Notes under the pieces: model-generated
The model's database searches: none
What the model was told of the DNA's origin: nothing
Seen by the model: only the letters and a program-made list of their open reading frames with translations
Program-made: the position numbers and the translations under genes
Source of the DNA: Podarcis vaucheri
Taxonomy: Eukaryota
Direction: 5' to 3' (one strand)
DNA length: 64,000 nucleotides
NCBI GenBank assembly: GCA_965113315.1
Contig: OZ220375.1
In this document: positions 1 to 64,000 of the stretch, piece after piece
Layout of the letters: every line of letters starts with the position of its first letter
How positions within the stretch are numbered: the first letter of the stretch is position 1

Positions 1-67
1 TCTACCTGAAAATTATCAGAAAGCTAAAAGAAATGTAAGGTCTATTTACCATAGGTTACCTAAGGTG

Positions 68-128
68 TGGTTGGTTGGTTGGTTGGTTGGTTGGTTGGTT
101 GGTTGTTTAGTCGGCTGGCTGGCTGGTT
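68..128. repeat. (GGTT)n/(GGCT)n tetranucleotide microsatellite
   Basis: Direct tandem repeat visible in the sequence. Confidence 0.95.
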
Positions 129-599
129 CCTTCACTCATAAAAGGAAGGAGATAGTGTTTATATGGTTTTTAAGTAATTCTGTTTTAAGTAATTTAAGTA
201 ATTGATCAACGTATTGTGGGGGGCTTTTTGTTATGTTGCAGGTAGCTATTGCATAATTTGTTTGTGGACATGGTTACATGTTACAGGCCCGAGGTGACTG
301 TACATTAGTGGAAGTTTCCATTGTTGTCTCAAGGAGATGGTGTAAAAAAACGCTTTAGGTTTATGAAATATTTTAGCACATGACCTCAAAACTCTCCAAC
401 AGGGATCCGTACTCAATCAATTATTTATTAGGTGATCACAGACTTACTAAAGGGGTGAACCTGGAGTTCATTGGAGTCTTCCTCACCATCTGAACCGAGC
501 ACTGATAGATCAGTATAGTTCAAATTATTTTAAAGGTGCCTAGAATACAAGAGAAACCACATTTAAATTTGAAAGGAGCAATTCTGACAAATAAGCCTG

Positions 600-890
600 A
601 GATCCGGACAAAAGGGAATACTTATTCACACAGCGCATTGCTAAGCTATGGAAATCGCTACCACAAGGTGTGGCTTTCAAAGGGTCTCAGACAAATTCAT
701 GGAGGATAAGGCTCTCCACACTGGCCTTATGGGTGGTATGGCTCTAAATACCAGTAGCTGCGAATCACAAGTGGGGAGAGCTCTGCCGTGCTCGTATCCT
801 ACTTGTAGGCTTCCCATTGGCTGGTCACTGTGGGAACCGGATGCTGGATGAGAGGGGCCCTTGGTCAGATCCAGCAGGACTCTTCTTATG
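600..890 (+). mobile_element. CR1-type LINE 3' end, degraded
   Basis: ttcacacagcgcattgctaagctatgg...gacaaattcatggaggataaggct...gatccagcaggactcttcttatg resembles the reptile CR1 ORF2 end plus 3' UTR. A related piece is at ~62010-62128. Confidence 0.7.
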
Positions 891-1088
891 TCGACAAGAG
901 TTGATCGTAGGTTAGTTGAAAGACTGCAAAGTCACACAAAATGCATTGTTCACAAATACTAAAACTGTTACCCCTTGCATACGTTTCCAAGGGGTTGGTT
1001 CCATTGAACTCAGCAAGACTTACCTCTGAGTAAAAACAGAAAAATCAGGATGTAAATCTTCTATTTGACATACCTAAGGCACTTGAAT

Positions 1089-1279
1089 TACAGGCTGGTG
1101 CCCATTTTGCAAGCATTCAATTGACGAGTGACCTCCAACATTCTGGACCCAGAAGAGGGCAGAGTGGGGTGGAACTGGGGGCAGAACAGGGTGTAGCAGG
1201 GCGGGTGGGCTTATGTGCATTCCGCCAATGCACACAGGGGCCACGAACACAATCCCACACAAATCAGGGGTTGCCTGTA
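1089..1279. mobile_element. Tc1/mariner-type MITE (TA-flanked, CAGGC...GCCTG termini)
   Basis: Ends are tacaggc and gcctgta. A second diverged copy lies at ~3910-4093. It accounts for the non-OR N-terminus of ORF 1121..2284. Confidence 0.6.
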
Positions 1280-1315
1280 ATTCTAACCCTGGTCTCTTTA
1301 TCTGCAGCTCTTGTT

Positions 1316-2284
1316 ATGTCTCCAGGAACCCCTCTGGATGATGACATGAGAAGAGGCAACCAGTCCTGTTTGACTGAGATTGTATTTTTGGGCTTCTCAG
1401 ATTTCCAGAGCATGCAAGCTCTTCTTTTTTTGCTGGTACTAATATTCTACTTGGTGGCATTAATTGGGAACAGCCTGATATTGATCATCACAGTTGCTGA
1501 GCCAACACTTCACACACCAATGTACTTCTTCCTCTGGAACTTGTCCTTTTTGGAAATCGGCTACACCACATCCATCATCCCAAAGACGCTTGAACATTTA
1601 CTGTCAGAGAATCAGACCATATCCTTTGTAGGCTGCGGGATTCAAATGTATTTCTTTATTCTCTTTGGTATTACTGAGTGTTGCCTTCTTTCTGTCATGG
1701 CATTTGACCGCTACGTCGCCATCTGTAAACCCCTGCAATACTCCAGCATCATGAGCCCTAAAGAATGTGCTCTGTTGGCTGCTATTTCATGGGCCATTGG
1801 TAGTTTGGTGGCTTTGGGCCAGTCCATTTCTATATTTACTCTTCCCTATTGCGGCCCTAACAGAATCAGCCATTTTTTCTGTGACATTCTGCCCGTTTTG
1901 AGACTGGCTACCACCGACACCTTCAAGAATGAAGTGGCGGTTGCTACGGTAACTGTGTTCTTTATCCTGGTACCATTTTTGCTCATCCTGTTGTCGTACA
2001 TGCTCATCATCGCCACCATCCTAAAGATGCCTTCAGCCAAGAACAGACACAAAGCCTTCTCCACCTGCTCCTCACATCTCATTGTCGTTTCTCTTTTCTA
2101 CGGAACTGTCACTTTCACCTACGTTCGACCCAAATCAGTCTATTCCCTAGACAGCGACAGGATCCTCTCTCTCCTCTACACAGTAGTGACACCATCATTC
2201 AACCCAATTATTTACAGCCTGAGGAACAAAGAGATAAAAGCTGCTTTCAAGAAATCAATAGCAAGGAAGGAAGGTCTTCCTTAG
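1316..2284 (+). CDS. Olfactory receptor, class II, family 10-like (start ATG 1316 or 1346)
   Basis: Motifs LHTPMYFFL, MAFDRYVAICKPLQY, FFCD, KAFSTCSSHL and PSFNPIIYSLRN. N-glycosylation site NQS. Splice acceptor tctgcag ends at 1307. Open frame. Confidence 0.95.
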   Translation: MSPGTPLDDDMRRGNQSCLTEIVFLGFSDFQSMQALLFLLVLIFYLVALIGNSLILIITVAEPTLHTPMYFFLWNLSFLEIGYTTSIIPKTLEHLLSENQTISFVGCGIQMYFFILFGITECCLLSVMAFDRYVAICKPLQYSSIMSPKECALLAAISWAIGSLVALGQSISIFTLPYCGPNRISHFFCDILPVLRLATTDTFKNEVAVATVTVFFILVPFLLILLSYMLIIATILKMPSAKNRHKAFSTCSSHLIVVSLFYGTVTFTYVRPKSVYSLDSDRILSLLYTVVTPSFNPIIYSLRNKEIKAAFKKSIARKEGLP

Positions 2285-3442
2285 ATAATAATCTAGCTGT
2301 ATCAAACCAGTTCCATTTATCTGTTGCACTTCAGCAGGAATCCATTGATACTGTATTTTTACATTGTTATAACCTGCCCAGGGACTTTATAGTGAAGGAC
2401 AGGTAAGAAATAGAGATGATAAGAATAGCAATAACATTTAAGGCATTTATATACTACCTAATCATTAGCATCTGTAAGGGGTGTACATAAACTAAATCAC
2501 ACAGAATAAACCAATAAAACTGAACAGGTGCCTGAACATTTCCTTAAAACACCTGCTGGAATAAGGAGATCTTTGTCATGTGCTTGAGGTTCAGTGTGGA
2601 GGGTGGCTAAATAATAATGCTGGGTGGGTGGGGGGGTGAGTTGCAATGCCTCTTTGTTCCCTTTCCTCCACCTCCCCGTGGTTGCCAGCGATGACTCCAG
2701 GCTTTGGGGAGTCCTGGGAGAAGATGCTCTGGATGGATCCCTCTCTCACTCACTGATATCCTCATTGCCTACTCACTTGCCTCCTCTCACCTCCAGCCAC
2801 ACAACCACCCAGAAGCAGCATAAGGCAAATGGAGGCTGCTGCCCTATTGCTTCACTAGTGTCACTGCTTGTTGAGTGATGGTGACCAGGAAGTGACAGTG
2901 AGCAACAAGGGTTAGCAGTGCCTCTTCCCTCTGGAGTGTGGGTCTCAGAAGAAGCCCAGTGATGCTGACCTCTGACACCAGTCCTATGAGTTTCTCTTGG
3001 ATTTAGGAGTGGGTGGTTGATACTTCCTTGCTGGTTGGTTTTTCTTAATTACGTTTATATCCATCCTTTCGTATCCCGGTGGTATGCATGGCTGGACACA
3101 TCAAGGAAGCATTTCAGTTAAACATGTTGCAAACTTTGTATGAGAAATCAGAATAAAAAAATCCTGCATAGCAACCACCTCAATGTCGTCTATCTCCTTC
3201 TCTTCCGCTTCCTGTGAGCTTTCCAAGTGTGCCGCTCTATGTCAATCTGGGAACTCTTGATGAAGGCATTCCTTCATTTCCAGAGTCAGATTCTTCCCAG
3301 GCATTCGATTTAGCCACATCCCTGACAAGTAGGGAGCAGGAGGACCTGAGACTTCTGCAGGTGCTGAAATTTGGGGTTTTTAGCAGGGTAGCCAATACAA
3401 CTTGAAATCTAAAATTCTGGTTCACAAACTGTTTGGGAACAT

Positions 3443-3625
3443 AAAAAAAATTCCTTCCAGTAGCACCTTAAAGACCAACTAAGTTAGTTCTTGGTATGAG
3501 CTTTCGTGTGCATGCACACTTCTTCAGATACACTGTAGTTGGTCTTTAACTTAGTTGGTCTTTAAGGTGCTACTGGAAAGATTTTTTTTATTTTGACTAT
3601 GGCAGACCAACACGGCTACCTATCT
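3443..3625. mobile_element. Penelope-like element terminal remnant in inverted configuration
   Basis: 32-bp perfect inverted repeat, 3455-3486 vs 3547-3578 (ttccagtagcaccttaaagaccaactaagtta), enclosing a hammerhead motif. Confidence 0.75.
3494..3531 (-). ncRNA. Minimal type I hammerhead ribozyme motif (Penelope-associated)
   Basis: The minus strand reads GTAT-CTGAAGA-A-GTGTGCATGCACAC-GAAA-GC-TC-ATAC: stem I GTAT/ATAC, CUGANGA core, palindromic stem II, GAAA and a UC cleavage site. Confidence 0.7.
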
Positions 3626-4130
3626 ACTATGAGAAATCAGGTTAGCAAAAACGGGACTCCACAACGCCATCCGGTGTCACAGTGTTGGAATGCATAAACA
3701 ACGCATACAAAGTGATGTTTCTTTGCCAGTGTAGCTGAGTCCCATGTTTCTTCCATTTCCCCATTTCATCCTCACAACAAATCTGTGGGGTTAAGTTAGA
3801 GATAGTGCCCAAAGTCACACAGTGAGCTTCATTGCTGACTGGGGATTTGAACCCTGGTCTCCCAGGTGTTAGTCTGACACTCTAGCCATTACACCACTCT
3901 GCTTCACAGCAGTGACCATTTTGCATGCGTTCAATTGACATGTAACCACCAACATGCAGGTCATTTTGGACTTGGAAGAATGGGAGCAGAACAAGGGGTG
4001 GAATGGGGGGGTGTGGAATAGGGCTTATGTGCACTCTCCCAATGCACGGGGGGCTAGGAACACAACCCCCATGCAAATTGGGGCTTGCCTGTATTATTTA
4101 TTCCCTATGATGCATAAGAGCATAACTACA

Positions 4131-4540
4131 TGTTAGGGAAAATCGAACTCAAAGAGGGCATGCCGTTGGCATTGGTTGATTCCTCAGTTCAGGAAGGCTC
4201 TGCACTGCAGCTGGGAAGTCCGCTCCACTTCACTGTGGGGAGGAGTTGTGTGGCCACCCCCTCTCCTCCGGGGTGGGGGGACAAAGTCCCACATTGCCCG
4301 GGGGATCCTGGCCACGTCATCGCCCAGCCGGCGGGAGCTTGAGTTGGTCTGCATTGACAGGGCTCCCCCTTCCGGTGGTTTACCCTTACTGGACTCCCTG
4401 CACAATGGGCAGGAGTCATATAGTCGGGTCCATTCAATGCCTAAGTGAATACTGCTCACAGTCTGAATCAATAATGTTGTGGCCAGAATTTGCCCAATAA
4501 CATTAACATAATATCTGTGTCCTGGTGTCTTGCTGCAAAT
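4131..4540 (+). mobile_element. LTR-like remnant (Gypsy-type, tentative); boundaries approximate
   Basis: Starts TG. Shares tcaataa.gttgtggcc...ttaac...tgtgtc.tggtgtctt with 5396-5645. No TSD resolved. Confidence 0.4.
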
Positions 4541-4804
4541 GGTGACCAGTTATGTATTTAACTTTTCATCTTCTAGGAGCCAGGCCACTGCAATGGGAAG
4601 AAATACCTTAATACTGGGTTAGGAGCTGTTGGGATCTGTGGATACTGCCTCATGTGGTGAGCCACTGAGCTGCAGGTAACAGCTTCTCAGTGATGCACCC
4701 TGAGGTCCTAGACTCACTCCTTATTTCCAGGCCACTGGATCCCCCAAGGCAGGAAGACATATAACTGGCTTCTTATTTCAACAGAACTTTGCTCAGGCAA
4801 CACA

Positions 4805-5062
4805 GATTTTTATTATTTTGGTCACAGACCAGTTCCAGCCCACATACAATATCAAGGAAGTCATAAAACACGAGAGATACATTTGAATTTGCAGTTAGGT
4901 ATAACAGGGACAATACAGATATAGCAACAGTTTAAAAATATATAAATTAAAACTTAGTCACCAACATAGAACCTAAAATTATCATTTAAGGCCTTAACCA
5001 TTATGATAGCACAGCTTGTTCCCTAAGTTTTATGGCAATCGCACAGAATTTGGCTACCCTTA
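4805..5062 (-). mobile_element. Non-LTR retrotransposon 3' end (same family as 22320-22375 and 35540-36040)
   Basis: Reverse complement of gctggaactggtctgtgacc..aataataaa, which is shared with the other copies. Confidence 0.55.
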
Positions 5063-5395
5063 ACGTGATCTCAGGGATTTTAGACATTGAAGTTCGGAGC
5101 TCAAGCAACATGGTCTTCCAGATCTCTGGCATATTGTTGTACCCTTAGTTGTGCTTTGGACTATCCCCTTGACTTTCCTCCAGGCCACACTTTTGGTTGG
5201 CCCTACTTTGCATCCTCTTTGAATGCTTTTTCCAGACTCAGGTTTGTTATTGAACAGTGATGATCTCTGTTGTTTGCGTGCATGGATGTGTTTGTATTCT
5301 AAACCTTTGATGATTGCATTGCTGGAATGCAGCATACTGTAGAAAGTTCAAAGTCCCATCAGTTGCTCTGCCTATTTTTCACCTCTTGCCACTGC

Positions 5396-5645
5396 TGTCA
5401 TGGGAAGGTTTCCCACAAGGGGAAAGCCACTTCTGAGCTAGAGAGGAGGTGGGGTTGCGGGCCCACCCCCTCCCCACGCACGCAGGGGCTGGTTCTCAGG
5501 CCCCGCAAGAGCAGGGGAATCCTCGGGCGCCAATACCTTTCAATTCCTGTAATCAATAAAGTTGTGGCCTTTTACGCCCATTAACCTTAAATAATGTGTC
5601 TGGTGTCTTCATTTCACAAGGAGGGAGGGTACTTGCCACGCAAAT
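5396..5645 (+). mobile_element. LTR-like remnant related to 4131-4540
   Basis: TG start, AATAAA-gttgtggcc motif and a shared 3' segment. Confidence 0.4.
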
Positions 5646-6453
5646 AGTCCTTGTGCGAAAAGAAGTTCTTGTCTCCTTGTGTTCTAGAAATGCCCTTAAA
5701 GTGTGCTTTCGGATCCCCTGTGGAAAGTGAGGGAAATAATGAGTCAGAAGGAGGAATTGCTTGAGGAGAAGAAATACAAATAGTTTCCCTTTCCTGAGAC
5801 TATTAAGGAGAATGAAGCCTAAAGAAGATTGGTGAAGCTTGGATAAGTCCTTTGGCAGTAAGCGAGAGCCACACTTCTAAGACCAGAAGGATGGAAATTG
5901 CACCCTGGAGAATATAGTAGCAGACAAAAAGATCAGGCTGGTGAAGGATCTGGAAATTAGGGACAGAACTGCTCAAGAAAGGAAGTCATTGAAGGAAGAT
6001 ATAGCTAATGGCTCCATAAGGAGATAATGTCACAGGAACCCAGTGACAAAAGCAGGCAGGAATGGATATTTACTGATTGTGAGTGAATCATCAGGTGGGC
6101 TTTGAAAAATGCACAGCCTTGTTTCGTCACCGCCTGTGCCTCTCATCCCATCTGCATCTATCTAAGGCATTTGTGGTTTTTTTACTTCTGATGCTATTCA
6201 TCTTCAGTTCTTCTCCACAAAGTACATCTCAGCAGGAAAAGACAACTAAGAACCTCCAAACCCCCCCCCCACATGCTTTTCATTTTCTTGTGTAATGGTT
6301 AAGATCTTGAGATATGAGCTGAAGGCAAGCACATCAGGCAAAGACATGGGAAAACAACTCTGATGTAGGTGAGTTTCTCCCCCTACACTCCAAGATCCAA
6401 ACATCAACCATATTAAGATCCTCCTTTCAGAAGTGACAGTTGTTGAACAAGCA

Positions 6454-6454
6454 C

Positions 6455-6514
<60 letters not shown>
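6454..6514. repeat. Compound (TG)n(AG)n microsatellite
   Basis: Direct observation. Confidence 0.95.
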
Positions 6515-6519
<5 letters not shown>

Positions 6520-7885
6520 ATATCCCACCTGCTCTCGAAGGAGCTCAAGGTGGTGTTCTTCATGGTTCTTCCTCTCTCCATATTATCCTGTCAACAATTC
6601 TGTGTGGTAGGTTAGACCGAGAGATGGCGACTGGCCTAAGGTCACCAGTGAGTGTAACAGCTGAATGAGGATTTGAACCCTGGGCTCTGAGGTCCTAGCC
6701 CAGCACTACACCACACTGGCTCCATATGTGTGACTCAGAATGCTGTGAGAACGGTGTTTGTGTGGCTTGAGAAGAGAATGCAGAATGAGTTGGGATCCAG
6801 GACTGGGAAGGACACAGCTGTAGACTTTCCTTGAAAGGAAGGGCATGTGTGATGAATGAAGGGTCAAGGGTGAAAGAGGATCCTGATGAAATGGAACAAA
6901 CTGTGGCATAGAGCAGACCGCATTGTGTGATCTGACTTTTGGGTGTGCCTGTCTTCCAAGTTAAGAGTTCTTTTGCCTCCAGTCTTGTGATCAGGGCTGG
7001 GCATTCTTCCACAGCAAGTAAGGTTGAATTCTGCATCCTCTGTTAATCAAATGCATTTGTGGCTGCTTGATAATTTATGGGTAGGTTATGGGGAGGGTTG
7101 AGTGTCTCAGTTAGGTATGGAGCAGGGGAGGAGAACCTCAGGCCTAGGGGATGAATGTAGCTCTCCAGGAGGCCTCTCTATCTCACCTAGAGGAATGTCC
7201 CTGGTCTTCATACTCTTCTCAAGTGCCCCTGCCTGCTTGGAACCTGATGTCAGGTAGCAGATGTTGTGGAGTTTGCCTGAGTTCTCAGAGAGCCTGTGGA
7301 CAATACTAGAAGGACTAACAGTTTGATTCTGTAACAGGTAGCCTCATATGTTCATACGAAACCCTGACCCCCGAAGCTCAGCCCCCTTTCAGTAGCTTAC
7401 CAGTATGCACCTTGAGGACTAGCTACTTCCTCCTTATTTACAAAAACAAACAAAGCAGAAACAATGCTAAAATTCATCATATATACAAATAGCGCTCTCA
7501 TTTTGCTGAGCACTTGTCCTTATGTAGCCAAAATTATACCATCTGCACATAAGAGGGAGGTATCAGGAGGCTCGGGGCAGCCTCAAGGTTTTTCTAAAGC
7601 TACAATTTATGCTTTTTAGGGGAAAAAAACCAAGTAGGGACCATTGCAAATAGTCCAATTAAGACTGTGCATGCTCTGTGACCATGGAGTATTGTTGGAC
7701 CAGGGGTGGGGGATGGAAAACCAGGTGGGTTGGCCAATGGAATGATTCTGAACATGAGCACATTTTGTTGCCAGTCCCCACTCTAGGACACCGACCTTGA
7801 ATAATTCTATTTATGTTAACCCACTTACTCATTTCTTTGATATGCAGTCAGAGCCTATGCAATGCAAGTGTTGAACCATGTACAC

Positions 7886-8019
7886 CAGCAGTTCTCAACC
7901 TGCGGGTCCCCAGATGTTGTTGGACTACAATTCCCATCATCCCTGAGCTCTGGCCTTGCTAGCTAGGGGGATGGGAGTTGTAATCCAACAACATCTGGGG
8001 ACCCACAGGTTGAGAAAGG
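7886..8019. mobile_element. hAT-type palindromic MITE
   Basis: Long inverted arms (ttctcaacctg.gggtccccagatgttgttgga / tccaacaacatctggggaccc.caggttgagaa). Many degraded relatives occur in the window. Confidence 0.75.
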
Positions 8020-8513
8020 TACACAGTCCTATGTATAGCTGAAGGCTTGCAAGAGAGAGCTTCATTCTTTCATTCTCTCCTCTCCAGCCCCACACTCATT
8101 CTCTTAAAGGTGTCATGTATTTGATAGACAAGGACCACCATTTTTGTGTGCAGAATCCTTGTAGAATCCATGCATTGCATACAGAAGGCTATGGGTTCAA
8201 TAACTGGTATCACCAGTTACAAATGATTGCTGGTAAGATAGTTGGAAAGGCATGTACTTGAGACCTTAGAAGTCCACTGTCAGAGTCAATAATACCGGGC
8301 TAGATGGACTGATAGTTTAAGGCTGTGCTGGGGAGTCCATCACCTTTTAGGTGCTGTTGGACTCCAACTCCCATCAGCCTCAAACAACTTGGCCAATTGT
8401 CAGGGCTGCTAAGAGTTGTAGTTCAGGAGTATTCAGAGAGTTACAGGTTCTTTGCCCCTGGTCTAAGTTACGTTCATATGTTCACATGATCTTTCTAGGT
8501 TCAAGCTACCACC

Positions 8514-9473
8514 ATGAATCCAACAGACTTCGGAAACCATACAATCATTACTGAATTTCTCTTGCTGGGATTTGGGAATTTGGGTCGTCTGGATCTCCTC
8601 TTCTTCTTCATCTTCCTAGTGATCTACATTGTGACCATGGTGGGCAACATCCTCCTCGTTGTACTGGTGGTATCGGACCACAACCTTCACACACCCATGT
8701 ACTTCTTCTTGGGAAATCTGTCTTGCTTAGAGATCTGCTACAGTTCCAACATTATGCCCAAGATGCTAGCTGGCCTCATCCTCTACCAGGGCAAAGTCAT
8801 TTCTGTGGCAGGCTGCATGACACAGTTTTATTTTTTTGGTTTCCTGGTAGTTGCAGAGTGTTATCTCTTGGCTGCCATGTCTTATGATAGGTATGTGGCA
8901 ATATGCAAGCCGTTGCTCTATGTGATTGTTATGGATGGCAAAACTTGCGTTCAGCTAGTGGCAGGGGCTTGGGTAAGCAGTTTGCTGGTTATTAACCTAA
9001 CAATATGTTTAACCCAGCAATTAACCTTCTGCGGTCCCAACACAATTGACCATTTCTTTTGTGACTACAGCCCATTGTTGAAGCTGTCTTGCAGCGACAC
9101 CCACATGATGGAGCTAGTAACTACTCTTCTGGCAGGCCTTTGTTCCCTGCCACCCTTTGTTTTAACTCTGGCTTCCTACAGTTCTATCATACGAGCCATT
9201 CTGAGAATCCCGTCCACTGTCGGAAAGCAAAAGGCCTTCTCTACCTGCTCCTCTCACCTCATGGTAGTGTCCATCTTCTATGGCACGATCATTATTGTCT
9301 ACCTGTTACCAAGAACGGATGCAATGCGAGATTGGAACAAGGTCTTTTCTCTCTTCTACATAGTCCTGACCCCATTGCTCAATCCCCTTATATATAGCCT
9401 GAGAAACAGGGAGGTGCAGAATGCTTTGAATAAAGTGCTTCTTAAATTACTCATTTACAGAACTGTAGCTTAG
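8514..9473 (+). CDS. Olfactory receptor, class II, family 11/6-like, 319 aa
   Basis: NHT site, LHTPMYFFL, MSYDRYVAICKPLLY, HFFCD, KAFSTCSSHL, PLLNPLIYSLRN. Acceptor ctttctag at 8491-8498. Confidence 0.96.
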   Translation: MNPTDFGNHTIITEFLLLGFGNLGRLDLLFFFIFLVIYIVTMVGNILLVVLVVSDHNLHTPMYFFLGNLSCLEICYSSNIMPKMLAGLILYQGKVISVAGCMTQFYFFGFLVVAECYLLAAMSYDRYVAICKPLLYVIVMDGKTCVQLVAGAWVSSLLVINLTICLTQQLTFCGPNTIDHFFCDYSPLLKLSCSDTHMMELVTTLLAGLCSLPPFVLTLASYSSIIRAILRIPSTVGKQKAFSTCSSHLMVVSIFYGTIIIVYLLPRTDAMRDWNKVFSLFYIVLTPLLNPLIYSLRNREVQNALNKVLLKLLIYRTVA

Positions 9474-10059
9474 GACGCCTGGCTACTTAGGACTGTGGCC
9501 ACCTAAGTCCTACTCAGAGCAGACCCATTGAAATGAAGGAACCAAAGTTTCTCATGTCCACTGACCACAATGGCTCTACTTGGAGTTGGACCAGCACTAG
9601 ATACAACCCTTGTAATTGTCTTGAAGGGAGGAGTCAGGGATCTCAGGCACCTCCATATGGCCTTCAGTGCTTTCCCCAGGCCACTTGGCTCAGGTTCCCA
9701 TGTTTGAACCCTCTCAAGCACTTCTCCCTGGCCAGAATGTGACCTTGAAGTGTAATGATAATGCTGGCTGAAGTGTGGTGTGCATGTGTATAGAAGAAAC
9801 CTTTGTGTCTTGTGTGACTGGAACGCCACTGACAGTACAAAGATAAGATTCATATCCATTCCGCAGATCACTTTCATCTCTTGACCTGCCTATCACTTGC
9901 ATCTGGCCCCTGGAAGGTTGCCCACAGTGGAATGCAGCCCTTTGGCTGAAAATTTCCCCCCCCCCCGACCCCTTCTTTGAAAGATATCATATTCCTTTGG
10001 AAGGGCCAGCTTTTGGCAAAACATTATGAGGCTGGAGTTTAATTCACCTGCATCTCAAA

Positions 10060-10728
10060 ATTCTGTTTTTCCATGGATGCCTCACACAGATCTTACTATA
10101 CAGCGGTTTGACTTGCAACAAATGCTTACTCCTCGCAGTCATGGCATTTGATCACTACTTAGCCATATGCAAACCGCTTAGCTACACGACTATCATGAAC
10201 TTCAAGGTCTGCCTCTAGCTAGCAATTGCTTCCTTGTTAACTGGCTTCTCGGTGTCTTCCCTAGCCGTTGGGACAGTGTCCACAATGCTTTTTTGTGGTC
10301 CCAATGAAATCGACCATTTTATTTGTGATATGGATCAGTTAACCAAACTCTCCTGCAGAAAAAGCATCCTGGCAGAGATAATTGTCCTTATCTCCTGCTC
10401 CATTGTGACTATAGGGCCCTTTGTGTTCATCATCGTCTCGTATGTTTACATCCTGTCAGCCATTTTGAGAATTGCCTCCTCCACAGGGAGACAAAAGGCC
10501 TTTTCAACATGTGCTTCCCACCTCTTAGTGGTGAGCTTATATTATGGGACCATCATGATCATGTATGTGATACCTACAAAGAATCAGTCCCCAGGCTTCC
10601 ATAAGGCAATATCTGTCATGTACACCGTTGTCACGCCAATGTTTCATCCTATCATATACAGCCTCCGGAACAAAGAAGTAAAAGGAGCCTTCAAGAAACT
10701 TGTGTTTCATAATCTTGGCATGAATTAG
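10060..10728 (+). pseudogene. Olfactory receptor pseudogene, 5'-truncated (TM1-TM2 missing)
   Basis: Frame reads FHGCLTQ...[15 protein letters not shown] (DRY->DHY), with an in-frame TAG at 10216-10218, then KAFSTCASHL and PMFHPIIYSLRN (NP->HP). No OR N-terminus upstream. Confidence 0.9.
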
Positions 10729-10769
10729 GACATCTTTGCCAATCTGGAGTCCTCCTGATGATTTGAACA

Positions 10770-10801
<32 letters not shown>

Positions 10802-11469
10802 TGGGTTTTTTATAAATTTTTTATTGGTTTTACAAAAATTTTTAAACAATACAAACAAATAAAAAGACATACAAACATGTATAATTTCATAACCTTTTTT
10901 TCATAGCCCTCACTTCTCGGACTCCCCCATACCTCCCCTTCCTGCATCCCAATGTCCAAAATTATTTCAGCAACTTCTAAATATTTTTATCAAACATATG
11001 TTCTTCTAATCTTTCCTTCAACTTAATCTTATACCGCTGTAATCTCCTTTTCTTTCTCAAAACCTCGACATTTTAGCATTCATCAACTTTATAATAGTTC
11101 TTAAGATAGATTTTAAATTTCTTCCAGTCTTCTTCCACCGTCTCTTTCCCCTGGTCGCGGATTCTGCCAGTCATCTCAGCCAGTGTCATATAGTCCATCA
11201 CTTTCATCTGCCATTCTTCCAGAGTGAGTAGATCTTGTGTCTTCCAATACTTTGCGATGAGTATTCTTGCTGCTGTAGTGGCGTACATAAAAAAGTTTTT
11301 ATCTTTCTTTGTCACCAATTGGCCGACAATGCCCAAGAGAAAGGCCTCTGGTTTCTTAGGGAAAGTACATTTAAGTACCTTTTTCATTTTGTTATATATC
11401 ATTTCCCAGAAACCCTTAATCTTTGGACACGTCCACCAAAGGTGATAGAAAGTACCTTCAGTTTCTTTA

Positions 11470-11470
<1 letters not shown>
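10802..11470 (-). mobile_element. L1-clade LINE 3' fragment flanked on both sides by (ATT)n
   Basis: ORF 11073..11402 (IAKYWK...EEWQMKVMDY...EEDWKKFKIYL) is an L1-type ORF2 C-terminus. It is close to the copies at 41150 and 58725. Confidence 0.8.
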
Positions 11471-11518
<48 letters not shown>

Positions 11519-11865
11519 TGTATACCGCCCTATACCCATAGATCTCAGGGTGATTCACAATATAAAACTACAGTTACCATCATCCCTAACAACTGGCCAT
11601 GCTGGATAGGCTTGATGGGAGTTGGAGTCCAAAACATGTGGAAGGTACCAAATCAGGGAAGGCTGTTAGGGTGATTGTGGTACTTCTCAAGTTACTTCAG
11701 CAGTATGGGAAGTTGAACAAAACATTGGTAATTCAGGGTTCAAATGCTGGGAAAAGGTCTCTGCATTGTACACATGAGAAGATATACCCCAGACCCTGGA
11801 CTGGTGGTAATAGTCATCTTAGAGTAGAGATTTGGAACTTGTGCCTTCCAGACAACATTAAACTG

Positions 11866-12089
11866 TACAGTGGTACCTCTGGTTACGTACTTAATTCATT
11901 CCAGAGGTCCGTTCTTAACCTTAAACTGTTCTTAACCTGAGACACCACTTTAGCTAATGGGGCCTCCCACTGCTGCTGTGCCGCACGATTTCTGTTCTCA
12001 TCCTGAAGCAAAGTTCTTAACCTGAGGTACTATTTCTGGGTTAGCGGAGTCTGTAACCTGAACTGTATGTAACCCGAGGTACCACAGTA
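11866..12089. mobile_element. Tc1/mariner (Tigger-like) MITE
   Basis: TA-CAGTGGTACCTC ... GAGGTACCAC(A)G-TA. Same family as 21042 and 33903. Confidence 0.85.
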
Positions 12090-12469
12090 CAAGGATATGT
12101 CACATACAGAGATTCTAAAAGCAAGGGTGGGAAAACTTCTTCAGCCCAACAGCCAAATTCACTTTTGGGCAGCACTCTAGAGGCCGTGTGCCAATGATGG
12201 GTGGGGCCAGAAGCAAAAGCAGGTGGAGCAATAGAGGAGCTGAGTACCTTTGTGCCACAGACTGCATTTCAGACACAAAGAAGGTTCTACACCATCCCAT
12301 GCAAATGCTTCTCTTCGTCCAGGCAAGAAGAGCCATTTTCACAGTTCAAGGACACATTTCAGCCAGGCAAAAGCACCCAAGGAGAGAGTGTCACAGGGCC
12401 AGTGAGGGCTGTGTACTGGGGAGAGTCCCAAGAGCCACATTTGGTACATTGAGCACAAGTTCTCCACCA

Positions 12470-13136
12470 TGCTTTAAACCTGTGGTGGCCTCTACCTTGT
12501 GGAATGATGCCCCCAAGGACCTCAGGCAGGTGGTGAGGCTGTGGTGCGACCCTAGGTGGCGTTGAAACCAAATCCCCTGGATCCAATGCTGTGGGTGGAG
12601 CCTCCGCAAGTGGAGTGGTCTGAGTATGTGGTAAGTCTGGCAGACCCTCTGAAGTGGCTTGGTTCGGCTCCACACTGGCAGTTTGCGAGGGAGGTGTAGG
12701 TGGAGCCTTGCCATCTGTAAGTGTCTCTTCTGGAGCCACAAGCGCAGTTGGGGGCACCACGGTAGTGTCCAAGTCCCCAACCCTGTGCCTAAGCTGGTCT
12801 ATGTGCCGGCGCCACAAGCGTCCGTCTTCGAGTGCCACCTGGTACGAGCGAGGTCCAGTGACTCCCACTACTGTGGCTGGCACCCAAGGAATGTCCCCCC
12901 GCATAGTTCCGGGCAAAGACCTGGTTTCCTGGAACAAATGACCATGGCGCGTTGGCACAGCCTGGGGGTTCGGCCACGGCAAAGTCCGGGTGCAGCCGGT
13001 CGAGCGGTGACCTGAGGCGGCGGCCCATAAGCAGCTCAGCAGGACTCCGCCCTGTGGCCGCATGAGGGGTGATGTGTTGCACGAACAAGTATTCGGCGAC
13101 CCGCTCGTGCCAGTCTCCCCGGTCCAGGCGCACCAG
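12470..13136 (-). mobile_element. Ty3/Gypsy LTR retrotransposon integrase C-terminal fragment, frameshifted
   Basis: YLFVQHITPHAATGRSPAELLMGRRLRSPLDRLHP, then after a frameshift at the C-run (~12895-12900) WVPATVVGVTGPRSYQVALEDGRLWRRHIDQLR. Confidence 0.85.
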
Positions 13137-13210
13137 TCTCTATGTGGAGTGGGGGTCAAAATTAAAAACTGGGTTTACACCATGCACTGGACCCCATATA
13201 GTGTATTAAT

Positions 13211-13600
13211 AGGACGTGGGTAATGCTGTGGTCTAAAGCACTGAGCCTCTTGGGCTTGCGGATAAGAAGGTTGGCAGTTCAAATCCCCACAATGGGGGGA
13301 GCTCCTGTTGCTCTGTCCCAGCTCCTGCCAACCTAGCAGTTCGAAAGCACGCCAGTGCAAGTAGATAAATAGGTACTGCTGTGGTAGGAAGGTAAATTGT
13401 GTTTCCATGCACTCTTGTTTCTGTTATGGTGTTCCATTGCGCCAGAAGCGGTTTAGTCATGCTGGCCACATGACCCAGAAAGCTGTCTGCGACCAAACGC
13501 CGGCTCCCTCAGCCTGAAAGCGAGATGAGCGCCGCAACCCCATAGTCACCTTTGACTGGACTTAACCGTCCAGGGGTCCTTTACCTTTTACCTTTTTAGC
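13211..13600 (+). mobile_element. Sauria SINE (Squam1), full length
   Basis: tRNA-like head, gcaagtagataaataggtac core and (ACCTTT)n tail. 12-bp TSD tagtgtattaat at 13199-13210 and 13601-13612. Confidence 0.85.
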
Positions 13601-14830
13601 TAGTGTATTAATGTAATTCTGTGTAACATTATTCACTATACAGATCTGATGCACAAGAAATTGGCACAAAGCAAGTAAGTATGCCTGGCAGGGGGTTGGA
13701 CTCGATGGCCCTTGTGGTCTCTTCCAACTCTATGATTCTATGATTCTAAGTACAACAAGTGTAATTTTACAGCAGATACAAACTCCATTCAGCAATGGGA
13801 CAGCTGCTGCTGCTCTGTCTAACCCTGGCAGGCAAGGCTTTAATATGGTGTTTGGGTTGCCAGGTCACATGACTGAGTTGAAGAAGCTTAGGATCCAGCC
13901 TAAGCCCCTCGCTCTCAGGTCCCACCTCTGCCATGCCCCAAGAACTCTCCATTTGGGGAACTACACCGGCCTCAGCTCAGCCAGCTTCTGCTGAGCCAGG
14001 ATGAGCTGACTGCATCAGCATATTTTTGGCTGAGCTGGGGTTGGAGACTTAATGCCAGTGGAGCCCAGCTAAGCTGAGAATCAGCCAAATGACCTCAAGA
14101 TTAGTACAAGAGGAATATGAGCAAATGAAATAAAGTTCTCTAATTACTTGTACATGATTCTAGACATTCATAGCCTGCTCCTCATGTAGCAGCCTCCAAG
14201 GGTAACCCAAGGAAAAAAGAAAATTAAGCAATGTAAAATAATTAATCATATACAACAGGAACAGAGCAGGGGGAGAATGACCACCAAATAAAAAAATTAA
14301 AGAGATCTAAAATGGCTGGCAGAATAAAAAGGGAGTCAAAGGGCATCAAGGTTGGCTTCCCTGGGGAAAGCGTTCCAGAGCCATAGAATAGATCCTAACA
14401 AAAGTCGCCATTTACCTGACCTCTGGTCTGGGACACATATCTTAGACACCATTTGGAGTGCTCGGGACATAAGTCAGTTAAGACTCCATTCAGTGTTGCT
14501 GGGGGGTGGAGAGACAAAGCCTGCATGGTAAAAGGGAATCTAGCAGTGCAATTTCTTTGATTCACATAATTCACGTATGGGGGAACTGTTTTCAGCCCAA
14601 GGACTGGATGGAGAACTACCCAATGGTGTAGGGGTCATTATAATGTCAGGTGACAAAGGGGCTCATGGTCAGTGCTGATTGATTGTAATTTAAAATAGAT
14701 CATCAATTTCTGTTCTTTTTCAGAGTTTGAGTTACTGTCGTAGAAAATGGTATAGGATAGGGTCATTGTATCTTAGCCATATCTTCCTCCACCACCATCA
14801 CCCACTCCACCCCCCCCCCCGCTTCCAGCT

Positions 14831-15781
14831 CTAGAGGCGTTTATGAACAATGACCCTCTTCAAAGCCCCTTTCACCTCCCTATTTCTGAGACTGTAGATC
14901 AAGGGGTTCAACATGGGGGTAATCACCCCATACAACATGCTCACCATCCTGTCCTGGTCTGGATGGTGGCTGGAGGAAGGCCTTAAGTAAGTGAAGAGGA
15001 TTGTCCCATAGAAGAGGCACACCACAATTAGATGGGAGACACAAGTGGAGAAGGCCTTGCGTTTCCCATCGGAAGAACGGATCCTAAGGATGGCAGAGAT
15101 GATGTGGATGTAGGAGACCAGCATCACCATAAAAGCCCCCACACCCAAAATCCCACCAACAATGAAGACTACCATCTCAGCCACATAGGTGGAAGCACAT
15201 GATAAGGCCAAGACTGGAGGGATGTCACAGTAGTATTGATTGACTCTATTGGATGTACAGAAAGGTAGAGTGAAAGTCATTACCGTGTGCAGCAAGGAGT
15301 GGAGGAACTCTGTGACCCATGTACCAGCAGCCATCTGAAGACAAAGCTTCTTGCTCATGATGACCGTGTATCGCAGAGGGTTGCATATGGCCACATAGCG
15401 GTCATAAGCCATGGCAGCTAAGAGGAAGACCTCTGTCCCTGCCAAGGCTACCAGGAAGTAGAGCTGCAGCACACAACCAACAAAGGAAATGGTATTTCTC
15501 TCTGACAAGAGGTTCTCCAGCATCTTGGGTACTGTAACTGTGGGGCAGCAGATGTCCAGCAGGGAAAGATTAGTGAGGAAGAAATACATGGGGTTGTGCA
15601 GGTGGGAGTCAGCTTCTATTGCAAGAAGAATGGTGCCGTTCCCCAGCAGGGTGACCAGGTAGATGAGCAAAAAGGCAGCCAAGAGGGAGAAGCGGACAGC
15701 TGGGAGATCAGAAAGGCCCATTAGGATGAATTCTGTCACCACGGTGGTGTTCTCCATTTCTCCCCTGTGCGAGGAGCTTTC
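14831..15781 (-). CDS. OR5V1-like olfactory receptor paralog A, main coding exon (internal ATG 15757)
   Basis: All OR motifs in an open frame. Acceptor ctcttgcag at 15783-15782 is 24 nt upstream of the ATG and in frame. Confidence 0.93.
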   Translation of the reverse strand, partial: ESSSHRGEMENTTVVTEFILMGLSDLPAVRFSLLAAFLLIYLVTLLGNGTILLAIEADSHLHNPMYFFLTNLSLLDICCPTVTVPKMLENLLSERNTISFVGCVLQLYFLVALAGTEVFLLAAMAYDRYVAICNPLRYTVIMSKKLCLQMAAGTWVTEFLHSLLHTVMTFTLPFCTSNRVNQYYCDIPPVLALSCASTYVAEMVVFIVGGILGVGAFMVMLVSYIHIISAILRIRSSDGKRKAFSTCVSHLIVVCLFYGTILFTYLRPSSSHHPDQDRMVSMLYGVITPMLNPLIYSLRNREVKGALKRVIVHKRL

Positions 15782-16019
15782 CTGCAAGAGTTTGAAAGCA
15801 AAAATGTGACATAGTAAACATCTTGGAGGCTACAGGCATACACAAGTTAAGGCCTTCTTTGCTTTTCATATAGCTTTGAGTCATACTAAGCAGGAATTTG
15901 AGGTCCCTGCTCAGACACTTTATCACTCCTAGTGATAAAGTTCCTAGCAATCACATTCATGCCCTGTACCTGAATTTCCTAGAGACCAATGTTTGACCTA
16001 TGTGAGAAACACAATGCTT

Positions 16020-16137
16020 AATAATAATAATAATTTTTTATTTATACCCTGCCCTTCCTGGTTCAAAAACCGGGCTCAGGGCAGCCTACAACAAATTTAA
16101 AACACTTAATTGTAAAAGCAGCATAAAATACAGTATA
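16020..16137 (-). mobile_element. Short L2-type 3' end with (TAA)n tail, absent from the paralogous site
   Basis: Paralog B at 20841-20870 reads acacaatgcttaattagatgg without the insert. Confidence 0.65.
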
Positions 16138-17102
16138 TAGATGGTTCTTAGATCAGATCATCTGACAAAGTCATTTTTAGGTCTTTAAATTGCTGAGACT
16201 CGTCAGAGCTTCTTTGTGCATTACATGTAAGTGGTGATAATGTCAATGGCCAGCACCCAGTGTGGAGCTGGAACCCGTGTAGTGTAGCTACGGGGCTTGA
16301 TGGGGGCGTTGTTAAGTAACTGAGGGTCTCATGGACCCTGCCACAATGCCACACCACCTATCATGGTAAACAGATTTCCATGGGGTGGGAATGGGAAGCA
16401 AGGGGAATGGCAAGGGGGTGATCAAGAAAAGTGAGTGGGGACAAAAGCCATAGTTGAGCAAATTTGTGCCCTCTTTTTAGAGCAGGAGGTCCAATTTGAA
16501 TGCAGTATTATTGTCTCAGAAAATCCTGTCCACATCTGTCAGTTCATGTGAATGTCCTCCCTCATTCTATCTGGTGCCTCTCATGAGATGAAGACTTTGT
16601 GGCTTCACCCTCAGCCTGATTTATTCATCCTCCCCTTCCCTGCCTGTGTTCTATCTAGCCTGATGAAACGTTCTGAAGAACTCATTACATTGTGGGTGAC
16701 TTGATAAAATATTGCCCTCGTATGGATTTACAAATGTATTTATACCACTCTCATCTAAACTATTTTTCTGTTCATCTGAGCATCCCTTCTAGAGAGCGCT
16801 CCTTTTTTTTTTAGGAAGAAATGTGCCAGTAATCACTATGAAGTTGTTACAGTAAGTGCCACACATTGCGAGGGGGGAGGAAGGTCCCAGTACTGTGTAC
16901 CTTTGACTATACCCAGAAAAGAGCACTGCTTCTAGAACATTCAGTGTACCACTCTCATTCCATGTACACTTGCTTCATTTTATGAGTCTCATTTCTTTGC
17001 ACTTCTACATTTAGAAACATCACTCTTTCCGTCTTCCCTAAGCCTTGATCTTTGTCACAACGATAGTCTCATTAAGCTAGTATCTACTGTAATAATACTC
17101 AC

Positions 17103-17126
17103 TGTCAATGACTGGTGCGTTACCAT
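17103..17126 (-). CDS. Predicted upstream coding segment of paralog A (MVTHQSLT, phase 0)
   Basis: ggagaa ATG GTA ACG CAC CAG TCA TTG ACA | GTGAGT. Conserved in all four paralogs. Confidence 0.72.
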
Positions 17127-18159
17127 TTCTCCAAACAGTCACTCTTCAGAATGCCTCTCATCCGCCTTGAGATCAAGGAAGGATTGTCCATTCCTCTGGC
17201 AGCTCAAACTTCTCCTTTCAACCTCAACAGGAGCTCAAGGGAATAGCAGGCCTCAGAGCACATAAGCAATGTCAGGAAACATCTCTGTTCACCACCTATG
17301 GCCAATGTCAAGACCAAGAGTAATGGCTGATTTCCCAGCACAATAAACTGCAGGGCTGTGAATAATTGTCATTCAAGATATCACTCCCTAGATGTTAAGG
17401 AAATCAGGCCAATATTTTATGTACGCCAGTTCACCAGAGTAAGGAACTGTTCTAGTCCAGTGTTTACACAAAGCTCAGTAGTTTAAGGGACTAGGTCCTT
17501 TTTGGTGGGCTTTGCTCATACCTCATGCATACCCACCAACACCTTGAAGACAAAATCCGGGATACCATCTTCCCAGACACCATCTTCCTGTTAGTTATCG
17601 TGAGACTATGGTGGCCATTTTGGTTGCTGTGATCTTGTGGAATTCCACACCATGGTTCCCCCCCCAAAAAAAGTGCTTTTTCTGGGCACGGCACCTAAAA
17701 AATGGTGTTTTGGGGTGCCATGCAAGATCGGGACCTACATCTTTCCACTGTGGTGGTGGTGTTGTTGTTCAAACCAGTGGGAGGAGCACAGCAAAGCAGG
17801 GGCAGGACTTGGGCTGGATGTATTTTTGGATAACTTTCCTCAGACCCCATTCTTCTCCTCTTGAAACAAGAGGTCCCCAACCTCCAAGGTGACTTCCATT
17901 CCAAGATACTTGTAATCTGTGCAGTGTTTAAAGTGTTTTTAAAATTGTTGGGAGGGGGGGTCAGTTCTGAGTGACACCAGCAGGGAACGGGAGCTAAGAA
18001 GATCTGATTTGTTTCAGTTTTGCGTATAGTTTGGTAGCGACACTGCTAAGTAAAGTTTCCTCCTTATCTACTCACTGTGGATCATTTGTAATCTTGCGAA
18101 TGCTACAGTGCCAGAGCAGGTCACACTTTTTCTGTGAGTGGAATGGAAATAGTAAGAGA

Positions 18160-18335
18160 GTTCAACCATGGAACAGTCGCCCACAGAAGGTTGTGAACTC
18201 TCCTTCCTTGGAGGTTTTCAAGCAGAGGTTGGATGGCCATCTGTCATGGATGCTTTAGCAGAGATTTCTGCACTGCAGGGGGTTGGACTAGATGACCCTC
18301 AGGGTCCCTTCCAACTCCATAATTCCATGATTCTA
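18160..18335 (+). mobile_element. CR1 LINE 3' end
   Basis: tccttccttggaggttttcaagcagaggttggatggccatctg...ggggttggactagatgaccc...(ATTCTATG)-like tail. Confidence 0.8.
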
Positions 18336-19214
18336 TACACTGGAGTGGGGAAGTGATTAAAAACTCTAGTAATTTATATCAGAAAACTTGTGGCCAGCTT
18401 GCATTTCCTGGGGTTGGAAATGGAGTGGGTTTCCCCCCTAGAAGTTGAAAAGTGATAAATGAAGAGGGGAAAGTTGAAGAGACGTTCATGTTCACAGATC
18501 AGAAGTAAGAAACACAACTATAAAAAAGTGGTGTGGCAGATTTTATTGACAGTGAAACTGGATTACACAACACATCTCAACATGTTAGATCAAAAGTCCA
18601 AACAGATAATTAATAGTGGCATCTATTTATGTTTGTCATTCCGCTAACATTTCAGTGTGAAGAATTAAGATTACATATGTGATTCCATGTTTCTATGATT
18701 TATTTACTTCATTTTTATGGCACCCATCCGTTTCAAGGCAATATACACAAAACCACACAGACACACTTTACCCCCACAATAATCCTGTGAGGTAAATTGA
18801 ATTGTGTGATTGGCTCAGTGGGGACTTTGAAAGTGGATTTTCCTGGACCTCATCTGAAACTCAAACTGTGATATCATGCTTAGATATAGCAGAGTTGGAT
18901 GGCAGCCTGAGGGTCATCTGGTTCAACAACCTCTCCTGTAATTCGGGAATCTCAAAGCACCCATGGCAAATGGTCACCCTGTTGTTGTTTAGTTGTGTCT
19001 GACTTTTCATGACCCCATGGACCAGAGCACGCCAGGCACTCCTGTCTTTAGGTTATATTAATTAAAATATCTGCACAGTGCAGGGATAGACAACTTGCTG
19101 CCGAACCCTCCAGATATTTTAGACTCCAACTCCCATCATCCTCTACTACTGGCCTGGCTGAATGGGACTGATAGGAGTTGTAGTCCAAAACCATGTTTTG
19201 GACCCTGATATCTC

Positions 19215-19470
19215 TTACCATCAGGAACATCTTCTTGACAATTAGTTTGACAGTCCTATCTTGTAATTTGAATCCATTTGTTTGGGTCCTACCATCTGGA
19301 GAAGGAGGAAGCAAGCTTCCTCCATCTTCCATGTGACAGCCCTTTAGATAATTAAATATAGCTTTCATGTCTTCTCAGTCTTCTCTTTTCCAGGCTAAAC
19401 ATAGGAGACGGAGAGGATAGCTATCTTCAAATATCTAAAGGGCTGACACGTAGAAGATGGAGCAAACTCA
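19215..19470. mobile_element. CR1 ORF2 fragments in opposite orientations
   Basis: Minus ORF KAIFNYLKGCHMEDG...TNGFKLQ, followed by a plus-strand atagctatcttcaaatatctaaagggctg piece. Confidence 0.65.
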
Positions 19471-19631
19471 TGTCAGGTGACAACTTCAAAGCAGGTCATT
19501 GTCAGCTGATCAATCGTAATTTAAAACATATTAAATTATGCTCTTCTTTTTCAGAGATTGGGTTATTTTGGTAGATAATGATATAGGATAGGATAATTGT
19601 ATCTTAGCCATATATTCCCCCCCTTCCAAAT

Positions 19632-20582
19632 TTATTGGCGTTTATTAATAATGACCCTCTTCAAAGCCCCTTTCACCTCCTTGTTCCTGAGGCTGTAGAT
19701 CAAGGGGTTCAACATGGGCGTAATTACCCCATACAACATGCTCACCAGCCTGTCTTGATCTGGATGGTGGCTGGAGGAAGGCCTTATGTAAGTGAAGATA
19801 GTCGTCCCATAGAAGAGGCACACCACCATAAGATGAGAGGCACAAGTGGAGAAGGCCTTGCGCTTCCCCTCGGAAGAACGGATCCTAAGGATGGTGGAGA
19901 TGATGTAGATGTAGGAGACCAGCGTCACCAGAAAAGCCCCCACACCAAAAATCCCACCAACAATGAGGACAACCATCTCAGCCGCATAGGTGGAAGCACA
20001 TGATAAGGCCAAGACTGGAGGGATGTCACAGTAGTATTGATTGACTCTATTAGATTTACAATAAGGTAGAGTGAAAGTCATGACTGTGTGCAGCAAGGAG
20101 TTGAGGAACCCTGTGACCCATGTACCAGCAGCCATCTGAAGACACAGCTTCTTGCTCATGATGACCGTGTATCGCAGAGGGTTGCATATGGCCACATAGC
20201 GGTCATAAGCCATGGCAGCTAAGAGGAAGACCTCTGTCCCTGCCAAGGCTACCAGGAAGTAGAGCTGCAGCACACAACCAATAAAGGAAATGGTATTTCT
20301 CTCTGACAAGAGGTTCTCCAGCATCTTAGGCACCGTAGCTGTGGGGCAGCAGATGTCCAGCAGGGAAAGATTAGTGAGGAAGAAATACATGGGGTTGTGC
20401 AGGTGGGAGTCAGCTGCTATGGCAAGAAGAATGGTGCCGTTCCCCAGCAGGGTGACCAGGTAGATGAGCAAAAAGGCAGCAAAGAGGGAGAAGCGGACAG
20501 CTGGGAGATCAGAAAGGCCCATTAGGATGAATTCTGTCACCACGGTGATGTTCTCCATTTCTCCCCTGTGCAAGGAGCTTGC
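19632..20582 (-). CDS. OR5V1-like olfactory receptor paralog B, main coding exon (internal ATG 20558)
   Basis: Intact OR motifs. Acceptor ctcttgcag at 20584-20583 is in frame. Confidence 0.94.
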   Translation of the reverse strand, partial: ASSLHRGEMENITVVTEFILMGLSDLPAVRFSLFAAFLLIYLVTLLGNGTILLAIAADSHLHNPMYFFLTNLSLLDICCPTATVPKMLENLLSERNTISFIGCVLQLYFLVALAGTEVFLLAAMAYDRYVAICNPLRYTVIMSKKLCLQMAAGTWVTGFLNSLLHTVMTFTLPYCKSNRVNQYYCDIPPVLALSCASTYAAEMVVLIVGGIFGVGAFLVTLVSYIYIISTILRIRSSEGKRKAFSTCASHLMVVCLFYGTTIFTYIRPSSSHHPDQDRLVSMLYGVITPMLNPLIYSLRNKEVKGALKRVIINKRQ

Positions 20583-21041
20583 CTGCAAGAGTTGCAAAGC
20601 AAAAATGTGACATAGTAAACATGTTGGAGGATACGGGCATACACTTTTGCTTTTCAAGGTGTTGCTTTGCTTCTTTGCTTTTCAAGGTGTTAGGCATATA
20701 GCCTTGAGTCATACTAAGCAGGAATTTGAGGTCCCTGCTTAGACACTTTATCACTCTGAGAAGCAAAGATTAGTTCCTAGCGATCACATTCATGCCCTGT
20801 ACCTGAATTTTCCAGAGACCAATGTTTTGCCCGTGTGAGAAACACAATGCTTAATTAGATGGTTCTTAGATCAGATCATCTGACAAAGTCATTTTTAGGT
20901 CTTTAAATTACTGAGACTTGTCAGAACCTCTTTGTGTGTTGCATGTAAGTGGTGATATTGTCAATGGCCAGCAATATTGTCAATGGCTTGACAGGGAGTT
21001 GTTAACTAACTGCAGGGAACATGGAGACTGATAGTTTTATA

Positions 21042-21271
21042 TACAGTGGTATCTCGGGTTAAGTACTTAATTCGTTCCAGAGGTCCGTTCTTAACCTGAA
21101 ACTATTCTTTACCTGAAGCACCACTTTAGCTAATGGGGCCTCCCACTGCTGCCGCGCCGCTGCCACGTGATTTCTGTTCTCATCCTGAAGCAAAGTTCTT
21201 AACCTGAGGTACTATTTCTGGGTTAGTGGAGTCTGTAACCTGAAGCGTGTGTAACCCAAGGTACCACTGTA
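21042..21271. mobile_element. Tc1/mariner (Tigger-like) MITE
   Basis: TA-CAGTGGTA...TACCACTG-TA. Confidence 0.85.
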
Positions 21272-21722
21272 CTCACTGCTAGATCCTCTTCCTCCTGGTC
21301 AATTGCTGATTCATTATTTACGGCTGGATTTTCTCACATTCTCCCTTGTGCCTGTCACCACATGCAGACTTTATTGTTCCACCATGAGCCTGATTTATTT
21401 GTCCTTTCCCTGCCATTGTTATTACCTGATGAAAAGCTCTGAAGAACTCAAAAGCCTCCACATCATTTCATAACATTTTGGTTGGCCTGATCATAGTATT
21501 GCCCTTATACGGATTTTCATCTCATCTAAACCATATTTTTATTCATCTCAGCATCCCTTCTAGAACATTTTGTGTACTGCTCCTGTTCCATGTACACCTG
21601 TCTTGATATATGAGTCTCATTTCGTCAAACTTATAAAATTACCAAACATATCTTTTCCTGTCTTACTTAAGACTTTAAGTCACAAGGATGGCCCCATTAA
21701 GCTTGTATCTTCTAATACTCAC

Positions 21723-21746
21723 GGTCAGTGATTGGTGCGTTTCCAT
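21723..21746 (-). CDS. Predicted upstream coding segment of paralog B (METHQSLT, phase 0)
   Basis: ggtgaa ATG GAA ACG CAC CAA TCA CTG ACC | GTGAGT. Confidence 0.72.
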
Positions 21747-22649
21747 TTCACCAAACAGTCGCTCTTAAGAATGTCTCTCATCTGCCTTGAAATCAAGGAA
21801 TGATTGTGTGTTCCTCCGGCAGCTCAGCCTTCTCCTTTAAGTCTCGCCATAAGGAGCTCAAGGGAATAGCAGGCCTCAGAGCACACCAGCAGTGCCAAGA
21901 AGCATCTCTTTGCCTACCATGACCAATGTCAAAAGAAAAAGTGATGGGTGATTTTCCAGCATAATAAGCTCCAGTCCTGTGAATTATTGTCCAACTCTAC
22001 ATTTCCATTATTATGATTTTTTGAATACATGACTCCCTAGAATGTTAAGGAAGTCCAGCCCATGTTTTATGTGCTCCATTTCACCTGAGGATGGAACAGA
22101 TCTTCTCTAGGTTCTACACAAAACTCAGGAGAATAGCAGCCAGGCAGGAGCTGTGACTATGCTTAAGTGACCTTAGCTTTCAATGGCGAGAGAACAAATT
22201 CCATGTAACAGAAAATAAGCAAGACCTGAGTAGAGAGATCATTTTCTGAACCTCCTGCCTAGAATCCCTTAGTCATGTGGGGGTGGCAGTAGTATTCAAT
22301 GGGGTAGTATTCAATGGGAGATTTTGTATGCGAGCTGGAACTGGTCTGTGACCGAAATAATAAATTCATTCATTCAATGGGGGTAGGCACTTTGCATATG
22401 CTCAGAGCCACCTTCTTTCTTACATCCCAGTATAAGTCATGGCTGAATCCAGGCACTAAGAGCAAGCATGAAGACTCAAACCAAGGAAGACTGTCCATAA
22501 AAATGTCTATAATTGATGGTACTCAGTGACCTCCAGGATGAAGCCCAAGCCCCATAGTGATGCCTGCAAATATTGATATTGAAATTTAACTATGGCCATA
22601 CACACTTCTCTCCTCCGAAAATGGGACCATGCAATTCTTTCCTACTCCT

Positions 22650-22666
22650 TAATGAGTCCCAAAGAG
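22650..22666 (+). promoter_or_regulatory. Candidate homeodomain + O/E (EBF) composite site
   Basis: TAATGA-G-TCCCAAAGAG. Degenerate copies at 24828-24844 and 25329-25344 lie in a thrice-repeated noncoding module. Confidence 0.35.
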
Positions 22667-23463
22667 CATTGTTAACATCTATGGTGCAGTCTCCATCTCA
22701 TCTGCTACCACAGAGCTCCTACCAGAAAGGTCCTCAGATAAATGCTCTGCATCCATGGTGATGTAAAAATAATGCCACCAAGAGTAATTATGATGTCATC
22801 CGAACTGAATGGATTTGAAGTCACAGGGATTAGCACACATAAGGCCAATTTGGGAGACGCTATGCACCATCCCTAGTGCTTCCTGCTCAATGACATGGTT
22901 GCCCTGTGTGGGGCCTCCACCATGTCAGATTTCAACTCTAGAAGGAACTCTCCTCTACAGGAGACAATTTCTTCCATATAGAAAACTAGATGCAAGAGAG
23001 AACAGGTGTTTTGTCTTCCATCTGAAATGGCAGGAATCATCCCTGTAGGACTTTCTCACTCTCTCTCTCTCTCTCTCTCCCCTGCGATAAAAAAAATGAT
23101 AAATTCCAGTGATGTGGATTTAAAACTTCAGTTGCAACTAGGCCCAAATTAGGTCTGAAATACTAGGGGATTGTTTGTTTTGTTTATTTAGGAAAGCATT
23201 TATATATTGTCAGTTAGTACAACAGAACATGGCTGTGTACAACAATGTATACGATAAAATCTAAAACACCATAAAAGCCATAAATAATGCTCATTATAGC
23301 AACTGCATTAAACAGTTACGTAGGCCTGTCTACATAAAAAAGTGTTGGCAGAGTTAGTAGATATTGAATGCTTTATTAATTATCCCTGCTACCAACATGT
23401 GTTTTCCACAGGAGTTTTAGAAATCATCGTATGGAGGGAATCAGTTCTGAGTGACACCAGCAG

Positions 23464-23798
23464 TGTCGAGTAACGGCTCGGCATCCGAAGAAATCAGTCT
23501 CACACCATGATGGGTTCCGAAATATTGCTGCTCCTCAGGGCTACTGCAGCACAGCTTTTATTGTGTGAAATCAGAAAGATACAAAATACAAGCGAAGCAA
23601 TTTGTTCTCAGCCAGCAGATAAGGACCTTCGCACTAGACCATGCGAACATCAGGCCATGCTACGTTAACCAATCATGTGGGACAGCACGAGCTATTCACG
23701 CGCTGTTCATGCTCCAAGGATGCTTCTAGCTATGAAATCACCCTTCAATAATAAGAACTTTGCTCATGCTCTCATGTGCAAGCAATCATTTTCCCACA
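23464..23798 (-). mobile_element. Solo LTR (335 bp, TG...CA, 6-bp TSD CAGCAG)
   Basis: TSD at 23458-23463 and 23799-23804. Empty paralogous site at 17971-17990. AATAAA on the minus strand at ~23557-23562. Confidence 0.85.
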
Positions 23799-24389
23799 CA
23801 GCAGGGAAAGCGAGCTAAGAGCATCTTGCTAGTTTCAGATTGGCATATTGTTTGGCAGCAGCACACTGCTTTGTGAAGTTTCCTCCTCCCAATCTACTCT
23901 CTGTGGATCATTTGTAATCTTGCAAATACTTGTTTTTCAGTGTGTCGAGTGTACATGCAATATACCTGAGTGGGGAGGTGATATTTGAAAACTCTGGTAA
24001 TTTGCATTGAAAGACTTGCATTTCTTGGGTATGAAAATGAAGTGAGTGGATTCCCCCCCTAGGTGCTGAAAAGTGGTTAATGAAGAGTGGAAACTTGAAG
24101 AGAAGTTCATGTTCGTAGAAGTAAGAAACACAACTATTTAAAAAAAAACCCACAATGGTGTGACAAGAGTTTATTGACAGTGATACTGGATTACACAGCA
24201 CATCTCTTTACATGTTAGAAGAAAAGCCCAAAGAGATAATTGATAGTGGAATCTATATAAGTTTGCCATTGCTCTAACATTTCAGCTGTGGGGGGAAATG
24301 AGATTACCTATTTATTTATATTTACCTATTTATTTACTTCATTTTCACTCCACCTCAAGGTATGTACAAGACTAGACACACACAAAAAA

Positions 24390-24625
24390 AATTTGTTTGT
24401 TTAGTCATGTCCGACACTTCATGACCCCATGGACCAGAGCACGCCAGGCACTCCTGTCTTCCACTGCCTCCCGCAGTTTGGTCAAACTCATGCTGGTAGC
24501 TTCGAGAACACTATCTTGTCCTCTGTCGTCCCCTTCTCCTTGTGCCCTCCATCTTTCCCAACATCAGGGTCTTTTCCAGGGAGTCTTCTCTTCTCATGAG
24601 GTGGCCAAAGTATTGGAGCCTCAGG
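24390..24625 (-). mobile_element. BovB (RTE) LINE 3' fragment
   Basis: The minus strand encodes LRLQYFGHLMRREDSLEKTLMLGKMEG plus the BovB 3' UTR. Smaller pieces at ~18980-19048 and ~50725-50805. Confidence 0.85.
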
Positions 24626-26853
24626 GCCCATTAACTCACCAAGAAACTTGTCTGGCTCCTTCAAAAATGGTACCCCCCCCAACTCACAACAGTATGTTAA
24701 CACTATGTTAAGATTGCATTATGTTAAGAAAACTAGAGGGACATCATGCTCCCTGCAGATATTGATATAAAAATGAAGCTTTATTCCTCTCCTTCCAAAT
24801 ATGACCATGCAAGTGTTTTTCCCTCCCAAATGAGTCCCACAGAGCATCGTTAAGTGTAATGAAGATGATGGAATCACCTGCAATTCCTCTGATATCAGGG
24901 GGGCACCTCAGATGAACACCCAACATGGGTGGTGCTGTATGAATAAGAATACCAACAGCAATTATGGCGACACCTGAAGTCAGTGGCTTATTCAGTTATG
25001 TGGGGATGGCAGGATTAACCAAGCAATGGGAGGAGATACTTTGCATATGCTCGGAAACAACTTTATTGTATCCCAAAGTAAGTCATCACTGAGTCTAAGC
25101 ACTAAGAACAAGATTGAGGAATCACACATGTGGAGCCTACATTTTGGAAGGCTTACCATTAAAATGTCTATAATTGACGGTACTTGGTGACCTCCAAGAC
25201 AAAGCCCATAGAGGTTATTAAACCACAGGGAGATCATGCTCCTTGTAGGTATTGATGTTAAAATATAGCAACGGACATACACATTTCTCTCATCCCAAAA
25301 TGGGACCATGCAAGTGTTTTCACCTGCTTCATGAGTCCCACAGGTCATTGCTCACAATAATGGTGTAGTCTCCATCTCATCTACCAACACAGAGCTCCCT
25401 CCAAAAAGGTCCTCAGAAGATGTATAAAAATAATTATGGTTTCGTCCAAAGTCCATGGCTTTAATGTCCCTAGAACATCCAAACAGCACACATGGGGCCA
25501 AGCAAGAACACTCTCCTCATCATCCCTAGTACTTTCTGCTCACAGAAGTGGTTACTCTGTGTGTGGACTCTACCACATCAAATTTCAACACTTGAAAGGA
25601 AAGCTCCTGTACAGAAAACAATCTCCCCCATATGGAGGGGAAGAGAGGGAGAAGAGAGATGTTTAGTCTTCCATCTGACATGGCAAGAATCATATGTGTA
25701 GCAATCTTTTCTCCCACTTGCCATCAAAAATAGTAAATCCCAGAATGACCGCTCCCCATCTCAAATGGGGGGCGCTTTTTGCGGGGTTGCGTGCAGCCCC
25801 TTGATCCTACACGATCCCCGGCAATGTAGCCTGTCTTCGCCTCAGATCTACATTTTCAATTGGAACAAACACAGAGCTGAAATAATAGGTTCTCAAAGTT
25901 TCACAAGGTTTCTTGCCTTAACCCTTGCTGTTAATCCAATCTACAAATCTCTAATACTCAGTACAAACAAACAAGCGCATTCCTGCAAATAAAGAAGTGT
26001 CAAAACAGGGACTGGGCCGTGCTGCAACCCCTTTTCCCTGATGTAGGGATAGGTGAATCAGTCAGTGTCAGTTTATCTTCGATTCTCATTTCTCCAATCT
26101 TAAAATCAGGATTCCAGTCCACACAGGAGCCCTCACTTGAACAATACACCATCTTGGCAGTATCCTTTTCCATCATATCTTCTTCAGCCTGGCTCTATGA
26201 CCTCCTGGTGGGTCTTCTCTGTCATGTAAACTCTAGCAAACTGGTTCTCATAATTTTTTCTCTGGGCCACACTTTCAGAATAAAAATTACTTCACACCAC
26301 ACTGAATTGTTCATTGATAAGAAATACACTGGAAAGGGAAAAGGAACAACTAGCAGTGCTTGATTTATAACATAGAACACAACTACTTCATAATATGCTC
26401 ATGGGACATCCAGAAAGTATTAAACAATGCAGCTACATAAGACCATGAACTATCCCGAAAATATAGTATTGACCGTCCTTGGATCTTCCTGCCACACTTG
26501 GCATCCTCTCCTACCATACCAGTGTGGCGTGCCACATCCTTTGACTCATAAGATATGTGGAAAAATAAACCTATAACTGAAGCGACCAGAGGCACAAGGA
26601 GAACCAAGAATAAAAGTCTCCATATTACATCAAGCAAAATGTTCAACCAATTCGAAGTTACTTATCCCAAATGTCTGGAGAGAGTTTTACATTTTCTTTT
26701 TTACGTATTCTTATTTTATGTATACAATAAAATCCCGCAAAATTGAGACAAAATGTTACCTTTGTTTTCCCTTTCAAAAAATATGTAGACTACACTTCCT
26801 TGGCTCAGAATTCCTTATGTGTCTCTTTTAATCTAACAGAGAAATACAAATAA

Positions 26854-27822
26854 CTAAGACACACATTCCCTCTTTAAGCACATATGAACTATCACCCTCT
26901 TCAAGGTCACCTTTACTTCCTTATTCCTAAGGCTGTAGATCAAGGGATTCAACATGGAGGTAATCACCCCAGATAGCATGCTCACCATCCTGTCCCGGTC
27001 TGGATGGCGGCTGTTGAGAGGCCTAATGTAAGTGAAAATCATGGTACCATAGAAGAGGAGCACGACAATTACATGGGAGGCACAAGTGGAGAAGGCCTTG
27101 CGTTTCCCCTCAGCAGAACGGATCCTAAGGATGGTGGAGATGATGTAGATGTAAGAGACCAGTGTCACAAAGAAAGCCCCCACACCCAAAAACCCACCAA
27201 CAATAAGGACCAACAATTCAGCTGTGTAAGTAGAAGCGCACGATAATGCCTGCACTGGTGCGATGTCACAGTAGTATTGATTGACTTTATTGGATCTGCA
27301 GAAAGGTAGAGTGAACGTCATTACTGTGTGCAGAAGGGAGTTGAGGAACCCTGTGACCCAGGTAACCGCTGCCAGCTGAAGACAAAGCTTCTTACTCATG
27401 ATAACTGTGTATCGTAGAGGGTTGCATATGGCCACATAGCGGTCATAGGCCATGGCAGACAAGAGGTAGACCTCTGTCCCTACCAGTGCCACCAGGAAGT
27501 AGAGTTGTAGCACACAGCCAGCAAAGGAAATGGTATTGATCTCTAACAAGAAGTTCTCCAGCATCTTGGGCACTGTAGCTGTCGGGAAGCAGATGTCCAG
27601 CAAGGAAAGGTGGCTGAGGAAGAAATACATGGGGGTGTGCAAGTGAGAGCTAATTCCTATGGCAAGAAGAATTGTGCCATTTCCTACCAGTGTAATCAGG
27701 TAGATGAGCAAAATGGCAGCAAACAGGGAGAAGCGAACCGCAGGGAGATTAGAAATTCCCATAAGGATGAATTGTGTCACTAGCGTGCCATTCCCAATTT
27801 CTCTGTTCAGAAAGGAGATTTC
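26854..27822 (-). CDS. OR5V1-like olfactory receptor paralog C, main coding exon (no canonical ATG; ATT at 27798-27796)
   Basis: Open OR frame from the acceptor ctcttccag (27824-27823): EISFLNREIGNGTLVTQF... Confidence 0.88.
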   Translation of the reverse strand, partial: EISFLNREIGNGTLVTQFILMGISNLPAVRFSLFAAILLIYLITLVGNGTILLAIGISSHLHTPMYFFLSHLSLLDICFPTATVPKMLENFLLEINTISFAGCVLQLYFLVALVGTEVYLLSAMAYDRYVAICNPLRYTVIMSKKLCLQLAAVTWVTGFLNSLLHTVMTFTLPFCRSNKVNQYYCDIAPVQALSCASTYTAELLVLIVGGFLGVGAFFVTLVSYIYIISTILRIRSAEGKRKAFSTCASHVIVVLLFYGTMIFTYIRPLNSRHPDRDRMVSMLSGVITSMLNPLIYSLRNKEVKVTLKRVIVHMCLKRECVS

Positions 27823-28333
27823 CTGGAAGAGTTTGAAAGCATAAGAGAAACATAAAGCATGTTGAAGGCCTTTTGGGGCTCTTTGAAATCTCCTTTGGTT
27901 TTAATGGCCCTGGACAATTTTGTATCATCAACAAATCTGGCCACCTGACTCCTCATCACTTAGGAACAAGATTAAAAGCACAGGTCCCAATACCTTGGGG
28001 GAACTCTTTCTAAATCTCTCCAGTTGGAGAAGTGTCCCTTTATTCCTCTGCTTCTTTCTAACATAGCCAATTCCTAATCCGCAAGAGTGTTTGCCACCTA
28101 GCCAGCTGAAGCCTTCTGGAGAACTCAAACATTTGCTTACCATTTCCTAATATTTTGTTGGGCCTAATACAGTCTTTACTCGAATGTGGGTTTTTGAATT
28201 TTTCTGTGAGAACGCTCATCTAAGACATCTTCCTATTCACCTGAACATCCTTTCCAGAACATTCCATATATCACTCCCATTCCATAGATCATTTCTATTG
28301 AGGAGCCTTGCTCCTTCTATCTGTACTAGCTAA

Positions 28334-28633
28334 GGGCTTATCTACACTTACCTTTCCTCTGCTCTTTCCAACCACAGTCTGCATTCTAAATCTCCATGTC
28401 CAAGCACCGTGCTGTTGTTGTTGCAGAGCAGTGCCTGCGAAAAGCCACTCTCTAAAGCTCAGTAGGAGCAAACAGCAATCTGTGGAGAACCCGAATTGAT
28501 GTTTGCTCCGATTGAGTGCTAAAGAGCATATTTTTGTGGGGAAAACTTCGAGGCAAAAAATGGAGGATATGGAGCTTTTAAGTGGGGACCTGTACCTGGA
28601 AAGAGTGCAGCAAAAGATGAGTGTAATTAACCC
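28334..28633. mobile_element. Inverted-repeat MITE (GGGCTTATCTACAC termini; PIF/Harbinger-like, tentative)
   Basis: Ends gggcttatctacact and agtgtaattaaccc. An equivalent copy sits in paralog D at ~34669-34960, with a relative at 38968-39251. Confidence 0.5.
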
Positions 28634-28718
28634 TTTTAAACATTATGTGTTCCCAGCTTCCTTCATCCTTGACCTTAATCATAACAATACCCCCATTAAA
28701 CTAATAGCTAATACACAC

Positions 28719-28736
28719 TTGCAATGACTGGCGCAT
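28719..28736 (-). CDS. Predicted upstream coding segment of paralog C (MRQSLQ, phase 0)
   Basis: gtgaat ATG CGC CAG TCA TTG CAA | GTGTGT. Confidence 0.68.
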
Positions 28737-29230
28737 ATTCACACTTAATAATGCCTCTCATCCGGCTTGAGATCAAGGAAGAGTCTGTTCCTCCAGCAGC
28801 CCAGCCTTTCCCTTTAAGTCCCAGCATAAGCAGCACAAGGGAATAGCAGGCGCCAGAGCTCTGCCTCAGTGCCAGCAAACATCTCTTTATGTCTCCAATG
28901 ACCAATGATAAGGCAAAAAGGTGTCCTTGATTTCCCAGCACAATAAACTGCAGCCCTGTGGATAATATTCATTCAAGAAGCTGCTCCCTGTAATATTAAG
29001 AGAATGCAATCTATGTTTTATGTCTTCCAATTTACCAAAGTTTGAAACGGTTCTGGTCCAGGCATTCTGCCCTTAGCAGGGGGGCCAACCTGATCAATTC
29101 CCCCCCACACACACACACACAGTTCAGCTACTTCCCTCTTCCCTTAAAGAGCCACATCTGGGGAGTCTTACAATAAGCCCAGTCTATGTATTCTGAGTCC
29201 CTCTGAACAAGTGTCTATACTGTTTCTTAT

Positions 29231-29878
29231 AGGGACGCGAGTGGCGCTGTGGTCTAAACCACTGAGCCTCTTGGGCTTGCTGATCAGAAGGTCAGCGGTG
29301 GTTTGAATCCCCGTAACGGGGTGAGCTCCCATTGCTCTGTCCCAGCTCCTGCCAACCTAGCAGTTCGAAAGCACTCCAGTGCAAGTAGATAAATAGGTAC
29401 TGCTGTGAGAGCCAGTGTGGTGTAGTGGTTAAGAGCAGTGGACTCGTAATCTGGTGAGCCGGGTTTGCTTCCCCGCTCCTCCACATGCAGCTGCTGGGTG
29501 ACCTTGGGCCAGTCACACTTCTCTGAAGTCTCTCAGCCTCACTCACCTCACAGAGTGTTTGTTGTGGGGGAGGAAGGGAAAGGAGATTGTTAGTCGCTTT
29601 GAGACTCCTTAGGGTAGTGATAAAGCAGGATATCAAATCCAAACTCTTCTTCTTCTTCCATGGTGAGAAGGTAAACAGTGTTTCTGTGTGCTCTGGTTTC
29701 TGTCACAGTGTTCTGTTGCACCAGGAGAGGCTTAGTCATGCTGGCCACATGACCTGGAAAGCTGTCTATGGACAAACGCCAATTGCCTCAGCCTGAAAGT
29801 GAGATGAGCACCGCAACCCCATGGATGCCTTTGACTGGACTTAACTGTCCAGGGTTCCTTTACCTGTAGCTTTTTTTG
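29231..29878 (+). mobile_element. Sauria SINE interrupted by a Squam3 SINE
   Basis: TSD ctgtttcttat at 29220-29230 and 29879-29889. Colinear with the 13211 copy apart from the insert. Confidence 0.85.
29407..29658 (+). mobile_element. Squam3-type tRNA-derived SINE
   Basis: Head gagagccagtgtggtgtagtggttaagagc (A/B-box-like) and (CTT)n tail. A reverse copy is at 58577-59282. Confidence 0.75.
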
Positions 29879-30384
29879 CTGTTTCTTATTGAACCAATTC
29901 TTATAGAACCAGTTTAAACAAAGACATAGCTTAGCAGATCTCAAGTACATCCAGCAGAGTTGAAATAGATAAGAGTTTTTAATATATAACAAATTGAATG
30001 ATTAAAAAGATGTGGATTACGTGGAGTAGTAGAAAACCAAAGGAACCAGGAAAAGGGTGGAAGGGAAGTCATATTCAGGTTTTCATGGATTTACCTGGGG
30101 AAAGCAGCGAGGCAAAGGGGGAAAAGGTGTTTGGACTCTACTTACAGAATAAGAGAGCAAGAAGAAAATGCATTTAAAGAAGACTGGGACGTGTTTATTG
30201 AGTATATGGAAAATAAGTGTGTACAGCTGAAAATGCTGGCAGTGTTAAGATAAATTCAGCAGAGTAAATAAATCTTGATGGATGTAATAGTGGAAAATTG
30301 ATTTGAATGGTTAATGTAAAATCTGCAGGGATGTAAGATATGTAAAATGAACCATGGAAAGAGAAGAAATGAAGTTATTGGATA

Positions 30385-31685
30385 TTTTATTTTATTTTTA
30401 TAATGTTTTTATTCAGTTTTTTCAACTTACATTTATATTCAAATAGTAAGCATAATCATAAACATATAGGATTTCCTGAATCCTTGCACTTCCCTCCCCC
30501 CACTCCATGGATTCCATTGTCAATCTTTTTCAACTGCATTCCATTTTTACCATAGTTCTTGTTAGATTACAAGTGTTGTTACAATCCTGCCAAAGTTTTT
30601 AGTTGTTTACAGTGTTCTCCAAGGTAACTAATAAATGTTTCCCATACTTGTTAAAGTTTCTGTTTTCTAATTTTCTCATTTTCTCATTTTCGCCATTTTG
30701 GCGTAGTTCATCATCTTTATCAACCATTCTTCTCTGGTCACGACTTTAACTTCTTTTCATCTCTGGGCCAAAAGTATCCACGTTGCTGTCATTGCATACA
30801 CGAATAATCTTTTCTGTTCTTTTGATATTTCTGCACCTAAAATTCCTAGTAAAAAAAGCTTCTGGTTTTTTTTCACAAAAGTTATTTTAAACATTTTTTT
30901 TCAATTCATTGTATATCATTTCTCAGAATGCTTTCGTTATTTTGCACATTCACCACATATAGAAGAAGGTGCCTTCTTCCTCCTTATATTTTCAACAGAT
31001 ATTTGAAGAATTTCTATACATTTTTGTTAGTTTAGTAGGTGTTAGATACCAATGATACATCATTTTCATATAGTTTTCCTTCAACATACAGCATGCTGTA
31101 AATTTTAAATCTTCCCTCCATAACTTTTCCCAAGATGAAAATTGTATATTATGCCCAATATCTTTTGCCCATTGTAGCATTACTGATTTAACTTCTTCAT
31201 CTTTAGTATACCATTCTAGCAGCAGCTTATACATTTTTGAAAGTAACTTCACATTATTTTCCAGTAAATCTTTTTCAAACCTTGAAATTTCCTTATTAAA
31301 TCCATTCCTTTTATCCATGTTAAATATATCATTTAATTGGTGGTATTGTAACCTATCAGTTACTAAGTGTCTTATATCCTCATTTTTTTTTCTTTTTAAG
31401 TGTTGCTCTACTTCTGTTAACAGCTCTTTATAGGTTGCCCATTCATTTTTTGCATTTAACTTTCAAGGATATAACTTCCAGTGGGAAGAGCCACCATCTT
31501 GTAGTTTTTTTATAATATTTTGTTGATAAACCATCTGACCCTGGTGATTTACCTAATTTTGTTTGGTTAATTACCTGTTGCAGTTCCATTGTTGTTATTG
31601 GTGCATTTACATCATTAATTTTCTCTTTAGGAAATTTTGGTACATTATTCTGCTTTAAATATTCCACAATTCTGTCCTTATTTTC
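30385..31685 (-). mobile_element. L1-clade LINE ORF2 fragment, degraded; tail-to-tail with a + strand L1 3' piece at ~29950-30380
   Basis: ORFs 31443..31667 (NAPITTMEL...KSPGSDG) and 30992..31318 (WEKLW...ENYMKMMYHWYLTP). Confidence 0.8.
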
Positions 31686-32573
31686 TTTACCGGCTAAATA
31701 TAGCTCTGTGTAATGTCTTACAAACTGTCTTCAAAGAGAAGTCATTGGATATTTTAAAATTTGTAAAACATTTATTTGAAAATAGTGGCTGAGGGTGTGG
31801 TTGGTTGTCTTTGGTTGGCTTTAGTGAGAACATGTATTTTTGAATCATGTTAGCCAGATTGATTCGTATGCTGTTGGCGGATTGTCGTTGTTCTCTTGTT
31901 GGGCTGTGTATGTGATAAAGGGGAACCAAACCTGGGTGAAGGCGTTTTCCTCTATTTGTCCCTGTGTCAGTTTCGGTTTCTCAAACTTCTTTTCTCTGGG
32001 CCACACTTTCAGAATAAAAATTACCTCACACCACACTGAATTGTTTATTGATGAGTAATACATTGGAAAAGGGAAAGGAAAAACTCCCAGCAGTGCTTGA
32101 TTTATAACACAGAACACAACTACTTCATAATATGCTCATGGGACATCCAGAAAGTATTAAGCAATGCAGCTACATAAGACCATGAACCATTCCCAAAACA
32201 TAATACTCAGTGTCCTTGGATATTCTTGCCACACTTGTCATCCTCTACTGCCACACCAGTGTGGCACGCCACATCCTTTGACTCACAAGATATGCAGAAA
32301 CATAGACCTTTAACTGAAATGACCAGAGCCACGAGGAGAACCAAGAATAAAAGTCTCCCTATTACATCAAGCAAATTCCTGGTGTCTAGAGAGACTGATG
32401 GGGGAGAGAGAGTTTTACAATTTTTTTCTTTTTGGTATTCAAAAAAATCTCAGGAAACTGAGGCAAAGGGTTACCTGTGTTTTCCCTTTCAAAAATTGGA
32501 TATACTGTACTACTTTTCCTTGGCTCAGAATTACTTATGCGCTCATTCCACCTTAACTGAGAAATACAAATAA

Positions 32574-33542
32574 CTAAGCCACACATTTGCTCTTTAAGCA
32601 TTTATGAACTATTACCCTCTTCAAAGCCCCTTTCACCTCCTTATTTCTGAGACTGTAGATCAAGGGGTTCAACATGGGCGCAATTACCCCATAGAGCATG
32701 CTCACCATCCTGTCCTGGTCTGGATGGTGGCTGGAGGAAGGCCTTAAGTAAGTGAAGAGGATTGTCCCATAGAAGAGGCACACCACAATTAGATGAGAGG
32801 CACAAGTGGAGAAGGCCTTGCGTTTCCCCTCAGCAGAACGTATCCTAAGGATGGTGGAGATGATATGGATGTAGGAGACCAGCGTCACCATAAAAGCCCC
32901 CACACCCAAAATCCCACCAACAATGAAGACAACCATCTCAGCCACATAGGTGGAAGCACATGATAAGGCCAAGACTGGAGGGATGTCACAGTAGTATTGA
33001 TTGACTCTATTGGATCTGCAGAAAGGTAGAGTGAAAGTCAACACCGTGTGTAGAAGGGAGTTGAGGAACCCTGTGACCCATGTACCAGCAGCCATCTGAA
33101 GACAAAGCTTCTTGCTCATGATGACCGTGTATCGCAGAGGGTTGCATATGGCCACATAGCGGTCATAGGCCATGACAGCCAAGAGGAAGACCTCTGTCCC
33201 TGCCAAGGCTATCAGGAAGTAGACTTGCAGCACACACCCAACAAAGGAAATGGTATTTCTCTCTGACAAGAGGTTCTCTAGCATCTTGGGCATTGTAGCT
33301 GTGGGGCAGCAGATGTCCAGCAGGGAAAGGTTGCTGAGGAAGAAATACATGGGGTTGTGCAAATGAGAGTCAGCTGCTATGGCAAGCAAGATAGCACCAT
33401 TTCCTATCAGGGTCACCAGGTAGATGAGCAAAAAGGCAGCAAAGAGGGAGAAGCGGACAGCTGGGAGATCAGAAAGTCCGGTTAGGATAAATTCTGTCAC
33501 TAGGGTGCCATTCCCTATTTCACCATTCAGAAAGGAGCTTTC
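32574..33542 (-). CDS. OR5V1-like olfactory receptor paralog D, main coding exon (no canonical ATG; ATA at 33518-33516)
   Basis: Open OR frame from the acceptor ctcttccag (33544-33543): ESSFLNGEIGNGTLVTEF... The next in-frame ATG comes only after TM1. Confidence 0.88.
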   Translation of the reverse strand, partial: ESSFLNGEIGNGTLVTEFILTGLSDLPAVRFSLFAAFLLIYLVTLIGNGAILLAIAADSHLHNPMYFFLSNLSLLDICCPTATMPKMLENLLSERNTISFVGCVLQVYFLIALAGTEVFLLAVMAYDRYVAICNPLRYTVIMSKKLCLQMAAGTWVTGFLNSLLHTVLTFTLPFCRSNRVNQYYCDIPPVLALSCASTYVAEMVVFIVGGILGVGAFMVTLVSYIHIISTILRIRSAEGKRKAFSTCASHLIVVCLFYGTILFTYLRPSSSHHPDQDRMVSMLYGVIAPMLNPLIYSLRNKEVKGALKRVIVHKCLKSKCVA

Positions 33543-33902
33543 CTGGAAGAGTTTGGAAGCATAAGAGACACATGAAACATGTTGAATGCTGCAGACATAG
33601 TAGGGATTGAGATGAGCTCCAAGAGGATCTCTCCAAATCAGGATTGTGAGAAATTAAATGGGAAAGTACAATTCAATGTAAGAGAATGTGAAGGGATCCA
33701 CACTGGGGCAAACGATCCAATATTCACATTTACCTCAATGGGGTTTGGACACTGGGTCAGCATCTTTACTGAGCCATCAATTTACAACCCCAAGGTCTCT
33801 TTCCTGGTCATCCACTGGAAGTTGTGACCCCATATGTAAATATGTGAGCTTAAGGTTTATTCATTTTTTATTTTGCACCAACATGCATCACTTGTTTACA
33901 TT

Positions 33903-34148
33903 TACAGTGGTACCTTGGGTTACATACACTTCAGGTTACATACGCTTCAGGTTACAGACTCCGCTAACCCAGAAATAGTACCTCGGGTTAAGAACTTTGC
34001 TTCAGGATGAGAACAGAAATTGTGCTCCAGCGGTGTGGCGGCAGCAGGAGGCCCAATAAGCTAAAGTGGTGCTTCAGATTAAGAACAGTTTGAGGTTAAG
34101 AACGGACCTCCGGAACGAATTAAGTACTTAACCCGAGGTACCACTGTA
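33903..34148. mobile_element. Tc1/mariner (Tigger-like) MITE
   Basis: TA-CAGTGGTACCT...AGGTACCACTG-TA. Confidence 0.85.
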
Positions 34149-35024
34149 ATTGTATTTCCCATTTTATTTCACTCGGTTTGAGTAGGTCCTTCGGAGCTCT
34201 TTGCAATCACTTTTTTTTTTTAATGGCACTGAACAATTAGTATCATTAACAAACTTGGCCACCTCAATTCTCACACCTGACACCTCATCACTTAGGAACA
34301 AGATTAAAAGCACAGGTCCCAATACCGAACCTTGGGGGACTCCACTTTCTGAAACTCTCCAGTAGGAGAAGTGTCCGTTTAATCCTTTGCTTTCTTCTAT
34401 TTAACCAATTCCTGATCTGCAAGAGTGTTTACCACCTAGCCAGCTGAAGCATTCTGGAGAACTCAAAGATTTGCTTTCCATTCCATAACGTTTTGTTTGG
34501 CCTAATAAAGCCTTTGTTCTAAACAGGATTTTTGAATTTTTCTGTGAGAATTCTCATCTAAGGCATCTTTCTATTCACCTGAACATCCTTTCCAGAACAT
34601 TCCATGTACCACTCCCATACCATATAACCTTGCCATTGAGGAGCCTTGCTCCTCTCTGTACTAGCTAAGGGCTTATCTACACTCACCTTTCCTCCGCTCT
34701 TTCCAGTCACGGTTCCCACTTTAGAGTTTCACGTCCAATCATCTTTTTTTAATTATTATTCCAGAGCTTTGCCTGTGAAAGCCAACTCTCTAAAGCTCAG
34801 TAGGAGCAAACAGCAATCTGTGGAGAACCCAAATTGATGTTTGCTCCGATTGAGCACTGAAGAATAGGTTTCCACAGGGAAACTCTGAAGCAAAAAAAAC
34901 CCTCCGCAGCTTTTAAGCACTGGCCTGTGCCTGGAAAGAGTGGAGCAATATGCAAGTGTTCCCCGCTTCCTGCATCCTTGAGCTTCATCATAACAGCCCC
35001 ATTAAGCCAATAGCTAATACACAC

Positions 35025-35048
35025 TTGCAATGACTGGCGCATATTCAT
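35025..35048 (-). CDS. Predicted upstream coding segment of paralog D (MNMRQSLQ, phase 0)
   Basis: ggagga ATG AAT ATG CGC CAG TCA TTG CAA | GTGTGT. Confidence 0.7.
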
Positions 35049-35539
35049 TCCTCCAAAGGTCTCACTTAAGAATGCCTCTCTTGAGATCAAGGAAGAGTCT
35101 ATTCCTCCAGCAGCCCAGCCTTTCACTTTAAGTCCCAGCATGAGGAGCACAAGGGAATAGCAGGTGACGGAGCTCTGCCTCAGTGCCAGCAAACATCTCT
35201 TTTTGTCTCCAATGACCAATGATAAGACAAAAAGGTGTGCTTGATTTCCCAGCACAATAAGCTGCAGCCCTAGGAAAATTATTCATTCCAGAAGCTGCTC
35301 CCTGTAATGTTAAGGGAATGCAGTCTGTGTTTTATGTATTCAAGTTCACCAAAGTCAGAAGCAGTTCTGGTCCACATTTCCCCCCCCCCAAAAGGGGGGG
35401 GAGTTCAGGAGCTGTAAAGACTAGTCCTTCAGGTGGTTGAAGAGAGATTTTTTTTGTAGGCTTTTATCATGTCTTGTGTGCAGAGGCGTACCTAGGCTCC
35501 CTTGCACCCTTCACAAGGACCTGTATTGGGGCCTCTGAA

Positions 35540-36040
35540 GCCGGAATAGAATGGGGACAAGAAACTCAAAAAGGTTTCTTTTCATTTCCTTTCGGGGCAG
35601 ATTTGAGGGTAAACCATACACAGCACGGGTCTGCCCTTGTGGCTCGTTGGAAGTTGAAACTGCTTCACATGTACTACTACATTGTCGTCTTTATGAGGAT
35701 ATACGTTTGACTTTTATTACACCTGTTTTGCAAAAGTCCAGGAAAGAATCGGAACACCATAGTTTAAAACTACTGCTAGAGGACAAGAATCCCAAGACTA
35801 CATTAAATGTAGCCAAATTCTGTGTGTCTGCAATTAATCGCAGGAAGCAAGTGGTATCCCATAATGACCAAACCCCTAAATGTTAATTACAGGGGGGCAT
35901 GCCAATAATTAATTTTAATTTTTTATATTTAAATCCTTCAAATTGTCCTCTGTATTTCTGATATATATATTTTTTTATGATCTGTGATATTGTGTGTGTT
36001 GATGCTGGTCTGTGACCGTATTAATAAATTCATTCATTCA
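35540..36040 (+). mobile_element. Non-LTR retrotransposon 3' fragment with C-terminal zinc knuckle and (TTCA)n tail (RTE-X-like, tentative)
   Basis: ORF RVCPCGSLEVETASHVLLHCRLY and tail aataaattcattcattca. Confidence 0.65.
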
Positions 36041-36524
36041 TTTCCTTTCATGCCCCACCAGTGACTTTCCCATGGTAATCACGGTCTGGGCTGCTTCCCC
36101 TCCTCCTCCTCCTCCATCGGCCCATTTTCTGAGCAGGCAGGCAGGCTCCTAGCCATTCTGAGCCAGAGTGGAGAGTCACGGTTTTTGTGCTCCCCCTGGC
36201 CCTGACCTGACCAACTCCTAGGTGCACCCCTGCATGTGTGTTTGGGTTTGTTCTAAATAAATTAGTTTGGCCAGCATCCCTCCTGTAAAGAGTGCTTCTT
36301 ACGCTCCCCACAGTTCAGCTACTTCCCTCACAAGCTTAAAAGGCCGCACCTAGGGAGCCTGAAACCAAGCCCAGTCTATGTATTTTGAGTCCTTACAAAC
36401 AAGTGTCTACAGATGCAGCTCAGCCAACTTCTAAATGAGCCCCAGAGCAGTTATAAAACTGTGAGGAGATTATGTTGAAGCAGTTATGGAAACAGTTATG
36501 GAAGGTCATTGCTAAGGGTAATGA

Positions 36525-37050
36525 ATGTCTACAAAAAAAAATAACATATCACTTGGGAAGATAGGTGAACTAACGCCAGTGTACTGGAAGAAGCAAAGAT
36601 CACCAGTGTCAAAGCAATAATTCTTCAACATCAACTTTGTTGGACTGGTCATGTTGTGTGGATGCCTGGTGATCGTCTTCCAAAGCAACTACTCTATTCT
36701 GAACTTAAAAATGGAAAGTGTAATGCTGGTGATCAACAAAAGAGGTTTAAAGACTGTCTCAAAGCAAATCTAAAAAAATGTAGTATAAACACTAACAATT
36801 GGGAAATATTGTGAGCAGCCTTTACCAAAGATGTTGTGGGCTTTGAAGACACTTGAACTCAGGATGAAAGGGAGAAACGTGGCAAACCCTCACCATGATC
36901 AACTTCTATCCAGAAACCTACGTTCCCCACTGTGGAAGGACGTGTGGATCCAGAATTGGCCTCCACTGTCACTTGCGGACTCACTGTTAAAACTGTGTTT
37001 ATGGAAGACAATCTTACTCAGCTACGAGTGATCGCCAAAGAAATAAAGAA
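36525..37050 (+). mobile_element. RTE-clade LINE 3' fragment
   Basis: Degraded frame TNASVLEEAKITSV...WTGHVVWMPGDRLPKQLLYSELKNG...KRFKDCLK. Confidence 0.8.
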
Positions 37051-37915
37051 GCAGCCATCTCCAGCTTCTCTACTTAGGGCTTATCCACATTTACCTTTTG
37101 TCTCGCACTTTCTAGGCAACAGGTCCTCACTTTCCCAGTCCATGTCCAAGCAAAGGATGCTTGTGTTTTGGTCTCGTGCTCTCATGTGAATCAGCTCCTT
37201 CCTGCGCGAGCTCGGAACCATAAAACGAGGGTCCTGATTTTGATCAGCAAGATGTTGGAGGCATGCAATACACAAGTGCACCATGACCCCTCTTCTGCCC
37301 CTCTGTGCCTGGCAAGAATTATAGTTAATAATTTGTCTACTTTGTCATGTTTCTCCCAATGAACCTCGATTACTGTATCTGAAAAACCATGATCCATCTC
37401 CATTGTTCCCCAAAGTACCTAACAGGGGCATTCTGTGGTGCAGATTAAATGATCAGAGCATTACCTACACTTACCTCCTTTTGGTATTCTGGTTAGGGTG
37501 CGGGTTGGGTCGTCTCTACCAAACCAACCATAATTTGTCATCTAGTAACACAGAGCCAGAATCTTTGTGGGAGGCAGTTCCCCTAGCATAGGGGTGGGAA
37601 CCTGTAGCTCTCCAGATGTTGTAAGACTTCCAACTCAGATCAACCTCAGCCAGTGTAGCTGAAGGTTAGGATTTATAGGATTCATAAATCCACAGCATCT
37701 GGATTGCCCTGCCCCTGCCTTAACCCGGCATTTGAGCTCAATTCCTTGCAGTATTTATGTTTCCTGAACACAGGGAAGCAGCTTGGGGCTATTTAGAGGC
37801 ACATGTCCTCAGCAAGTGTGGTAAGAATTTAGATGAAAACAGGATTTCTGTCAGAAAAGTTTTATTCAAAAGTTTATTATATGGGTGGTGCCCTGAGGTA
37901 CCATCCCAGCAACAA

Positions 37916-38863
37916 TCACTTTTTACATTCCACACAACATCGTTTCCTACCCATGGTTTTCGTCAAGGCCACTTTGACCTCCTTGTTCCTCAAACTGTAG
38001 ATTATGGGGTTCAACATGGAGGTCACAACTGTGTAGAACAGGGCCAGCAGCTTGTCGCTCGATGCCGAGTAGCTGGATTTGGGCCTAAGGTACGTAATGA
38101 TGCCTGAACCGTAGAACAGGGAGACAACGATGAGATGGGACGAGCAAGTGGAGAAGGCCTTGCGCCTGCCCTCGGCTGAGGGCATCCTCAAAATAGAGGT
38201 GATGATGTATACATAGGACGTGAGGATCAGAAGGAAAGGGGCCGTGATGAAAAGTACAGCCACCATATAGACTGCAACAACGTTCATTGAAGTATCGCCA
38301 CATGCTAGCGTCAGGAGAGGAGGGATGTCACAGAAGAAGTGGTTGATCCTGTTGGGCCCGCAGTAAGTCAGGCTAAAGACATAGTTCGTTTGACCCAGTC
38401 CAACCATCACTCCCACCGACCATGAGGCCACTGAAAGCTGGGCACAGACGCCTCGGTTCATGACAACACTGTACCGCAGCGGGTTGCAAATGGCCACATA
38501 GCGGTCGTAAGCCATGGCAGCAAGGAGACAGCATTCCGTGATGCCAAAGAGGGTGAAAAAGTACATCTGGGTAGCGCAGCCCCAGAGAGAGATCCTCCCA
38601 TTCTCCGACAACAGGTTAGCCAGCATCTTGGGGACAATGGCTGTGGTGTAGCATATTTCCAACAGAGACAGGTTCGTCAAGAAGAAGTACATGGGCGTGT
38701 GGAGGGCCGGGTTTAACTTGATCACGGTGGTGATGATGGAATTCCCTGCGAGCGACACAGTGTACATGGAAAGGACCAGTGCAAAAAGGAGCATTCGCAG
38801 GTGCGGCAGCCCAGAGAAACCGACAAAGATGAACTCGCTCACCAGGGAAGAATGATTGGACAT
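37916..38863 (-). CDS. Olfactory receptor, class II, family 10-like (OR10C/OR10A-like), 315 aa
   Basis: ATG at 38863 (MSNHSS), LHTPMYFFL, MAYDRYVAICNPLRY, KAFSTCSSHL, NPIIYSLRN. Confidence 0.95.
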   Translation of the reverse strand: MSNHSSLVSEFIFVGFSGLPHLRMLLFALVLSMYTVSLAGNSIITTVIKLNPALHTPMYFFLTNLSLLEICYTTAIVPKMLANLLSENGRISLWGCATQMYFFTLFGITECCLLAAMAYDRYVAICNPLRYSVVMNRGVCAQLSVASWSVGVMVGLGQTNYVFSLTYCGPNRINHFFCDIPPLLTLACGDTSMNVVAVYMVAVLFITAPFLLILTSYVYIITSILRMPSAEGRRKAFSTCSSHLIVVSLFYGSGIITYLRPKSSYSASSDKLLALFYTVVTSMLNPIIYSLRNKEVKVALTKTMGRKRCCVECKK

Positions 38864-38967
38864 GGACCGCAACAGAGAATGACTCAGCTGCAGAAGATCG
38901 GAGACATAGATGGGGAAAGCTAGCCAGTCGCAAATGATCTACAGTTCTCTTCCCATTGCTTAGCACA

Positions 38968-39251
38968 GGGCTTACCCACACTTGCCTTTGCCTCTCTGTC
39001 CAGCAAAGTTCTGTGTCCAAGTGTGGTTTTTTTGCTCCAGAGCTTTTCCCACAAAAAACCCCTGCTCTTCAGCATTCAATCAGAGCAAACATCAATTCAG
39101 GTTATCTGCGGGTTGCTGTTTGCGCTGATTGAATTTTAAAGAGCGTGTTTTTGCGGGGAAAGCACCAGAGTGGCAGGGAAAGGGTGCTTGGACGCTGTGC
39201 TTTAAAGTGTGGGCCATGCCTGGAAAGAGCAGAGGAAAAGTGGATAAGCCC
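38968..39251. mobile_element. Palindromic MITE just upstream of the OR
   Basis: gggcttacccac / gtggataagccc termini and internal inverted arms (attcaatcagagcaaac / gtttgcgctgattgaat). Confidence 0.55.
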
Positions 39252-41149
39252 TGGCAGAGGTTTCAGGACTTAATTTTGACTCATCTGACACACACACTCT
39301 GACTTGGAAGTCCCCCCCTTTTAGCGCCAGATGTATAGGGTTGCGGTGTGGAGCTAAGGTGAAGAAAATATACACACACAAGATTTCAGCGGGAAGTTAC
39401 GGGGTGAGCAAAGTTTGGGAACAAAGTAGCATGTCCTCTTCAAAAATTTTGTGGGAGCAAATAGTATTGAGAGCAGCATCACATATAACCACGGCAGTAC
39501 TCCGATGAGCACAAATAAACATGAATGCACAACAGAGGGGACTTTGAAGGATCCCATGAATTGAATATGCTGCGGATCTTCCCCATGCAAGGAACACATT
39601 TTGCCACTGCTCAAAAGAAAGCCTGATACCTGCACCTTAGGAAACAAAACTGTTCACTAACCAGGCATCTAATCTGGAAAAAAAGGCATCTAACATAACA
39701 ACTGACATGTGGAAGACCTCTGATCATCCTATGTGACACTCGGTGTTTTCAGGATGGGGAAAGCAGAGCTAATCCGTTTTTCTGTTTACAAAAATGAGCT
39801 GGTTGATACTTCTGGAAAGCTCACGGGGAGGACACGAAGACAGGAGCTCAGCTGCATTGTTTGTCCCCAGTACCTGATCTTCTCCAGAAGTAGACTGCAT
39901 CTATATGTGGAGGTCATGTTTTGCAACCAAGACTAACAGCTGTGGATAAACCCAGCTTCTGTTAACTTGCCTAATATTTGAACTATCACATGGTGATCTT
40001 GCTACACTGGAATTACCCCGAGGCAATTTTTAAAACTCAAAATGAAGTTCTGAAATCAAGTTTTGACTGATCAATCAATGCATACTTTACAGCCTTAGCG
40101 GGTGACTCAGTGGAGCATTTGCCAAGGCTGGCTGCAATGCCAAACCAATTCGTGGGAAAACACCAATCTCCAAATGAACTATAGAATGCAAGTTCTGCTG
40201 AAGGAAGCTATTTGGGCCTGTTGCTCTCCAGATGTTCTTGGATTACAAATCCCATCATCCCTGACGTACTGAGAACTGAAGTCCAGCAACATCCGCCCAG
40301 CAGCAGGTTGCCTCAAGCAAGATTTTTAAGCTGAGCGTTATTGCACTCAGATACCGTGCATATAGCATTATTCACTTATTTTGAGTTGGTTCCCTGTAAA
40401 ATTCTGTGTGAATGACTATCGCACTACAGTGGGCGCTATATGTGTGTTGTTTCAGAATGCATCATAATTATTCCAGAAATCTGGAAGGAGTAAAATGGCT
40501 CTTACGTCTTCCAAGCATCCAAAGAAGCAACACTCAAACTGATGCCTCCCAAGAGCAGATGTAAATATAACAGATCAAGGAAGAACTGAGCCACAAATGC
40601 CTTTAGAAAGGTGCACTGATGTCAAAACTTAAACAACAGCCTCCCTGTTCAGACACACAGACAACCTGCACTCACCTCTGAAAACATGACCCAACCCATC
40701 ATCTGAGGAGAAGCCTCCAGGCTGATCTGACTGATACCTTTCTACCATCACATCTTCCTCCCCTGAGGTGTCATCAGTAGACCCACACCCTCCCTTTCCC
40801 AGAAGCATCCAGGTATAACAAGTCTCTTTGGGTACAGTTTCTGCAGGGATCTGGCTCTCTAGCTCCCTTAGATGCTTGTCAGGGAAAGCTGTGCTGTTGG
40901 CAATTGTCTGAGGACACCATTTCGCTTCGTCCTGTTTACAAGAAGAGAAAGGAATCTGAGCAGCCCGGAAAGGAGGGCCGCCTCTGTACCTCCGGAAGTT
41001 CTTGAACTCCATCTCCCATCAGCCTCAGCCAGCACAAGCCAACGGTCGGGGATGATGGGAGCTGTAGTTCAAACACCTGGATGGGCCGCAAGTTAGCCAA
41101 CGCTGCTCCAGAGTTGCTGCTACCTTTGGCAGAGAGTAAGCTAAGGAGA

Positions 41150-41572
41150 GTGGCAGATGAAGGTGATTGACTACATGGGACTGGCTGAAATGACTGACAG
41201 AATCCGAGACCAGGGGAAAGAGACGGCGGAAGAAGATTGGAAGAAATTTAAAATTTATCTTAAAAAATATTGTAAAATTAATGAATGTTAAAATGTTGTG
41301 GTTATATAAAGTAAGGGATTACAGCTGTAAAAGATTAAGTAAAAGAAAAGAAAAGAAAAATTGGATAAAATTAAGGGGAAGGATTTGCTGAAATAATTTG
41401 GGGAATTGGAATGCAGAAAGGGGAGGTATGGGGAAGTCGATGAAGTAAGTTTAAGAAAAAATGAGTTGAAATTATACGTGTTTGTTTGTTATTGTATGTA
41501 TATTTTTGTATTGTGTGTATTGTATGTGTTTTTAAAAATTTGTGAAAATTTAATAAATATTTATTTTAAAAA
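41150..41572 (+). mobile_element. 5'-truncated L1 with 19-bp TSD
   Basis: TSD agagagtaagctaaggaga at 41131-41149 and 41573-41591. A-rich tail. Confidence 0.88.
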
Positions 41573-41847
41573 AGAGAGTAAGCTAAGGAGACTAATCCTG
41601 GCTTTGCACAAACACACACACACAGGGCTCACTGCGATTAACAGGAAACATTTTATTCCAATGGCAAAACGTTTCAACTTCTGCCTTCCTCTGCTGCTAA
41701 AACAAAAAATGAAATGATGCTGTTGTCAAGGTGGCAGTTTTGGAGATGTTCAGAAAGGCATCGTTTGCTGAAGCTACGGGATGTTGGTGCTGCCCTCTCC
41801 AGGCTGAGGTCATGTGGCTTTAATGTGTCTTGCATGTACATTTAGAA

Positions 41848-41983
41848 CAGGCTTCCTCAACCTCGGCCCTCCAGATGTTTTGGGACTACAATTCCCATCA
41901 TCCCTGACCACTGGTCCTGCTAGCTAGGGATCACGGGAGTTGTAGGCCAAAAACATCTGGAGGGCCAAGGCTGAGGAAGCCTG
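41848..41983. mobile_element. hAT MITE with 8-bp TSD
   Basis: caggcttcctca...tgaggaagcctg, TSD atttagaa/atgtagaa. Confidence 0.85.
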
Positions 41984-42329
41984 ATGTAGAAGTTTCCCCC
42001 TCTTTGCTAAAGTAGGAGGATCAGTCGGTGTCTCTAAATCTGACAGTCCGTGGTTCCCATTTCAGAACTGAAACGTTTAGCTTCTGGCTGCTCAACTTCT
42101 TCACTCAAAAATTGCAGATGTGTGGCTTCTAAAACATGTGCGTAGGTCAGCTGTCGTTTTACCTTGTCCAGAACTTCATCATTTACTTTCAGGTCTCTTT
42201 TCTGCCCTCCCTCCCTCCCTCCCTCCCTCGTCCTATATCACTATCCTTATCTGTGCCAATATTTCCTTCAAGGCAGTGCCCCAGGTTCTGATACACCACA
42301 GAACAATACAAGTTCCTATTATACCTTTA

Positions 42330-42389
42330 TAATAATAATAATTTATTATTTATACCCCACCCATCTGGCTGGGTTTCCCCAGCCACTCA

Positions 42390-42445
<56 letters not shown>

Positions 42446-42745
42446 GAGCAATAAAACATCAAACATTAAAAACTTCCCTAAACAGGACTGCCTTCAGATG
42501 TCTTCTAAAAGTCCTTATTTCCTTGACAACTGATGGGAGGGCATTCCACTGGGCAGGCACCACTACCGAGAAGGCCCTCTGCTTGGTTCCCTGTAACTTT
42601 GCTTCTTGAGTTAGGGAACCGCCAGAAGGCCCTCGGAGCTGGGCCTCAGTGTCCAGGCTGGATGATAGGGGTGGAGACGCTCCTTCAGGTATACTGGACC
42701 AAGGCCGTTTAGGGCTTTAAAGGTCAGCACCAACACTTTGAATTG
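42330..42745 (-). mobile_element. L2 LINE 3' fragment with internal (AAT)n
   Basis: Reverse complement of the 45130-45500 L2 segment. Confidence 0.8.
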
Positions 42746-42908
42746 TGCTCATTCTTTCCTTGGGAAGCTCAGAGCAACTTTGCATGGGGCGCCAGTGGTT
42801 TCATAGCCAGGCACCACTCTAATCCAGCAACCCAACATAAATTAAGACCGTTTACAAATCAAACAGGGTCCTGGCAGGGCTTGATGGGACTTCCAGGTAC
42901 GGCCCTTG

Positions 42909-43459
42909 CTATGCCCGCGGGGACAGGAGGTGGAGGGCTTCGCCGTTGAGCCCGTCCTTGTTGACTCCAGGGCTGAACATGGGGTAGAGGCACTCGGAGA
43001 AGATGTCCGAAAAGGTGTAGATGTGGAGCATGGTGTCAGCATCGTAGAAGGAGACCTGCCCCGCTTCATAGTCAAGGTAGACCCCGACTTTCTGGGGCTT
43101 GTCCTTGAGGGACAGCAGCTTGGGGGGAGACTCAAGGGCCTTGTATTCACTACCGTTCCTCAGCCAGATGGCCCAGAATCCATTGCTGGGCTTGACTTTC
43201 ACTTTGGCTTCCTTCCTGTTGACGGACTCCTTGGCCACGCCAATGTCCCAGCTGGTTTTATTCCTCACCTCTACTTCCCAGTAATGGCGTCCTGAGGTAA
43301 ATCCCTGAGAGCCCAGCACACACACACACTTGCTGAACCTCTCAGGCCCGTCAGGGACCTCGTCCTCAGGGTTGTCTTCCAGACGAACGCTATCGAGGTC
43401 CTTGGAGAGCACAAGGTTGGGGTGGTTGGTGGCAGGATCCAAGGTGATTTGACAGGGAG
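42909..43459 (-). CDS. TRIM gene exon 6 (PRY-SPRY/B30.2)
   Basis: Acceptor cccaacag. [50 protein letters not shown]. Stop TAG. Confidence 0.95.
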
Positions 43460-44019
43460 CTGTTGGGATACGACCGACGTAATGGTTACCGACACCTTAC
43501 ATTACATTCAGAAATGTTGGATGCAGGAGAGATCTACACTAAACAGACTGTCCATTTTTTACCTCAGAGGTGCCAAAAGGAGTTTCTGGGCCCAACACAC
43601 CGCATGTGCATCAGGCACGCCACCCTTCTCACACAAAGAGGACATGTATCTGCGTATCCTTTGCTTCACATACAAATTCGTATTGTCTTTGGCAAGTAGG
43701 GTAGAAGGCCCAGTGATAAATCAGGGGCCACACACAACAAGACAGACAGAGGACTCAGCTACATCAGTCAAAATGCAGCGTTATAAATGTGTTATAACAC
43801 TGTGACACCGGATGGGACTGTAGAGCTAAAATCGCAACTCAGTGATATTCTCAATTGTGAGCCTTACAGTGGTTTCTCGCAGAGCGTTTTCACAGCGTGT
43901 TTTTTAATATGTGTAGATCTAGCCACAATGTCAACAGGAGAAACTTTTCCTGTAATTATAGTCCCAGTCTTTATAAGGCATAACCTGTTAAATTTCTGCC
44001 TGCCACATAGTGGTTAAAG

Positions 44020-44147
44020 CAGGCTTCCTCAACCTCGGCCCTCCAGATGTTTTGAGACTACAATTCCCTGACCACTGGACCCGCTATCTAGGGATCATGG
44101 GAGTTGTAGGCCAAAAACATCTGGAGGGCCGAGGCTGAGGAAGCCTG
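44020..44147. mobile_element. hAT MITE with perfect 8-bp TSD
   Basis: TSD ggttaaag at 44012-44019 and 44148-44155. Confidence 0.88.
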
Positions 44148-44157
44148 GGTTAAAGGC

Positions 44158-44204
<47 letters not shown>

Positions 44205-44664
44205 CCTGCCCATCAGGCTGAGTTGCCCCAGACACTCCGGGTGGCTTCTGACACATATAAAAACATTTTAAAATGTCAAACTTTTTAAAAAGGTTTAAAG
44301 GGCTGCCTTCAGTTATGTAGTTCTTTATTTCTTTATCTCCTCAGATAAAGCCTTGCTCTTCTCTAATGTCCACCCTAAACCACACAAAGAACTCAGGTTT
44401 CACGAGTTGCAACCCAGTTGTGTTAACTGGAGATCTTTCTCGGTACAAGGGCAGGCATGGCACTTCATAGAATCATAAAACTGTAAAATTGGAAGGGACC
44501 CCAAGGATCATCTAGTCCAGCCCCCTGCAAGATAGGAATCTTTTGGGGCTCAAACCCACGATCCTGAAATTAAGGGTCTCATGCTCTACCAGCTCAGCTT
44601 TCCCAGTTTGCTTCAGATGGGGCATTGGTCAAAAGAGATGCAAGATTACACACACACACACACT

Positions 44665-45515
44665 TTTGGATAGATGGCGGCTAACAGATTGAGGTTGAAT
44701 CCTGACAAGACAGAAGTACTGTTCCTGGGGGACAGGGGGTGGGTGGGTGTGGAGGACTCCCTGGTCCTGAACGGGGTAACTGAAGCCCACTGAAGGACCA
44801 GGTGTGCAGCCTGGAAGTCATTTTGGACTCACAGCTGTCCACGGAGGCACAGGTTGATTCTGTGTCCGGGGCAGCTGTCTACCAGCTCTGTCTAGAATAC
44901 AGGCTGACACCCTACCTACCCACAGACTGTCTCGCCAGAGTGGTGCATGCTCTAGTTATCTCCTGCTTAGACTACTGCAATGCACTCTACGTGGGGCTAC
45001 CTTTGAAGGTGACCCAGAAACTACAACTAATCCAGAACGTGGCAGCCAGACTGGTGACTGAGAGTGGCCGCCAAGACCACATAACACCGGTCTTGAAAGA
45101 CCTACATTTTCCAAGCACAATTCAGAGTGTTGGTGCTGATCTTTAAAGCCCTAAACGGCCTCGGCCCAGTATACCTGAAGGAGCATCTCCAACCCCATCA
45201 TTCAGCCCGGACACAGAGGTCCTGCACTGAGTGCCTTCTGGTGGTTCCCTCACTGAGAGAACCGAAGTTACAGGGAACCAGGCAGAGGGCCTTCTCGGTG
45301 GTGGCACCCGCCCTGTGGAATGCCCTCCCATCAGATGTTAAAGAAATAAACAACTATCTGACTTTTAGAAGACACCTGAAGGTAGCCCTGTTTAGGGAAG
45401 TTTTTAATATTTGGTGAATTGTTGTATTTTAATCTTTTCTTGGGAGCCTCCAAGAGTGGCTGGGGAAACCCAGCCAGATGGGCGGGGTATAAATAATAAA
45501 TTGTTGTTGTTGTTT
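44665..45515 (+). mobile_element. L2 LINE 3' portion (RT C-terminus + 3' UTR)
   Basis: WMAANRLRLNPDKTEVL and LDYCNALYVGLPLKVTQKLQLIQNVAARLV. Further L2 3' pieces at ~45835-46480, 48680-48890, 50155-50660, 51240-51380 and 55925-56670. Confidence 0.88.
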
Positions 45516-46045
45516 GTCCTCACAACCTTGTGAGGTAGGTTATGCTCAGAAACAGAGCCTGGCTGAAGTCTGCGTAGTATATTTCGGGGCCAAATATAAA
45601 TTTGAAGCTGGGCATCCCTGGTCCCAACCCAATACCAAACCCAACCTTCCCCAGCTGGTGCTCTCCGGACAGTGTTGATCTACATCTCCCATCATCCCTG
45701 ACCTTTGACCATTCTACCTGGGGTTGATGGGACTTGTAGTCAAAAAAGTCTAGGGGCAACAGCTTGGGGAGGGGCTGCTCTAGTTACTATGCCACACTGG
45801 CTCCTCTGCATGAAACAACATTTGAACTAAGACACTGAGGTCCAGCGCCGAGGGCCTTCTGGCAGTTCCCTCACTGCAAGGAGGAGGTTACAGGGAACCA
45901 GGCAGAGGGCCTTCTCGGTAGTGGCGCCCAGTGGAACACCCTCCCAATAGATGTCAAGGCAATAAGCAACTTACTTCTAAAAGACACCTGAAGGCTGCCC
46001 TGTTTAGGGGAGTTTTTAATGTTTAGTGCTGTATTGTGTTTTTAA

Positions 46046-46384
46046 TACAGTGGTGCCTCGCAAGACGAAAAGAATCCGTTCTGTGATTCTCTTCGTCTAG
46101 CGGTTTTTTCGTCTTGCGAAGCAAGCCCATTGACGGATTAGCGGATTAGCGCTATTAGCGCTATTAGCGGCTTTTAGCGGCTTATCGGATCAGCTGATAA
46201 GCGGCTTAGCGGCTTAGAAAAAGGGGAAGAGGGGGGGAAACCCGCAGGAACTCGCAAGACATTTTCGTCTTGCGAAGCAAGCCCATAGGAGATTCGTTTT
46301 GCGAAGCACCTCCAAAACGGAAAACTCTTTCGTCTAGCGAGTTTTCCGTCTTGCGAGGCATTCGTCTTGCGGGGCACCACTGTA
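46046..46384. mobile_element. Tc1/mariner (Tigger-like) MITE inserted in an L2 tail
   Basis: TA-CAGTGGTGCCTCGCAAGACGAA ... TTCGTCTTGCGGGGCACCACTG-TA, with internal ttagcg repeats. Confidence 0.85.
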
Positions 46385-46446
46385 TTTGGTTGGGAGATGC
46401 CCAGAGTGGCTGGGGAAACCCAGCCAGATAGGTGGGGTATAAATAA

Positions 46447-46481
<35 letters not shown>

Positions 46482-46585
46482 AGCAGAGCAGCTCTGGCCT
46501 CAAGTGGCAGATTTTGCCACAGCATCACAGAAACAGTTTATGCCAAGCTGTTGTGGCAATAAAGCCTCATCGCTCCAATACTTAC

Positions 46586-46710
46586 AAGGTCTCAGAGCTG
46601 GCAGCATCTCCTTCCACACCATGTACTGAATAGGGCCCTTAAACTGGCCCAGGCTGAACTCACGGGCGACCACAGGCAGTGTGGATCCTTTGTCATCACT
46701 AGGACAATAT
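46586..46710 (-). CDS. TRIM gene exon 5 (125 nt)
   Basis: ttcttgcag|A TAT TGT...CCT T|GTAAGT, encoding REFSLGQFKGPIQYMVWKEML, a signature of TRIM69/XNF7/A33-type proteins. Confidence 0.92.
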
Positions 46711-47196
46711 CTGCAAGAACAGGGAAAAGATCGTATAAAGTAGAATCCATGATCATGAGTGTCACAAGCTGCTCTTTATCTCCACCTAGTGGCCATATCT
46801 GAAAGTGCTGCTCTTTGCACTAATGCTCATTTAGCTCCTAAATAAGAGTCATACTACATTATTCAAACACGGGAGTAGTCGCTAGTGTGGATTAATCAAT
46901 GCAAAAGGCACTGGTGTTATATTCCTGATCTAGCAGGAAATGAGCTCTAGTTGTGGGTCACAGATCATGAGTAGAAAACAAACAGCAGACAGAGAAAGCG
47001 AGAAGCAGAGGTTTTTTAAAAATCGTTTTTAGAAGTGATGGGGAGAGGCAGAAGATCCAGGAGCCACAAAAGACCCTAGCCCACCCTCTAACAATATTGC
47101 TGGCACAGTTGCATCCCCAGATGAAGTCAAGTAAATGCATGTTTGCTGAGAGGGTTGAGAACAGAAGCAGGAGGTTCAGTCATACGGTCTACTCAC

Positions 47197-47219
47197 TTTT
47201 CTGTGAAGGCTTTGATGTC
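47197..47219 (-). CDS. TRIM gene exon 4 (23 nt)
   Basis: tttttgcag|GAC ATC AAA GCC TTC ACA GAA AA|GTGAGT, the typical 23-nt exon of PRY-SPRY TRIMs. Confidence 0.9.
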
Positions 47220-49231
47220 CTGCAAAAAAGAAAAGGGAAATCTTAGAGATGTTCTGACCATTTAGAATATAGTTTTGTGGATATCACAGAAGCTGCTTGA
47301 AACAGGACATCTTAAATTATTTTTCATCACCCTTATGGGTTTCCTACCTTCCTCCCACAGAAGCCCCGAGTCTCACGCAGCCATCACAAATGACAATCGC
47401 GATAACACCCATAGCTAAAATAGTAGCTAAAACCTATATCAAAACTCAAAAGTGGCACCGTAAATACGGTAATACTTAAGCTAATGGACTCCTCACTGCG
47501 TCTATGTACCAAAGGTTCGAATGAATGACTAAATGCATCTTCAAGTGACGCTTAACAGTTGTTAACGATGAGCACAGCCAACTTTCCCCCGGGCTGGGAG
47601 TTCCATGAGTGGGACAGCCACCACCAAGCAGGCCCTGCCTCATGACACCATCCCACGGGCCATACCTCTCGACAGGACCATGGGCTGGACCCCCCATGAC
47701 GGTCACAGAAAATGGGCCAGCCCATATGGAGAGAGGCCATCTTGGACCCCAAGCCATCGCAAAACTGGCTGCAATATCTCAGCCAAGGTCTAAAGAAGGG
47801 TGGGGAACCTCAGGCCTCAGGGGCAAGGGGCCAAAAGTAGTTCTGCAAGCTTTTTTTGGGTGTGAAACCAGCTGTACAAAGGCAAAGATTCATATTTGTT
47901 GCTCCGCCCACTTTTGCCCCCTGGCCACGCCCACGAGAAGGAAATGCAGTCCTTGATCAGAAAAAGGTGATCCACCCTTGGTCTAACGGAAGCTAGCAAT
48001 GCAATTGCCTGTCACACGAGGCTTCTCATGACCTCATCCAAAATGATGACAGGATTTGTGTGCTGCATCCGGATTATATAAATTGAGGCAGTCATGGTGA
48101 CTTTCTGTAGCCTAGGGCTTCCTCAGCAAAGGAAACCGTCTTGCTGGCTTCAGTGGCGGAGCTGGTTTCTTCCATGGGGGTTCCTTCCCCTACATTCAAA
48201 TCTTTTAAAAATTACATCAGCTGAACCTCTCTTTCTTTTCAGCAACCCAGTGCTCTGGCGGTTTACAGCTTGTTATGGAACTTTAACTCAGGTAGGTTCA
48301 TCTGGTGCCTTCATTATGCATCTTTAGGCACCAGGCAAAAATGTTCCTCTTCACAAAGGCCTTCAGCTGATTAATATTCTACAGCCTTTAAAATGTGGGG
48401 GGGGGGGGTTGTTTTGTTTTAAGTTTTTAATTTGTGCTTTTATTCTGAATTTCTATCTTGTGAAACGCCCCAAGGTGAAGGGCGGTGTATAAATTTAATA
48501 ATTAATCCCACCCTCTCTAAAAGGGTTTGCAGTTCTTCCAAACTTCGCATCACTGGCAGCATAGTCACCATTTCTGGGCGATCATGGGTGCCAAGGCACG
48601 CACAAATTTGGGTGCCTGGCTGGGCAACTAATAATTATTTTTTTATATTTTCATTTTATTTTAATTTAATTTAATTTCCCTGCCCATCTGGCTGGTTTCC
48701 CCGCCACTCTGGGCAGCTCCCAATAGAATATTAACAATAATAACAACAACAAGGCAATAAAACTTCAAACATTAAAAGCTTCCCTAAGCAGGGCTGCCTT
48801 CGGATGTCTTCTAAAAGTCAAATAGTTGTTTAATCCCTTGACATCTGATGGGAGGGCATTCCACAGGGCGGGCACAACTACCAAGAAGATGGGGGGGGCA
48901 TTCAGTCGGGCCCTTCCGCCGTGACAGGGGGCTCCATCGGGCCCTTCTGCTTCGGCGCCAACATATGACATCACGCGTGCGTGTGACATCACACACACGT
49001 GCCAAGCACCCACAATGCTGGGTGGAACTCGGCGCGCCTGATGGGCAGATTTCATGGGCTCCACTTTCCACCTCTTAATACGCATCCTTTGCAGGTGACA
49101 GTCCCCCTACGTCCCCTTTCTACACAGGTACAGATTTGTCATACCTTCTGCTCGATCATAAAAAGCAAAGAGACACAAGCATATTTCATTTACATGATTT
49201 GTGCAGGATCTCAAGTACCTCTGGGAGACTA

Positions 49232-49586
49232 TAAAAAGGTAAAGGGACCCCTGACCATTAGGTCCAGTCGTGGCCGACTCTGGGGTTGCGCCGCTCATCT
49301 CGCTTTATTGGCCAAGGGAGCCGGCGTACAGCTTCCGGGTCATGTGGCCAGCATGACTAAGCCGCTTCTGGCGAACCAGAGCAGCGCACGGAAACGTCGT
49401 TCACCTTCCCGCCGGAGTGGTACCTATTTATCTACTTGCACTTTGACGTGCTTTTGAACTGCTAGGTTGGCAGGAGCAGGAACTGAGCAACGGGAGCTCA
49501 CCCCGTCGCAGGAATTCGAACCGCCGACCTTCTGATTGGCATGTCCTAGGCTCTGTGGTTTAACCCACAGCGCCACCCGCATCCCT
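49232..49586 (-). mobile_element. Sauria SINE, young full-length copy
   Basis: TSD tctgggagacta at 49220-49231 and 49587-49598. CpGs retained. Confidence 0.88.
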
Positions 49587-49658
49587 TCTGGGAGACTAAA
49601 GCTGCCTGCAATCCAGAAATGATGCCCCCCCTGTAGATTTGTTCAGAGACACACTGAC

Positions 49659-49895
49659 CTTCAGGAAGACTTCGGGGTCCAGCTGCTCCTCCAGCCGTGC
49701 CTGGATCTTGGCCACTTGCTCCTCAGCCGTGCGGACTTGCTCCTGCCCATTGCGCTGGTTCCTTTCCAGCTCGCTGAGGAGGAGCTCTTCCTCACGCCGG
49801 ATCTCCCTCCTCATCGCTGCCTCCTTCTCCTGGAGCCACTGGTGGAGCTCGGTGAACTGGGCCGAGAGGTGCTGCTCCAGGCGGAGGCGCTGGGC
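49659..49895 (-). CDS. TRIM gene exon 3 (237 nt, coiled coil)
   Basis: ttctcaag|GCC...AAG|GTCAGT, encoding QFTELHQWLQEKE...EVFLK. Confidence 0.92.
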
Positions 49896-50093
49896 CTTGA
49901 GAAGGAACAGCAATAGTGGGGAAAGGAGGACGTGTGAGCGATGGACACCGGCTCTGTTCTGGCAGCCCCAGTGTGCTTAGAGAAAAGGGACTGTTTGTGG
50001 GAGGAAGCCAGCAGCCCAGTGTTACCCTCCCCGACTGAACTGGCTGTTTTTTCCTTCATTTAGACGTAGCAGCAACATTACATGCATTTTTTA

Positions 50094-50129
<36 letters not shown>

Positions 50130-50429
50130 TATTATTATTATTTATTACTTATACTGAGATCCAGTGCCGAGGGCCTTCTGGCAGCTCCCTCATTGCAAGA
50201 AGTGAGGTTACAGGGAACCATAAAGAGGGCCTTCTCAGTAGTGGCACCCGCCCTGTGGAACGCCCTCCCAATAGATGTCAAGGCAATAAGCAACTTACTT
50301 CTAAAAGACATCTGAAGGCATGGGAAGTTTTTAATGTTTAATGCTGTATTGTTTTTAACACTCGATTGGAAGCCGCCTAGGGTGGCTGGGGAAACTCAGC
50401 CAGATGGGCGGGGTATAAATAAATTATTG

Positions 50430-50472
<43 letters not shown>

Positions 50473-51693
50473 CCACTCATCTGGCCAGGCCTCCCCAGCC
50501 ACTCTGGGGGGCTCCCAACAGAATTTCAAAAACACAATAAAACATCAGTTATTAAAAACTTCCCAATACAGGGCTGCCTTCAGGTGTCTTCTAAAAGTCA
50601 GATAGTCGTTTATTTCCTTGACATCTGATGGGAGGACGTTCCACAGGGTGGCACAGCTGTCAACTTACAGATTTGAAAATAAGGGACCAGCAGTCTTGAA
50701 AATAAGGGACCTGCAGCCTCACCTGTTCCAGGCACTCCAGTCTTCCTGTCCTCCTGCAGTCTGGTCAAACTCATGCTGGTAGCTTCGAGAAAACTGTCCA
50801 ACCAACTTTGTAACCAGAGGTTCAACTGAATAGAATCTGAATCACATGCGCCACAAGGCCTATGCAGCCTCAACTTAAGATGGCTCCCCGGCCTGGCTTT
50901 GCACTGCAAAGTTTGCAGCAGCACATGCAACAAAATGGCATCCAGCATTCAAAAAACCCCTCAGCTTGCATTAACTAGCCACACACAAGGCATACAAGCT
51001 CCACCCCCCAGGCATCCTTAGACTTTTTATTGGGTGAGCAACACAGCCAAGCAACACAGTTGGAGCCTCCCTCCTCCCTGGGCGGCAGGGAGGGAGGGAG
51101 GGAGGGAAGGAGAGTAGCTGCTTCCTTTGAAATTTAAGGGACATCATTTAAGGGACATCCATCAATAAGGGACAGCAGCAGGACATGGCGCTGGAATAAG
51201 GGACTGTCCCTTCAAATAAGGGACACTTGACAGCTATGCAGGGTGGGCGCCACTACCAAGAAGGCCCTCTGCCTGGTTCCCTGTAACTTCGCTTCTCGCA
51301 GTGAGGGAACTGCCAGAAGGCCCTTGGAGCTGAACCTCAGCGTCCAGGCTGAATGATGGGGGTGGAGATGCTCCTTCAGAAGAATATTTTATTCTTTTTT
51401 TTCCATATAGAAAATTGTTACTCAACAATTATATTCCAATTCAACAAAACTAGTGACTTCCCGCTCACCTCACGTCAATGTTTATAACCCAAATTACATG
51501 CGATTGCACTTTAAGGTTCTGTCTTATCTAATGTCATCCTCTCGGACATGTTTCTTACTAGATTCTACTGTTCTCTTACACTTCAAACCAAGCATTAAAT
51601 GCACATTAAAAAGCAAAATTGTGTGTGCTGAAAGTAACATGCAGCTTGGCTCCATGAAACAAGGGTGGAAGCATCAAAGAGGCTTGGACTCAC

Positions 51694-51789
51694 AGAGATT
51701 TCTGGAAATTTCTGGGCACTCTGCTCTTGCAGCGATTTCGCCGCCTGGGCTCTGGATTCCAGCACCGCCTGAGCAGCTGTTAGGACCTC
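51694..51789 (-). CDS. TRIM gene exon 2 (96 nt)
   Basis: ccatgcag|GAG...TCT|GTGAGT, the typical 96-nt phase 0-0 TRIM exon. Confidence 0.9.
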
Positions 51790-52633
51790 CTGCATGGAAA
51801 CAGACATGGCAAAGAATGAACACAAAAGGACAATGTGAATACATTGGCAACTGCTGCTCATGTAGGGTTGCTAACTAGCCACAGCGATCAATAGCCTGGT
51901 TAGGGGGTTTTGTTTTATTTTTTGCTTGCTTGGAATTGGGGGGTAAGTTTCTGGAAAACCAAAAGGCAACATTAACCCACTTTACCTGCCATTAGAGGAG
52001 ACATAAAATTCATGCTGGGCTCCACCTCTCAAATAAACACACCCAGTTTGTTGTTATTAATAGGGCATGACTTTCTACCTGGCAATATTTCAAAAAGTGA
52101 AAGAGGTTTTTGTTTGTTTGTTTTGTTTTTGGCCAATGTTTTGAGCTTTAATTTTAATGCAATTCACCAAAATCTACACTGCCGACATGGGCTACCATAC
52201 GTTGGGATTTTCCCAGACAATTCAGCAATTTCCACCCGGATGCTGCTTACAAAGTCTTTGTCTGGGAGATTCCAGATGTGTGTGGCAACATTAAATTAGA
52301 AGTTGTTCCAGCAACATGAACAACACCCTCTTCAAAATAAATTGCCTGCAATCCTTTCTTTTCCCACATCCCTTTCCAAATCTGGCATGTTCCTTTACAC
52401 CAGACGCTGCCATTTTTTGAGTGAAGCCTGTATTTATTTATTAAACTGCATGTTTAACGAAGCCATCAACCTGAGTTACAGCTGCCCAGCACGTAGCAAA
52501 GTCTCGCCTGATTTTCATAGCTTTACAAGTGATCAACGCTTGCAACAGCTTGAGCAAGAAGGCAATGCACATCCCAGAGGTGCCAGTGCTCAGAGTTAAT
52601 GCAAACCAACTCACCAACAAAGAAAGTCAGGGA

Positions 52634-53146
52634 GTACTACAATATATCCAAAACAATGGGAGAAATTGGAAGGATCTCAAAAGAGAAGATAGACAAAGAC
52701 TGGAAGGTGTTCAAAGGATACTTGCAAAACCATATTGAAAAATCAGAACTCCTATTAGAATACGTAAACAAGTTCCGTTTTAAATACTGGAATACCAAAT
52801 AAGATGGATAACAATGTGTAATAGAAAAAGAAGCATGAAATTAGGTTAAAGGTGTGTGAAAGAAAGTAATAGAAGTGGAAAGGAATTGCAATTGAGTAGA
52901 TTGGAAGTCTAACACAAAGGTGGGGTGAGGAGTGGTGGATGGTGATGGGAAAAGGAATTATCTGTGGGATTGAGTGTAGGTATGTTTGAACATTTTTAAG
53001 GATTGTATGAAATGTATGTTTGTATATTCACAATATGTGTGTATTAATGCTGAATCATTTTAACAATAAAAACTTCTTTAAAGAAGGAGGAGGAGGAGGA
53101 GGAGGAGGAGGAGGAGGAGGAGAAGAAGAAGAAGAAGAAGAAGAAG
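52634..53146 (+). mobile_element. 5'-truncated L1 with a (GGA)n(GAA)n tail
   Basis: TSD aagaaagtcaggga at 52620-52633 and 53147-53160. Encodes KDWKVFKGYL-type ORF2 end. Confidence 0.75.
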
Positions 53147-54576
53147 AAGAAAGTCAGGGAAGCAGTCCAAAGAGTGGCAAGGTACCTGAGAGACCCTGCA
53201 GACCTGAAACTAAAGGGATCCACTGGGTCAACCGCAGCTGACTCTAGGGCATCGCAGCTAGGGGAGATGTTTGGAAACATACAGCTAAAGCGGCTTTGAG
53301 ATGATCATGTGCAACTCTGAATCACATCTAGGAAAGACTGTTTGCCTAGAGTTGCGAAACTGAGCTCAAGGCTCAAGCAACCGGCATCCTTTTTTCTCAA
53401 AAATGAGTAATGGTCAGGTGATGTGTGAGCCATTCTTCTACTCTGAGACCCACAGGTATCATAGGTACTATAGAATAAATTGCACATTCAGATTAATCAT
53501 GCGGAACAGCCCCACAGAGATTGCAACACATCAGACCAAAAGGTAAGGAACTCATTGCTTAAAAGCTTCGTGAAGCTTATTCTTCTTTCTTTAAACTCCC
53601 CACACATATTAAGCTAATATTCAGAGACCCAAAGGCCAGCTCTTTCCTATCTATGTTGTGTACCACCCTGAAATCTACGGACAAAGGGTGGTATACAAAA
53701 TTTAATAATAATATGCTTCTTGGGGTTTGATTTGTTTTTCACAGTAAGGAATCTAGACATGCAGCCTCCGCCTCCATTCTGAAATAGGGCAGTCCGGAGA
53801 GGGCTTTACTACATTACGATGCTGAACGTGCCAGGTAACGATCGCGTCCAGTTGCAAACATTATGAGAAAACAAGGGATTTGATGTAAAATGCTCTACTT
53901 ATTTCTACAAGCAGGGGCCAGCTAAGTAACATCTGGAGAACGTGCTTTGTTGAGCTGCAAAAATTAAGCTATAACGTCCGAAGAAGCAGAATTCTGGTTG
54001 CATTGACTGACGCCGAAAACTGGACGGTCCTAAGAAGTGCGAGTTGCGAAGTGGCATGGCACCCCCTAGGGGCGCAACGGGCTTACTGCAGCCAGCAACA
54101 ACAGGCGGTTGTGCAACAGGGTAGAAGTTTGGAGCAGAAATCCCACGTCCCGCTCAGTGGAATAAACAGAAGCACCACAGCCACCCAGTTCAGCCCTGCT
54201 GTCTTGCCATTTTTGGGAAGCCAGTTAAGTAATAGGCATCATTGCCTAAAAGCAGAGGAGTGTCAGATCCAGCCCATTTTCCCCCCTTTAAACCCCAAGA
54301 TCTCCCAAAGACTCACAGTTAAATAAAAGCCTAGGCTGGGGGGTTGGAAGCTAGGGATTTGTTTTCAGGCTCAGTAACTGAACCCAGTCCACAGTTCTTC
54401 CACATTTGAGTATTCAAAGGCAGCTGGAGGGCACTAGAAAGGGGGAAGTCTGATCCGCCCTGGATGCTTTATCTGAGATTCCTTCATTGCAGGGGGTTGG
54501 ACTAGATGACCCTCGGAACCCAACTCTAGGATTCTACGATCTAGCACTATAGGATGCTTGAGCGCCGCCTACCGAC

Positions 54577-55038
54577 CTTGTAGCGCTCCACAGCCCCGTC
54601 CAAAGGGATGCACTGGTGCCCCCAGTGATCTGGCTGCAGCGCCCTCACCAGGCAGCCGTCGTCGGCGCAGAAGAGCAGCTCTCCCTGCACCTCGTCGTCC
54701 AGCAGCCCGTCGGGCTCGGCGTCTTCGTCGCTCGCCCGGGCGGACAGAGTCTCCAGGGTCTTCCGCGCCAGCTGGCCCAGGACGCGGTTGGCCGTGAATT
54801 TCCCCCCCGGGATCTCCCGGCGGCACTCCGGACACGTGGGCAGAGGCGCGTCCTCCCCGTCGCTGCTGCTGCTGCTGCCGCCGCCGCCTCCGCCGGGCAC
54901 CTCTGCCCAGTAGCGGGCGATGCAAGGCTGGCAATAGTTGTGCCCGCATTCCAGCATCACTGGGTCCCGGAAGAGCTCCAGGCAGATGGAGCAGATCAGG
55001 TCCTCGGCAAAGTGCTCCACTCCCGTCGGGGCCGCCAT
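54577..55038 (-). CDS. TRIM gene exon 1 (RING + degenerate B-box); TRIM69/nuclear factor 7/A33-like E3 ligase, 497 aa in total
   Basis: CSIC...CGHNYCQPC...CPEC (C3HC4). Donor AAG|GTCGGT. Exons sum to 462+96+237+23+125+551 = 1494 nt with consistent phases. Confidence 0.93.
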
Positions 55039-55369
55039 GGGGATCTCAGGCCTTTCCTACACAGCCCTGGGAAATGTATTTATCTTTCTCTCTCCTTGCT
55101 TTCCTGTTTTAAAGTTATTTTCTTCTCCTGTGCGCAGGACACCGCCGCCACCCTCCTCCTCCTTTTCTTCTGACTTTTCTATTTTTCAGTTCTCCCCTTT
55201 TTATCTACTGTATTTGCTCTTTACTGTATGCGCAGCACTGTTATTCCTTTAAAAAAAGGCTAGAAATTACCTTTTTCTACTTCCTTCCTTCCTTCCTCTT
55301 TCTCTCTCGTCTTTTTTTCTGTTCCCCTCGGTTCCTTCGTCGGATTTCCCCTGATCCTCCTCGCTTCCA

Positions 55370-55700
55370 CCCCGTCGTCTACTCTCGCCTCTCTCTTTCA
55401 CAGACGGTACGTGAATCAGTACAGATTTCTGGGCGATTCTTAAAACGGTTTAGAGGTCTTCCACTCCGTCCGACGTCCTGATTTGCCGCCTCTGTCGTTT
55501 CTTCGACCCCCGTCTTTAAAATCTCTCTCCTTTGGGTCAAGGAGCCGCCCCGCCACTCCTTCCTTGCGCCCGCCCCTTCGGTGCCAACATCCAGATGCAT
55601 CACAAGCGAGGGATTCCCCGCCCGCCCCGCCCCAGGAAACATCTGGAGGCCGGAGGGCATCAAACCGGTTCCAGGTGAGAGAGAAAGCCTCCGGAAGTCC
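55370..55700. promoter_or_regulatory. CpG-rich promoter region of the TRIM gene with GC boxes
   Basis: Dense CpG and repeated cccgcccc (about 55568-55632) upstream of exon 1. Exon 1 is also CpG-rich. Confidence 0.65.
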
Positions 55701-56151
55701 TGAGAGAGGAGACTAGAATCATTGAGCTGGAAGGGACCACGAGGGTCATCTATTCCAATCCCCTGTAATGCCAGAATCTTTTTGCCCAGCGTGGGGCTCG
55801 AACCCATGAACCTAAGATTAAGAGTCTCATGCTCTATAAACTGAGCTCTCTTGTTGAACAACCTCAAACTTGTTGGTACCCTCTGAGAGCAGGGCAGTGA
55901 ACATGCTGCTTTCGGCTCTCTGTTTACCTGAAGGAACATCTCCACCCCCATCATCCAGCCCAGACACTGAGATCCAGCGCCAAGGGTCTTCTGCCGGTTC
56001 CCTCCCTGCGAGAACTAAAGCTACAGGGCAGAGGGCCTTTTTGGTAGTGGGGCCCTCCCTGTGGAACGCCCTCCCGTCAGATGTCAAGGAAATAAACAAC
56101 TGTCTGACTTTTAGAAGACACCTGAGGGCAGTCCTGTATTGGGAAGTTTTT

Positions 56152-56557
56152 TTAAAAATATATTTTTATTAAGCAATTTCAACATAACAACAAACCATAT
56201 AATCACATACATTTTCCCCCTCCCCCCTTCCATCCCTCCCCCCCCCCACCAGGGACTTCCCTCAGCTCCTCTCTCTGATTTCTCTGCACATATTATTCTC
56301 TGCATGTTATAAAATTATACTTATCCTTGCCTTATCTATCTATCATGTTATCAACCAATAAATTTGTGTATGTTTATTCAAAACCTGCCAAGGAGTCTAA
56401 TTCATTTTGCTGTCTCTTTAAATAATTTGTTAAAAGTTCCCATTCTTCCTTAAAGTCACAGTGGTCCTTATCCCACAGTTTGTATGTCAATTTAGCCAAC
56501 TGCATACCTCATCAATTTATCTTGCCATTGTTCTTTCATTGGGATTTTCTCATTCTT
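56152..56557 (-). mobile_element. 5'-truncated L1 inserted in an L2 3' end
   Basis: Near-perfect TSD ctgtattg(g/c)gaagttttt at 56134-56151 and 56558-56575. Confidence 0.75.
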
Positions 56558-58334
56558 CTGTATTGCGAAGTTTTTAATGTTTGATGTTTTATTCTGTTTA
56601 ATATTCTGTTGGGAGCTTCCGAGAGTGGGCGGGGTATAAATAATAAAGTATTATATTGTTATTATTATTATTATCATCATCATCACCATCATCATCTGGG
56701 AAGAGGCAGGGTCATATGAGGAAGAGGAGACAGTGGGGAAAGAAATAGGGAGTCTGGTGGGTTGGAGAGAAAACAGAAAGGTATTCAGTCTTTGCCTCTA
56801 GCACCAGGGCAGGTTGGGTCTCCAGGTGTTTTTGGACTACAACCTCCCATCCCTAGCTAGCAGGACCAGTGGTCAGGGGTGATGCACACATTCCCTTATA
56901 ATGTACTAAGTAAATTTCCCAACTTGAATTTGTATCAGAGATTTAGTATTTTTATTATTATCAGCAGCCCGATTAACAATAGCCCAATACTGGAAACAAC
57001 CTGCAGTTTTATAAGAGTATATAAAGAAGATGAATAAATGAGCAAAATAGGTTAATTTGGATATGCAGAAGATATTAAAAAAATAAATTCAAGGAACCAC
57101 AGAAAGAGGGGGAAGGAAATCAAGTTTTGAAATGTCAAAATGATTGTAAAATTAATGAAGTGTATAAAATTAGTGAAATGTATAAACTTGAAAAGTATAA
57201 ATAATTTTTTAATTAAAAAAACAACCTACAGAAATCCCCATTGAAATCTGGGTAAATAATATTTGGAATATGGCTCTATCAAGATGCCTTACTTGCCACA
57301 GAAGGGTAATTTAAAGGCACTTCAAGAATAGACTCTTTTGGCAAGACTTGGCTTCCATTCTTTTCCTTTATAAATGAGACAGAAGATGCTTTTATTCCAC
57401 CGACAACACAGGAATCTCTGCGGAGAGGATACTTGAATTGATAATGCATAAATAAACACCTTGCTTGTCTACTGCATATTAAACTTAATGTACCACCGGA
57501 CAAGTTACTGTGGGTATATGTTGTTCTTGTATTTACACAAAAACCCATAAAAAATATTTGGAGAAGGAATAAAAGCATATTTGAACAACATTCCTCTTTG
57601 TTCAAGCTCTTTGTCACAGAAGCTTCGGGACAAAGTATGGTCATCTTTGGAGTCTGTGAGATTGAAGTCTGGAATGCTAGTTTTAGATACCAACTTCGCA
57701 GCAATTCTGGGCCTGACTGAATGTTTAGCTATATGCTCCCCATACCCTAGAGATCCAGAATTAGTGTAAAAAAAAACCCCCATTTTTTAATTATCTGGAA
57801 AGAACAGAGCAGTGGAGATAATGGTGTCAACCCTAATTCTAGGCAAGAAAAAAAAAGATACTCTGGCTTTAAATTTTCAAATGACTCATCATGCCTCACC
57901 CCAGAGTGGGAGGACTCTGTTATGAATGCCGCACGCTTCACATCTCTTTTATGGCTGAGGGTATATTGCTAATCCTCTCTGGCATTACAGATTTTGAAAG
58001 GTTCCATTCATCTAAAGACAAACATTAGTCATTCAGCCCCACAGGAAGTGGAGCAAAGGACTCTCTATCTCTGTGCGGTGCTGACTCAACCCATTCTCTC
58101 CCCCCATGACCCAGGACAGCAGAAAGAGAAGTCCAGTGTGTTACAGCAGATGGAAGAGTCGCCAAATGATTCCACTTCACCACCTCCTGCCCCATATTCC
58201 TCACTTCAGTTGTGCAATATCTGGCACTCCCCAGACTGCAGTTGGGTAACTGTTCACGTGCTCCTTGGAAAAACATAACATTATCGTCTGCAAGGTGGAG
58301 CCCTTGAAGGACAAATCAACCCACTCATATGGAC

Positions 58335-59415
58335 AAGCAGGAACGTGTGCAGAGGAGGGCAACCAAGATGATCAAGGGTCTGGAAGCCTAGCCTTGATAG
58401 GCTAGGTATGAGGAACGGTTGAGGGAGCTGGGCCTGTTTAGCCTGGAAAAAAGGAGAGTTGAGAGGAGATACAATAGCCATCTTCAAATATCTCAAGAAC
58501 TATCACATGGAAGATGGAGCAAGCTTGCTTTCTCCTGCTCTGGAGGCTAGGACTCGAACCAATGGCTTCAAGTTGCAAGAAGAAGAATAATTTGGATTTG
58601 ATATCCCGCGTTATCACTACCCTAAGGAGTCTCAAAGTGGTTAACAATCTTCTTTCCCTTCCTCCCCCACAACAAGCACTCTGTGAGGTGAGGTGAGTGA
58701 GGCTGAGAAACTTCAGAGAAGTGTACGCACTCTGGAAGAATGGCAGATGAAGGTGATAGACTATATGACACTGGCTGAAATGACTGACAGAATTCGTGAA
58801 CAGGGGAAGGAGACGGCGGATGAAGATTGGAAGAAATTTAAAATGTATCTTAAGAAATATTACAAAATTAATGAATGTTAAAATGTTGAGGTTCTTAGTA
58901 AGAAAAGGAGATTACAGCGACAAAAGATTAAGTAAAAGAAAAGAACAAATAAGGAACAAATTTGACAAAATTAAGTTTAGGACTTGCTGAAGTAATTTTG
59001 GAAATTGGGATGTAGAAAGGGGAGGTTTGGGGGAGTCAGAGAAGTGAGGTTTATGAAAAAAGGAGATGAAATTATACATGTTTGTTTTGTCTTTTTTATT
59101 TGTTTGTATTGTTTATAAAAATTTTGTAAAATCAATAATTTTTATTTTTTTTTAAAAAAAGAGAAACTTCAGAGAAGTGTGACTAGCCCAAGGTCACCCA
59201 GCAGCTGCATGTGGAGGAGCGGGGATGCGAACCCGGTTCACCAGATTATGAGTCCACCGCACTTAACCACTACACCACACTGAATAAACTTCAGGAAGAA
59301 CTTTCTGTCGGTAAGAGCTGTTTGACAGTAGAACAGACTCCTATGAGACGTGGTGGACTTTCCTTCCTTGGAGGTTTTTGAACACCTGTCATGTATGATC
59401 TAGTTGAGATTCTTG
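58335..59415 (+). mobile_element. CR1 3' fragment hosting a Squam3 SINE (58577-59282, -) that hosts an L1 (58725-59160, +)
   Basis: CR1 frame VQRRATKMIKGLE...NGFKLQE resumes at ~59285. L1 TSD gagaaacttcagagaagtgt at 58705-58724 and 59161-59180. Confidence 0.85.
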
Positions 59416-62128
59416 TGGGATGGAGACTTCATATTGCTTTTCGGATGAACCCACTAGTTTCTCTTGAAAGGATCTGGACAGCAAAAGCCTGGTGGGAACA
59501 GGAAGGCAAGACCCAAAATACCAGCAAAGGATTTAATCTCTGTTGATGGCTGGGTCATGAGTGTTAACTATAATTTTCACAGGGGTTCTGGCAGAACCAA
59601 GCAATCTGGTTCTCATTACTGCAAATAAATATATTTTCCCGCACCAGTAGAGTAATAAGAAAGTCCTGGCTAAATAAATCACTTGAAGTTACATTAAGCT
59701 ACAAAGAACATGGATTTATCATTGTTCCTCTCCGCCCCCGCCCCCCCAAATAAATCCCAGTACATTTTTTCCCATTTGCTTCTCAAGAAAAGGTGAGAGT
59801 GCCCACAGTGATGGCTGGTGCCCATTGGGGCTGGTAGGGTGGAATGCAGGGATGTCAACTGTAGGTGCAGCCAAAGCCAATGAGAGGTGGAGCCAACCAC
59901 TTTTCACCCCACACTCCTCCCTGTTGAGTTGGGGGGGGGCAGTGCCTCATATACCCTCAAGGACCAGCCATGTGGGGCTCATCTTGAGCTATGTCCAGTC
60001 TCTACCCCTCAATATCTGCCACCTGAGGCAGCCACCGTCTCTCTGCCTAATGTTAGGGCCGGCCCCGACTGCAGAGCATCAAAGTGGCAGTGCCCCACAA
60101 CAAACTAGATGTGTTTCAAGGAAGGATCAAGACTTGAAGGTGGTCAAGAAAGCCAGTATCAGAGGGTGGTGGCATGGAGAAAAATCCTGAGCCTCAAAAA
60201 CAACGTCCTGCACCAAAGCTGTTTTTGCTTTATATTTGGGAAGAACAGGTTTACAGGTTCCCCTGCTTCTTGTCTTCCACACCCCAGATCTCTTTCCGCT
60301 GTGAAGAATTACCTCCTTTTCACAGCACCTGAGATAGAATGAGCACTCATACAAGCAGCATATTGCTGGCGTGTTAAGATGAGCCACACACAAGACAGGT
60401 TTTTCCTGCCTGTTTTATCTTTCTGTCTACCCTGCCTCCTGGCACACTGAGTTTGAACACGAATCCGAACTGATGGATTCCTCGGAATTTGGCAAGTTAA
60501 TCAAAGGCTTCCTAGATCCATTTCCTGCTGTGTTAATCAAAGTATTGTCATCACATTTATTAACTGGCCTTCACCAGAAAGTGCCACAGCAGGTTACAAT
60601 TTGGAATTCAAAATTAAGCACAGCTGAAACAGATTGCTGTCACAGGAATTGGGTGGGTCTTGAAAACACACATCTCAGATGCCAAAGAGATGCCTCTTCA
60701 GCACTGGCCAAAAGATGTGTGGGGAAGAAGCCAGATACACCTTTGTAGGGAAAGAATTCCACAGAAAATGTCTTCTCCTGGTCCATTCCCACCCCTCTGC
60801 TGATCTTAACACCTGGGAGGGTAAGGAAGGGACCAGTCTTTTAAGATATTTCAGGACTCCCATTTCAGAATCCGATTGCATTTCAAACATGTCATTTTCA
60901 CTTGCAATCTTTTTGGCATTTAGGGCTGCACAACTGAGGGCTTATGCCTGGGTTTCTGAGAAGGCAGAATTTTGCTGTATTGGTGGGGGGAAAGGACAAG
61001 AGTTTAAAGATGCCAGTCCCAATGGAGCTCAGGTGAGAAGACCTGGCGAAGCCACCAGCCGCTCTGCGCTTTCGTCATCCCCGTTTGCAGAATAGGAACA
61101 TTTTAAAAGTCTGACTTCAGGCCTATAAACTTTGCACCATTTCCGCCATATGCATCCCTCCCAAAGGGGCTTGTCCACACAGGTCTCCAGTTTCAGTAAA
61201 ACAGCAGCTGTCACATTTAGGCCTCATTGAGCTCAGGCGAGATTTTTACCAGCTCCACCTGGGCTGGTGAGGCATCTCCCTGCTGATATGCAAAAATTTC
61301 CACCCACCTATAATCTACGCAGCTGGTAGATTGATGTGAACTGTTTTGATCCTCCCCTGTTGCTAGGTTCCTACACTGCAGTAACCAACCACAGCCAGTG
61401 CTGGCGTCTGAATCAAAATATAGGCCGATCGTTGCCATGCCAGGCTGAAGGCAGTCCGTGCCTGTAAAAGGAGCACCAGGGAAGACTTCAATAGCCATGT
61501 TGTCTTGTCACAGAGACTATAGGCTAGAACAGAGGGGGGTGGTTGTGGCCCTCCAGATACTGATGGACTACAATTCCCATCATTCCTGATCACAGGCTAT
61601 GTTGGCTGATGCTCATGGGAGCTGGAGTCCAGCTGGAAGGTCACAGGTTCCCCATCCCTGGGCTTGACTGGGAATGTTTACTAAGGAGCCAAGAAAGCAT
61701 TTAGTCAGTGCATGGATTTCTGCTTATGGATTAGATGAGCCTTTGGGTCGCCCCTTCCAGCTCTAGGATCCTATAATAGGATTTTTCCACCACTCCCTTC
61801 CCTCGCAAGTCCCCTAAATCTAGCGTGGGGATTTCTTCAACCCCCTGCAGAGCAGATCTGGGTACAGAAAAATTGTGCAAGCAGGAATCCTTGCGTAGAT
61901 GGGATGCTTACGTAGAGATGCACTGAATACGAGCCTAAATGCTCAGTTTAGGCAACAGGGGGAACTATGGTGCAAAGCATGCAAGCCCACATGGGGGGGG
62001 GCATGAGGCCTCTGAAAACCAGTTGCTGGGAATCAGAACTGGGGAGAGCTGGTGTTGCACTCAGGTCCTGTTACAACCATCTGGCTGGCCCCTGTGAGAA
62101 CAGGCATCAGCTGGATAGCACCATTGGT

Positions 62129-62881
62129 CATGGTGTCCAAACTTTTTCCAAAGAGGGCCAGATTTGATGAAGTGAAGGGCCATGGGGGCCGACCAAAGTT
62201 GTTGGTTTTTTTTAATGTATTTTTATCAAAGATTTTCTTAGTTTACAAAAGTATGTGCAATGTCTCTCTCTTTTTTCTCCAAGTTACATTTTTTACAGAT
62301 CAGTTTCATTTGTCGAGACATTAGGAAGAAGGGGGAAAGGGGGGAGAGATGGGGGTGGGGTCGGGTGGCGATGTTTCTATTTTACTTAATATATGTGGGG
62401 TTTTGTGTCAACGTTGCTTATGCAGGTTCTGTGCTATTCACTTGCGTTCCTTTGGTTGTGAGAGAGATTGGCCTAGGGTGTGGTTATTTGTTTGTGATTG
62501 GCTGTGGTGATCTTTGTTTTCATGTGTGTGAGAGAGTGGAGTGGGTGGGTGTTTTGGATCAGGTTAGCCATATTGATTTGTATCTGACCAAAGTTGCTAA
62601 CCTTCTTTTAGGATTGAAGTTGTTGACCTTTTTTTTAGGGTTGGAGTTGTTGAGGCTTTTTTAGGATTTTACCCCAGGAAATAAACTGCCACAGGGGCCA
62701 GATTAAACCGACCGGCAGGCTTTAGGCCAGATTAGGCCCCCAAAAAATGGACTTTGGACATGCCTGATTTCCTCACTCGCCGACTGCGATGACACTGGGA
62801 GAGGATCCCAGCTGAAATCCTGGCGCTGCCAGTCAGTGCCACTCAGGATTACGCCTCTGAAACAGACTTTGGACATGCCTG
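62129..62881. mobile_element. hAT-type element interrupted by an L1 3' fragment (~62205-62585, -)
   Basis: Termini catggtgtccaaact and actttggacatgcctg. A T-rich L1 tail starts at ~62205. Confidence 0.5.
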
Positions 62882-63438
62882 GACTTAGAGAATGGTGCCG
62901 ATAATGACAAGGTTGCAGGTTTGATCCCTGCATGGGGCAGCTGCATATTGCAGGGGGTTGGACTAGATGCTCCTCAGGGTCCCTTGCAACTCTACGATTC
63001 GAGGAAGCTGAACGAGATCGGCCACTGGCCTCATCCAACAGGGCCCTTCTTACACGCTAGTAATCCTACAGGAAACAAGGAAAGACACAATACAAACACT
63101 GCACCACTCCGGCTTTTTATAAATCACAATTTTAATAGAAAGTTTAATGACAAAAATCATCACGAGATGGCACCATCACTTTGGAGGAAATCCACCACAC
63201 ACAGCCAGCAGCACTCAAGACTCGGACTAAAGACAATGTACACACAACAGACACACACAAGAATCCATTTCAACTCTGACCTCTGAATCTTCAGAGGTGC
63301 GTTTTCTATCTCCACCCAGCTAACCTAGCACAGAAAGCATCCGAAAATCAACCCTGCGATCTGGCCAAAATCCCAACCCTCCCCACCCCCTTTGTAGGAA
63401 AATGCAACTGGGGGCGAGGTTACCCTTGACAGAGGGAG

Positions 63439-63444
<6 letters not shown>

Positions 63445-63481
<37 letters not shown>
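63445..63481. repeat. (AG)n microsatellite
   Basis: Direct observation. Confidence 0.95.
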
Positions 63482-63486
<5 letters not shown>

Positions 63487-64000
63487 CATCACTGGTTACT
63501 CTTGATGCCGCAGGAACAGCTGAACCCAAAATAATCTCAGTTCAAGTAAACAAGGCCCCAGTTTAATGTTCCAATGCAGTCCTGAGTTTTCCTAGTGGGC
63601 CAGAATCAACCAAGAGGGAGGGTCACCTTTGCTATGCAATCTTCACGGTTCCATTGGGTGGGGGGCAGAAGAGAGATCTCTGCCACCGCCACCCCAAATG
63701 TAGAATTCTCATCTAGACAGGCGTGTTGAAAACAAGTAACATCTTCTAGAGCTCAGCTTATGTAAACGAGGCCTCAAGGCCTGCTGCACACAAGGGAAGA
63801 CGGCTGGTTAAGGCACTCCTGGAAATCTGGGGCACCCTCATCTTGGTGAAAACAGGGCCATCACCACCCTACGTTTTCGGCCACACTGCATCCTCCGGGA
63901 CTGGAGACTCTCAACACGGCAGAGCGGCTCCTGAGGAAGGGAAAAGTCTGGCTCCTCCGTAGCGAATTTGGCGCCAAGGTTTCATGGGAAGAAATGGTTG

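Follow-up and report, generated by a model that had tools for sequence, protein, structure and literature searches.

Four tandem OR5V1-like receptor genes in Podarcis vaucheri, all on the minus strand, probably have a coding sequence (CDS) that is split over two exons, with a short ATG-led segment (exon 1) joined to an acceptor ahead of the receptor body (exon 2) and with translation starting at the upstream ATG. The genes lie in a 64,000-nucleotide stretch of contig OZ220375.1 (GenBank assembly GCA_965113315.1), referred to here as the window, and their features are listed in Table 1. From this DNA we infer that transcription begins upstream of the proposed ATG, that the proposed donor is used, and that translation starts at the proposed ATG. 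An earlier note had proposed acceptors 24 nt ahead of the usual Met position, upstream ATG segments ending in phase-0 GT donors, and the lengths of introns and products; direct reading confirmed all of these and their coordinates, including predicted products of 324, 324, 328, and 330 amino acids (aa) for genes 1 to 4 and a purine at position -3 of each exon-1 ATG (G, G, A, and G, respectively).

Table 1. Coordinates of the proposed exons, conserved upstream blocks, and rival first exons in the window
Feature	Position	Strand	Description
Gene 1 exon 2	14831..15781	-	316 codons + stop; usual ATG retained at 15757-15755, 24 nt past acceptor
Gene 1 exon 1, proposed coding part	17103..17126	-	8 codons, MVTHQSLT; donor ACA/GTGAGT; predicted intron 17102-15782, 1321 nt
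Gene 1 conserved block upstream of start codon	17127..17460	-	Putative promoter + exon 1 5' untranslated part
Gene 2 exon 2	19632..20582	-	316 codons + stop; usual ATG retained
Gene 2 exon 1, proposed coding part	21723..21746	-	8 codons, METHQSLT; donor ACC/GTGAGT; predicted intron 21722-20583, 1140 nt
Gene 2 equivalent block	about 21747-21988
Gene 3 exon 2	26854..27822	-	322 codons + stop; ATT in place of usual ATG
Gene 3 exon 1, proposed coding part	28719..28736	-	6 codons, MRQSLQ; donor CAA/GTGTGT; predicted intron 28718-27823, 896 nt
Gene 3 equivalent block	about 28737-29061
Gene 3 rival first coding exon	28352..28384	-	11 codons; donor AAG/GTAAGT; RefSeq P. raffonei, Zootoca, older P. muralis release
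Gene 4 exon 2	32574..33542	-	322 codons + stop; ATA in place of usual ATG
Gene 4 exon 1, proposed coding part	35025..35048	-	8 codons, MNMRQSLQ; donor CAA/GTGTGT; predicted intron 35024-33543, 1482 nt
Gene 4 equivalent block	about 35049-35374
Gene 4 rival first coding exon	33734..33763	-	10 codons; donor GAG/GTAAAT; RefSeq P. raffonei

Receptor identity and selection

All four genes, arranged in tandem, encode class II olfactory receptors of the OR5V1-like group, and each matches the Pfam profile 7tm_4 over its full length. Genes 1 to 3 scored 190 to 201 bits against this profile (PF13853; cut-off, 27), covering positions 1 to 280 or 3 to 278 (E = 3.7e-58 for exon 2 of gene 1), and gene 4, which was run as two pieces flanking positions 33134 to 33189, yielded 62.7 and 96.1 bits. 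The receptor signatures MAYDRY (after helix 3), KAFSTC (before helix 6), and NPxIY (helix 7) are present in all four translations, an N-x-T glycosylation site follows the usual Met position in each, and not a single stop codon interrupts the 316 to 322 codons of exon 2. Identity amounts to 79 to 96% with squamate "OR5V1-like" proteins and to 70 to 75% with mammalian ones. In a tree calculated with the gene 4 codons at 33134 to 33189 masked as X, all four genes fall inside the lacertid clade, and gene 2 (99% identical to one P. muralis protein) clusters with extended models from P. lilfordi.

The usual Met is encoded in genes 1 and 2 and replaced by Ile in genes 3 and 4, whose exon 2 thus has no usable start: in-frame ATGs first appear there at codon 21, where the first membrane helix begins (gene 3), or at codon 65, within the second (gene 4). 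Despite this replacement, genes 3 and 4 evolve under purifying selection, with intact frames: dN/dS was 0.20 to 0.38 for every gene pair, those involving genes 3 and 4 included (codons at 33134 to 33189 omitted).

Anatomy of the proposed split

As proposed, exon 1 would comprise a short 5' leader, the start codon, and 5 to 7 more codons, with a phase-0 GT donor at its end; an intron of 0.9 to 1.5 kb would be spliced out; and exon 2 would open eight codons ahead of the ancestral Met position and hold the whole receptor. The product would thereby gain 14 to 16 residues at its extracellular N terminus, before the N-glycosylation site. Because genes 3 and 4 have lost the ancestral Met, the upstream start would be obligatory for them. 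For genes 1 and 2, a scanning ribosome would reach the ATG of exon 1 (G at -3, G at +4) before the internal one, so that the long form should prevail and the internal Met serve as a fallback; both genes keep the usual ATG, which is in good context, and the extension is therefore optional there rather than necessary.

The predicted introns end in ctcttGCAG or ctcttCCAG, pyrimidines occupy 15 of the 20 bases ahead of the acceptor AG in each gene, and the eight in-frame codons between acceptor and usual Met position are free of stops throughout. In none of the four genes does the interval from the upstream stop to the acceptor contain an in-frame ATG, and we therefore discarded an unspliced N-terminal extension. 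Farther upstream, the four candidate segments align without gaps as one block of eight codons, of which codon 1 is GTG in gene 3, with ATG at codon 3, while gene 4 has ATG at both codons. When each exon is read separately, all four genes combine canonical GT-AG borders with matching phase and an open frame over the two exons. Two variants were rejected: a longer exon-1 frame for gene 4, starting from an ATG at 35141, since in all three other paralogs the corresponding ATG falls in a different frame, and a one-codon exon for gene 1 (ATG/GTAACG at 17126-17124), since gene 2 has no GT there.

Some features count against the proposed exons. Their donors are only moderate, lacking G at -1; in a ranking that used a rough frequency table, and hence gives a coarse order only, the donor of gene 1 came 3rd among the 194 GT sites of a 3.5-kb stretch, and those of the four genes overall ranked 3rd to 13th of 154 to 194. 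Additionally, an out-of-frame ATG precedes the proposed start by 35, 35, and 25 nt in genes 1 to 3, respectively, and would, if transcribed, lower initiation at the proposed ATG.

Conservation among paralogs and in other squamates

When genes 1 and 2 are compared with genes 3 and 4, only approximately 400 nt around exon 1 and approximately 55 nt before the acceptor can be aligned upstream of the CDS. Within the former block, the 24 coding and 8 donor columns are free of gaps, and gaps occur in 19 of the 60 columns before and in 15 of the 42 columns after them. The mini-exons of genes 1 and 2 differ at four sites, three of which are synonymous.

The same layout was found in public protein models from at least 10 other squamate species, with the same start, frame, 8-residue peptide length, and acceptor, although all of these models were predicted automatically and may have influenced one another. 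Models starting with the 8-residue peptide come from another Podarcis species (P. lilfordi CAI5791082.1), a cordylid (Hemicordylus XP_053120272.1), a skink (Tiliqua XP_066486502.1), an anguid (Elgaria XP_062992987.1), and six snakes (Candoia XP_063158573.1, Liasis, Protobothrops, Crotalus tigris, Thamnophis, and Vipera). The shared peptide retains M1 and Q5, total length is 323 to 325 aa, and the snake models have a one-codon insertion in the segment ahead of the usual Met position that preserves the frame. Exon 1 of gene 1 is homologous to the start of P. lilfordi model P0004. In all ten listed models except that of P. lilfordi, the usual Met has given way to I, V, T, or P. Since such repeated loss would be tolerable only if an upstream start were already in use, it argues for initiation in exon 1. 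Similarly, orthologues of gene 3 in P. muralis, P. raffonei, Lacerta agilis, and Zootoca (three genera) are intact with Ile at the Met position, which indicates that the loss is older than these genera and that the gene stayed intact.

These comparisons bear on the earlier note in several ways. While it had taken the layout to be particular to "this lizard subfamily," the predicted arrangement extends over lacertids, skinks, cordylids, anguids, and snakes, and RefSeq and ENA models already contain it. Its central proposal of a two-exon CDS is well supported by the comparison with these models, with the qualifications that the extension is optional in genes 1 and 2 and that rival exons compete for genes 3 and 4. 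Counting against the split, moreover, the P. muralis and P. raffonei orthologues of these first two genes are modeled in RefSeq as single-exon proteins of 308 aa. As for conservation in other squamates, Met and junction are indeed kept in the protein models, but those of gene 3 and gene 4 orthologues use other first exons, and none of the public models for these orthologues uses the exon 1 proposed here.

Alternative readings of the upstream region

This last observation means that an alternative stands for those two genes: genes 3 and 4 may be split but with another first coding exon, namely, one of those selected in public models, which are the rival exons of Table 1 or, for gene 4, 34975-34925. 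We consider this unlikely. The gene 3 rival does have the best donor of 154 GT sites in the same coarse ranking and is present in models from P. raffonei, Zootoca, and an older release of P. muralis, and the gene 4 rivals were found in the window with 0 to 1 residue differences from the public peptides. However, five different first exons have been assigned to the orthologue groups of genes 3 and 4, differing by species and annotation release, and the newer P. muralis release abandoned the gene 3 rival in favor of a 302-aa model; such inconsistency suggests that these exons were filled in ab initio and not chosen on evidence. In gene 4, the closest paralog, GTG aligns with the ATG of the gene 3 rival, and 2 of the 11 residues of the rival's peptide differ between the window and P. 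raffonei, against a receptor core that is about 99% identical. For gene 4, the stretch around 33763-33734 is unmatched by the upstream region of any other paralog and, judged by eye, resembles a piece of a reverse-transcriptase gene from a LINE; the candidate at 34975 is followed in the window by GC rather than GT, and a further candidate at 34378 has Thr instead of Met. Finally, nothing upstream of genes 1 and 2 corresponds to any of these rival exons.

Alternatively, exon 1 might be a noncoding leader, with genes 1 and 2 starting at their usual ATG and genes 3 and 4 being either young pseudogenes or translated from a near-cognate ATT or ATA. Most vertebrate receptor genes do have 5' noncoding exons, in-frame upstream ATGs occur in 14 to 22% of human and mouse receptors (PMC7055050), the out-of-frame ATG near the proposed start would suit a leader, and conservation of the exon-1 block would also be expected of a promoter plus leader. 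We nevertheless regard this reading as quite improbable. The Met-less orthologues of gene 3 are intact in four lacertid species, and dN/dS is about 0.2 to 0.26, which does not suit a pseudogene. At least five squamate families have lost the usual Met independently, and in every case the frame is intact and a homologous ATG lies upstream. From snakes to skinks, moreover, this ATG is kept without frameshift, as are the phase and the length of 8 codons, none of which a leader would preserve.

That the four segments are chance features, similar merely through recent tandem copying, is very improbable and already largely refuted by comparison: chance yields 57 to 71 stop-free, phase-0 ATG-to-GT candidates in the 3.5 kb upstream of each gene, the number present there, so that the existence of such a segment alone is not significant, and the close pairs 1/2 and 3/4 (overall intron identity between genes 3 and 4 is 80%, with further long identical runs) amount to about two independent observations in the window, but between the pairs the intron is unalignable while the exon-1 block is alignable, and the same peptide recurs in distant squamate families. 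It is this homology, between paralogs and to other species, that sets the four proposed segments apart from chance candidates.

Implications

Returning to initiation in exon 1, we can go one step further, although only tentatively. It is possible that the exon-1 start predates the split between skinks, lacertids, anguids, iguanians, and snakes, which took place well over 100 million years ago, and that it took over initiation while an M-x-x-x-Q-S/L-L/S core was kept functional at the extracellular tip. Such a takeover would have left the ancestral Met free to decay independently many times, and the peptide core, if this is true, might serve, for example, membrane insertion or cell-surface export. 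Under the proposed split itself, a single cluster displays a start codon being handed between exons, with both states adjacent (genes 1 and 2 versus genes 3 and 4).

There might also be consequences for annotation. Reptile olfactory receptor surveys look for intronless reading frames, and a squamate receptor study (PMC3342882) was designed to predict coding sequences of this type. Such a rule would find no start in genes 3 and 4, in the lacertid orthologues of both, or in the principal copies of snakes, skinks, cordylids, and anguids, and would score all of these as pseudogenes or truncated genes, thereby biasing counts of functional receptors. For genes 3 and 4, whose public models disagree by species and release, the present analysis offers a homology-based candidate first exon.

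Relation to known split receptors

Split olfactory receptor genes were described by Barnes et al. (2020, BMC Genomics 21:196; PMC7055050) at 13 human and 41 mouse loci, with the intron after residue 1 to 13 in most genes, a span of 0.55 to 22 kb, and reading frames of 305 to 344 aa. The predicted layout in P. vaucheri resembles these mammalian genes in having the start codon and a few residues in an upstream exon, an intron in the extracellular N terminus, and small paralogous clusters with one common intron. The strict filter of that study (no conserved downstream Met) would retain genes 3 and 4 and exclude genes 1 and 2, its curation having left out genes that still hold a usual ATG, as these two do. 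Both classes of Barnes et al. are represented here, genes 3 and 4 being "pseudogenes" otherwise and genes 1 and 2 also being readable as single-exon genes. In contrast to the mammalian split receptors, those proposed here have a squamate host and are predicted from sequence and protein models. Human OR5V1 likewise differs, being annotated there with a single coding exon. Fish receptors whose coding region occupies several exons (cichlids; BMC Genomics 2014, PMC4122780) also breach the intronless rule but belong to different receptor groups. The public squamate OR5V1-like models share the peptide pattern, acceptor, and length and are predictions without a published description. In summary, the probable two-exon CDS falls within the known split olfactory receptor class and is not new in kind, but whereas Barnes et al. 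described mammals, the layout appears to have been kept over most squamate families.

Olfactory receptor genes and their neighborhood

The window holds an olfactory receptor gene cluster, in which four tandem OR5V1-like genes (genes 1 to 4) lie on the minus strand. Each aligned with the whole length of the Pfam olfactory receptor profile, gene 4 by way of the two pieces that flank positions 33134-33189. Their nearest public proteins are annotated as "olfactory receptor 5V1-like" in Podarcis raffonei, P. muralis, P. lilfordi, Lacerta, and Zootoca, with 88 to 96% identity in the protein search; for the receptor core alone, identity in the tree reached 99%. The sequence accordingly comes from a Podarcis-like wall lizard. 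Four further receptor frames belong to other subfamilies; three of them span the full length and have an ordinary Met within the exon, whereas 10234-10728 matches just the latter half of the profile and so probably represents a fragment or pseudogene. The TRIM-like exons represent one or two genes; mammalian OR5V1 sits in the extended MHC class I region, which this adjacency of receptor and TRIM sequences recalls. Separately, a 266-aa open frame on the minus strand found no match in a Pfam search and resembles, by eye, the C-terminal part of a retroelement integrase.

Features of the receptor cluster, with positions in the window
Feature	Position	Strand	Basis or remark
Gene 1, proposed exon 1	17126-17103	-	
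Gene 1, exon 2	15781-14831	-	long open frame, sequence reading
Gene 2, proposed exon 1	21746-21723	-	
Gene 2, exon 2	20582-19632	-	long open frame, sequence reading
Gene 3, proposed exon 1	28736-28719	-	
Gene 3, exon 2	27822-26854	-	long open frame, sequence reading
Gene 4, proposed exon 1	35048-35025	-	
Gene 4, exon 2	33542-32574	-	long open frame, sequence reading
Upstream ATG, gene 1	17161	-	35 nt before proposed start
Upstream ATG, gene 2	21781	-	35 nt before proposed start
Upstream ATG, gene 3	28761	-	25 nt before proposed start
Receptor frame	1121-2284	+	Pfam profile
Receptor frame	8514-9473	+	Pfam profile
Receptor frame	10234-10728	+	Pfam profile
Receptor frame	37916-38872	-	Pfam profile
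TRIM-like exons	42909-43442, 54547-55038	-	PRY and SPRY domains (E 1e-26), RING finger
266-aa open frame	12359-13159	-	GC-rich patch (GC 0.53)
Rival first exon	28384-28352		best donor in region
Rival first exon	33763-33734		unmatched in any other paralog's upstream region
Rival first exon	34975-34925		followed by GC, not GT, in the window
Rival first exon	34378-34331		Thr, not Met, in the window
LINE-like stretch, gene 4 intron	33690-33830	-	by eye
LINE-like stretch, gene 3 intron	27870-27950	-	by eye
Intron block of ~68 nt, gene 3	28514-28447	-	
Intron block of ~68 nt, gene 4	34852-34785	-	
Chimera comparison	32574-35374		gene 4, versus 26854-29061 and 14831-15781

Anatomy of the proposed split coding region

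The earlier note proposed that an upstream, ATG-led mini-exon (exon 1) is spliced in frame to the receptor exon (exon 2) of each gene. Direct sequence reading confirmed the segments, acceptors, donors, and lengths on which this proposal was built; the introns (1,321, 1,140, 896, and 1,482 nt) and products (324, 324, 328, and 330 aa) are as claimed, since the coordinates and exon-2 lengths yield them. In all four genes, a pyrimidine-rich tract ends in CAG, and exon 2 then runs through eight in-frame codons without a stop to the usual start position. The most informative point, not stressed in the note, is that this position reads ATG in genes 1 and 2 only, gene 3 having ATT there and gene 4 ATA. 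The upstream segments comprise ATG and five to seven codons, followed by GTGAGT (genes 1 and 2) or GTGTGT (genes 3 and 4), and align as a single gap-free block of eight codons, in which codons 1 and 3 are GTG and ATG, respectively, in gene 3 and both ATG in gene 4. Their donors are moderate, ranking 3rd to 13th of 154 to 194 GT sites with a rough matrix.

A further, conserved out-of-frame ATG (context cgg/cag ATG a) precedes the proposed start in genes 1 to 3, whereas gene 4 has lost it by deletion; the frame that it opens in genes 1 and 2 ends within exon 1, just past the proposed ATG. It may constitute a regulatory upstream reading frame and, if transcribed, would reduce initiation at the proposed start. 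Receptor leaders often carry upstream reading frames (PMC7055050).

Evidence for a probable conserved coding exon

On its own, an ATG-to-GT segment is no more than chance; the 3.5 kb upstream of each gene contains 57 to 71 phase-0, stop-free candidates, 3 to 8 of them with a good-looking donor. Several independent lines distinguish the proposed mini-exons from such chance candidates. In none of genes 1 to 4 does the stretch from the upstream stop to the acceptor contain an in-frame ATG, and within exon 2 the first one is codon 21 of gene 3, which falls at the edge of membrane helix 1, and codon 65 of gene 4, within helix 2. With no other start in genes 3 and 4, no receptor is possible without an upstream coding exon. 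Pairwise dN/dS was 0.20 to 0.38 for all six pairs among the four genes, and in the tree, gene 3 groups with intact orthologues from P. muralis, P. raffonei, Lacerta agilis, and Zootoca, each of which has Ile in place of the Met; genes 3 and 4 are not decaying. When genes 1/2 are compared with genes 3/4, the intron shows no alignment; alignable sequence is confined to some 400 nt surrounding exon 1 and some 55 nt ahead of the acceptor, and exon 1 is a conserved island. The paralog alignment contains no gap columns in the 24 coding and 8 donor positions, versus 19 of 60 before and 15 of 42 after, and the mini-exon frame is protected from indels. Three of the four sites at which the mini-exons of genes 1 and 2 differ are synonymous; these substitutions look coding, a number this small being only suggestive.

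N-termini of public gene models, retrieved by protein searches, extended the comparison to other species. An eight-residue peptide that retains Met 1 and Gln 5 stands ahead of the same exon-2 start in P. lilfordi (MQTHQSLT; CAI5791082.1), Hemicordylus (MDIHQSLP; XP_053120272.1), Tiliqua (MATLQSFQ; XP_066486502.1), Elgaria (MEKCQSLP; XP_062992987.1), and Candoia (MDKQQPLR; XP_063158573.1), with near variants of the last in Liasis, Protobothrops, Crotalus tigris, Thamnophis, and Vipera. Because any model must fit its genome, these squamate genomes carry the ATG, the eight codons, and a donor of matching phase. Among these models, only that of P. lilfordi retains the usual Met; Hemicordylus and Tiliqua have Ile instead, Elgaria has Val, and the snakes have Thr or Pro. 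The pre-Met segment of the snakes also carries one inserted codon, which leaves the frame intact. Several different replacements of the ancestral Met in intact genes are best explained by an upstream ATG that was already serving as the start. Protein models from gecko, Rhineura, Anolis, Sceloporus, and Varanus begin at the usual Met.

Rival first exons and the origin of gene 4

Genes 3 and 4 might be split by way of other first coding exons, namely, those of the public models of their orthologues, which we consider unlikely. These models share the acceptor but carry five different first exons across species and annotation releases, and while the donor of 28384-28352 ranks best in the region, the models are inconsistent with one another, the rival ATG is not conserved in the closest paralog, and the 28384 peptide has changed fast between species that are nearly identical, all of which argues that these exons are ab initio fillers. 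The conserved mini-exons remain our preferred first exons for both genes.

By eye, the intron sequence shortly before the gene 3 and gene 4 acceptors resembles pieces of a LINE reverse-transcriptase gene, one of which provides the ATG of the P. raffonei RefSeq model. The introns of these two genes also share a block of ~68 nt with one mismatch, against 80% identity around it; the regions upstream of genes 1 and 2 showed no counterpart.

Gene 4 appears chimeric. The receptor body falls in the gene 1 clade (92% nucleotide identity to gene 1 versus 85% to gene 3), whereas exon 1, the first 17 codons of exon 2, and 1.2 kb of sequence further upstream are gene 3-like (80% identity), a pattern suggestive of gene conversion or unequal crossing-over between members of the cluster.

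Comparison with known split receptors

In summary, the two-exon coding region with the predicted junctions seems largely right for genes 1 to 4 on comparative evidence, but the need for it did not hold throughout: the split start is only an option in genes 1 and 2, which retain the usual ATG and whose P. muralis and P. raffonei orthologues are single-exon, 308-aa proteins in RefSeq. Nor is the split special to this lizard subfamily, for which the note had proposed it, the same peptide and acceptor occurring in other squamate models; the structure is already in public automatic squamate gene models. A literature search found no description of split receptors in squamates, and a squamate receptor survey predicted intronless coding sequences by design (PMC3342882).

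In mammals, Barnes et al. (2020) reported 13 human and 41 mouse receptor genes with a coding region over two exons, the intron following residue 1 to 13 in most and spanning 0.55 to 22 kb; they distinguished loci without the usual ATG from loci with both forms, and deliberately rejected loci with a surviving usual ATG, such as genes 1 and 2 have (PMC7055050). Genes 3 and 4 fit the former class exactly, and genes 1 and 2 the latter. Human OR5V1 itself is single-exon in the annotation of Barnes et al. The proposed structure of genes 1 to 4 belongs to this known class of split olfactory receptors and is, for that reason, not new in kind.

Follow-up and report, generated by a model that had tools for sequence, protein, structure and literature searches.

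Two tandem lizard olfactory receptor genes without the usual start codon probably begin in a short upstream exon

Two olfactory receptor (OR) genes of Podarcis vaucheri, here called C and D, appear to be intact receptors under purifying selection with no start codon at the usual place in their main exon, and we judge it the best explanation, with a probability of roughly 60%, that their reading frame begins in a short exon further upstream, one that all four paralogs A to D share and that is spliced in frame. With its in-frame ATG and its donor in phase 0, this exon would be joined to the main exon at an acceptor above the lost ATG. The genes lie in a window of 64,000 nt (the whole stretch of DNA analysed, positions 15438001-15502000 of contig C34) containing four tandem minus-strand OR5V1-like frames, each free of stops, and the receptor proteins of the window are 95-99% identical to Podarcis records. 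In a self-comparison of the window the flanks of A pair with those of B, and the flanks of C with those of D. The main exons are:

14831..15781, minus strand: paralog A main exon, ATG kept at 15757
19632..20582, minus strand: paralog B main exon, ATG kept at 20558
26854..27822, minus strand: paralog C main coding exon, OR5V1-like, acceptor to stop, 969 nt
32574..33542, minus strand: paralog D main coding exon, OR5V1-like, acceptor to stop, 969 nt

In all four paralogs the acceptor (15781 in A, 20582 in B, 27822 in C and 33542 in D) is pyrimidine-rich and precedes the usual start codon by 24 nt. The receptor core aligns without gaps, leaving the helices of C and D free of deletions, and both proteins match the full Pfam 7tm_4 domain above its curated cut-off (C, 190.5 bits, profile positions 3-278 of 280; D, 195.2 bits, 1-280 of 280). 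A preliminary description of this DNA had stated that C and D have stop-free frames of about 970 nt, that they carry ATT and ATA where A and B have ATG, and that the next ATG follows the NGT glycosylation site in C and the first hydrophobic helix (TM1) in D. All of this holds: the frames are 969 nt each from acceptor to stop, the codons align at 15757, 20558, 27798 and 33518, and the next methionines are residues 13 and 57.

27796..27798, minus strand: C, ATT (Ile) at the usual start-codon position, aligned with the A/B ATG; Ile in orthologs
33516..33518, minus strand: D, ATA (Ile) at the usual start-codon position, aligned with the A/B ATG; Ile in orthologs
27760..27762, minus strand: C, Met13, first in-exon ATG, giving 302 aa without the N-terminal sequon
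33348..33350, minus strand: D, Met57, first in-exon ATG, after TM1, giving 258 aa

The N-G-T sequon of C occupies residues 3-5, ahead of Met13. Read from Met13, the frame of C is 906 nt; read from Met57, that of D is 774 nt and covers only positions 29-280 of the 7tm_4 profile. The isoleucine is neither chance nor error, because 10 of the 11 public ortholog models carry it (seven of C, from P. raffonei, P. muralis (three), Zootoca (two) and Lacerta; four of D, from P. raffonei and P. muralis (three)), the eleventh beginning at Met13. It is common to C orthologs of three lacertid genera and to D orthologs of two Podarcis species, and sequencing error at the ATT and ATA codons is thereby ruled out.

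Purifying selection on C and D is supported by comparison among the paralogs. The dN/dS check proposed in the preliminary description, with values well below 1 expected for C and D, was run on pairs among A-D (Nei-Gojobori, codons 2-300) and gave 0.19-0.34 in all six pairs (bootstrap upper bounds 0.27-0.62), values that are only rough for any single gene because gene conversion blurs them and part of the divergence is older than the ATG loss. Such gene conversion is suggested by stretches in which A and D are nearly identical. Private changes number 40.5 synonymous and 35.5 nonsynonymous in C, and 8.5 and 5.5 in D, where the excess is toward synonymous change (P 0.03). In the 64 codons of D before Met57 (residues -8..56), comparison with A and B gives a pN/pS of 0.33-0.40 (P 0.001-0.014), and in the stretch above Met57 comparison with C gives 0.40-0.48 (P 0.01-0.04); this stretch is constrained, and a start above Met57 is therefore needed. 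The 8 codons above the lost ATG, taken alone, show no constraint signal, the changes being too few. These results also bear on recent silencing of C and D, and of D especially, with frames yet to decay. Public D orthologs come from Podarcis only and diverge faster (95-96% identity among Podarcis, versus 99% for C), and inclusion of a repeat cassette described below would leave D without a start above Met57; but the isoleucine and the intact frames are common to three genera for C, and the synonymous excess and the constraint on residues -8..56 speak against a silenced D. We regard silencing as very improbable.

For C the case is less sharp. Residues -8..12, above Met13, give pN/pS of 0.21-0.27 against D, which is borderline (P 0.05-0.09), and no constraint against A or B (0.8-1.2). 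C might then be translated from Met13 as a 302-aa receptor that lacks the N-terminal glycan and needs no upstream coding exon. Met13 is present in all six C-type models that reach the site, a further model starts there, and 302 aa passes the 300-aa mark. Against this, the N-G-T sequon is kept in the four aligned C orthologs, N-terminal glycosylation is held important for surface delivery (according to the available part of PMC4626375), and D, having no Met13, would be left unexplained; we consider a Met13 start improbable. The preliminary assertion that C and D are functional only through an upstream exon thus stands for D, with its constraint above Met57 and an in-frame upstream start, and is weakened for C by Met13 and the borderline constraint.

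The candidate exon lies in a block of about 430 nt, 0.9-1.5 kb upstream, which in self-comparison is the only upstream sequence, repeats aside, that A/B and C/D have in common. Across the genome the block is matched over its length at four places only, namely A-D; the other 10 of 14 matches are short pieces of its far end.

28657..29061, minus strand: shared block as it occurs upstream of C, probably the promoter together with the first exon
34976..35374, minus strand: D copy of the shared upstream block, from self-comparison and genome matches
17103..17126, minus strand: A, in-frame upstream ATG, 8 codons, donor ACA/GTGAGT
21723..21746, minus strand: B, in-frame upstream ATG, 8 codons, donor ACC/GTGAGT, in agreement with P. 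lilfordi models
28719..28736, minus strand: C, coding part of the candidate start exon (6 codons), donor CAA/GTGTGT in phase 0, intron 896 nt
35025..35048, minus strand: D, coding part of the candidate start exon (8 codons with two in-frame ATGs), donor CAA/GTGTGT, intron 1482 nt

An in-frame ATG stands 18-24 nt ahead of a phase-0 GT near the 3' end of the block in four of four paralogs. C has lost the first (-24) ATG by deletion, its remaining in-frame ATG lying two codons later, and has two out-of-frame upstream ATGs that are open to the donor. Splicing through this exon would give products of 328 aa (C) and 330 aa (D) that include the sequon and TM1. Scored against three lizard peptides (those of Elgaria, Tiliqua and Hemicordylus, described below), the shared donor ranks 1 of 128 (A), 1 of 121 (B), 1 of 104 (C) and 2 of 116 (D) open GT sites. 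Its U1 duplex energy, calculated with a U1 motif, is -4.0 kcal/mol in C and D (GTGTGT) versus -7.6 in A and B (GTGAGT), and 36 of 133 nearby GT sites in C and 46 of 152 in D score above it. A compensated donor in C and D, with 8 of 11 U1 matches versus 7 of 11 in A and B, was not borne out by the duplex energy. Chance combinations of ATG and donor abound, with 10-14 for each gene in 3.2 kb, and the shared exon is used by none of the 11 public C and D models. Of the paralogs on contig C1, the five closest (64-67% identity) keep a methionine, and the shared block found no match in them (best E 0.2).

The introns of C and D contain other candidate starts, associated with an interspersed palindromic repeat.

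28330..28610, unstranded: repeat in the C intron, acceptor 28595, strong donor 28352, in-frame ATG 28384
34665..34945, unstranded: D intron copy of this repeat, with strong donor 34687 but lacking an in-frame ATG
28241..28267, minus strand: C, 9-codon segment that is a third candidate start, donor CAG/GTGAAT, identical in D
34579..34605, minus strand: D, counterpart of the preceding 9-codon segment with identical sequence, just downstream of the repeat

The genes may be split and yet use a newer first exon, in which the donor comes from a repeat acquired in the intron of the C/D ancestor (as does the ATG of C, with 11 codons), or in which both genes use the 9-codon segment. The repeat-edge donor, present in both introns, has a U1 duplex of -12.5 kcal/mol; it outscores every other GT site considered in C (28352, among 133) and in D (34687, among 152), and the acceptor-to-donor cassette is 244 nt in C and D alike. 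The element recurs as an interspersed repeat on many contigs (1004 candidates, 40 of them scored), and four of the seven public C models begin at its edge exon (those concerned come from P. raffonei, P. muralis and Zootoca). However, D has no in-frame ATG for this donor, gene predictors prefer strong donors without RNA support, the Lacerta C model uses another first exon, and C and D are more alike in the shared block (92%) than in the intron (86%). We think a newer first exon possible, if unlikely. The four D models use four different first exons; that of the P. raffonei model (window donor 33734) was set aside, its counterpart being absent from A-C.

Relatives in other squamates bear on the shared exon. 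Among 86 squamate-type proteins, some of them re-annotations of one gene and some with doubtful N-termini, the residue at the site is Met in 51, Ile in 13, Pro in 7, Val in 5, Thr in 2 and another in 4, the remaining 4 starting below it. Predicted proteins of Elgaria (an anguid), Tiliqua (a skink) and Hemicordylus (a cordylid) have Val or Ile at the usual start and carry a 16-residue extension that divides 8+8 like the layout in the window; its first 8 residues resemble the shared-exon peptide, with Gln-Ser-Leu/Phe at positions 5-7. Two P. lilfordi models of A/B type have the same 16-residue extension with Met kept, and six snake models have a similar 17-residue (8+9) form with Thr or Pro at the usual start. 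Gecko and mammal matches mostly begin at the Met beside the sequon. Because extensions of equal length with common residues recur in predicted proteins from separate genomes, those of the skink, cordylid, anguid and snake models are likely a homologous start exon, and the split start is apparently old in squamates.

The differing residues also bear on whether the ATT and ATA codons themselves initiate. Near-cognate codons are inefficient initiators. G is kept at -3 and +4 in both C and D, and Ile is kept by two different codons (ATT in C, ATA in D), but relatives have Val, Thr or Pro at the site, which an upstream start accounts for directly; initiation at these codons is scarcely credible. 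Under the preferred upstream start, an ancestral gene would have had two in-frame starts, so that the internal one was redundant and dispensable and could be lost several times in squamates (to Ile, Val, Thr/Pro). Because the residue differs between lineages, repeated loss of the internal Met is suggested. In a 54-row protein tree, with the site states of the four mammal rows left out of the reading because they are offset, all five C rows group together (100/100), each with Ile, on short internal branches and a long stem, and the three D rows group likewise (100/95); this tree, whose squamate backbone is without support, does not tell how often Met was lost. A more far-reaching history, in which the split, two-start layout of this lineage is older than the divergence of skinks, lacertids, anguids and snakes, the internal ATG was lost at least four separate times, and the start exon of lacertid C was later replaced by a transposon-like repeat whose derived N-terminus is kept across genera, seems to us quite unlikely as a whole.

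The layout resembles that of known split receptors. According to the available text of Barnes et al. (2020, PMC7055050), 41 split loci occur among 1141 coding mouse OR genes, and a first class in human and mouse includes Olfr1174-ps, Olfr1175-ps, Olfr1177-ps and OR5D3P, with mouse introns of 550-22628 bp. As in that class, the main exons of C and D lack the conserved Met at its usual place, with a candidate start in an adjacent exon; the predicted introns (0.9-1.5 kb) fall inside the mouse range, and the predicted products of 328 and 330 aa lie within its 300-350 aa, exceeding 300 aa without helix deletion. The intron would interrupt the extracellular N-terminus after 6-8 codons, compared with positions 1-16 in most of the Barnes genes. 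Start and junction are conserved in four of four paralogs, with matching predicted peptides in three other lizard families. D (258 aa from Met57) passes the filter of Barnes et al. for no downstream Met, and thus in sequence fits every feature of their split receptors that we examined; C (302 aa) is dropped by it because the downstream conserved Met13 gives more than 300 aa. The Barnes cases are mammalian, C and D are squamate with predicted junctions, and the mammalian relatives of C and D that we retrieved have a Met just before the sequon, unlike C and D. We consider both likely to be split-start receptors of this class. A and B, each with one ATG in the main exon and another in frame upstream, resemble in their sequence the second class of Barnes et al., which has a single-exon and a split isoform. 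Multi-exon ORs are also described in cichlids (Azzouzi et al. 2014, PMC4122780, accessible part); these are fish subfamilies, and the likeness to C and D is in multi-exon layout. No reptile split OR was found in the literature searched, whose coverage left out most subscription journals.

The preliminary description had further claimed that such genes bias reptile OR counts, which proves overstated. A vertebrate-wide pipeline keeps ORFs of at least 750 nt and seeks exons only where none is found (PMC10869828, available sections); C (906 nt) and D (774 nt) both clear that cut on length, D from Met57 lacking TM1. All 11 public C and D models are protein-coding, with inconsistent first exons, pseudogene calls being invisible to a protein search. 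In the 648-kb cluster of contig C1, of 85 OR-like loci 76 have an intact frame and 9 are broken or partial, and Met stands just before the sequon in 75 of the 76 (two rows flagged as Met-less were mis-anchored, and Met was present on reading), leaving one without it; in the window it is two of seven intact receptors. The effect on repertoire counts is small, a few percent at most in the sample examined. Because public models of C/D-type genes disagree, with at least seven different N-termini, cloning for ligand screens would use a wrong start. In the accessible text of a squamate OR repertoire study, all OR sequences are reported to be intronless (PMC3342882).

The case of C and D is real, and the genes are likely functional. 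They would extend split-start ORs to squamates, beyond the known minority of mammalian and fish receptors, and the parts most worth following are the squamate-wide age of the layout and the possible repeat-derived start in C. They may also illustrate how the layout originates, a redundant upstream start letting the internal start decay.

Judged from its sequence, paralog C (window 26854-27822) is a receptor that has diverged yet is conserved. Its stem branch in the protein tree is long (0.2), and two replacements in TM7, Tyr to Ser and Pro to Ser, are common to the 4 aligned C orthologs. The private changes of the ATG-bearing paralog A (window 14831-15781) comprise 8 nonsynonymous and 2 synonymous substitutions, Gly150 to Glu in TM4 being one of the former, and constraint on A may be lower than on C and D. 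Gene conversion between A and D (window 32574-33542) is likely: three 90-nt coding segments each show a single-nucleotide difference between the two, although by their flanking sequences A belongs with B, and D with C.

The upstream block shared by all four paralogs contains stretches that are invariant across its copies, as well as a TAATG motif immediately beyond the donor, and together these presumably resemble OR promoter elements. The copies are located as follows:

Window 17033-17460, shared block of A
Window 21691-21988, shared block of B
Window 28657-29061, shared block of C
Window 34976-35374, shared block of D

Other features of the window are:

Window 10219-10728, plus strand, partial olfactory receptor frame spanning TM4-TM7 only, probably a pseudogene
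Window 12359-13174 and 30992-31462, minus strand, open frames that resemble retroelement fragments
Window 42909-55056, minus strand, exons of a TRIM-like gene, with presumed RING (54547-55056) and PRY/SPRY-like (42909-43496) regions

On another contig of the same genome, an intact receptor frame (G000:C1:85119632-85120546, minus strand) has Val at the usual start position and an acceptor-like AG directly upstream of it, and is a candidate split OR. The predicted P. raffonei protein P0168 is an additional OR5V1-like receptor with Ile and a differing N-terminus. In Vipera, the predicted protein P0139 is a fusion of the ortholog of the neighbouring window receptor at 37916-38938 with the Met-less 5V1-like gene; this model suggests that the order of the receptor cluster is common to the lizard window and snakes.
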